Source: a virus (taxonomy: Duplodnaviria; Caudoviricetes). Taken from it: a stretch of 24,679 nucleotides of DNA. Where the stretch lies: positions 1 through 24,679 of the IMG/VR virus record IMGVR_UViG_3300032319_000532. One strand, given 5' to 3'. The translations under genes and the position numbers were made by a program. Shown here piece after piece: positions 1-24,679 of this stretch (positions are counted from its first letter, which is position 1; every line of letters begins with the position of its first letter). The notes under the pieces were generated by a model, which ran no database searches, had not been told where the DNA came from, and saw only the letters and a list, made by a program, of their open reading frames with translations.

Positions 1-1346
1 CATGTAATTGCTGCTGAAGCTGGAATCCCAATTTTCTCTGCTTCTGCTATGTTAGTTGTTACTGAGTACTCACGAAAATCACCTAATACTTTAGCAAGCT
101 TTTCAGAACCTTCTTGTCCAGAAAAAAATTTGTGTCCAAACTGACCTGTAAGAGAAACTCCTAGCAAGCGCTCTTCTTCAGTATTATCTTTCCAAATTTT
201 ACGAATATATTTAAAGTCTGTAAGTGTTGACTGCCAAGTTCCAAGAATTGTGGCAAGTCTGACTTTATTCTTTACATCTTCAATTGTATCTTTTTCACGA
301 AGTACGACTTCTGAAAGGTTGCAAAACTGATAAGGACGTAAAATAATTTCTGAACACGGGTTAGTTCCGTAGTGAATATCTGCACTACGTCTTCCGTATT
401 TTGCTGCTTGTGATTGTGCTGCTGCAACATTATAAATACCTCTTTCACCTGACTTTGAATCATATACTGATTTCCACTCTGCAATAAATTGTGCCATTTC
501 TGGTTTACGAGAATATGCAACAGAATTATTAGCTAAAGCACGTTGAGCATTTGATTCCCACCAATTACCAGCTTTTGCTGCTGCCATTTCAATATCATTA
601 ATATTAGAAAGAGAAATTAATGCGGAGCGACGAACGCCTCCAACAACAACTACTTCTCCAACTTTACACATAATGTCATGTGCTTCAATTGGTTTAAGTT
701 GACGACCAAGTGCTCCTTTAAAAACCTTAATTGTAAAATCAAAAAGATTAACCAAGGGTTGTGGGCCAGAAGATCTTCCACCCATAGTTTTAAGACGAGC
801 ACCTGAAGGACGAACTTTGCTAATATCAATTTGAGGAATTTGTCCTGCCCAAAGAAGTGAAAGAAGTTCACGATAAGCCTTAGCCCAACCTTCTTTTGAA
901 TCTCCTACAAAAATAACTGTATTTGATTTTTCTAATGTCTCGGGAAGAGCGGGGAGTTTATTAATGTACTTATACTCAACAGAAAATCCTACACCTGTAC
1001 CGCACATAAGAATATACATTGATTCATCAAAAGATCTAGGATTATCTACTGGTATAAATGCACAATTATATCCAGAAACATTTTCTCTTTCTAGTGCTGG
1101 CCCTGCAGTCATTACAGAGCGCATAGATGGCATAACATTACGATTAAATACTGCATCTTTAAGTTCTGCTACAAGTGCTTCATCTGCAACGTAGCCATGG
1201 TTATCACGAAGATGACCTTGCATAAAATTAAAATAACGATCTACTGTTTCACCCCAAGTTTCACGACGGTTTTCATTTTCTAACCATCTTGCGTAGCGTG
1301 ATAATGCAATAAAATTTTCATATGGGTTTTCAATAGTTCTAGACAT
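1..1346 (-). CDS. nrdJ: Class II (adenosylcobalamin-dependent) ribonucleotide reductase, 3' end outside window
   Basis: Manual translation from ATG at 1346 (AGGAG RBS upstream): MSRTIENPYENFIALSRYARW...VMPSMR...GYNC...MCGTGVGFSV...VVVGGVRRSALIS...GTNPCSEI...FCNLSEV. These are RTPR/NrdJ motifs including catalytic NPCxE. Not in the ORF track because it runs off the window. Confidence 0.95.
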   Translation of the reverse strand, partial: MSRTIENPYENFIALSRYARWLENENRRETWGETVDRYFNFMQGHLRDNHGYVADEALVAELKDAVFNRNVMPSMRSVMTAGPALERENVSGYNCAFIPVDNPRSFDESMYILMCGTGVGFSVEYKYINKLPALPETLEKSNTVIFVGDSKEGWAKAYRELLSLLWAGQIPQIDISKVRPSGARLKTMGGRSSGPQPLVNLFDFTIKVFKGALGRQLKPIEAHDIMCKVGEVVVVGGVRRSALISLSNINDIEMAAAKAGNWWESNAQRALANNSVAYSRKPEMAQFIAEWKSVYDSKSGERGIYNVAAAQSQAAKYGRRSADIHYGTNPCSEIILRPYQFCNLSEVVLREKDTIEDVKNKVRLATILGTWQSTLTDFKYIRKIWKDNTEEERLLGVSLTGQFGHKFFSGQEGSEKLAKVLGDFREYSVTTNIAEAEKIGIPASAAIT

Positions 1347-1401
1347 TTAATTTTTCTCCTTGGATTTTTTATATAGAATCTTAGTGTATCATACTGTGAT
1401 T

Positions 1402-2403
1402 CTAGAAATGGTCTTTTTGTATTTTTTTCAATCTCTCAACTGCAGGTTTAGACACTTTTTCCCAATTGTAATCTTTATGGATTAAGAAAGAATTTTTATA
1501 AGCTAATTCTGAATAAGTTTCATAATTTTTTAAAATATTTTTCATGTAATCTTTTAATTGTGCATAGTCTGGTTTTAACATTAATCCTGGATGTGTTTCT
1601 TTCCAAGGAGATTCCCACCATTGTGATTCTAATGGCATTGTTATATATTTTTTATAAGGTGCCCAACCTGAAGTGCAGATTGTTGGAATCCCAGAAGCCA
1701 TTGCTTGAAGTGGATTAAATCCAAAACCTTCTCCCCAAGAAGGATAAACAAAAACATCACACATGTCATAAAGACCACGCATTTGTTCAACACTTAATTC
1801 TGATTCAATAATTTTAATATTACTATAAAAAGCATTTGGTGTTCCAGAAATTTCTCCAGTAACTTTATCATAAACTCTTGTAGTATTCATTTTGCTACAT
1901 TTTAAAATAAGTTCATAGTTTGGATCTTCTCCATATAAAGAAATAAATGCATCTACAACCATTTGAGCATCTTTTCTAAAATATGGTTCTCCCACATGTA
2001 AAAATCTAAAAGGGCGGGAACTATCTAATGAACGTTTCTTAGGAATCCAACTATCATCAATGCCGTGTTCATAAACAAATATTGGTTTGTTAGTATGTTT
2101 AGAAAAAATTTCGGCATTCCATTCAGATGTTGTCCAAAGTTCATCAACTACTTGATTTAAAGGAGTTGCCCACCCCCAAAGTAATTCTGTAGATTCCCAA
2201 GGTGTGTAACCAATTTTGTATTGATCTTTAGCAAATGTATAACGAATTGGTTGAATAAAAGAAATACCAATATTTGGCTCTCTTGATTTAACAATACATT
2301 CTACGCCTAGCTTGTTAAATGAATTAAATATATGATTTGATGCTTCTCCGTAGCCTACACTACGATCCATATATTCGGGAGCACCCGTAAATGAGACACG
2401 CAT
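1402..2403 (-). CDS. Glycosyltransferase, GT4/GT-B family
   Basis: C-terminal YPSWGEGFGFNPLQAMASGIPTI signature, N-terminal GYG loop, RK motif. Confidence 0.88.
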   Translation of the reverse strand: MRVSFTGAPEYMDRSVGYGEASNHIFNSFNKLGVECIVKSREPNIGISFIQPIRYTFAKDQYKIGYTPWESTELLWGWATPLNQVVDELWTTSEWNAEIFSKHTNKPIFVYEHGIDDSWIPKKRSLDSSRPFRFLHVGEPYFRKDAQMVVDAFISLYGEDPNYELILKCSKMNTTRVYDKVTGEISGTPNAFYSNIKIIESELSVEQMRGLYDMCDVFVYPSWGEGFGFNPLQAMASGIPTICTSGWAPYKKYITMPLESQWWESPWKETHPGLMLKPDYAQLKDYMKNILKNYETYSELAYKNSFLIHKDYNWEKVSKPAVERLKKIQKDHF

Positions 2404-2481
2404 AATACTCGTTTCTAGTTGATTTTCTTAGTATATCATGATACGATTGATATTACTACTCTTACCCCCAGGAGGTTCAAA

Positions 2482-3171
2482 ATGAATAATGAGAACATAG
2501 CAAGGATAAATACAGTGTGGACAATGATATTTGTGATGATTATCACATTAATATTTGGAGAAATTTCTCCTGCCCAAGCTTCAATGAAGGAAATGATAGT
2601 GTATAATAAAAATATATTATATATTAATAAATATAATAATTTAGTTAATATAAAAGATATGATTAATATAGATTATAATAATATATTAAATAAAAGAATG
2701 TCTAAAACTCTTTATTTAATTAATGATTTATCGTCTAGAAGCACTTTTTTAATGCCCGAATATAGCCAAGAGCTAAATCTAAAAACAACAAGAGTAGACA
2801 AGCGGGTAATAATCTCAAGACTAGCAAATGCACTTAAATCCACTGAAACAGGTGGAGCGGGAGCATATTATCGCAAGTCGAGATCCAGTTCAGCATGTGG
2901 TGCATACCAATACATGCCTTCAACATGGAATAACTATAAAGGATACAAGGATGCTTGTAAAGCCCCAGAATGGGTTCAGGACCAAAAGATGATTTTGGAA
3001 CTAAACGCTACTTACAATAAGTACCACGATTGGGAAAAAGCTGTTGCAGCACACTTGCTACCATCTAGAGCAGGAGACAAGAAAACTTGGAATAAACGAG
3101 TTCCAGGAAATCCAACTGTTCGACAATATGTAGATTCTGTTTTTAATAGGGCTAACTTAGTGACCGCATAA
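2482..3171 (+). CDS. Lytic transglycosylase / lysozyme-like protein with N-terminal hydrophobic segment
   Basis: AGGAGG RBS before ATG 2482; hydrophobic N-terminus ending AQA; ETGG (catalytic Glu candidate), GAYQYMPSTW, QD and YV motifs typical of SLT/Rpf-like folds. Confidence 0.72.
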   Translation: MNNENIARINTVWTMIFVMIITLIFGEISPAQASMKEMIVYNKNILYINKYNNLVNIKDMINIDYNNILNKRMSKTLYLINDLSSRSTFLMPEYSQELNLKTTRVDKRVIISRLANALKSTETGGAGAYYRKSRSSSACGAYQYMPSTWNNYKGYKDACKAPEWVQDQKMILELNATYNKYHDWEKAVAAHLLPSRAGDKKTWNKRVPGNPTVRQYVDSVFNRANLVTA

Positions 3172-3401
3172 TGCGAATACAAGTCTTTTCAGAATACTTA
3201 CAACTAGCACAGGCGGGGAAGGTAAACTTCCTCGCCTGTCCTATGCATCAAGATCAAGAAGCAAAATTTCCATTAGCGCATCAACAAGAAGAAGATAAAA
3301 TTGTGCTACATTGTTTTGCATGTGGGTATAAAAATGCTGCTGGATATATACTATATAATAATTTAATTGAACTTATAGAAAAAAATAGCATTGAGCAATG
3401 A
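3171..3401 (+). CDS. Small putative zinc-binding protein
   Basis: CPMH...CFAC; start overlaps upstream stop (TAATG). Confidence 0.6.
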   Translation: MRIQVFSEYLQLAQAGKVNFLACPMHQDQEAKFPLAHQQEEDKIVLHCFACGYKNAAGYILYNNLIELIEKNSIEQ

Positions 3402-4272
3402 TTGTTACAAAGAATATGGTTTTTATCCAATATCTTTTAGTTACCCTAAAAAATCTTATCTATATATAAAAAATCAGCTTGTATCTGGCATAATTCCTCA
3501 AGACAATCAAGTGCCTGGATATAAATACGATTATGATAACGAATTAGAATATTTGCAAGAGTATCAAAGATCTCATTATGGATTAACCCATAAAAAAACA
3601 GGCTGGGACTGCATGAGGCACTTAGAAATTCTTTACTCTGGAACAACTCCACTTATGCCTGATGCAGCACAAATACCTAAATATACAATGACACACCACC
3701 CAAAAGAATTATATGCTCAAATATATGATCGTTTTCAAAAAACAAATGAGCCGCCGAGAGAAGAAGATATAAAAATAATTTCGGCAAATTTTAATAATAA
3801 TCTTACATGCAAGGCAATGGCACAATATGTGTTAAATACCATAAATATCAATCCTAAAACAATTTTATATGTAGATGAGTCACTTCCTCAAAGAGAAGAT
3901 TATCTTAGCATGATGACTTTAATTGGATTTAAACAATTAATGGGTACAAGGTGCGTAGAAGCCTTTATAACGCCTTACCTATATGATACCTATACCCCAA
4001 GTACCAAAACGCTTTATGGGCGGGGATTTGGCTATTCTAAGACCCTTCCAGCAAAGATTATAAGTGGGGCAAAAGGACTACAGGACATAAATAGCTTTGA
4101 TTTGGTCGTATTAGGCAATTTAAGGCAAAATGTACATTTATTAAATATACTTGAAAAATCAAATGTGCCCTTAGTATATTTATACGGAGAAGATTTTAGT
4201 CCTGCAGAATTAGGTCATTTAGATTTAATTCATAATTCAAAATCAACCACATTTGTGCGGGAAATCCATTGA
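3391..4272 (+). CDS. Hypothetical protein, possibly glycosyltransferase-like
   Basis: 293 aa ORF; GWDCMRHLEIL..GTTP resembles the GT-B/exostosin-like G.D..R..E....G..P motif. Confidence 0.5.
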   Translation: MSNDCYKEYGFYPISFSYPKKSYLYIKNQLVSGIIPQDNQVPGYKYDYDNELEYLQEYQRSHYGLTHKKTGWDCMRHLEILYSGTTPLMPDAAQIPKYTMTHHPKELYAQIYDRFQKTNEPPREEDIKIISANFNNNLTCKAMAQYVLNTININPKTILYVDESLPQREDYLSMMTLIGFKQLMGTRCVEAFITPYLYDTYTPSTKTLYGRGFGYSKTLPAKIISGAKGLQDINSFDLVVLGNLRQNVHLLNILEKSNVPLVYLYGEDFSPAELGHLDLIHNSKSTTFVREIH

Positions 4273-4306
4273 GCCGAAAAATGAAGAAGCATGTTATAAT
4301 AAAAAA

Positions 4307-4546
4307 ATGAAAGCGTATATAGAAGCACATGATGAAAATGAAGACAATTTTTCCATATTACTTTCCCATAAAGATATACTCCTGGGTAAGGTTGAATTGG
4401 ATCATCAATTGCCATGGCTTTATACCGCCACAAATGATGATGGCGATTTAATAATTAATAATTCGGCGGGAATGGAAGCCAATAAATGGGATCATATAAC
4501 CAAAGAAATTACAGGAGATAAGGGAGAGCAGACATGGGTAATATAA
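4307..4546 (+). CDS. Hypothetical protein (likely leaderless)
   Basis: ATG 4307 lies 6 nt after TGTTATAAT. Confidence 0.6.
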   Translation: MKAYIEAHDENEDNFSILLSHKDILLGKVELDHQLPWLYTATNDDGDLIINNSAGMEANKWDHITKEITGDKGEQTWVI

Positions 4547-4770
4547 ACGATGAATTAGATCATATAGATCCTATACTAGAGATATTAGAGAATTTAAGAG
4601 AGTTATCTGGTGCAATTTTTATTCAATCCCAGCGAAATTATGATATGTTAGCTCTAATAGCAGAGAAGCTAGGTGCTGATGTTGATAGTATGTTATTTAA
4701 GCACCAACAAGGACAAGTCCTTGCTCCCCCGCCTTCTTTTGTATTTGAAAATGATGAAATTGAAGAGTAA
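4534..4770 (+). CDS. Hypothetical acidic protein
   Basis: 78 aa ORF with GGGAG RBS. Confidence 0.6.
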   Translation: MGNINDELDHIDPILEILENLRELSGAIFIQSQRNYDMLALIAEKLGADVDSMLFKHQQGQVLAPPPSFVFENDEIEE

Positions 4771-4833
4771 AGTATAGGTTTAGAGTTTATAAATCTAATT
4801 AAATACACATAAGCACTGATTTTATTAAAAATA

Positions 4834-4849
4834 TGTGATCTAAGTCACA
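4834..4849. promoter_or_regulatory. CRP/GlxR-type box (first of 15 in window)
   Basis: TGTGA-tctaag-TCACA, perfect consensus. Confidence 0.7.
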
Positions 4850-4990
4850 TTTTTATGCTCTTTTAGATGATTTGATAGCGTCATATGAGCAAAACCTGAT
4901 CTAGATTGTATTTCTTTCTTACAAATATCGCATATAACTATTCTCATAGCTAAATTCTAGCAGTTCCCGTCCAATTTGTCCAAATATATG

Positions 4991-5371
4991 TTACTGGTGA
5001 GTATTATATTTTAGATTATCTAGGCAATTGTTTAATTTATTACCGTCAATATGAGAAATTACTTGGCCTTCCCCCGCAATTCCTATAAAAGCTTGCATTA
5101 CTAAGGTGCTAGTTCTAAAATTACGCTTATTTTTTTCTGCATTATAGAGTGCATGTTGAATATAGCCACCTGAATCTGATCTACCATTTAAAATATGATA
5201 ATCACGTAGCTCTTTTCTAATACCTGTATCTTTTCTAGGACGACCATATCGTTGTCTCTTTGTTCTTACCCGCCCCATATTTGATACTTCATATCCTATG
5301 GGCTCATAGGATCCATTTTTATTTATAATGGTCGGTATGACTTTCCAAATTTCATTTTCTAAGTTTTCCAT
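4991..5371 (-). CDS. NUMOD4-HNH homing endonuclease
   Basis: EIWKVI...YEVSNMGRVR (NUMOD4); LVMQAFIG...HIDGNKLNNCLDNL (HNH_3); leaderless after TTGATC-N18-TATAAT. Confidence 0.85.
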   Translation of the reverse strand: MENLENEIWKVIPTIINKNGSYEPIGYEVSNMGRVRTKRQRYGRPRKDTGIRKELRDYHILNGRSDSGGYIQHALYNAEKNKRNFRTSTLVMQAFIGIAGEGQVISHIDGNKLNNCLDNLKYNTHQ

Positions 5372-5553
5372 AGCTTAATTATAGCACACTATTTAAGTTT
5401 GATCAAAATGTGAATGGAATTTTAATTTGTATGATTCCATTTTTAAAATCGCTTTTTGAAAAAAAATAGAGCGCACATATGGACCAAATCGGACATTTTG
5501 TCTAATATGTGGGCTATATCACATAAATTTATTGCGACACGCCGTGTTTTAAC

Positions 5554-5582
5554 TTGACTTTTGGCAAATAGTGTGCTATAGT
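5554..5582 (+). promoter_or_regulatory. Housekeeping-sigma promoter
   Basis: TTGACT-N17-TATAGT with extended -10 TG, preceded by GCGACACGCC. Confidence 0.75.
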
Positions 5583-5632
5583 TATACTATAAAGAAAATC
5601 AAGAAAGGTTCTTGATAAAGAAAGGAATTCAA

Positions 5633-5776
5633 ATGAATTCACTATTTGAAAATAAAAATGTTCTAGGTCGTGCGTATGACCTAATCGCTTGCGATACCTG
5701 CGGTGGACTCACCGCTTGGACACGATGTGTAATGTGTGGCGGTGAATACGCTAAACATTCGCTAAATGTGAGGTAA
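5633..5776 (+). CDS. 47 aa zinc-ribbon-like microprotein
   Basis: AAGGA RBS; MNSLFENK...CDTC...CVMC. Confidence 0.65.
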   Translation: MNSLFENKNVLGRAYDLIACDTCGGLTAWTRCVMCGGEYAKHSLNVR

Positions 5777-5810
5777 ATCACATAGACACACCCCCTAAAA
5801 AGGGTCAAAA

Positions 5811-5832
5811 TGTCAGTCCCTAGTGCTATACT
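5811..5832 (+). promoter_or_regulatory. PafBC/RecA-NDp-type promoter
   Basis: TGTCAG-N10-TATACT. Confidence 0.8.
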
Positions 5833-5950
5833 AGCGACATAACTAAATAAAAGAAATCTTAGGTGAGCCCCTAGTAATAGGGCAAATAATCCTAAGCAAG
5901 GAAAATAGATAACACAAGGTTATCTAGTATAAAAGAAAGTAGGTCATAAA

Positions 5951-6175
5951 ATGACTAACTATAATAAAACAATTACTAATGAATTAGTAAGTGAGTATGG
6001 TATAGGTATCCTATCATCATCTCATAAGTCCCCCCTTCTCCCTATCCGTATCGCTCAGCGTATCGCTAACAGATACCCTAGTGATTTCTCACAGGGTCGC
6101 TATAATGCGACACTAAACCCTAAAGCGGTCATAATCGCTAAGCGATATATGTCCCTAGTAATGGGGGTCAAGTAA
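5951..6175 (+). CDS. Hypothetical protein
   Basis: 74 aa ORF with RBS. Confidence 0.65.
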   Translation: MTNYNKTITNELVSEYGIGILSSSHKSPLLPIRIAQRIANRYPSDFSQGRYNATLNPKAVIIAKRYMSLVMGVK

Positions 6176-6282
6176 TGACTAATAGAATAATTACTAGCCT
6201 AGTTCAATTAGCCTTAGCGGGTATTGTCATACCCCTATGCTATGCTATCTACCTAGACATAAAGAAAGGCGGACTAAACTAA
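6175..6282 (+). CDS. 35 aa membrane microprotein
   Basis: TAATG-coupled at both ends; hydrophobic core ITSLVQLALAGIVIPLCYAIYL. Confidence 0.55.
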   Translation: MTNRIITSLVQLALAGIVIPLCYAIYLDIKKGGLN

Positions 6283-6428
6283 TGGGATACACTTACTCTT
6301 GGGAAAAGACCTCTACTCTATCCCCCCTTGATTTCATACAAGACCAAAATGATATTTGGGAACAAGAAAACTCAGATGAGTTTCAGTTTATAGATACACC
6401 TGATTTTGACCCCGATGAAATCCTCTAA
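6282..6428 (+). CDS. 48 aa acidic microprotein
   Basis: AAGG RBS, TAATG coupling; MGYTYSWEK...DFDPDEIL. Confidence 0.6.
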   Translation: MGYTYSWEKTSTLSPLDFIQDQNDIWEQENSDEFQFIDTPDFDPDEIL

Positions 6429-6439
6429 ATTTGACAAAA

Positions 6440-6461
6440 TGTCAGACCCTAGTGATATACT
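6440..6461 (+). promoter_or_regulatory. PafBC/RecA-NDp-type promoter
   Basis: TGTCAG-N10-TATACT. Confidence 0.8.
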
Positions 6462-6498
6462 AGGAAATCAACCAACAAAAGAAAAGGAAAAAAAATAA

Positions 6499-6666
6499 AT
6501 GACAGTAGCAAATAAAACATACGCAATCGGCGACCTCTTTACTACACAGCGTAGTAATGTAACAGGAACAATTACAGAAATTGTCCCAGTAACAGAAAAC
6601 CGCACTCGTGTAAAGTTATCGCTTGATAATGGCGAATATCGCTGGACAACAGTAACAATCAAGTAA
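6499..6666 (+). CDS. 55 aa beta-rich (SH3/KOW-like) microprotein, paralog A
   Basis: MTVANKTYAIGDLFTTQRSNVTGTITEIVPVTENRTRVKLSLDNGEYRWTTVTIK; AAGGA RBS. Confidence 0.75.
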   Translation: MTVANKTYAIGDLFTTQRSNVTGTITEIVPVTENRTRVKLSLDNGEYRWTTVTIK

Positions 6667-6684
6667 GTTTAGCAAACGCTAAAA

Positions 6685-6712
6685 TATCCTGAGCAAGATA
6701 AAAAAAGGCTCA
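6685..6712 (+). ncRNA. H-type pseudoknot motif copy 1
   Basis: TATC-ctgagcaa-GATA-A6-gGCTCA. Confidence 0.6.
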
Positions 6713-6749
6713 ACACAAAACCCAACAAAAGAAAAGGATATAAAATATA

Positions 6750-6920
6750 ATGACACTACAAGGATACACTTACCAAATCGGAGATTTATTTACTACAAGC
6801 AAAACAGGCGTTACAGGTCGTATCGCTTCTTTCTCCCCGATTTCTAATAAAGTAACTCGTGTAAATTTAATTTTAGCAAATGGTTCACGCCGTTTCGCTA
6901 TGGTAAAAACAAGCAAGTAA
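6750..6920 (+). CDS. 56 aa beta-rich microprotein, paralog B
   Basis: MTLQGYTYQIGDLFTTSKTGVTGRIASFSPISNKVTRVNLILANGSRRFAMVKTSK. Confidence 0.75.
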   Translation: MTLQGYTYQIGDLFTTSKTGVTGRIASFSPISNKVTRVNLILANGSRRFAMVKTSK

Positions 6921-6936
6921 TGTTATACTAAATATA

Positions 6937-7015
6937 ATTAAGTGGGTCGGGCTTCGCTGAGTCTCGAGGCAAGAGTGCGAGTAAGTCTCCGTAATCAACC
7001 TATGCCCCACTTAAT
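6937..7015 (+). ncRNA. Candidate structured RNA or leader
   Basis: 10-bp closing stem ATTAAGTGGG/CCCACTTAAT starting ~7 nt after TGTTATACT. Confidence 0.4.
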
Positions 7016-7046
7016 CTATTAACTAAAGAAAAGGAAAAGAACAAAA

Positions 7047-7229
7047 ATGATGACAAGAAAAGACTATGTAGCAACCGCAGAAATTCTAAACTCTTATGGT
7101 GATGAAATTCCGCAACAAGTTTTTGAAGATTTAGTCTATGATTTTTCACAAATGTTTTCAGATGATAACGAAAAATTTGATAGCGATAGATTTCACGAAG
7201 AAGTTTATAAAAATCTAAAACACGCATAA
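7047..7229 (+). CDS. Hypothetical phage protein (MMTRKDY family), paralog A
   Basis: AAGGA RBS; similar to 9012..9206. Confidence 0.8.
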   Translation: MMTRKDYVATAEILNSYGDEIPQQVFEDLVYDFSQMFSDDNEKFDSDRFHEEVYKNLKHA

Positions 7230-7235
7230 AAAAAT

Positions 7236-7261
7236 AACCTGAGCAAGTTTCAAAACTGCTC
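7236..7261 (+). ncRNA. H-type pseudoknot motif copy 2
   Basis: AAC-ctgagcaa-GTT-tcaaaac-TGCTC. Confidence 0.55.
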
Positions 7262-7286
7262 CCAGCTTTTTCAAGATCATCAGCGT

Positions 7287-7302
7287 TCGAACATCTGTTC
7301 GA
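7287..7302. promoter_or_regulatory. Actinobacterial/Gram-positive LexA (SOS) box
   Basis: TCGAAC-atct-GTTCGA, perfect match to TCGAAC-N4-GTTCGA. Confidence 0.8.
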
Positions 7303-7323
7303 AAGCGTCGATGGATCGATGAG

Positions 7324-7356
7324 TTATCCACAGGTTTATACACAGGCTGTGGATTA
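7324..7356. promoter_or_regulatory. Cluster of three DnaA boxes
   Basis: TTATCCACA (7324), TTATACACA (7336), inverted TGTGGATTA (7348, 1 mismatch). Confidence 0.75.
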
Positions 7357-7358
7357 TT

Positions 7359-7380
7359 GTTCACCTGTTGTTCATCTTGA
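7359..7380 (+). promoter_or_regulatory. PhoP/RegX3-type (OmpR family) 11-bp direct repeat
   Basis: GTTCACCTGTT GTTCATCTTGA. Confidence 0.55.
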
Positions 7381-7403
7381 AATCCTGCGACACGCCGAGG
7401 AAA

Positions 7404-7425
7404 TGTCAGTGGTGCCTGTTATACT
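7404..7425 (+). promoter_or_regulatory. PafBC/RecA-NDp-type promoter
   Basis: TGTCAG-N10-TATACT. Confidence 0.8.
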
Positions 7426-7477
7426 TACAGCATAAAGAAAGTTGAGAAAGGTTCTCAAACTAGAAAGGTGGTCTAAA

Positions 7478-7651
7478 ATGACTACATATACACTAAACAC
7501 TCTCCCTGTAGAGTATGCAAATAAAATTGTTTGCGCCTTCTGTTCACAATACGCTAATGAAAATTTCTGCGTATCTTGTAATGAATACAAGGGTCTAATG
7601 ACTCTTGCAGAATTTATGTCCTACTATGAAATAAGTGAGTGGGTAAAATAA
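7478..7651 (+). CDS. Zinc-finger-like microprotein
   Basis: AAGGTGG RBS; CAFC...CVSC. Confidence 0.7.
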   Translation: MTTYTLNTLPVEYANKIVCAFCSQYANENFCVSCNEYKGLMTLAEFMSYYEISEWVK

Positions 7652-7863
7652 TGAGTAATATAGAAATATTCCGTATGGATAATAATGGTGCTGGTTGGGT
7701 AGATATTGAATCTGCCACTACCGCAGAATTATTGGATTTAGAATTAGCAATAACATTCAATGCTCCAATGCAAATGCAATGTTTCAAATGTCATACACCA
7801 ATTCCAAAAGGAAATGTGTGTGTAAATCACAAAAATGTAAAAGGAGGAATTTACCTTGGATAA
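7651..7863 (+). CDS. Zinc-finger-like microprotein
   Basis: TAATG coupling; CFKC...CVNH. Confidence 0.65.
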   Translation: MSNIEIFRMDNNGAGWVDIESATTAELLDLELAITFNAPMQMQCFKCHTPIPKGNVCVNHKNVKGGIYLG

Positions 7864-7969
7864 TAAAAATACAAAAGATATTTTTGGTTTTGCAGATGCA
7901 ATTGAAATTGAACATCTTAGCACTGAAGATTTAAAAATTGTTGAATTAATTTTTAAAGATTTCAAATAA
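7856..7969 (+). CDS. 37 aa hypothetical protein
   Basis: AGGAGG RBS before TTG; ends just before terminator. Confidence 0.5.
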   Translation: MDNKNTKDIFGFADAIEIEHLSTEDLKIVELIFKDFK

Positions 7970-7971
7970 AT

Positions 7972-8009
7972 AAAAAAAAGATTTGCAGTGTAACAGCTGC
8001 AAATTTTTT
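7972..8009 (+). terminator. Intrinsic terminator (repeated type)
   Basis: ATTTGCAG/CTGCAAAT stem plus T-run; same type at 9350 and 10536. Confidence 0.75.
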
Positions 8010-8230
8010 GATCGACGCACTCGGGCGTGTCGCATGTGATTAAGAACACATAAATATTTTTACGGAATACGGCGTGTCGGCTTGACTTTTGCGATATAGT
8101 GTGCTATAATACTCGTATATAAAATTAAATAATGGAATAAAGCGTGTGATGCAAATCACACCGCTGAGCGTCTCAAAGGTTGAGACTACCAGCCAGTATA
8201 CTAGACAGTAGCGATATTATCTGTTATACT
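7995..8230 (+). repeat. Regulatory cassette copy
   Basis: GATCGACGCACTCGGGCGTGTCGC core, CRP boxes 8035 and 8145, TTGACT-N17-TATAAT (8082), TCTCA-N5-TGAGA (8171), two TAC-N6-GTA, TAGACA-N17-TATACT. Confidence 0.8.
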
Positions 8231-8264
8231 TCCAGTATTAGAAAATAAAGAAAGGTGGTCTAAA

Positions 8265-8435
8265 ATGACTACACTAAATGAAACACTATTCAGCACAATC
8301 GTGCACGAATACCATAATGGCGGTGTCAAATCCTCTTATGGATTAGACGCTTACACTCGTAAAGAATTGCTAAAATTCTTATTCTCTAGCAAAGGTTGCT
8401 ATTGCATAAATTGTATCTCTAAGGAGTCTAAATAA
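8265..8435 (+). CDS. 56 aa hypothetical protein (CxCxxC)
   Basis: AAGGTGG RBS; TAATG coupling to next gene. Confidence 0.65.
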   Translation: MTTLNETLFSTIVHEYHNGGVKSSYGLDAYTRKELLKFLFSSKGCYCINCISKESK

Positions 8436-8674
8436 TGAGTCTCTCTCTTGCTAATAAATTGGCAGAAAATAAATTCTTTCTGCCCCCTTCAAAATATACT
8501 AACCACAAAGTCGTGGAAATAATTTCGCTAAATGACGAAACCAATACCGCTATGGTAAAACTTCAAAAATATGGAATTAGCAAAAGTGCTAATGCCGTAA
8601 AAGGTAATATAATAATCTTAGAATTACCTTATGCTGAATTCGAAAATCTAAATGGATGGGGTAAAAATAAATGA
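8435..8674 (+). CDS. Hypothetical protein
   Basis: AAGGAG RBS; 79 aa. Confidence 0.7.
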   Translation: MSLSLANKLAENKFFLPPSKYTNHKVVEIISLNDETNTAMVKLQKYGISKSANAVKGNIIILELPYAEFENLNGWGKNK

Positions 8675-8799
8675 ACCTTGATGAATATAAACAATATGTA
8701 GAGGCGCAACGCCTCTCATCTCTTGCAATAGCGTTAGACGCTCTCCGCAAATCAAATGCAATGATGGAAAAAAACGGTTACTTAGAGGAGAATAAATAA
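8671..8799 (+). CDS. 42 aa helical microprotein (MNLxEYK family), paralog A
   Basis: ATGA overlap; similar to 9568..9687. Confidence 0.65.
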   Translation: MNLDEYKQYVEAQRLSSLAIALDALRKSNAMMEKNGYLEENK

Positions 8800-9011
8800 T
8801 GACTATTAAAATTGGTGGGCTTGGTCAAGAGATTTCTTGCTATTGCCCAGTATGCTCAGAAAAAATGACTCATATGTGTATTGCTACTCTTGGCGGTATG
8901 CATAGAAAAGGCACAATCCGCTATGCGTGGCAATGCAATTCTTGCGAATTAGAATTAAAATCAGATGCAAATGGTTATGCTAAATTACTAAAAGAAATGG
9001 AAAATGTATAA
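8799..9011 (+). CDS. Zinc-ribbon-like protein
   Basis: GAGGAG RBS; CPVC...CNSC. Confidence 0.7.
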   Translation: MTIKIGGLGQEISCYCPVCSEKMTHMCIATLGGMHRKGTIRYAWQCNSCELELKSDANGYAKLLKEMENV

Positions 9012-9206
9012 ATGATGACTCGTAAAGACTATGTAAAAGTAGCAACAATCCTAAATGATATTGCTAAACCTAATATGGATATGATCCCGTTTGAGGATTT
9101 GGTAAATGAATTTGCAGATATGTTTTTTGCAGACAATCCAAATTTCTCTCCTAACCGATTTGAAATGGCTTGCTATGGTAACGATGAAATGGCGGATGTT
9201 AAATAA
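9012..9206 (+). CDS. Hypothetical phage protein (MMTRKDY family), paralog B
   Basis: MMTRKDYV...FEDLV..F..MF..DN..F...RF shared with 7047..7229. Confidence 0.8.
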   Translation: MMTRKDYVKVATILNDIAKPNMDMIPFEDLVNEFADMFFADNPNFSPNRFEMACYGNDEMADVK

Positions 9207-9346
9207 TGATTAACCTAACAAAAAAAGAAATTGGAACAATTATTTTTTCATTAGAGGAATATGCAAATATTCTTGAAATTCAAAACAGCATTGATGCAAG
9301 AAATAATATTTTTGAATTAATTTGGAAATTGGATGGTATAAAATAA
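9206..9346 (+). CDS. 46 aa hypothetical protein
   Basis: TAATG coupling; ends before terminator. Confidence 0.55.
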   Translation: MINLTKKEIGTIIFSLEEYANILEIQNSIDARNNIFELIWKLDGIK

Positions 9347-9349
9347 AAT

Positions 9350-9384
9350 AAAGATTTGCAGTTTGAAAAAGCTGCAAATTTTTT
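9350..9384 (+). terminator. Intrinsic terminator (repeated type)
   Basis: ATTTGCAG/CTGCAAAT stem plus T-run. Confidence 0.75.
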
Positions 9385-9514
9385 GATCGACGCACTCGGG
9401 CGTGTCGCCACGCTTACGTGCGATGTGATATTTATCACGGGGGATACGATGTGATATTTATCACACGGGTTGAGCGTCTCAAAATATGAAATTACTGGCT
9501 AGTAAGTAGCCAAA
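9370..9514 (+). repeat. Regulatory cassette copy
   Basis: 9370-9441 matches 10556-10627 at 70/72 nt; CRP boxes 9424 and 9450; TCTCA-N5-TGAAA; TTACTGGCTAGTAA. Confidence 0.85.
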
Positions 9515-9536
9515 TGTCAGTGGGTTTTGGTATACT
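9515..9536 (+). promoter_or_regulatory. PafBC/RecA-NDp-type promoter
   Basis: TGTCAG-N10-TATACT. Confidence 0.8.
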
Positions 9537-9567
9537 TGCCATATCAAGAAAGAAAGAAGGTCAAAGA

Positions 9568-9687
9568 ATGAACCTAGAGGAATATAAGGCGTATGTCCTA
9601 GCGACACGCAAAGAAAACGCATTGAAGGCTATGTCAGTGCTAAGTGCTACAATATCTACCAAGAAAGAAAAGGAAGGTGCTAACTAA
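9568..9687 (+). CDS. 39 aa microprotein (MNLxEYK family), paralog B
   Basis: AAGG RBS; MNLEEYKAYVLATRKENALKAMSVLSATISTKKEKEGAN. Confidence 0.65.
   Translation: MNLEEYKAYVLATRKENALKAMSVLSATISTKKEKEGAN
9632..9653 (+). promoter_or_regulatory. PafBC/RecA-NDp-type promoter (inside CDS)
   Basis: TGTCAG-N10-TACAAT. Confidence 0.75.
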
Positions 9688-9914
9688 TGGCAACTTATAA
9701 ATACAATATCCCTACACTACTAGAGGGAAAATACTATCGCTCACTCTCCCGTCATATTGACGGAATTATCCAATACGCAGAAAAGCGTGAAAATGTTTGG
9801 TATGGTCAAGGATTTGACGCATACCTTGTAAAAGTGCGCCCTACTTATAAAGGCGACGGAATATTCCGTAATGATTTTTACGCAACAGTTTGCGTTCAGA
9901 TGGAGGATAACTAA
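9687..9914 (+). CDS. Hypothetical protein
   Basis: 75 aa; RBS and TAATG coupling. Confidence 0.7.
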   Translation: MATYKYNIPTLLEGKYYRSLSRHIDGIIQYAEKRENVWYGQGFDAYLVKVRPTYKGDGIFRNDFYATVCVQMEDN

Positions 9915-10021
9915 TGAATATCTTTATCTGTTCTAATTGTGATACGCTTGCCACTGTGTCAGTGGCAGGTGATACAATACAAATAACAAAATGCTTATGT
10001 ATGTCAAGAAAGGACAACTAA
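9914..10021 (+). CDS. 35 aa Cys-rich microprotein
   Basis: GGAGG RBS; CSNC...CLC; coupled at both ends. Confidence 0.6.
   Translation: MNIFICSNCDTLATVSVAGDTIQITKCLCMSRKDN
9957..9978 (+). promoter_or_regulatory. PafBC/RecA-NDp-type promoter (inside CDS)
   Basis: TGTCAG-N10-TACAAT. Confidence 0.75.
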
Positions 10022-10206
10022 TGTCAAATATGAAAAATGCGTTAGAGCAAATCGTAAATTGCTCAGATTGCTATGGTCAAGGCGTAACTGGCTGGACTAG
10101 CCCTGATGGAGATTTTGATTTTGATTATTGCGATTGCAACCCATACAATATCCCCGCAGATGAGGTTGCGGAATATCATCAACTATTCGCAGGAAGCGAG
10201 GCTTAA
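10021..10206 (+). CDS. Small CxxCxGxG zinc-binding protein
   Basis: AAGGA RBS; CSDCYGQG...CDC. Confidence 0.7.
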   Translation: MSNMKNALEQIVNCSDCYGQGVTGWTSPDGDFDFDYCDCNPYNIPADEVAEYHQLFAGSEA

Positions 10207-10208
10207 CA

Positions 10209-10418
10209 ATGTATAAAATAACTGTAACCTATGACGAAAATCCCGCTCCTTATTTATCACTACAATACTCAGATGAATTGCAAGCACACAAAGAGTTTGC
10301 AAAGTTTGTTGATTGGGGATTTGCAGATAAATATTCTACTGTGAATCTTTACACGCCATCAGGCAAATGCTACACAAAAATATTTTATCGGGAAGGCAGA
10401 AGGGTTGTTGAAAAATAA
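10209..10418 (+). CDS. Hypothetical protein
   Basis: GAGG RBS; 69 aa. Confidence 0.7.
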   Translation: MYKITVTYDENPAPYLSLQYSDELQAHKEFAKFVDWGFADKYSTVNLYTPSGKCYTKIFYREGRRVVEK

Positions 10419-10422
10419 AATT

Positions 10423-10533
10423 ATGGAAAAAGTAAAACGCATTCAGGAGTTGCGTCGCAGTAATGCTGCGACTGCAATTCCGTCAAAGAAAAAATACACA
10501 CGCAAAAAAAAATATAAAAATAAATTTGAATAA
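10423..10533 (+). CDS. 36 aa highly basic peptide
   Basis: MEKVKRIQELRRSNAATAIPSKKKYTRKKKYKNKFE; ends before terminator. Confidence 0.6.
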   Translation: MEKVKRIQELRRSNAATAIPSKKKYTRKKKYKNKFE

Positions 10534-10535
10534 AT

Positions 10536-10570
10536 AAAAAAAGATTTGTGGCGCAAGCTGCAAATTTTTT
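10536..10570 (+). terminator. Intrinsic terminator (repeated type)
   Basis: ATTTGTGGC-gcaa-GCTGCAAAT plus T-run. Confidence 0.75.
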
Positions 10571-10673
10571 GATCGACGGGCTCGGGCGTGTCGCCACGCT
10601 TACGTGCGATGTGATATTTATCACGGGACTTTGTGTCTCATTATGAGAGACTTACGGCGTGTCGTGTTGATAA
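10556..10673 (+). repeat. Regulatory cassette copy
   Basis: Near-identical to 9370-9441; two GGCGTGTC; CRP box 10610. Confidence 0.85.
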
Positions 10674-10695
10674 TGTCAGTGCAACCTGATATACT
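10674..10695 (+). promoter_or_regulatory. PafBC/RecA-NDp-type promoter
   Basis: TGTCAG-N10-TATACT. Confidence 0.8.
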
Positions 10696-10723
10696 TCCAT
10701 TATTCCAAAAGAAAGGTAAACTA

Positions 10724-10909
10724 ATGAAAAAAGATAATTCTATTTCTATCTACGATGTATTCTCAGATGAGGATACTACTTGCTCAACTTGCATAGGCTT
10801 AGCCCTTGCTAACCCGTCTACCCTATGCGATACCCACTTTTTTGAGTGGGCGGAGGAAAAGGCTTATGGAGAACTAGAACGCTCCGAGGACTATTTCCAC
10901 CTAATCTAA
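10724..10909 (+). CDS. Small CxxC...CxxH protein
   Basis: AAGG RBS before ATG 10724. Confidence 0.65.
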   Translation: MKKDNSISIYDVFSDEDTTCSTCIGLALANPSTLCDTHFFEWAEEKAYGELERSEDYFHLI

Positions 10910-10910
10910 A

Positions 10911-10932
10911 TGTCAGTGCCCCCTGATATAAT
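10911..10932 (+). promoter_or_regulatory. PafBC/RecA-NDp-type promoter
   Basis: TGTCAG-N10-TATAAT. Confidence 0.8.
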
Positions 10933-10962
10933 ACTACTATCCCAACAACGAAAGGTTATCAA

Positions 10963-11247
10963 ATGATAGCAACTGCCCTGAAAATACAAAACGCTTCTGC
11001 GGAAGCCCTAATCTCAAATGAAGTTATGGAAGTCGCTCGTGAAGTCTCTATGGAATTATGCGATGGAGACTATTCTAAACTAAATCGTATTGCAGAACTT
11101 ATGTTCAAGTATTCTGCAACACTATCCGCTATGACCGCTACAACAGTGGCATATGCCTGCCTAGGTAATGATATGATGGATAAAATTGCAGATGAAATTC
11201 GAGAATTTGAAACACTAACCCAACAAATAGAAAAGGAAAATAACTAA
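10963..11247 (+). CDS. Hypothetical helical protein
   Basis: 94 aa; AAGG RBS. Confidence 0.75.
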   Translation: MIATALKIQNASAEALISNEVMEVAREVSMELCDGDYSKLNRIAELMFKYSATLSAMTATTVAYACLGNDMMDKIADEIREFETLTQQIEKENN

Positions 11248-11507
11248 TGAAAATGCACGACTTAGATACTAATGGATGGAATGCTTATCCGTTCGAGGTT
11301 GACGGAATAAAGTTTATTTCTAAAATCTCTCCAGACTCATCCTTCATGCCTAGAATCAAAATGCTACCTAGTGGCGTGTTTGAATCTATGAATCGCAGTG
11401 CAGTGCTTGACTTGATAGGTAAAGGCTTATCTCGTGAGGAAATTGCACAAGAACTATATCGTATAAACGCAGATGGCTCTCACGCCGTAATAGAATTGGA
11501 GATGTAA
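11247..11507 (+). CDS. Hypothetical protein
   Basis: 86 aa; AAGGA RBS. Confidence 0.7.
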   Translation: MKMHDLDTNGWNAYPFEVDGIKFISKISPDSSFMPRIKMLPSGVFESMNRSAVLDLIGKGLSREEIAQELYRINADGSHAVIELEM

Positions 11508-11510
11508 ATA

Positions 11511-11816
11511 ATGGGAAATGTATTTGCAACTGAATTATCAAATAGCGATATGGATATTCGCACTTCACTACGCATTCACTTAACGGGTAATCACTATCCA
11601 CCCGTCCCTGCATCCATGGTGGATGCATGTCTAGATACAATTGATGCATATCATGATGAAGACTATAACCGTCTAATCAAATTACCCGAAGGCGTATTTT
11701 GGCGTGGAGAAGATAGCGCTCCAGCAAATGCAATTGCAGAAGCGCACCACTTGGATAATTGGTTACCGCATGCACACTATTGCGACTGCGATGAATGCGT
11801 GTTTATTGATGAGTAA
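11511..11816 (+). CDS. Hypothetical phage protein
   Basis: 101 aa; GGAG RBS; HLTGNHYPPVP...HHLDNWL. Confidence 0.75.
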   Translation: MGNVFATELSNSDMDIRTSLRIHLTGNHYPPVPASMVDACLDTIDAYHDEDYNRLIKLPEGVFWRGEDSAPANAIAEAHHLDNWLPHAHYCDCDECVFIDE

Positions 11817-11949
11817 CGTTATGGAAATATTAGCGCAGTGGCATCCTGATGGAGACTTTACTGAAGAGGACCTATGGGATGCAATTGCAGAATCTGAAGG
11901 CGTTGACGTAAATGAAATCTCTGATCGTGACCTAACTGAATTTATCTAA
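11809..11949 (+). CDS. 46 aa acidic microprotein
   Basis: Overlaps upstream stop; MSNVMEILAQWHPDGDFTEEDLWDAIAESE. Confidence 0.6.
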   Translation: MSNVMEILAQWHPDGDFTEEDLWDAIAESEGVDVNEISDRDLTEFI

Positions 11950-12050
11950 GAGGGGCTAAATAAAAATGGGTAGCATTGCAGCGTACATATTGGTGTATGG
12001 GACCTTAGCTGCAGTGCTATCTTTTTTTTATTTTATTTTTAAAAATTAAT

Positions 12051-12208
12051 GGCGTGTCGCCTTGACATTCCCGAAAAAATGCGTCGACCCGCACTCGGGC
12101 GTGTCTGGGGATTACGTGTGGATAACCTTTACGTGTGATATTTCTCACACTGCGGGAGTGTGATAAATCTCACAAATGTTTATTCATCTTGGGATTCAAG
12201 TGGACAAA
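12051..12208 (+). repeat. Regulatory cassette copy
   Basis: Two GGCGTGTC, GTCGAC core, DnaA box TGTGGATAA (12117-12125), perfect CRP boxes 12134 and 12159. Confidence 0.8.
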
Positions 12209-12230
12209 TGTCAGTGCCTTATGTTATACT
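12209..12230 (+). promoter_or_regulatory. PafBC/RecA-NDp-type promoter
   Basis: TGTCAG-N10-TATACT. Confidence 0.8.
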
Positions 12231-12261
12231 CAATCTAACAAACAAAAGAAAGAAGGCTAAA

Positions 12262-13323
12262 ATGACAAATGTCATCGCACCACAATCCCCCGTTGGAAAT
12301 TCTGCACACAAGTCAGAAATTCAAGAAGGTTCTGCGACTCTTGCAGTAAATCTCCGCACAAATCCTGCTTGGCACTCGTTTGCTAATAAGGTATTCTCAC
12401 AAGATGAGGCTGTTACTACTGCCCAAATGTTGCAAGGTGCAAATCTTGCAAATTGGAATGTTCAATTAGAATCTGTTAGTGATTTGCTTGCAGATAACTA
12501 TACAACAGTTTCAGATAACTATCTCGTAGTTCGTGATAACCCACAAACTGCAGGACAAAAAGATGTTCTTTCTGTTGTAGGCTCACGCTATAAGACAGTT
12601 CAAAATGAAGATTTATTTGCGTTTGCAGATAATATCCACGATGGCAATCCTGATGTAGTTTGGGAATCTGCAGGTTCATTGAAAAATGGTCGTGTAGTTT
12701 ATGGCTCTATGGCTATTCCACGCTCTATGATTCTTGACCCACAAGGTGCAAATGATGAGACAAAACTTTATCTCATTGTTTGGACTTCACACGATGGTTC
12801 TGTTGCGGTGCAATCTGCAATCACTCCTGTTCGTGTTATGTGCCAAAACACTCTAAATCTTGCGATGAAGCGTGCTAAGCAATCATTCAAGATTCGCCAC
12901 ACTCAAACAGTAGATGGAAAAATTGCTGCTGCTCGTGAGGCTCTTGGTTTGACTTTCGCATACTTTGATGAGTTTGAGAAAGAAGCACAAGAATTGTTCG
13001 CTCTTGAGGTGAACAATAAAAAGTTCTCTGAAATCATCAACAAAATTTATCCTAAGCCTGAAATGGATAAAAAGGGTTCAATCAAAAAGTGGGAAAATAA
13101 AGTTGTCCTGCTTGATGAGTTGTATCATAACTCACCTACAAATGCCAATATCAAAGGCACTGCGTGGGGCGTTGTAAATGCACTCACCGAACGCCTTGAT
13201 TACTATCGCACTGCTCGCAAGGGTAGCGGTGAATCACTAATGGCAGGTGCTAGTGGGTTTGACCCAGTTGTAACTGCAGAAAAAAATAAAATCGTAAAGC
13301 AAGTTCTTGCACTAGCGAAATAA
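12262..13323 (+). CDS. DUF932-family phage/plasmid protein
   Basis: PAWH, VGSRYKTVQNEDLF, ESAGSLKNG, SHDGS, TPVRVMCQNTL, IRHT, GTAWGVVNALTE motifs; start moved to ATG 12262 (RBS, downstream of promoter). Confidence 0.88.
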   Translation: MTNVIAPQSPVGNSAHKSEIQEGSATLAVNLRTNPAWHSFANKVFSQDEAVTTAQMLQGANLANWNVQLESVSDLLADNYTTVSDNYLVVRDNPQTAGQKDVLSVVGSRYKTVQNEDLFAFADNIHDGNPDVVWESAGSLKNGRVVYGSMAIPRSMILDPQGANDETKLYLIVWTSHDGSVAVQSAITPVRVMCQNTLNLAMKRAKQSFKIRHTQTVDGKIAAAREALGLTFAYFDEFEKEAQELFALEVNNKKFSEIINKIYPKPEMDKKGSIKKWENKVVLLDELYHNSPTNANIKGTAWGVVNALTERLDYYRTARKGSGESLMAGASGFDPVVTAEKNKIVKQVLALAK

Positions 13324-13331
13324 AATTCGCA

Positions 13332-13359
13332 ACACCTGAGCAAGTGTATAAACTGCTCA
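13332..13359 (+). ncRNA. H-type pseudoknot motif copy 3
   Basis: ACAC-ctgagcaa-GTGT-ataaac-TGCTCA. Confidence 0.6.
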
Positions 13360-13366
13360 CCTTATT

Positions 13367-13440
13367 GGTCTGTTAGAATAGTTGGTTAGTTCGCCACCCT
13401 GTCACGGTGGAGGTCACGGGTTCAAGTCCCGTACAGATCG
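13367..13440 (+). tRNA. tRNA-Asp(GTC)
   Basis: Acceptor GGTCTGT/ACAGATC, anticodon stem CCACC/GGTGG with loop CTGTCAC, T arm ACGGG-TTCAAGT-CCCGT, discriminator G; no encoded CCA. Confidence 0.95.
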
Positions 13441-13449
13441 CAAAGCTTT

Positions 13450-13487
13450 GATTTATAAATATGCATTGCAATGTATAATTATACAGC
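13450..13487. promoter_or_regulatory. Tandem ARG boxes (ArgR-type)
   Basis: TTTAT-aaat-ATGCA and TGTAT-aatt-ATACA; two 18-mers 2 bp apart. Confidence 0.55.
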
Positions 13488-13489
13488 GC

Positions 13490-13584
13490 CGTCGACGGGC
13501 TCGGGCGTGTCGGGGATTACGTGATGAATCTCACATTACGGGAGCGTCTCAGATACTGGAATTACTGGCGGGTAGATAGATAAA
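13490..13584 (+). repeat. Regulatory cassette copy
   Basis: GTCGACGGGCTCGGGCGTGTCG, CRP box 13520, TCTCA-N5-TGGAA, TTACTGGCGGGTA. Confidence 0.8.
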
Positions 13585-13606
13585 TGTCAGTGCTATACGC
13601 TATAAT
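13585..13606 (+). promoter_or_regulatory. PafBC/RecA-NDp-type promoter
   Basis: TGTCAG-N10-TATAAT, ATG 7 nt downstream (leaderless). Confidence 0.8.
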
Positions 13607-13613
13607 TCTTGGT

Positions 13614-14285
13614 ATGACACAGAACTGGTTCAAATATGATTATGTATGCTCAATTTGTGATGCACTAATTGAAATTACTAATAAATCTAATGTATATAAA
13701 CCACATATGTGTTGTGGCATAGAGGCAAACTGGTTGTCAGTGGTCAATGCTACAATATACCCAACCGAAAAGAAAGAAGAAACCAATATGGAAACAACAA
13801 CACTTCGTGAACAAATTATTCAGGAAATGGAATTGCGTTATGGCAACGAAATTACTGAACTGAAAAATCAAATTGCTAATTCAACAATAAAATTAGACTT
13901 CGTTGAAAATGATGAAGTAACTACAAAATCATACAGCGAGTCAGATGTTCGTGCTTTGGTTTATCGTGATAAATCTTATCAAACAAAAATGAACGAATAC
14001 TATCGTAAAGAAAGCCAACTTCGCACACTACTTGAAAATGTTTATGCTGATTCTAACGAACAAGATACACTTACAGAAATTGCTGAAATCTTTGATGTTC
14101 CACTAACTAAGGAAATTGAAGTAACCGCTTATATCCGTGTTGATATGACTATTGAAATTGATATGGCAGAAGGCGACTATGATATTGAAGATATGGTTCG
14201 TAACCAACTAACTGTTGATTCATTTGGTTCAGAGATTAGCGTCAATGACTACAATGTAGACCGAGTAGAAGAAGGTGCTTACTAA
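13614..14285 (+). CDS. Hypothetical protein with N-terminal Cys motif and probable internal start at 13788
   Basis: Leaderless ATG 13614; CSIC...CCG; internal promoter 13735 and in-frame ATG 13788. Confidence 0.75.
   Translation: MTQNWFKYDYVCSICDALIEITNKSNVYKPHMCCGIEANWLSVVNATIYPTEKKEETNMETTTLREQIIQEMELRYGNEITELKNQIANSTIKLDFVENDEVTTKSYSESDVRALVYRDKSYQTKMNEYYRKESQLRTLLENVYADSNEQDTLTEIAEIFDVPLTKEIEVTAYIRVDMTIEIDMAEGDYDIEDMVRNQLTVDSFGSEISVNDYNVDRVEEGAY
13735..13756 (+). promoter_or_regulatory. PafBC/RecA-NDp-type promoter (inside CDS)
   Basis: TGTCAG-N10-TACAAT. Confidence 0.75.
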
Positions 14286-14512
14286 TGGCAGTTATTACCC
14301 TACAAGTCCCTTCCCGTGCCCAAATGGGCTACGGGTTGGGCAAGGCTATGCAGTTTGGCGTTGAATATGAAGTGCTAGATAATCTTCAGGTTGAACTAAC
14401 TTCAGCAGATGAACTAAAACTGGCTAAGATGATGGTAGCCTTTCAAGGCAAAATTGTAGATTCCGTGATCCAAAAAAATGTCCGTGTAGACCACCCAAGA
14501 CACGAGTCATAA
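14285..14512 (+). CDS. Hypothetical protein
   Basis: 75 aa; TAATG coupling. Confidence 0.7.
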   Translation: MAVITLQVPSRAQMGYGLGKAMQFGVEYEVLDNLQVELTSADELKLAKMMVAFQGKIVDSVIQKNVRVDHPRHES

Positions 14513-14534
14513 TGTCAGACCCCCCTGCTATAAT
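14513..14534 (+). promoter_or_regulatory. PafBC/RecA-NDp-type promoter
   Basis: TGTCAG-N10-TATAAT. Confidence 0.8.
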
Positions 14535-14540
14535 AGGGGG

Positions 14541-14600
14541 TAACGAAACAGGGGCAGTTTGCTAGAGTTCTAGCCCAATGTCGTAAGTAAGAACTAGCAC
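14541..14600 (+). ncRNA. Candidate small structured RNA
   Basis: Sits between two promoters with no ORF; AAAC/GTTT hairpin, TGCTAG..GTTCT/AGAAC-TAGCA stem, loop-loop GGGC/GCCC. Confidence 0.4.
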
Positions 14601-14609
14601 CTAAGTTTA

Positions 14610-14631
14610 TGTCAGACCCCTCTGATATAAT
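14610..14631 (+). promoter_or_regulatory. PafBC/RecA-NDp-type promoter
   Basis: TGTCAG-N10-TATAAT. Confidence 0.8.
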
Positions 14632-14664
14632 AATCCATAACAACCCAACTAACAAAGGAAAAAA

Positions 14665-15081
14665 ATGAGTAGAGCAATCACAGTAAAGGTGGCAACACCA
14701 AAGGTAATCAAGGCACTAGAAACTCGTCTAGCAACACTAGAAAAAGACTACGCCTCACAAGAAGCCAACGAAGCAAAGTATAACAAGGCGCACGAAGCGT
14801 GGAAAAAGCAAATTGGCGAGTGGGCTATTGCCAACTTCTCAAAGGCTGAAAACCTACGCACAAGTTATCGCTCTTGGAGTAATAATCTAAATGTAGATTT
14901 TGATATTACTGTAAAGGAAGGCAATTTCCCTACTGAGCCTGAGCGTGATTTTGAGCAAATTCATCAGCACACTTATCGTGAGATGAAAGAGGATATTACT
15001 AACGCCCTCACAATTCTCAAGATGACAGATGAGGAAACAGTAAATGCTTCTACTATGAAGCAAATCGCTAAGTATCTCTAA
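14665..15081 (+). CDS. Hypothetical phage protein (coiled-coil N-terminus)
   Basis: 138 aa; AAGGA RBS. Confidence 0.8.
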   Translation: MSRAITVKVATPKVIKALETRLATLEKDYASQEANEAKYNKAHEAWKKQIGEWAIANFSKAENLRTSYRSWSNNLNVDFDITVKEGNFPTEPERDFEQIHQHTYREMKEDITNALTILKMTDEETVNASTMKQIAKYL

Positions 15082-15087
15082 TAGGCT

Positions 15088-15117
15088 TGGGGGACTCTTT
15101 GGGGAGTCCCCCACTTT
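15088..15117 (+). terminator. GC-rich hairpin, probable terminator
   Basis: TGGGGGACTC/GAGTCCCCCA right after stop codon. Confidence 0.55.
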
Positions 15118-15157
15118 CCCACTTTACAAGAACTAGAAAATAGGATAGGATAGGCAA

Positions 15158-15226
15158 ATGACAAACTTCATAATTCTAGCCGTAATAGCAATCGCACTTC
15201 TAATCGCTTTTGGGGGGATAATCTAA
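15158..15226 (+). CDS. 22 aa transmembrane peptide
   Basis: MTNFIILAVIAIALLIAFGGII; abuts next start. Confidence 0.45.
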   Translation: MTNFIILAVIAIALLIAFGGII

Positions 15227-15601
15227 ATGGGAGCACGAGTCAATTTTGTATTCAAGACAAACAAAGAACAAACCTATTTAGTTTTATACTCACATTGGGG
15301 CGAAACATCTTGGCGACAAGATTTGGCTTCAGCACTTGATAAAGCAAGACCACGCTGGACAGATGATTCATATTGTTTGCGAATTATTATAGACCAACTA
15401 ACAAGAGAAGGTCGGGATTCAGAAACTGGATTCGGAATCTTTTTAGCAAACAGAGATGAATTATCATTTTTAGATTCACCTGTAATTATTGACACACAAG
15501 CAATGTGGGTTGAAGATGGTGGAACAGAACATTCGTGGAATTCGTTTTGCGAATATCACTTGGAAGAAATTCCAAACAATCACGATTTTACAAACGTGTA
15601 A
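15227..15601 (+). CDS. Hypothetical phage protein
   Basis: 124 aa; MGARVNF...LYSHWG. Confidence 0.75.
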   Translation: MGARVNFVFKTNKEQTYLVLYSHWGETSWRQDLASALDKARPRWTDDSYCLRIIIDQLTREGRDSETGFGIFLANRDELSFLDSPVIIDTQAMWVEDGGTEHSWNSFCEYHLEEIPNNHDFTNV

Positions 15602-15708
15602 ATAAAGTTGGGTGGGGTGTAAAAACCCCACTTCAATTCGCCAGGCTGATTAGGGCGATCACAGAAATACTATAGAGCACAGTTGGTGGAGGACTGAAAG
15701 AATCCGCA

Positions 15709-15736
15709 ATTCCTAAGCATGAATCAAAAAGGCTTA
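15709..15736 (+). ncRNA. H-type pseudoknot motif copy 4
   Basis: ATTC-ctaagcat-GAAT-caaaaag-GCTTA; compensatory change in stem 2. Confidence 0.6.
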
Positions 15737-15749
15737 TTTTTTTTTGCAA

Positions 15750-15901
15750 AGCTGCGGGTCGATTTTGAAAATCAGACAAATCAGACATTACGTAAATGTA
15801 TATTTAATCACGGGGATTATGAAGGTGTGATAAATATCACGGGTATTACGTCTCATATAATGATATCCTACTAGACAGTAACTTTTACGATATGGTATTA
15901 T
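15750..15901 (+). repeat. Degenerate regulatory cassette
   Basis: GTCGA, TTACG-N16-CACGGG, CRP box 15826, TCTCA-N5-TGATA, TACTAGACAGTA, TAGACA-N18-TATTAT. Confidence 0.65.
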
Positions 15902-15934
15902 GAACCCTATAAACCCAACTACCAAAGGATAAAT

Positions 15935-16360
15935 ATGAGAGATAGAATAAAGGGATATAAAGGCAATAAACTGGATGGCAAGAAGCTTGCCAAGATTGCC
16001 AATGATATCTATCGTTTGCAGTATAGCAATGATTTTAGCGAATGTACAGTAGATAATCTATTATTGATTGAACTAGAAGAAAAGAATGTATTTGGAGATC
16101 CCAAGTATGCTGTTCTATGTAGTGAAGGTGTAGGATGGGAACAAGATAATTATGGCTGTCTTGAAATCCCGACCAATATTGGGCAATGGGGTTCATGGAA
16201 TGGAAGAGTCTTTATCTCAGTAGACACAGTAAAGTCTTGTCAAACTATTTTCCAAGAAGATGTATCTGAGTATATTAGAACATTTGGAGATAGATTAGAT
16301 AGTAACTGTTCCCTATGGCAGTCTAAAATGTCAGTGGCACCTGCTACAATACTAGCATGA
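15935..16360 (+). CDS. Hypothetical protein
   Basis: 141 aa; AAGGA RBS. Confidence 0.75.
   Translation: MRDRIKGYKGNKLDGKKLAKIANDIYRLQYSNDFSECTVDNLLLIELEEKNVFGDPKYAVLCSEGVGWEQDNYGCLEIPTNIGQWGSWNGRVFISVDTVKSCQTIFQEDVSEYIRTFGDRLDSNCSLWQSKMSVAPATILA
16329..16350 (+). promoter_or_regulatory. PafBC/RecA-NDp-type promoter (inside CDS)
   Basis: TGTCAG-N10-TACAAT; ATG 6 nt downstream. Confidence 0.8.
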
Positions 16361-16590
16361 TAAACATGGATGAACTTGAGACATTACGTATATATGAGAT
16401 AGATTATTCTGTCTCACCAGGGGGTATAAATCAATTTGAGGTGTATCCTGATTTAGATAGTCCTAATGATAATACTGGATATCCCCTATATGAGACAACT
16501 AATTTAGCAGATGCTTGTTTATTTGCTTATAACTTAGGATGCAACTTCAAGGTATATACCCTAGCGCAATATGAGTTATCCCATGCTTGA
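16357..16590 (+). CDS. Hypothetical protein
   Basis: 77 aa, leaderless and ATGA-coupled. Confidence 0.65.
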   Translation: MINMDELETLRIYEIDYSVSPGGINQFEVYPDLDSPNDNTGYPLYETTNLADACLFAYNLGCNFKVYTLAQYELSHA

Positions 16591-16810
16591 TATAATGGAA
16601 GGATTATATGGGGATGCATTCTCTGATATTCCCGCCGTTTACGAAGATAGATCTTTTACACGGGAGCAAATCCAAGATGCTAAACTAATTGGATATACAG
16701 AGGATGACCATGTGATTCTCCAGCTTTTAGACAAATCAATTACGATTGTCTACTCCATAGATATAGACTGGCTGCTCTATGATGAGGCTACTGACAAGGT
16801 GCGGGACTAG
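16571..16810 (+). CDS. Hypothetical acidic protein
   Basis: 79 aa; true start may be ATG 16583. Confidence 0.6.
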   Translation: MSYPMLDIMEGLYGDAFSDIPAVYEDRSFTREQIQDAKLIGYTEDDHVILQLLDKSITIVYSIDIDWLLYDEATDKVRD

Positions 16811-16815
16811 CCAAA

Positions 16816-16837
16816 TGTCAGTGCTATCTGATACAAT
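16816..16837 (+). promoter_or_regulatory. PafBC/RecA-NDp-type promoter
   Basis: TGTCAG-N10-TACAAT. Confidence 0.8.
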
Positions 16838-16867
16838 AGCATAATCAACCAACAGAAAGGTAATACA

Positions 16868-17041
16868 ATGGACAACCCAACTAAATCTTATATTGTTTAT
16901 GGGGCAACTATTCAGCACTTAGAAATTCGAGTAGAGGCAACTTCCGAACAAGAAGCAACAGATAAAGCCACATCTATTCCACTTTCAGATTGGGATATGG
17001 GCGACTTCGAGTTCCAACTAGGTTTTACTGAGGAGGCGTAA
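16868..17041 (+). CDS. 57 aa hypothetical protein
   Basis: AAGG RBS; VEATSEQEA motif; TAATG coupling. Confidence 0.65.
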   Translation: MDNPTKSYIVYGATIQHLEIRVEATSEQEATDKATSIPLSDWDMGDFEFQLGFTEEA

Positions 17042-17778
17042 TGCCAAACTGGGTATATAACGGACTAACTATTGAAGGTCCAAAAGAATCTGTAATCAAA
17101 CTCAAAGAACAAATGAATACTCCCTTTGTGGACTATATTGAATCTAATGGTGATTTAGCCTTTGGTGTAAAGCAAACAAAGTATTCTAATCCTATCTTTA
17201 GTTTTAGAAACATCATTGCTCCCACCGACCTTGAAGCATATAAAGAACAACCTGTTCGCTCTGAACTATCTGCAACTGACCCTAATTGGTGGGCAGACAT
17301 ACAAGAAAAATCTAAAACAGATAACTCTTGGTATAACTGGAATCTTCGCAACTGGGGAACTAAATGGGATGTAGCCGTATCTAATGATAACGAGTATCCT
17401 GATACATATATGGAGGAACATGAAAACGGCGAAAACTATGTAGTTTATTATAACTTTAATACTGCATGGGGAACTCCTGATGTAGCAATAAGTAATCTCT
17501 CATCTCAATATCCCGACCTACTCTTCACACTATCATATGAAGAAGAGACAGGCTGGGGTGGAGAAGCAGAGTTTCTTCGTGGTGAAATCATTAGTCAATC
17601 TGAGTATGGTTGGCAATGCCGTGAATGTGATAACACAGAAGATGACACACCTTGGTGTGAATCATGTGAATTTGATATGTGTCCTAAATGTGGCTATGGT
17701 GAGCCAACAGATGAAGATAGAGCACAATGTCAGACCCATATGATACAATCAGAAACCCAACTAAAGGAGAATGCATAA
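17041..17778 (+). CDS. DUF1281/YubB-like ferredoxin-fold protein with C-terminal Cys cluster
   Basis: MPNWVYN, WYNWNLRNWGTKWD, FNTAWGTP, YEEETGWGG; three CxxC. Confidence 0.75.
   Translation: MPNWVYNGLTIEGPKESVIKLKEQMNTPFVDYIESNGDLAFGVKQTKYSNPIFSFRNIIAPTDLEAYKEQPVRSELSATDPNWWADIQEKSKTDNSWYNWNLRNWGTKWDVAVSNDNEYPDTYMEEHENGENYVVYYNFNTAWGTPDVAISNLSSQYPDLLFTLSYEEETGWGGEAEFLRGEIISQSEYGWQCRECDNTEDDTPWCESCEFDMCPKCGYGEPTDEDRAQCQTHMIQSETQLKENA
17728..17749 (+). promoter_or_regulatory. PafBC/RecA-NDp-type promoter (inside CDS)
   Basis: TGTCAG-N10-TACAAT. Confidence 0.75.
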
Positions 17779-17891
17779 TGAACGAGTGCTGTATATGTGA
17801 AAGTAATGCTGATTACATAACAATTGAAGGTGGTTGGTATGTATGCAAAGAATGTATTGAAACTGGCAAATCAGACGGATTGGGAGCATAA
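17778..17891 (+). CDS. 37 aa zinc-finger-like microprotein
   Basis: AGGAG RBS; CCIC...CKEC. Confidence 0.65.
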   Translation: MNECCICESNADYITIEGGWYVCKECIETGKSDGLGA

Positions 17892-18166
17892 TGGAAACAA
17901 TGGAACTAGACCCTTATCTGCAGAGACAGGTTGAACTTGGAATGGACGGTGCAGATATTTTGCACGGACATTTGAAAACACTTATGGTTGAAGCAGAGCA
18001 ACAACTAACACTTGCTCAAGAAGCGGAAGATGAATCAGGTGAAGCAATGGATTCAATGGAACGCAAATACTGGGAAGGTGTTATGGATACCTATGGAGAA
18101 CTATATGCAATCACATATGCAATTGCATTTGCTAAAGAGGAGCCACTAAATAATGGGCATGTATGA
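17891..18166 (+). CDS. Acidic helical hypothetical protein
   Basis: 91 aa; GGAG RBS. Confidence 0.7.
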   Translation: METMELDPYLQRQVELGMDGADILHGHLKTLMVEAEQQLTLAQEAEDESGEAMDSMERKYWEGVMDTYGELYAITYAIAFAKEEPLNNGHV

Positions 18167-18389
18167 TGAATCCTGGTGTGCCTCATGTGGTGCAGGTATG
18201 CACTACACAGCAGATGAGACTGCGGTATGTGGTGAATGTGCACATAACGAAATCCTAGGCTATATAAAGCAACGCAAAGAAGAATTAGAAGCAGACTATG
18301 ATATGACTACAGAAGTAGATATGGCTCATTACTATGAAGGTGGTATTGAAGTCCTTGATGAGATACTAACTAAATTTGGAGGATACTAA
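18153..18389 (+). CDS. Acidic zinc-finger-like protein
   Basis: CASC...CGEC; GAGGAG RBS. Confidence 0.7.
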   Translation: MGMYDESWCASCGAGMHYTADETAVCGECAHNEILGYIKQRKEELEADYDMTTEVDMAHYYEGGIEVLDEILTKFGGY

Positions 18390-18604
18390 TGGCTGAGCAA
18401 TTTATAGATACAATAGCAGAGCACATTACAGGTGCAATGCAACAAGAAATTGCAGAACACTTATTTGACCAATGGTCTGCAAAAAATTGTGATGAGGGTC
18501 CTGATTACGCAGAGCATATGTTTATGCAATTTGCGTCAGATGACCTAAAGCAACAGTATAACGAATACTATGGCTATATTGAGGGAGATGAGTTTCTACT
18601 ATGA
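18389..18604 (+). CDS. Acidic hypothetical protein
   Basis: GGAGG RBS; 71 aa. Confidence 0.7.
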   Translation: MAEQFIDTIAEHITGAMQQEIAEHLFDQWSAKNCDEGPDYAEHMFMQFASDDLKQQYNEYYGYIEGDEFLL

Positions 18605-18777
18605 TGTTAGGATATGATATAGAAGATATTAGCATTATGCAGGAATGCATAGAGACTGCTAAAAAGTTTTACCTATCTCATCCCTCCGATCTAATGGATA
18701 AAACAAGAATTACAACTGGATTGGAGCAAGCCAATTCATTCTTTGATGGCCTATGGGCAGAAGGATACTTTGACTAA
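18601..18777 (+). CDS. 58 aa hypothetical protein
   Basis: ATGA overlap; MMLGYDIED...GLWAEGYFD. Confidence 0.6.
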   Translation: MMLGYDIEDISIMQECIETAKKFYLSHPSDLMDKTRITTGLEQANSFFDGLWAEGYFD

Positions 18778-18799
18778 TGTCAGTTGTATCTTGTATAAT
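18778..18799 (+). promoter_or_regulatory. PafBC/RecA-NDp-type promoter
   Basis: TGTCAG-N10-TATAAT. Confidence 0.75.
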
Positions 18800-18823
18800 C
18801 AATATCCCAACTACTAAAGGACA

Positions 18824-18958
18824 ATGATGAAAATCAAAAAGAAAACAATGAAACAACTTCAAGACCAAGCAAGTCAAATTGCTTACTTTGATGAAAATGA
18901 AAAACAAACCCTAGATAGACTTATCCATATCTATAAGGCTGGAGCAAAACGTAAATGA
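18824..18958 (+). CDS. 44 aa basic hypothetical protein
   Basis: AAGGA RBS; ATGA coupling. Confidence 0.55.
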   Translation: MMKIKKKTMKQLQDQASQIAYFDENEKQTLDRLIHIYKAGAKRK

Positions 18959-19314
18959 CTATATATGAGGTTGAACTAATGGACCTACAGGAAAGAACTA
19001 GAATGTTAGACACTTATCGTGATGTTGAAGATATCATAGATAAGATTAGTAGTCTTTCTGTATTCCCGTCCCTGGTTTGGGTATGGTGTTGGGATGTTAT
19101 CAAGGACCTGTGGACTACCATTATGGAGGGGCAGGAAGAAGAATACTGCACAGCAATGGACCTAGATGAAGTATGGGAACTATACTGGATTCAAGCAGAT
19201 AAGAATGGCTTTACATTAGAATATGGGCCCGAAGCGCTATATGACCATATCCGTGATTGGATGATAGATGAATCTATTATCATAGAAGCGGAGGAAGAAG
19301 ATGAGGATGAGTAA
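18955..19314 (+). CDS. Very acidic, Trp-rich hypothetical protein
   Basis: 119 aa ending EAEEEDEDE. Confidence 0.75.
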   Translation: MTIYEVELMDLQERTRMLDTYRDVEDIIDKISSLSVFPSLVWVWCWDVIKDLWTTIMEGQEEEYCTAMDLDEVWELYWIQADKNGFTLEYGPEALYDHIRDWMIDESIIIEAEEEDEDE

Positions 19315-19472
19315 TGGATGAGAAGACATTAATTAGTCTAACATTGGCCAAATCTTTTATAGACCAAGGTCATGAGGGTATCGCCAAAAGCATCATTCAT
19401 AAACTACTTATAGATAACGGACTTGACGAAAGCCAAGAAGATGTGATAGACTCAAACCCGAAAGAGGTGTAA
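19314..19472 (+). CDS. 52 aa hypothetical protein
   Basis: GAGG RBS; TAATG coupling. Confidence 0.5.
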   Translation: MDEKTLISLTLAKSFIDQGHEGIAKSIIHKLLIDNGLDESQEDVIDSNPKEV

Positions 19473-19473
19473 T

Positions 19474-19767
19474 ATGGCAAGCGTTGACCAAAAACTGCAC
19501 GATAAGATTGCTGCGGGGTTTGCGGACCAGAGAGTATCTACCGCTATTATGGCCCTAAAGATGACAAGAGAAAACAGACACGTAAATGAGGCTATGCTTG
19601 GTTATATAGTAAATTATATAATCATTATGGCGGAACAAGAACTGGTGCCATTTCCATTGGTAGAAGTTCAGCAGATATGTAAGCAACTCAAATTTGCTCT
19701 AGAAGATTTAGGGCTAACAGGAATTGTCAGAAAAGATGAACCTATGAACGAGTTCATGCTGACATAA
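19474..19767 (+). CDS. Hypothetical protein
   Basis: 97 aa; GAGGTG RBS; TTGACG-N18-TAGACT upstream. Confidence 0.7.
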   Translation: MASVDQKLHDKIAAGFADQRVSTAIMALKMTRENRHVNEAMLGYIVNYIIIMAEQELVPFPLVEVQQICKQLKFALEDLGLTGIVRKDEPMNEFMLT

Positions 19768-19802
19768 AGGGCGTTCAGGCTATTTCACCGCCGAGTCCAG
19801 CA

Positions 19803-19835
19803 AAGACCTCCACATGTTGGGTGTGGGGGTCTTCT
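19803..19835 (+). terminator. Hairpin closing the + strand island
   Basis: AAGACCTCCACA/TGTGGGGGTCTT. Confidence 0.55.
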
Positions 19836-19873
19836 GCATTTCCAAAACGACAACGACAGCGATCACTTTTCAG

Positions 19874-20395
19874 ACATTACGAACGCAGCTAAAAATTCAC
19901 GGGACTTTTTTTAAACATTACGAACGGGGCGGGAATTTCACGGGAGATCCAATATCCACTATCACCTAGAGTAATATAGATCCATATAGATGTATATAAA
20001 GATATGCAGACATTACGAACATATCATAAAATTCACGGGAAGTCAAGCATATAAAGTGTGATGTTGATCATATAATGTATACAAAAATAGAGATACATTA
20101 AATGTGATCAAATTCACACAATATATCTCAATATATGGACAATATTGCCCTATTTTGTATACATTTTGACCTATTTTGTCCAGTTTATAGGCATATTTTA
20201 TGTGATATTTATCACACATTTTATGCGTAATATGGACTTGACATTACGATGGGCGATATGGTACGCTCTATATCATGGTAAGATGTATATCTAAATATAC
20301 ACTGATGTTATTCTCTCCTAATATGATATTATTCTCCACTTTACTCCACTTTGCTCCATATCTAGACATTACGATAGGGCTATAAAATTCACGGG
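19874..20395 (-). repeat. Four copies of bipartite motif ACATTACG-N16-CACGGG
   Basis: 19874-19903, 19915-19944, 20010-20039, 20366-20395; variable spacer of fixed length. Confidence 0.8.
20334..20359 (-). promoter_or_regulatory. MraZ-type triple direct repeat
   Basis: Minus strand ATGGAG-caaa-GTGGAG-taaa-GTGGAG, 10-bp period. Confidence 0.55.
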
Positions 20396-20566
20396 AGTTT
20401 GTAAAATTCACCACAATAAGCACATATAAGCTTTTGATCTTGTAGTATCATCTTGTGCTTACACTCTGGTGGCACTTGATTTATATGACCTAAATAATGT
20501 ATTATCATTTAATTTTAAATAGTATAACAACTACTGCAATGCATAACCATATAATTAAAGATTGAC

Positions 20567-20884
20567 TCATAAATCTGTGTAAGGACCTTTCCACATATCT
20601 GATTCATATTGGAAGCGGGGTTCAACTAGGGATACCTTTAACTGCCTTATTTGCTCTTGTAGCAACTTATTGGCTTCATCTAGGTCTCTTACGACATTAC
20701 GAAGATCAGCATTTTCTAGCTGGATATGAGTATAATGAGTAGCATTTGAATGATGCTTAGATAGGCTCAAGGCTCTCTTATAATCAGATATTGATCCCTT
20801 ATAGTCCTTTATCCTAGCTTCATACTTATGTATTCCTATTACTATGATTAGACTGTATATGGTTATTATTGAAAGGATTATCAT
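20567..20884 (-). CDS. Membrane-anchored coiled-coil protein
   Basis: Hydrophobic N-terminus followed by heptad-like region. Confidence 0.6.
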   Translation of the reverse strand: MIILSIITIYSLIIVIGIHKYEARIKDYKGSISDYKRALSLSKHHSNATHYTHIQLENADLRNVVRDLDEANKLLQEQIRQLKVSLVEPRFQYESDMWKGPYTDL

Positions 20885-21390
20885 TACATCCCGCCCATTC
20901 TAAATAGCCCTCTAAATTCAGGCTTGACTGAGAAAGTATTTAGCATCCCTGTAAGGGTAATATCTGTCTTATTCTTATCATATTGGGCAATAAACTTCTG
21001 CATCCCGTTTTTACTAAGTAGCAAAGCTTTTGGATGTATATTAGAATAAGCTTTTGTGAAAATATGATTGCCCATTGTATCACTTGAAGGAACATACTTA
21101 TTTACTTCTTCATCTGGCACATGCAAAGATATTGCATCAAAATCAAAGTCTATATTGCTAAAGTAATGAGAGATAGTATAAGGAAATTGTGACAGTATAT
21201 CTAAATTATTATCAGTCCAAAGTAGATACTCATGATCTAAATCAAGAAATTTCTTAAAAGTATTATATGAACTGAGCATTAAATCATCATTAATATCAGT
21301 GGGAAATATATTAATTAGTTCGCCAAGTTTATCTGACAACTCTTTATTTTCTTTATATATTGCAACTGCAACGCTTTCAATATTAAGCAT
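20884..21390 (-). CDS. Hypothetical protein
   Basis: Long ORF; AAGGA RBS before ATG 21390. Confidence 0.6.
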   Translation of the reverse strand: MLNIESVAVAIYKENKELSDKLGELINIFPTDINDDLMLSSYNTFKKFLDLDHEYLLWTDNNLDILSQFPYTISHYFSNIDFDFDAISLHVPDEEVNKYVPSSDTMGNHIFTKAYSNIHPKALLLSKNGMQKFIAQYDKNKTDITLTGMLNTFSVKPEFRGLFRMGGM

Positions 21391-21547
21391 TTGTATCCTT
21401 TTTATCATTCATATAGGCTTGAATGGCTTTTACTCTCTGAGCAATATCATTAAACTGATTTAGCTCTCTTACTCTCTTTAGTCTAGCTTTATTCTTAGCA
21501 TCCCGCTTTAATCCCCTTTGGGATGTTTTAACATTGTTCTTACGCAT
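21383..21547 (-). CDS. 54 aa basic protein
   Basis: AAGGAG upstream; MRKNNVKTSQRGLKRDAKNKARLKR. Confidence 0.55.
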   Translation of the reverse strand: MRKNNVKTSQRGLKRDAKNKARLKRVRELNQFNDIAQRVKAIQAYMNDKKDTNA

Positions 21548-22045
21548 TATTTAATATCTCCTTCATTCTTGCATAAACCTTCCACCCTTATAAGGTCCTA
21601 ATAGTGCATCCATAAACATTGCAAATTCTTCATCTGTGACCTTATTATCTATGGGTAAATTTATTATATTGTTGTCCACTTTTTTGCTCATTTATCTTCC
21701 TCTTTTTCGCTCATTTTTTGCTGTGCTTCCCAACTAAGTTTACCTTCTCGGTATATGGGCCAATATCCTAAAGACTTCCAATCCATACGCATGATCTTAG
21801 GTTCTTGCATCCATACTCCTATCCCAGACTATTAGGCACTTTATGCACTGAATCCCAGGCTCTCGCATATACCAAGTATGATCACATTCTTTCATTGTCT
21901 ATGCCTCTTCTTGTTCCCGTATTTTTTAGCAACTTCTGCTTTAGCTTTATCAACTATAGATTTGGTAACACACCATATCTGACCATCTGACATTGTTTGA
22001 TGTGTATACCAAAATGAATCATTATCTTGACTTATAGTGCAGCAC

Positions 22046-22258
22046 TTAGTATCCACCCGTGCACTCATTTCTTGTATGATATAAACGTATTTTGGTTAAA
22101 GTTTTTTTATTGGGTGCTATAAGCAACTCATCACAACAATTGCAATTAAAGTCCCATTCACCAGAAAAGAAGTCATAACGATAGCCCTTTTGTTTAGCAT
22201 ATTTTTTAATGCGGAATGTAGTAAATGGGTCTGGTATTTCATAGCTTTTAAGCGTCAT
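22046..22258 (-). CDS. Small Cys/His protein, leaderless
   Basis: TTGACA-N18-TACAAT-6nt-ATG; CNCC...HTRNEC. Confidence 0.65.
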   Translation of the reverse strand: MTLKSYEIPDPFTTFRIKKYAKQKGYRYDFFSGEWDFNCNCCDELLIAPNKKTLTKIRLYHTRNECTGGY

Positions 22259-22280
22259 ACTAACATTGTATCCTATTGTT

Positions 22281-22778
22281 TTATAATCTGTCAAGAAGCA
22301 AATCAAGGTAAAAATCTTCTTCTTTTGGAGATGATTCTATGTAAATTACTTCATTTATAATATTTGCTTTTAATGCTGTTTTTATCATAATATCTGAAGA
22401 ACTTCCAGGAATTGGCCTAGATGAAAAATAAACTAAATAGTGTGCATCTGGCATTACGGCTTTGATCAATGCACCATTAGCAATTGCCTTCTTAACACTA
22501 TCTGTTCTTTTGGCCCCAGGCCGCTTCTTATCGCCTTCGTAGCCACCCTTAGCCTCTATGTAGTGCCCGTCAGCAAGAAAATCCACCTCTACTCCAGCTT
22601 CTTGAACAAAAAAGTTTTTATGAATAGATGAGTAACCATTTATAATTAATTCTTCATAAACGGTTTCTTCAAAATCATCACCTGATTTTTTTGATTCAGA
22701 TTGAAAGTCTGTTTGAATTTTATTAATGATTGCCTCTTGCAATTTTTGCACATTTTCTAATCCATAACAAGGCAACAA
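22281..22778 (-). CDS. PD-(D/E)XK restriction-endonuclease-like nuclease
   Basis: GDDFEE...EVDF....IEAKGG motif order; start uncertain. Confidence 0.65.
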   Translation of the reverse strand: MLPCYGLENVQKLQEAIINKIQTDFQSESKKSGDDFEETVYEELIINGYSSIHKNFFVQEAGVEVDFLADGHYIEAKGGYEGDKKRPGAKRTDSVKKAIANGALIKAVMPDAHYLVYFSSRPIPGSSSDIMIKTALKANIINEVIYIESSPKEEDFYLDLLLDRL

Positions 22779-22872
22779 CTGAAGTCAATGGATCAAATCC
22801 TACAGGTTGCATTAATGCTTCAATATCTGATGCTATTTTTTCTCTTAAAATAATTTCTTCTTCGTTAGTCAT
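22723..22872 (-). CDS. 49 aa hypothetical protein
   Basis: MTNEEEIILREKIASDIEA...CAKIARG. Confidence 0.45.
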   Translation of the reverse strand: MTNEEEIILREKIASDIEALMQPVGFDPLTSVVALLWIRKCAKIARGNH

Positions 22873-23137
22873 TATTTAAAACTGATCCAAATAAAATATT
22901 GATTGCTTTTTTATAATCTTCTGCTGACTCTGTTAGTTCATAAGGCTTTGAGTGTGGCGTATGAAATATAGCCATAGTAGTCTTGATAAGGCTTTGATGC
23001 ACTACTTCTGCTACCTCATCACCATCACTTTTTCTGACTCTTGCTACTTCTTTATTAACAATATTTTCAACATATGCCCTTAAACCAAGTATAAGAGGGT
23101 CTGTTCCTAAAGCTTTTAATTCTTCTCTATTAGCCAT
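22865..23137 (-). CDS. Hypothetical protein, leaderless
   Basis: TTGACA-N18-TAGAAT-5nt-ATG. Confidence 0.7.
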   Translation of the reverse strand: MANREELKALGTDPLILGLRAYVENIVNKEVARVRKSDGDEVAEVVHQSLIKTTMAIFHTPHSKPYELTESAEDYKKAINILFGSVLNND

Positions 23138-23140
23138 ATG

Positions 23141-23293
23141 CTATTCTATCGCATCCGACTGGTTTTTGTCAAGAGGCATTTTTTCCCATTTTTTCCAATA
23201 AGGAACACCTTCTTCATCAAAATCTGACCCAAGATCTTTAAGTATTTTAGCATCTTCATCCATAATTCTTTTAATATAGTTATCAAAAGTCAT
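23141..23293 (-). CDS. 50 aa hypothetical protein
   Basis: Fills the gap between neighbours; MTFDNYIKRIMDEDAKILKDLGS. Confidence 0.5.
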   Translation of the reverse strand: MTFDNYIKRIMDEDAKILKDLGSDFDEEGVPYWKKWEKMPLDKNQSDAIE

Positions 23294-23531
23294 CTTTATC
23301 TATATCCTCTTCTAAGTCCCAGCTAATTACTAAATAAGTAGTTCCCCATTTTTCATAAGGCTTATTTATCAATTTATACATATATGAATTAAAAAAATTT
23401 TTCCAACCGTAATCATCATGATCACTATGATGCAGTGCTCTACATAAAAATGGGCTGGCTAAATGATTACATAAATTAGCAAACCATCTTAGCGGGAGTA
23501 TGTTAGTTTTATGTTCTGGTTTTGTCAGCAT
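23283..23531 (-). CDS. Hypothetical protein
   Basis: GGAGG RBS; 82 aa. Confidence 0.65.
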   Translation of the reverse strand: MLTKPEHKTNILPLRWFANLCNHLASPFLCRALHHSDHDDYGWKNFFNSYMYKLINKPYEKWGTTYLVISWDLEEDIDKDDF

Positions 23532-23677
23532 TATAAACCCTCCAAAAATTCAATTAAATCATCACAATCACATCTATCTAAACCGTGTTGATTTGTCCAA
23601 TTTGTGCCACCTATGCCACCATCTTTATGACGAAATTTTACAGCAGCAATAATTTCTTGTTTTGTTTGTTGATCCAT
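23531..23677 (-). CDS. 48 aa hypothetical protein, leaderless
   Basis: TTGACA-N18-TACACT-6nt-ATG; TAATG coupling. Confidence 0.55.
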   Translation of the reverse strand: MDQQTKQEIIAAVKFRHKDGGIGGTNWTNQHGLDRCDCDDLIEFLEGL

Positions 23678-23763
23678 ATGCTTAGTGTATCATTTATCTT
23701 ATGATTTTGTCAACATAAATGTTATAATTAACTTATTACACATGCTTTACACGGAGGTCAATT

Positions 23764-24679
23764 GTGACCAGAAAGATTAATTTACTACTTGCTATCCTAT
23801 TATCAATAGGGTGGTTTTTTTGTATTCCCGCACAAACAGTACAAGCAAGTTGTGTTACAACAGCACAATCTATAGCAAATGCTTCAACCGCACCTGTTGT
23901 TTTAAATACTGAAACAATTACTGTTTCTAATGACAATTCAACAACATTTTCTACTCCAGTTCTTGTTCAAGATACATGTGGTGGAGATGATGTTTCATAC
24001 CAAGTTGCATTGCCAACATCTGTCAATTTTCAAGGTGAGACATATACTGCTGTGTATGCTACAACTAACTCTACTATTGTTTTTGGTCGTCAAGATAATA
24101 ATTGGAGTAGTTTTCCCAACACCCCGTCTATTTCAATTAATGCTTATGATTGGGTAGTCCTTGATCCAAATAACTCAAATCCATCTAATTCATACCCTGC
24201 TGGATGGAGGGCAGAAGATGAACATTTAATCATTACTTCTAGTCAAGCGGGATTTCAAGTTGATTTAGCAGTACGTCCATTTGGTCAAAATGCTTCCGCA
24301 AACTCACTATCTACAATTGTAGTAACTGCAGCAATTAATGCTGATAATACTTTAACAATTACTTATTTATCAGATGTTCAACAAGGTTTAAATACTAGAA
24401 CGGGTGTTCGTTTGCCAGATGGTCGTATTGTTACCCTTGAAGAAGCTGGTTTGACTCGTGTTTATATTGCGCCAGTTGTAACTAGCGAAACAATAAATCC
24501 AGGTATAGTTGAAACCTCAACCCCTACTCCTGCCCCAGAGCCCACTCCTACTCCTGCCCCTAATCCAATTGTTGTTCCAGAGCCTATGCCTGCTCCAGAA
24601 CCCGCTCCACAACCCGTTGTAGAGCCCACACAGCCTGCCGTAGAACCAGAGCCACCAGTTGTAGAACCAGAGCCACCAG
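23764..24679 (+). CDS. Secreted/surface protein with Pro-Glu-rich linker, 3' end outside window
   Basis: GGAGG RBS plus GTG; signal peptide ending VQA; DD.SY.V.LP..V.FQG..Y..VY.TTN..I.FG segment (nidogen/NIDO-like); PEPTPTPAP and VEPEPP repeats. Confidence 0.75.
   Translation, partial: MTRKINLLLAILLSIGWFFCIPAQTVQASCVTTAQSIANASTAPVVLNTETITVSNDNSTTFSTPVLVQDTCGGDDVSYQVALPTSVNFQGETYTAVYATTNSTIVFGRQDNNWSSFPNTPSISINAYDWVVLDPNNSNPSNSYPAGWRAEDEHLIITSSQAGFQVDLAVRPFGQNASANSLSTIVVTAAINADNTLTITYLSDVQQGLNTRTGVRLPDGRIVTLEEAGLTRVYIAPVVTSETINPGIVETSTPTPAPEPTPTPAPNPIVVPEPMPAPEPAPQPVVEPTQPAVEPEPPVVEPEPP

Follow-up and report, generated by a model that had tools for sequence, protein, structure and literature searches.

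Results

Gene content and setting of the island

The window, i.e., the whole 24,679-nt stretch analysed here, derives from an uncultured phage whose host group is likely to be lake actinobacteria. ORF calls and synteny identified some 48 small co-oriented ORFs (median 61 aa) and a tRNA-Asp in one block, all on the plus strand at 5633..19767, which bears out the co-oriented island of about 50 microgenes reported in a preliminary description of this DNA; the 50-entry ORF list includes the tRNA and one 223-aa frame split in two. The island proteins are mostly without an assigned family. A DUF932 protein (12262..13323, plus strand) is an anchor gene common to the Streptomyces BE/BK phages, and the island edge is marked by an HNH endonuclease (4991..5371, minus strand), comparable to gp26 inside the Jay2Jay terminal repeat. 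The gene order, from the island and the HNH gene on to a glycosyltransferase and RNR, is syntenic with that of Jay2Jay, and by synteny the island lies where Streptomyces BE phages have their long terminal repeat. In Jay2Jay the repeat offset is 122,093, which gives a terminal repeat of 11,438 bp. On synteny with the Streptomyces BE phages only, the island may be the first DNA to be injected; read depth along the contig has no two-fold step, depth itself being uninformative on duplication of the island at both genome ends. Literature searches found no paper describing such an island. All five near-complete related phages encode WhiB, and a 48-aa sigma4-like HTH protein was seen in four of the five; both could read some of the island sites.

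PafBC-type promoters

Motif counts were made for positions 5450-20400 and compared with 300 dinucleotide shuffles, or with 1000 shuffles of the spacers only. The pattern TGTC[AG]G-N10-TANNNT occurs 17 times in the island, always on the plus strand (shuffle mean 0.27), and is absent from the rest of the window, as are versions with a 9- or 11-nt spacer from the island. These 17 PafBC-type promoters (TGTCAG-N10-TANNNT, 5811..18799, plus strand), called from pattern counts and the published consensus, start at 5811, 6440, 7404, 9515, 9632, 9957, 10674, 10911, 12209, 13585, 13735, 14513, 14610, 16329, 16816, 17728, and 18778; fifteen have the extended -10 TG, and five are located within the preceding ORF. 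Ordinary sigma-A-type promoters with -35 and -10 lie on the same strand at 5554-5582, 8082-8110, 8202-8230, and 15872-15901.

The PafBC-type promoter was present in all 80 related phage loci, with 1025 sense copies and one antisense (1042 and one with the window included), as compared to 6 plus and 5 minus for an N9 spacer and 2 plus and 7 minus for N11. In three near-complete relatives the island held 9/13, 11/13, and 14/16 of these promoters. Motifs that were leaderless or had a 15-32-nt leader numbered 834 of 1042, against 354 of 3240 other TANNNT hexamers, a distribution that would suit transcription starts ahead of genes. Among 431 non-redundant contexts a conserved -35 was absent, TTGAC filling the -35 slot in only 13; TG at -15/-14 was found in 75%/85%, and 86% had the A variant, TGTCAG, whereas TGTCGG is the published form and that of most bacterial loci compared. 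The 10-nt spacer is invariant in length and variable in sequence. A minority of the promoters are hybrids with a -35, and the ssb promoters of related phages consist of an extended -10 alone.

The published PafBC consensus is tGTCgg(N10)tA(N3)T, with no conserved -35 (PMC8635444). PMC9380542 reports that S. venezuelae lacks conservation of the motif, which is thus not universal. The combined WhiA and PafBC pattern also precedes bacterial ruvC, dinB, DEDDh/GIY-YIG nuclease, and DUF222 genes, as well as a bacterial DUF6504 gene (48% GC), whose 73% homolog is assigned by name to Ca. Nanopelagicaceae; one Nanopelagicaceae-like bacterial locus carries the PafBC-type promoter, and PMC6789036 does not mention the Nanopelagicales. 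None of the five near-complete relatives encodes a WYL, PafC-HTH, Crp-HTH, or WhiA-HTH protein.

CRP-type and WhiA-type sites

Nine GTGA-N6-TCAC palindromes, which we take to be CRP/GlxR-type sites, are found at 5768, 8146, 9425, 9451, 10611, 12135, 12160, 13521, and 15827. Their centres lie at -64.5 to -111.5 relative to the next promoter, and seven of the nine keep the helical phase of the family. The pattern occurs 11 times in 5450-20400 (22 when both strands are counted; shuffle mean 0.37), and two further sites lie in the left flank. The family form is TGTGA-N6-TCACA and, as for class I activation sites, it keeps to a single face of the helix upstream of promoters: for 135 sites R was 0.67 at 10.5 bp (maximum of the uniform null 0.27), and it was 0.53 when each combination of downstream gene family and offset was counted once (72 entries, 34 families). 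A reading as Rex sites was rejected, the inner bases being T..A and not Rex-type.

WhiA boxes CGACACGCC occur on both strands, at 5535 and 7388 (plus) and at 8024, 8071, 9399, 10585, 10656, 12051, and 13504 (minus); these nine compare with a shuffle mean of 0.01, and the bare 5-mer GACAC was not enriched in the island (26; shuffle mean 17.2, maximum 30). Proximal boxes lie at -40 to -50 and distal ones end a GC-rich cassette behind terminators. The published site is GACACGCC/CGACACGCCGn (PMC13473873), and in the family GACACGCC sites lie on either strand close to the -35 position, with 28 of 106 reverse sites at -42 and 13 of 57 forward sites at -50. At 12051..12067 (plus strand) a WhiA box precedes a perfect TTGACA that lacks a -10, giving a "half promoter" or a double WhiA site. 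Across the family the -10 is missing in 51 of 54 sense modules of WhiA plus TTGACA and in all 26 antisense ones, and is present in all 27 WhiA modules with a weaker -35. Reverse modules of WhiA plus TGTCAA keep a phase relative to the promoter (R=0.63, n=24) and may therefore be enhancer-like rather than dead ends. From their sequence and position, the helically phased CRP and WhiA slots beside gene-starting promoters argue for activation and not for a pure decoy.

Repressor-type operators, DnaA boxes, and parS

A perfect Gram-positive LexA box, the only CGAAC-N4-GTTCG in the island, lies at 7286..7303, its centre 137 nt upstream of the next promoter; the SOS box consensus is tCGAAC-N4-GNNCGa (PMC9380542). 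This box opens an edge-to-edge stack (7286-7396) of LexA, three DnaA-type, PhoP-like, and WhiA sites. The boxes at 7324..7356, presumably of DnaA type, have 3-nt gaps (two strict, one near-match), and a further strict box lies at 12117; the three strict boxes are within the range of island-wide shuffles (maximum 5). The single 11-nt direct repeat at 7359..7374 (plus strand), which we assume to be PhoP/RegX3-like, is not conserved in related phages: GTTCACC-type 11-nt repeats were found in none of the 35 loci spanning the whole island, and 81 loci yielded two distinct intergenic copies.

Directly behind the tRNA-Asp, at 13449..13488, is a tandem pair with a 20-nt period whose sequences we take to be ARG boxes. 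Of the two, the downstream one has its centre 134.5 nt before the next PafBC-type promoter, and the pair overlaps a 10-of-12 sigma-70-type match; a 20-nt partner was found for 16 of 27 distinct ARG boxes in the family, and the single-box pattern is not enriched in the island (2; shuffle mean 1.06). It is only the geometry of the pair that is taken from the literature, where the ArgR operator comprises two contiguous 20-nt boxes (PMC5839063).

As the preliminary description had stated, some sites lie far from promoters. None of 45 LexA, ARG, and RosR-like sites falls within -45..+25 of a PafBC-type promoter, and just one overlaps any sense sigma-A-like promoter, as compared to 648 of 2072 random spacer positions (31%). 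By class, promoter overlap was 1/24 for ARG sites, and none of nine LexA boxes overlaps or abuts a promoter. Repressor-type operators are thus placed out of promoter reach, unlike those of the bacterial loci L186, L187, and L236, in which LexA is 0-1 nt downstream of the -10. LexA, ARG, and RosR-like boxes share one slot, between the GC cassette and a stop codon, hairpin, or tRNA that directly precedes the slot. Perfect parS sites were found in 14 of 80 related loci, mostly at island edges.

The end block and further conserved motifs

The island closes with a non-coding block (19768..20560) of ACATTACG...TTCACGGG repeats; TTACGA repeats like these are found near the left end of Jay2Jay. The block contains two CRP-type palindromes (20104, 20202), a conserved sigma-A-like promoter with no ORF downstream (20238-20267), and, on the minus strand at 20334..20359, an MraZ-type triple GTGGAG repeat with 4-nt spacers, the third copy having one mismatch. 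This triple overlaps a promoter-like match in the window, is present in 29 of 41 long loci, and in most relatives lies 94-96 nt downstream of the conserved promoter motif. Its geometry, three GTGG[A/T]G with 4-nt spacers, follows the B. subtilis consensus and not an actinobacterial one; a literature search found no actinobacterial paper on MraZ binding repeats.

Two further motifs, both unassigned, hold fixed slots within 8170..15880, a GTCTCA-N5-TGAGAC type (8170, 9476, 13546, 15850; -60.5 at PafBC-type promoters) and a TACT-N4-AGTA type (8187, 8199, 9493, 13563, 15869; -44.5). A conserved strand-specific hairpin, CCTGAGCAAG-N-TGCTC, follows stop codons at 6688, 7238, and 13335, and terminator-like elements of A-tract, hairpin, and T-tract lie near 7981, 9355, and 10545, all on the plus strand.

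Enrichment and conservation

With spacer-only shuffling the island count was reached in 0/1000 shuffles for DnaA, the ARG pair, and MraZ, in one for LexA, and in three for PhoP. Among 35 related loci spanning the whole island, LexA was found in 9, the ARG pair in 7, MraZ in 27, at least two DnaA boxes in 32, and PhoP in none. In 130 kb of dereplicated spacers observed counts far exceeded expectation for CRP (143 vs 1.4), WhiA (166 vs 1.2), DnaA (76 vs 6.8), LexA (10 vs 0.3), and ARG (15 vs 0.8); among control motifs 12 boxes were flat and CtrA was borderline. The p-values overstate independence, since the phages are related.

The preliminary description had named eight regulators. These shuffle controls and counts in relatives indicate that seven of the motif classes (PafBC, CRP, LexA, DnaA, WhiA, ArgR, and MraZ) are real and recur in the family, and PhoP/RegX3 is an isolated case. 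Its claim that the motifs match published consensus sites stands for PafBC, WhiA, LexA, MraZ, and the 20-nt ARG pair; for CRP and DnaA the consensus is our assumption.

Discussion

The island promoters resemble PafBC-dependent (RecA-NDp) promoters, an instance of sigma adaptation, in having tGTC at -28..-23, a 10-nt spacer, a sigma-A -10, and no conserved -35 (PMC8635444, PMC11804915, PMC8223512). They differ in being carried by a phage, in 5-20 copies per locus and before small genes without known function, in favouring the A variant, in stacking with CRP and WhiA sites, and in having LexA far upstream of the -10. Phage promoters with sites for host master regulators are known from phi29 (Spo0A sites and Spo0J entrapment), from alphaproteobacterial phages with CtrA sites, and from temperate phages with LexA sites (PMC9437464); sites for parS-type loading recur in some of our related phages. 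Those examples involve one regulator each, whereas the island cassettes share at least six host site types, the core promoter belongs to a host class that depends on an activator, and the repressor sites lie beyond promoter reach. In sigma-A promoters co-activated by WhiA and WhiB, GACACGCC likewise stands on either strand immediately upstream of the -35 region (PMC10243135, PMC13473873), and related phages encode a WhiB-family protein; unlike in these promoters, most WhiA plus TTGACA modules of the island family have no -10 and many of the WhiA boxes lie distally.

The PeSLs of the T4-type phages RB49 and phi1 are likewise terminator-plus-promoter cassettes, repeated among small genes that have been shuffled, but PeSLs are plain sigma-70 promoters, and the abstract of that report describes no host-regulator arrays (PMC2839356). 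The left terminal repeat of T5 has DnaA boxes in a comparable non-coding early region, arranged as one ordered cluster of eight (10.1101/866236), whereas here there are 0-10 per locus, as pairs or trios across spacers. Streptomyces cluster BE phages (Stanwilliamsviridae, Jay2Jay) share the gene order, DUF932, the edge HNH, and repeated spacer cassettes with TTACGA and CGGACA words in their terminal repeats (PMC10690885). Their promoters, however, are TTG..-18-TAGACT with at most a partial TGTCC, and PafBC-type and CRP arrays are absent from all five cultured soil relatives.

Activator-type sites in fixed positions, with repressor-type sites beyond promoter reach, suggest that the phage likely borrows host activators. 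The extended -10 would give sigma-A polymerase basal initiation at the PafBC-type promoters; single-stranded DNA from infection would activate host PafBC, which would read the -26 element and boost the block; CRP on a common helical face (-54.5, -64.5, -74.5, -85, -95.5) would add carbon-state input and WhiA at -42 or -50 cell-cycle input per unit. Taken together we consider these three steps probable. LexA, ArgR, MraZ, and the RosR-like operators of related phages, along with DnaA boxes, parS, and -10-less WhiA modules, could not occlude a promoter from where they lie, and might instead pull proteins off the host chromosome, mainly after the phage genome has multiplied. We give this sink reading of the out-of-reach sites somewhat less than an even chance; they may otherwise be roadblocks. 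The chances are evenly balanced for the combined reading, in which PafBC, CRP/GlxR, and WhiA drive the small-gene block and the out-of-reach sites are sinks. It is conceivable but doubtful that the host ssDNA alarm (PafBC) serves a lytic phage to run its takeover block, with a modular DNA sponge kept in the same spacers. If true, the sponge (LexA, ArgR, MraZ, RosR-like, DnaA, parS, and WhiA/-35 sites) would strip master regulators as the phage replicates, and host repair, arginine supply, redox defence, replication, and division would be reprogrammed without any phage protein. A sink is poorly served by the LexA and ARG sites, which occur in one copy and only in part of the family (9 and 7, respectively, of 35 full loci).

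For a single-copy site a valve would suffice, and it is possible, though unlikely, that the same activator-driven promoters are combined with distal operators that act as roadblocks against read-through from the upstream unit, a bound repressor or DnaA sitting behind a weak terminator until a host signal removes it. The shared slot of the LexA, ARG, and RosR-like boxes, the co-orientation of every unit, and the weakness of the CCTGAGCA hairpins (about -4 to -12 kcal/mol) suit this arrangement; the content of the slot and the gene behind it vary among relatives, and parS, the MraZ repeat of the ORF-less end block, and the orientation-free WhiA plus TTGACA modules do not fit it. We think it improbable that the -26 element and the other boxes are read by an activator of the phage's own, as in MotA-like middle transcription, the host match being convergence or an inherited relic. 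In its favour, relatives encode WhiB and the 48-aa HTH protein, most island proteins lack a family, several fixed-slot motifs have no assigned reader, and two motifs are common to the island and Jay2Jay; but the element with its 10-nt spacer is the host PafBC consensus and precedes bacterial repair genes, no WYL or PafC-type HTH occurs in five relatives, and phage proteins would hardly account for the independent matches to the geometry of WhiA, LexA, ARG, MraZ, and parS sites.

The frequent TG at -15/-14 and the extended -10 ssb promoters would also agree with strong constitutive early promoters set in PeSL-like recombination units, whose words are homogenised and unread by host regulators. 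GC cassettes are 80% identical within and 47% between 17 genomes, and only 459 of 766 adjacent gene pairs remain adjacent in relatives, in keeping with such units; homogenisation nevertheless leaves unexplained the offsets varying by whole helical turns, the invariant spacer length, and identical words kept across genomes with differing cassettes, and we regard this account as very unlikely. The reading favoured by the preliminary description, with all arrays serving as decoys or as a protein coat for first-injected DNA and none in transcription, appears to us the most improbable. Edge-to-edge stacking, parS and DnaA boxes at island edges, and the precedent of DnaA boxes in the T5 terminal repeat speak for it, and it survives as a possibility for the repressor operators, the DnaA boxes, the WhiA modules with a -35 and no -10, and the parS sites of relatives. 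For the main sites it lacks support: a 1042-to-1 strand bias, leader distances, and helically phased CRP sites are promoter properties needless for a decoy, and PafBC is described as binding promoters together with RNA polymerase (PMC8635444).

Motif content and conservation of the island

The window is an entire viral contig of 24,679 nt, and its island is a plus-strand block (5633-19767) of about 48 co-oriented small ORFs plus tRNA-Asp. Counted over positions 5450-20400, the island holds 17 copies of the PafBC-type promoter motif TGTCAG-N10-TANNNT, all on the plus strand, where 0.27 would be expected, and the 9.7 kb outside hold none. It further carries 11 CRP-type palindromes, nine copies of CGACACGCC, three strict DnaA boxes and a single LexA box, ARG pair, MraZ triple and PhoP-like repeat, while no excess over chance is seen for bare GACAC, for single ARG boxes or for DnaA boxes counted over the whole island. 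Two CRP-type palindromes also lie in the left flank (2533 and 4835), as they do left of the island in G001, a near-complete related genome. Sites for CRP, DnaA, PhoP, parS and RosR, and the ARG box sequence, were matched to what we take to be their consensus. That the motifs match host actinobacterial regulators, as the preliminary description proposed, agrees with the published forms of PafBC, tGTCgg(N10)tA(N3)T (PMC8635444), of WhiA, GACACGCC and CGACACGCCGn (PMC13473873), of LexA, tCGAAC-N4-GNNCGa (PMC9380542), of MraZ, three GTGG[A/T]G with 4-nt spacers as in B. subtilis (bioRxiv 2022.02.09.479790), and with the geometry of two contiguous 20-nt ARG boxes for ArgR (PMC5839063).

In related phages, represented by the best 80 of the 193 loci in IMG/VR carrying the DUF932 gene, the PafBC-type motif is kept in 80/80 loci with 1025 sense copies and one antisense copy; with the spacer set to 9 or 11 nt the kin and the window together yield 11 and 9 matches. 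In three near-complete genomes the island contains 9/13, 11/13 and 14/16 of the PafBC-type copies and 17/17 copies of CGACACGC. Dereplicated spacers totalling 130 kb are enriched in CRP (143 observed vs. 1.4 expected), WhiA (166 vs. 1.2), DnaA (76 vs. 6.8), LexA (10 vs. 0.3) and ARG sites (15 vs. 0.8), so that this part of the motif set named earlier stands, and PhoP, with one copy, drops out of it. Patterns for E. coli LexA, Fur, CcpA, Spo0A, FNR, PhoB, GlnR, MtrA, HspR, HrcA, IdeR and Rex are flat in these spacers, CtrA is borderline (20 vs. 11.8, maximum 18), and the pattern used for NrdR boxes found none. In the cultured relatives Grayson, Dorin, Gilson, Wofford and Jay2Jay, PafBC-type motifs number 0-4 (reversed control, 1-5) and CRP sites 0-1; in Jay2Jay and Wofford the promoters within the repeats belong to TTG..-18-TAGACT types, unlike those of the island. 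When viral contigs were scanned with a stricter consensus, 69 matches came up, all single and scattered. WhiA boxes with PafBC-type promoters also head GP88 and DUF7178 genes in five low-GC loci (L114, L123, L126, L134 and L154); the data suggest that further phage groups use this combination.

Promoters with phased activator-type sites

A leaderless start, or, 15-32 nt downstream, a start led by a ribosome site, follows 834 of 1042 PafBC-type motifs vs. 354 of 3240 other TANNNT hexamers, and the five window motifs lying within the preceding ORF keep the same distance to the start. No -35 element is conserved at these promoters, and TG at -15/-14 is common. CRP centers peak at -54.5, -64.5, -74.5, -85 and -96 and are phased at 10.5 bp (R = 0.67, 135 sites; R = 0.53 when each downstream gene family and offset is entered once), the phasing being gone past -90 (R = 0.16). 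WhiA occupies two slots, -42 reversed and -50 forward. A WhiA peak has been reported 42 bp upstream of recA P1, the same distance as the -42 slot (PMC13473873); the two distances in that paper are hard to reconcile and we give them no weight. The promoter element at -26 was rejected as a WhiA site because the base preceding its TGTC is G in only 5% of cases.

A PafBC-type promoter before ssb in two kin was likewise rejected as meaningful, being present in only 3/112 ssb loci. In the loci viewed at this gene (L316-L427), nearly all kin shown have a hairpin or palindrome of variable sequence after an extended -10 upstream of ssb. A single frame of 223 aa spans window positions 13614-14285; its start is leaderless, and inside it lie a PafBC-type promoter and ribosome site at 13788. 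Since its halves are fused in 29/29 kin that have both, and given the internal promoter and ribosome site, the frame likely yields two N-terminal isoforms, as judged from sequence.

Sites out of promoter reach

Within -45 to +25 of a PafBC-type promoter there are 0/9 LexA, 0/24 ARG and 0/12 RosR-like distinct sites, and only 1 of these 45, a few of the LexA matches being in coding sequence, overlaps any sense sigma-A-like promoter vs. 648 of 2072 random spacer positions. The phage operators stand 3' of terminators or tRNA and 5' of a GC cassette that ends in a WhiA box and whose identity over 17 genomes is 80% within and 47% between them. Occupation of this slot is patchy, with LexA in 9, an ARG pair in 7 and a RosR-like site in 7 of 35 full loci. 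DnaA boxes are unphased and mostly lie at -80 to -180.

When a WhiA box stands 3 nt 5' of TTGAT[AT] or TTGACT, a -10 is present in 27/27 cases; when it stands 3 nt 5' of a perfect TTGACA, the -10 is absent in 51/54 sense and 26/26 antisense copies. Modules of WhiA box and -35 occur in 69/81 loci. Once one distant antisense and eight distant sense sites are set aside, the antisense modules keep phase with the next promoter (R = 0.63, n = 24) and the sense ones do not (R = 0.12, n = 44). Because WhiA reads GACA much like sigma domain 4 does (PMC10243135), the modules with TTGACA may represent either double WhiA sites or docking sites that are dead ends.

In the block at the island end, a conserved promoter-like motif stands without an ORF 3' of it, and the MraZ repeat is there in 29/41 long loci. 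A structured small RNA was rejected for this repeat as a folding signal is absent (z 0.08); the repeat might conceivably act in an unstructured anti-Shine-Dalgarno RNA. A perfect parS, absent from the window, occurs in 14/80 kin loci (L004, L006, L008, L011, L014, L022, L023, L027, L028, L055-L058 and L062), mostly at either island edge. The palindrome TAGTTGAA-N2-TTCAACTA, which presumably resembles the C. glutamicum RosR box, takes the distal slot in 27 kin loci (e.g., L005, L007, L012 and L033) and is absent from the window; it is also found 5' of a bacterial doxX gene (L236, 375-358, minus strand). The strand-specific hairpin CCTGAGCA[AT]G-N-AAACTGCTC lies 3' of stop codons at window 6688, 7238 and 13335 and is present in 71/81 loci (119 sense vs. 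2 antisense copies); Rfam gave no match for it, the window matches being tRNA only, and it is possibly an RNA element or an operator.

Candidate readers, mechanism and precedents

No WYL, PafC-HTH, Crp-HTH or WhiA-HTH protein was found in five near-complete kin; in one of these, 123 proteins encoded outside the island included no known activator. WhiB is present among kin proteins, as is a sigma4-like HTH protein of 48 aa. The gene of the latter lies 3' of ruvC in G001-G004 (L313, 1468-1614), and its product is a candidate phage reader of the motifs that have no assigned regulator. Two near-universal paralog pairs encode a 55-aa SH3/KOW-type barrel (window 6499-6666 and 6750-6920; top Z 6.9, rmsd 2.0, 53 aligned) and a 60-aa three-helix protein (7047-7229 and 9012-9206; top Z 7.2, rmsd 2.5, 60 aligned). 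Both families were rejected as hidden activators, their fold matches being generic and their ESM Atlas matches unnamed viral clusters only.

Our preferred reading, to which as a joint claim we give an even chance, is that host activators would drive the block and that the out-of-reach sites would be sinks, mattering once the phage genome has multiplied. As ssDNA activates PafBC (PMC11804915), ssDNA derived from infection would boost the island promoters through host PafBC. Distal operators placed behind weak terminators might instead be roadblock valves, which fit single-copy operators better than sinks do; parS and the half promoters (WhiA box and TTGACA without a -10) are a misfit to valves, and we regard the valve reading as rather unlikely. 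A phage-coded activator reading the promoters seems improbable, constitutive cassettes of the PeSL type more so, and a pure decoy or coat, the function earlier preferred, is the least probable of all; none of these three accounts for all of the match to host consensus, the phasing and the strand bias, the last two being features that a decoy would not need.

To our knowledge, known phages borrow host regulators one at a time. The phi29 (Spo0A and Spo0J), CtrA and LexA phage cases involve one regulator each (PMC9437464), as do the DnaA boxes of T5 (bioRxiv 866236), whereas the island has several site types; PeSL cassettes are a precedent for its cassettes (PMC2839356). A search of titles and abstract openings, with most subscription papers outside it, found, among the matches listed, no work on phage PafBC promoters, and gave no match on WhiB promoters of Nanopelagicales phages or on WhiA/CRP sites in actinobacteriophage terminal repeats. 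The lake-phage family studied here, a widespread one, appears to have adopted a host stress-activator promoter as its main promoter class and to combine several host signals at each gene unit. If so, infection itself would trigger PafBC, turning an anti-damage sensor into a phage tool, phage non-coding DNA could directly affect host regulons, and the operator collection would be a read-out of the regulators used by uncultured hosts.

Bacterial counterparts of the promoter

A metagenome scan covering 4/64 parts identified at least 130 loci with the WhiA and PafBC motifs, 60 of the 130 resembling these phages in their low GC and in having several motifs; many single-motif matches look like chance. 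Among 59 scanned downstream ORFs, those of high-GC loci include ruvC, dinB, a DEDDh/GIY-YIG nuclease, three DUF222 genes and a SWIM protein, RuvC being a PafBC regulon member (PMC8223512). In L236 (48% GC) a WhiA-like word, TGTCGG-N10-TATCTT and a perfect LexA box precede a DUF6504 gene with a 73% homolog named from Ca. Nanopelagicaceae; the LexA box starts 0-1 nt past the -10 in this and two other bacterial loci (L186 and L187). A RecA-NDp promoter has been reported in Streptomyces (PMC9411070), and the PafBC motif is stated not to be conserved in S. venezuelae (PMC9380542).

Gene order and likely host

Left of the island are a class II ribonucleotide reductase, a glycosyltransferase and an HNH gene, and beyond 19767 the genes are on the minus strand. 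Reversed, the window has the left-end order of Jay2Jay: island, HNH, then glycosyltransferase and ribonucleotide reductase. The closest cultured matches of the DUF932 protein (about 50% identity) are in terminal repeats of Streptomyces cluster BE phages; these repeats are 11-12 kb and the phages presumed virulent (PMC10690885), and the Jay2Jay repeat measures 11,438 bp from the offset of duplicated matches. WhiB is encoded in 5/5 near-complete kin, none of which has a tyrosine integrase, and the sequencing runs with parts of the window include some labelled freshwater or lake metagenome. From gene order, the BE matches, WhiB and the lake runs we infer that the host is an actinobacterium and that the island is early and terminal. 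Logan contig depth is 10.4, then 15-23, then 13.5 across the stretch (one contig spans the right edge), with no doubled region seen, and a genome-contig scan for the host gave six loci, none with an actinobacterial label.

At the right end, 23764-24678 encode a secreted-looking protein without a family match, whose long Pro/Glu-rich tail runs past the contig end. Repeats of the form TTACGA...TTC[AC]CGGGA, a candidate phage-lineage terminus or packaging motif, stand at the island end (window 15785-15843 and 19874-20396; about 600-700 and 10520 in the related locus L001) and are common to the Jay2Jay terminal repeat. Jay2Jay also shares a direct repeat in which GGACA recurs every 9 bp (window 5481-5500 and several L001 spacers) and which is often located at -53.5 in kin.

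Follow-up and report, generated by a model that had tools for sequence, protein, structure and literature searches.

The 17 copies of TGTCAG-N10-TANNNT in the window (the whole stretch of viral DNA that was analyzed, 24,679 nucleotides) are, judging by their sequence, probably early promoters of an uncultured actinophage, read by host SigA and activated by host PafBC at a -26 box, and a subset is predicted to be activated by host CRP as well. Because both the sequence and the spacing of the box match those of the recA box in the likely hosts, the phage likely uses host PafBC to turn on the genes of the island in which the sites lie. The original prediction of these sites was exact at 17 of 17 coordinates, all on the + strand, and the properties that it gave them were borne out: a spacer fixed at 10 nt, 11 copies that read TGTCAGTG, 15 with the TG of an extended -10, and none in the window beyond 5811-18799. 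The number of sites expected by chance was 0.25 ± 0.46 (maximum 2 in 100 shuffles), and when spacers of 5-19 nt were compared, 10 nt gave 17 matches and every other length ≤3. Four further copies read TGTCAGAC, the GTC triplet is present in all 17, and each -10 hexamer conforms to TAYAMT. All of the TGTCAG boxes are co-oriented, lying 10 nt before a -10 upstream of a gene.

The source phage belongs to a family of actinophages of 100-115 kb that encode whiB and are relatives of the Streptomyces BE phages, and no integrase or repressor was found among the phage ORFs scanned. The island (5633..19767, + strand) has ~43 co-oriented ORFs, mostly small and without assigned function, and includes a DUF932 gene (12262-13323), a DUF1281_C/Api92-like gene (17041-17778) and a tRNA-Asp (13367-13441). 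Two genes mark its boundary, one homologous to Samisti12 gene 22 (4534-4770, +) and the other an opposite HNH gene (4991-5371, -); the border of the Streptomyces BE terminal repeat has an identical arrangement, and the Samisti12 terminal repeat shows synteny with the island. The terminal-repeat blocks of the BE/BK phages (Stanwilliamsviridae: Samisti12, Karimac and Gilson) are likewise arrays in which small genes point the same way and every gene has a promoter of its own; they share the DUF932 gene at 38-51% identity, and Samisti12 also has the same border genes. The ~40 small island genes are probably early genes, and the gene-poor distal end (19780..20560), with four 38-nt GACATTACG...AAATTCACGGGA repeats and two CRP-type boxes, may be the genome end or an origin. 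In four related genomes that were picked for possession of the motif, the island is conserved and one 9-11 kb block contains 11/11, 13/15, 14/16 and 14/15 of their motif sites; a cluster of the strict motif was absent in 16 cultured actinophages (0-4 scattered strict matches each).

Several of the promoters, all on the + strand, carry additional elements. The first (5811..5832, with TATACT as its -10) has a CRP-type box beginning 44 nt upstream, at 5767, and the second (6440..6461) is dual, with TTGACA also present at 19 nt; between the two is a degenerate 18th copy, TGTCAT-N10-TATGCT (6225..6246, +; family D1), which precedes ORF 6282. Promoter 3 (7404..7425) has GACACGCC at 7389, promoter 4 (9515..9536) has CRP-type boxes at 9450 (65 nt upstream) and 9424, promoter 5 (9632..9653) lies within the upstream small ORF, and promoter 6 (9957..9978) also has TTGCCA at 19 nt. 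Promoter 7 (10674..10695) combines a CRP-type box at 10610 (64 nt upstream), GGCGTGTC at -46 and TTGATA at 17 nt, and promoter 9 (12209..12230), which precedes the DUF932 gene, has CRP-type boxes at 12159 (50 nt, off phase) and 12134 and TGGACA at 18 nt. A CRP-type box at 13520 stands 65 nt upstream of promoter 10 (13585..13606), promoter 16 (17728..17749) lies within the 3' end of ORF 17041-17778, and promoter 17 (18778..18799) also has TTGACT at 18 nt. The strict motif is likewise found at promoters 8 (10911..10932), 11 (13735..13756), 12 (14513..14534), 13 (14610..14631) and 15 (16816..16837). When the TSS is set 7 nt past the -10, the predicted leaders are 18-46 nt and purine-rich at 13 of the 17 sites and 112-124 nt at two, and leaderless mRNAs are predicted at the remaining two: exactly so at promoter 14 (16329..16350; TSS at ATG 16357), and within 1 nt at promoter 10 (ATG 13614).

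Four ordinary promoters were also identified on the + strand, one at the island edge (TTGACT-17-TATAGT, 5554..5582, with GACACGCC at -53) and three inside it (TTGACT-17-TATAAT, 8082..8110, with GGCGTGTC at -46; TAGACA-17-TATACT, 8202..8230, with a CRP-type box at 8145; and TAGACA-18-TATTAT, 15872..15901, with a CRP-type box at 15826), their -10s being at 5577, 8105, 8225 and 15896. As such, promoters of the TTGACA type do occur outside the island, as had been claimed, but not only there. Among the TGTCAG sites, five of 17 have a 5/6 or 6/6 match to TTGACA at 17-19 nt (background ~2.5%), and 12 are without a good -35. The TAYAMT -10 is found at 17/17 phage sites versus 2/30 host recA-type sites, and the extended TG at 15/17 versus 7/30. 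Published PafBC promoters are described as having no -35 and as silent without PafBC (PMC8635444). Because the phage -10s are far nearer consensus than those of the host, "switch" is possibly an overstatement: the near-consensus, extended -10s may fire unaided, and PafBC may boost rather than gate these promoters.

The TG at 15/17 sites and the near-consensus -10 at 17/17 would also suit plain strong SigA extended -10 promoters that need no regulator, TGTCAG then being a basal element or a side effect of the duplication of promoter cassettes. Intergenic cassettes are indeed visibly duplicated (a 73-nt repeat occurs in three copies), and the homologous block in cultured relatives runs on -35 promoters: those of the Samisti12 and Karimac terminal repeats are mostly of the TAGACA type, with TGTC at -28 in 4/8 and 0/8 of the promoters listed, and therefore the gene block can work without the TGTCAG box. 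We nevertheless regard this explanation as improbable, given that the hexamer is invariant across 173 non-redundant promoters whereas the 10-nt spacer is free to vary, that the same box and spacing occur upstream of host recA, and that the published structure assigns the box position to PafB and not to sigma (PMC8635444).

The claimed PafBC/RecA-NDp geometry was upheld, since the 17 phage sites fit both the published consensus, tGTCgg(N10)tA(N3)T, and the GTC readout (PMC8635444). With the PafBC-dependent (RecA-NDp / recA P1) promoters of Mycobacterium and other Actinobacteria, a case of "sigma adaptation", they share TGTCRG at -28..-23, the 10-nt spacer, a SigA-type TANNNT and the invariant GTC (PMC8635444, PMC11804915, PMC5656591). 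A primer in PMC5087735 has TGTCAGTG-N8-TACGGT just 5' of an S. coelicolor gene that was assigned a RecA-NDp promoter and termed UV-inducible, and recA P1 is driven by PafBC even without added damage (PMC5656591). We infer that the phage host is a Nanopelagicaceae-type actinobacterium, and of the 30 Nanopelagicaceae recA upstream regions, every one has GTC-N12-TANNNT (any other spacer in ≤4/30). The consensus of these host recA boxes, YGTCAGTGG, resembles phage TGTCAGTG, and of the 33 host sites, 21 share its A at position 5 and most its TG at 7-8. In five further host genomes, strict-pattern counts were 8-13, with no excess over the reversed control (7-12). The suggested check of the predicted host for pafBC was positive for the candidate hosts: a PafB homologue (E<1e-30) was identified in 60 of 61 genomes of the inferred host family, 144 of the 151 genomes from the class have a PafC HTH that scores above cut-off, and in candidate hosts pafB and pafC are in tandem. 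Their PafB helix reads E-A/S-K-E-R-M-F-E-R-D-K, the spacing of E42/A43/R46/R50/K52 (PMC8635444), and keeps the DNA-reading R-x3-R helix (R46/R50, which read GTC), as judged by this spacing and not by alignment to M. smegmatis PafB.

The phage box is stricter than the PafB GTC readout requires, being TGTCAG in 17/17, whereas host recA boxes vary (CGTCAG, CGTCGG, TGTCAG and TGTCCT). This lower variability would be expected if TGTCAG were read by a phage-encoded factor, either an activator similar to MotA or a repressor by which the early block is later silenced, with the likeness to PafBC being convergent or ancestral. The plain -35 promoters inside the island could provide such a factor first, most island ORFs have no family, which leaves room for a new fold, and one of the relatives (G003) encodes one HTH_17 protein and one WhiB. 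However, WYL genes, which the original prediction had proposed to look for, were not found in four complete relatives or Samisti12, no sigma or WYL gene was found among 150/151 ORFs of G003, and no segment resembling the PafB/C HTH was found in the window or in G001, G003 and G004, where positive controls gave E<1e-30. The most conserved island protein (14665-15081) matches no named family in Atlas, and a factor made by the phage alone would not need to have in common with 30/30 host recA promoters both a spacing of exactly 10 nt and TG at 7-8. We therefore consider a phage factor unlikely; all tests run favor host PafBC over a phage-made look-alike, and the original interpretation is partly supported. 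Of the two drivers that had been proposed, the host damage response or the phage's own PafBC-like activator, the former is thus favored by the box, by pafBC in candidate hosts and by the failure to find WYL genes in complete relatives.

Other boxes are also enriched, with window counts versus simulated means of 11 versus 0.05 for CRP, 10 versus 0.13 for WhiA, 1 versus 0.00 for LexA and 2 versus 0.22 for DnaA. The eleven CRP-type palindromes, YGTGA-N6-TCACR, begin at 5767, 8145, 9424, 9450, 10610, 12134, 12159, 13520, 15826, 20103 and 20201 (5767..20216). Their distances to the TGTCAG downstream are 44, 54 or 64 nt and never <43 nt, a 10.5-bp phasing that persists after removal of related copies (20 of 28 unrelated promoters in phase, R=0.52, p=0.0003). 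At class I CRP-dependent promoters, TGTGA-N6-TCACA palindromes similarly stand upstream in helical steps, those of E. coli being centered at -61.5/-71.5/-82.5. The phage centers (-64.5, -74.5 and -84.5/-85.5) are ~3 bp further upstream and miss these positions, and we accordingly term the boxes CRP-type and not class I members. Here they are joined to a PafBC-type box, a combination seen at 0/30 host PafBC-type sites, and the perfect TGTGA-N6-TCACA was found in 0/5 host genomes. Ten GACACGCC boxes (WhiA consensus; 5536..13511) are at 5536 and 7389 on the + strand and at 8031, 8078, 9406, 10592, 10663, 12058, 12105 and 13511 on the - strand, recurring at -46 and -53 of promoters; at WhiA/WhiB-activated promoters this 8-bp consensus likewise precedes the -35 region and may face either way (PMC10243135, PMC13473873). 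Neither the phased CRP-type boxes nor the WhiA-consensus boxes of these promoters had been noticed in the original prediction. Each of four host genomes has one CRP and one WhiA; neither was found in G003. A single LexA-type box, CGAAC-N4-GTTCG at 7288, is followed by DnaA-type boxes at 7324 and 7336 (7284..7344).

Such a concentration of consensus-grade sites for several host regulators in the island, repeated in relatives (where 22/22 CRP-type and 17/18 GACACGCC boxes lie in the island), raises the alternative that these extended -10 promoters are used constitutively by SigA and that the boxes are mainly decoys, titrating PafBC-polymerase, CRP, WhiA, LexA and DnaA and so blunting host repair, defense and cell-cycle programs. 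Several boxes being 105-185 nt away from any promoter, and phage sites being nearer consensus than host sites, would agree with this. Decoys, however, would require neither co-oriented TGTCAG at a fixed 10 nt before the -10 nor CRP-type helical phase, and a single incoming genome provides few sites before replication; we think it improbable that titration is their main role.

Under activation by host PafBC, the following sequence of events is proposed. The island would be the terminal-repeat, first-expressed part of the genome, as its synteny suggests, and the near-consensus extended -10s, the -35s at 5/17 sites and the four plain -35 promoters would permit an unaided start. Once ssDNA appears, whether through processing of the linear DNA as it enters, attack by nucleases, breakdown of host DNA or earlier UV damage, PafB would read GTC at -28..-23 and PafC would bridge to sigma domain 4, as established in mycobacteria, and output would rise. 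Since PafBC would occupy sigma domain 4, a co-activator would be limited to acting from upstream through alpha-CTD, which fits CRP-type boxes that are at least 43 nt from TGTCAG and spaced by whole helical turns. The likely benefit would be that one alarm raises host-takeover or anti-defense genes together with host repair and, in some hosts, also with a methylase-rich island.

The arrangement differs from known PafBC promoters in its 17 copies in 13 kb, which precede uncharacterized small genes and not repair genes, and in its near-consensus and extended -10s, its -35s at 5/17 sites and the CRP-type and WhiA-type boxes upstream of many. T4 middle promoters, the MotA/AsiA case of "sigma appropriation" (PMC8635444), likewise have an activator box that replaces the -35 at a fixed distance from a housekeeping -10, but T4 makes its own activator and co-activator, whereas here the box is that of a host regulon and the search for a phage activator yielded none. 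Temperate phages that use RecA/LexA SOS, such as lambda through CI cleavage, also couple phage expression to the host ssDNA alarm (PMC12392091); theirs is derepression to exit lysogeny, whereas here early genes would be positively activated through the LexA-independent branch. Our literature search found no paper reporting phage promoters under PafBC.

WYL regulators are known host ssDNA sensors for repair and anti-phage defense, and if our interpretation is true, infection itself produces the PafBC signal and the phage converts a host alarm into its own start signal, a counter-defense logic that was not found in the literature searched. The phased CRP-type boxes would be a natural test case for sigma adaptation combined with an upstream activator. 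We speculate, and only tentatively, that this is a widespread lytic actinophage family that starts infection by a combinatorial promoter code that uses host activators only, with PafBC as the ssDNA alarm, CRP reporting carbon/cAMP and WhiA (perhaps with phage WhiB) reporting cell-cycle state. By such a code, takeover and anti-defense genes would fire in step with the host alarm, alongside host repair and the methylase-rich defense island, and UV and nutrients might pace the lysis of dominant lake bacteria. If so, sunlight damage and nutrient state would be tied to phage lysis of abundant low-GC actinobacteria.

A motif search of the window recovered all 17 of the TGTCAG-N10-TANNNT sites that the original prediction had placed between 5811 and 18799, each at its predicted coordinate on the + strand, and shuffled sequences gave the strict motif 0.25 +/- 0.46 times (maximum 2). 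When the spacer was varied, a length of 10 nt returned 17 hits and the remaining lengths 0–3 each. The reported uniformity of the copies also held up, with TGTCAGTG in 11 of the 17 sites and an extended -10 TG in 15; a variant, TGTCAGAC, accounts for four sites. This block of predicted promoters, of the type recognized by PafBC, the WYL-type DNA-damage activator of the host, is a real feature of the phage. With the TSS put 7 nt past the -10, predicted leaders are 18–46 nt at 13 sites and long at two, and leaderless or near-leaderless mRNAs are predicted at 2 of the 17. The claim that TTGACA-type promoters are used only outside the island had to be amended, as the island edge and interior contain a total of four plain promoters of the TTGACT/TAGACA kind. 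Moreover, five of the 17 sites have an additional -35 matching 5/6 or 6/6 positions (expected ~2.5%). That the sites are plain promoters is very doubtful. The boxes are placed ahead of genes, and it is quite unlikely that they are decoys. An L5-type stoperator was rejected because the box is locked to the -10 at fixed spacing. Short inverted repeats surround the -10 at 5811 (5817–5834), 6440 (6447–6463, CCTAG...CTAGG) and 14513 (14520–14540, CCCCCT...AGGGGG); these could be operators or extrudable hairpins, and promoter 14513 may produce a short RNA upstream of promoter 14610.

The window is a 24.7 kb virus record of 36% GC in which ribonucleotide reductase, glycosyltransferase and HNH genes are followed by ~43 co-oriented small ORFs, among which the only Pfam families found were DUF932 and DUF1281_C. 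Among phage records, the best DUF932 matches are Streptomyces BE phages (~50% identity). Of the 40 reductase matches listed, 38 are Streptomyces phages at 63% identity and the top two are a Puniceispirillum phage, likewise at 63%. In the cultured Streptomyces phage Samisti12, the DUF932 block appears to lie inside a ~10.7 kb terminal repeat, judging from a duplicated match (8038 and 131082), and the repeat border has an HNH gene in opposite orientation and gene 22. The window is a mirror of this border, with a gene-22 homologue at 4534–4770. From synteny with Samisti12 we infer that the island would be an early, terminal-repeat block. A tRNA-Asp(GTC) is located inside it at 13367–13441, directly after the DUF932 gene. 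At 19780–20560, a gene-poor stretch contains a 38-nt repeat, GACATTACG...AAATTCACGGGA, in four copies along with a pair of CRP-type boxes, and is possibly a genome terminus, packaging site or origin; GACATTACG recurs at the same island end in relatives, two of which have DnaA-type boxes there.

An estimated ~950 IMG/VR stretches (from 9/64 parts) have the strict version of the motif. In four complete records of 100–115 kb selected from among the motif hits (G001–G004), the sites in a single block numbered 11/11, 13/15, 14/16 and 14/15. Between 20 and 23 of the 64 window ORFs matched G001, G003 or G004, and the reductase is 81% identical in two of these three. Genes of G003 include WhiB, RecA, DnaE and SSB, and WhiB is described as a marker for freshwater actinophages in PMC10202952 and PMC10914622. 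We infer a freshwater habitat and an actinobacterial host for the phage; within the window, mRNAs predicted to lack a leader, the WhiA boxes and a HemA-like ORF of 90 aa (22865–23137) point to such a host. The most conserved island protein (14665–15081, 138 aa) is 62–86% identical in three relatives, and an Atlas search with it returned unnamed viral clusters only. Paralogous tiny island genes occur in pairs (6499–6920, 7047–7229 / 9012–9206 and 8671–8799 / 9568–9687), and all of them are matched in relatives.

The clustered motif was absent from 16 cultured actinophage genomes, chosen by DUF932 homology plus Weasels2, in which strict matches were scattered and numbered 0–4 each. Of the eight terminal-repeat promoters listed for each phage, four in Samisti12 and none in Karimac have TGTC in register, and most promoters of these two phages have TAGACA-type -35s. 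This shows that the gene block is able to run without the box. The dense box form is specific to this phage family among the phages checked, and for that reason it is viewed as adaptive, not as a general feature.

Tandem pafB-pafC genes were identified in two candidate-host genomes, G005 and G006, both titled Nanopelagicaceae and both reached via the motif, and their PafB helix has the same spacing of DNA-reading residues as named in PMC8635444. A PafB homologue (E<1e-30) was present in 60 of 61 Nanopelagicaceae genomes, the remaining one having a weak hit, and the PafC HTH scored above cut-off in 144 of 151 genomes of the class (141/148 without the unpublished G092, G097 and G103). A search of 41 Nanopelagicaceae genomes located RecA in 34, and 30 recA loci were retrieved; all 30 have GTC-N12-TANNNT at most 450 nt upstream of recA, and any other spacer occurred in at most 4/30. 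Since the host consensus is YGTC(A>G)GTGG, the A-variant with a following TG, which is the phage form, is the host family's own. PMC5087735 describes an S. coelicolor gene that is UV-inducible and has a RecA-NDp promoter, and a primer in that paper shows TGTCAGTG-N8-TACGGT upstream of this gene. In G005 as well as G006, the box additionally stands ahead of carD, DUF6504 and LysM genes; it precedes an exonuclease gene in one of the two and a PD-(D/E)XK nuclease gene in the other. Genome-wide strict counts against a reversed control were clear for G005 (17 vs 6) and weak for G006 (16 vs 12), with no excess in five further host genomes. Across a genome collection, a scan with the strict motif found 122 loci, mainly isolated hits spread over taxa that are not related; two of the 80 that were listed carry the title Nanopelagicaceae, and the scan served solely as a route to host genomes.

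The host boxes cluster in one 30–65 kb island per genome in G005 (926–991 kb, 12/17 sites), G006 (464–520 kb, 9/16) and G033 (477–507 kb, 9/13); no such cluster was seen in G007, G019, G022 and G035. Because the clustered boxes in G005 and G006 precede genes for N6/N4 and C5 DNA methylases, VWA, TPR and S8 peptidase proteins, the region is possibly a defence island induced by damage. In Moraxellaceae, PMC12392091 describes a WYL activator over repair and defence genes alike.

The original prediction had also allowed for an activator of the phage's own. No WYL domain was detected in G001–G004 or Samisti12, no sigma factor or WYL domain in 150 of the 151 G003 ORFs of at least 60 aa (ORFs across fetch boundaries being missed), and no PafB/C-HTH-like segment when the window, G001, G003 and G004 were translated in all six frames. 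The phage genomes scanned offer no recognisable activator and candidate hosts encode pafBC; it is unlikely that a phage-encoded factor, which could have an unknown fold, reads the box.

Other regulatory boxes are concentrated in the island (5400–20300). CRP-type palindromes (YGTGA-N6-TCACR) number 11 inside and two outside (simulated mean 0.05), and the WhiA-type box GACACGCC 10 inside and none outside (simulated mean 0.13). One LexA-type and two DnaA-type boxes are also present, the DnaA count alone being within chance; the CRP, LexA and DnaA labels follow the usual consensus sequences of these regulators. In G001, G003 and G004, 22/22 CRP-type boxes and 17/18 GACACGCC copies are in-island. 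The 281 TGTCAG sites reduce to 173 non-redundant promoters, and 50 of these carry a CRP-type box 20–120 nt upstream, with peaks at 44, 54 and 64–65 nt and a minority at 49–50 nt. After removal of promoters with at least 55% alike intervening DNA, 20 of 28 promoters with a box at 40–100 nt were still in phase (R=0.52, p=0.0003 vs uniform), as were 18 of 26 at a 50% cut-off (p=0.0017). CRP and WhiA were found, one each, in 4/4 host genomes, and neither was found in G003. CRP is the likely reader of these palindromes, though their centres are ~3 bp off the E. coli class I series and 0/30 host PafBC-type sites have the box. Perfect CRP palindromes numbered 0 in five host genomes (control 1), a count that is silent on host spacing.

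GACACGCC is the 8-bp WhiA consensus of PMC13473873, and WhiA binding to GACAC, in either orientation and upstream of the -35, is described in PMC10243135. In the phage promoter set, GACACGCC is at -46 in seven promoters and at -53 in eight, positions found also at plain -35 promoters of the window. Upstream of recA at four host loci (L364, L367, L371 and L372), the TGTC of GGCGTGTC sits in PafBC register, hence a WhiA-type box can at the same time be a PafBC-type box; the -10 there overlaps a LexA box. A perfect LexA-type palindrome, CGAACATCTGTTCG, lies beside DnaA-type boxes at 7284–7344 and has identical letters at host loci L333 and L344; none was found in G001, G003 and G004. A 73-nt intergenic cassette, ordered T-run, WhiA-type box, CRP-type box, is present in three copies (7994–8066, 9369–9441 and 10555–10627), which suggests that regulatory modules spread via duplication.

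The ORF at 22865–23137 (- strand) is predicted to encode a stand-alone 90-aa protein that matches the dimerisation domain of glutamyl-tRNA reductase, HemA (E=1.4e-7 in Pfam), with 38–43% identity to the HemA C-terminus of two Nanopelagicaceae; direct tblastn to both loci was significant, and a search for full-length relatives gave none at E<=0.001. Haem synthesis in the host may be modulated by this protein or inhibited by it in a dominant-negative manner. As the domain is present in just two of the 41 genomes of Nanopelagicaceae, the phage may infect a member of that family with a larger genome, or another lineage.

The literature searched yielded no description of phage genomes with PafBC-type promoters. 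A study by Rafique et al. 2025 (ACS Infect Dis), said to concern pafBC and mycobacteriophage resistance, may bear on this claim. PafBC needs ssDNA, gaps and resected ends included (PMC11804915), and gives some activity at the recA P1 promoter without added damage according to PMC5656591, which also discusses ClgR/ClpR as the older proposed reader of the P1 motif. The -10 reads TAYAMT at 17/17 phage sites vs 2/30 host sites, and because the phage -10s are much stronger, a boost by PafBC is likelier than a strict gate. We consider it probable that these are early promoters boosted by host PafBC, which would fire weakly unaided through the extended -10; phage entry or host damage would generate ssDNA, PafBC would then raise their output, and CRP would assist through an additional upstream contact.
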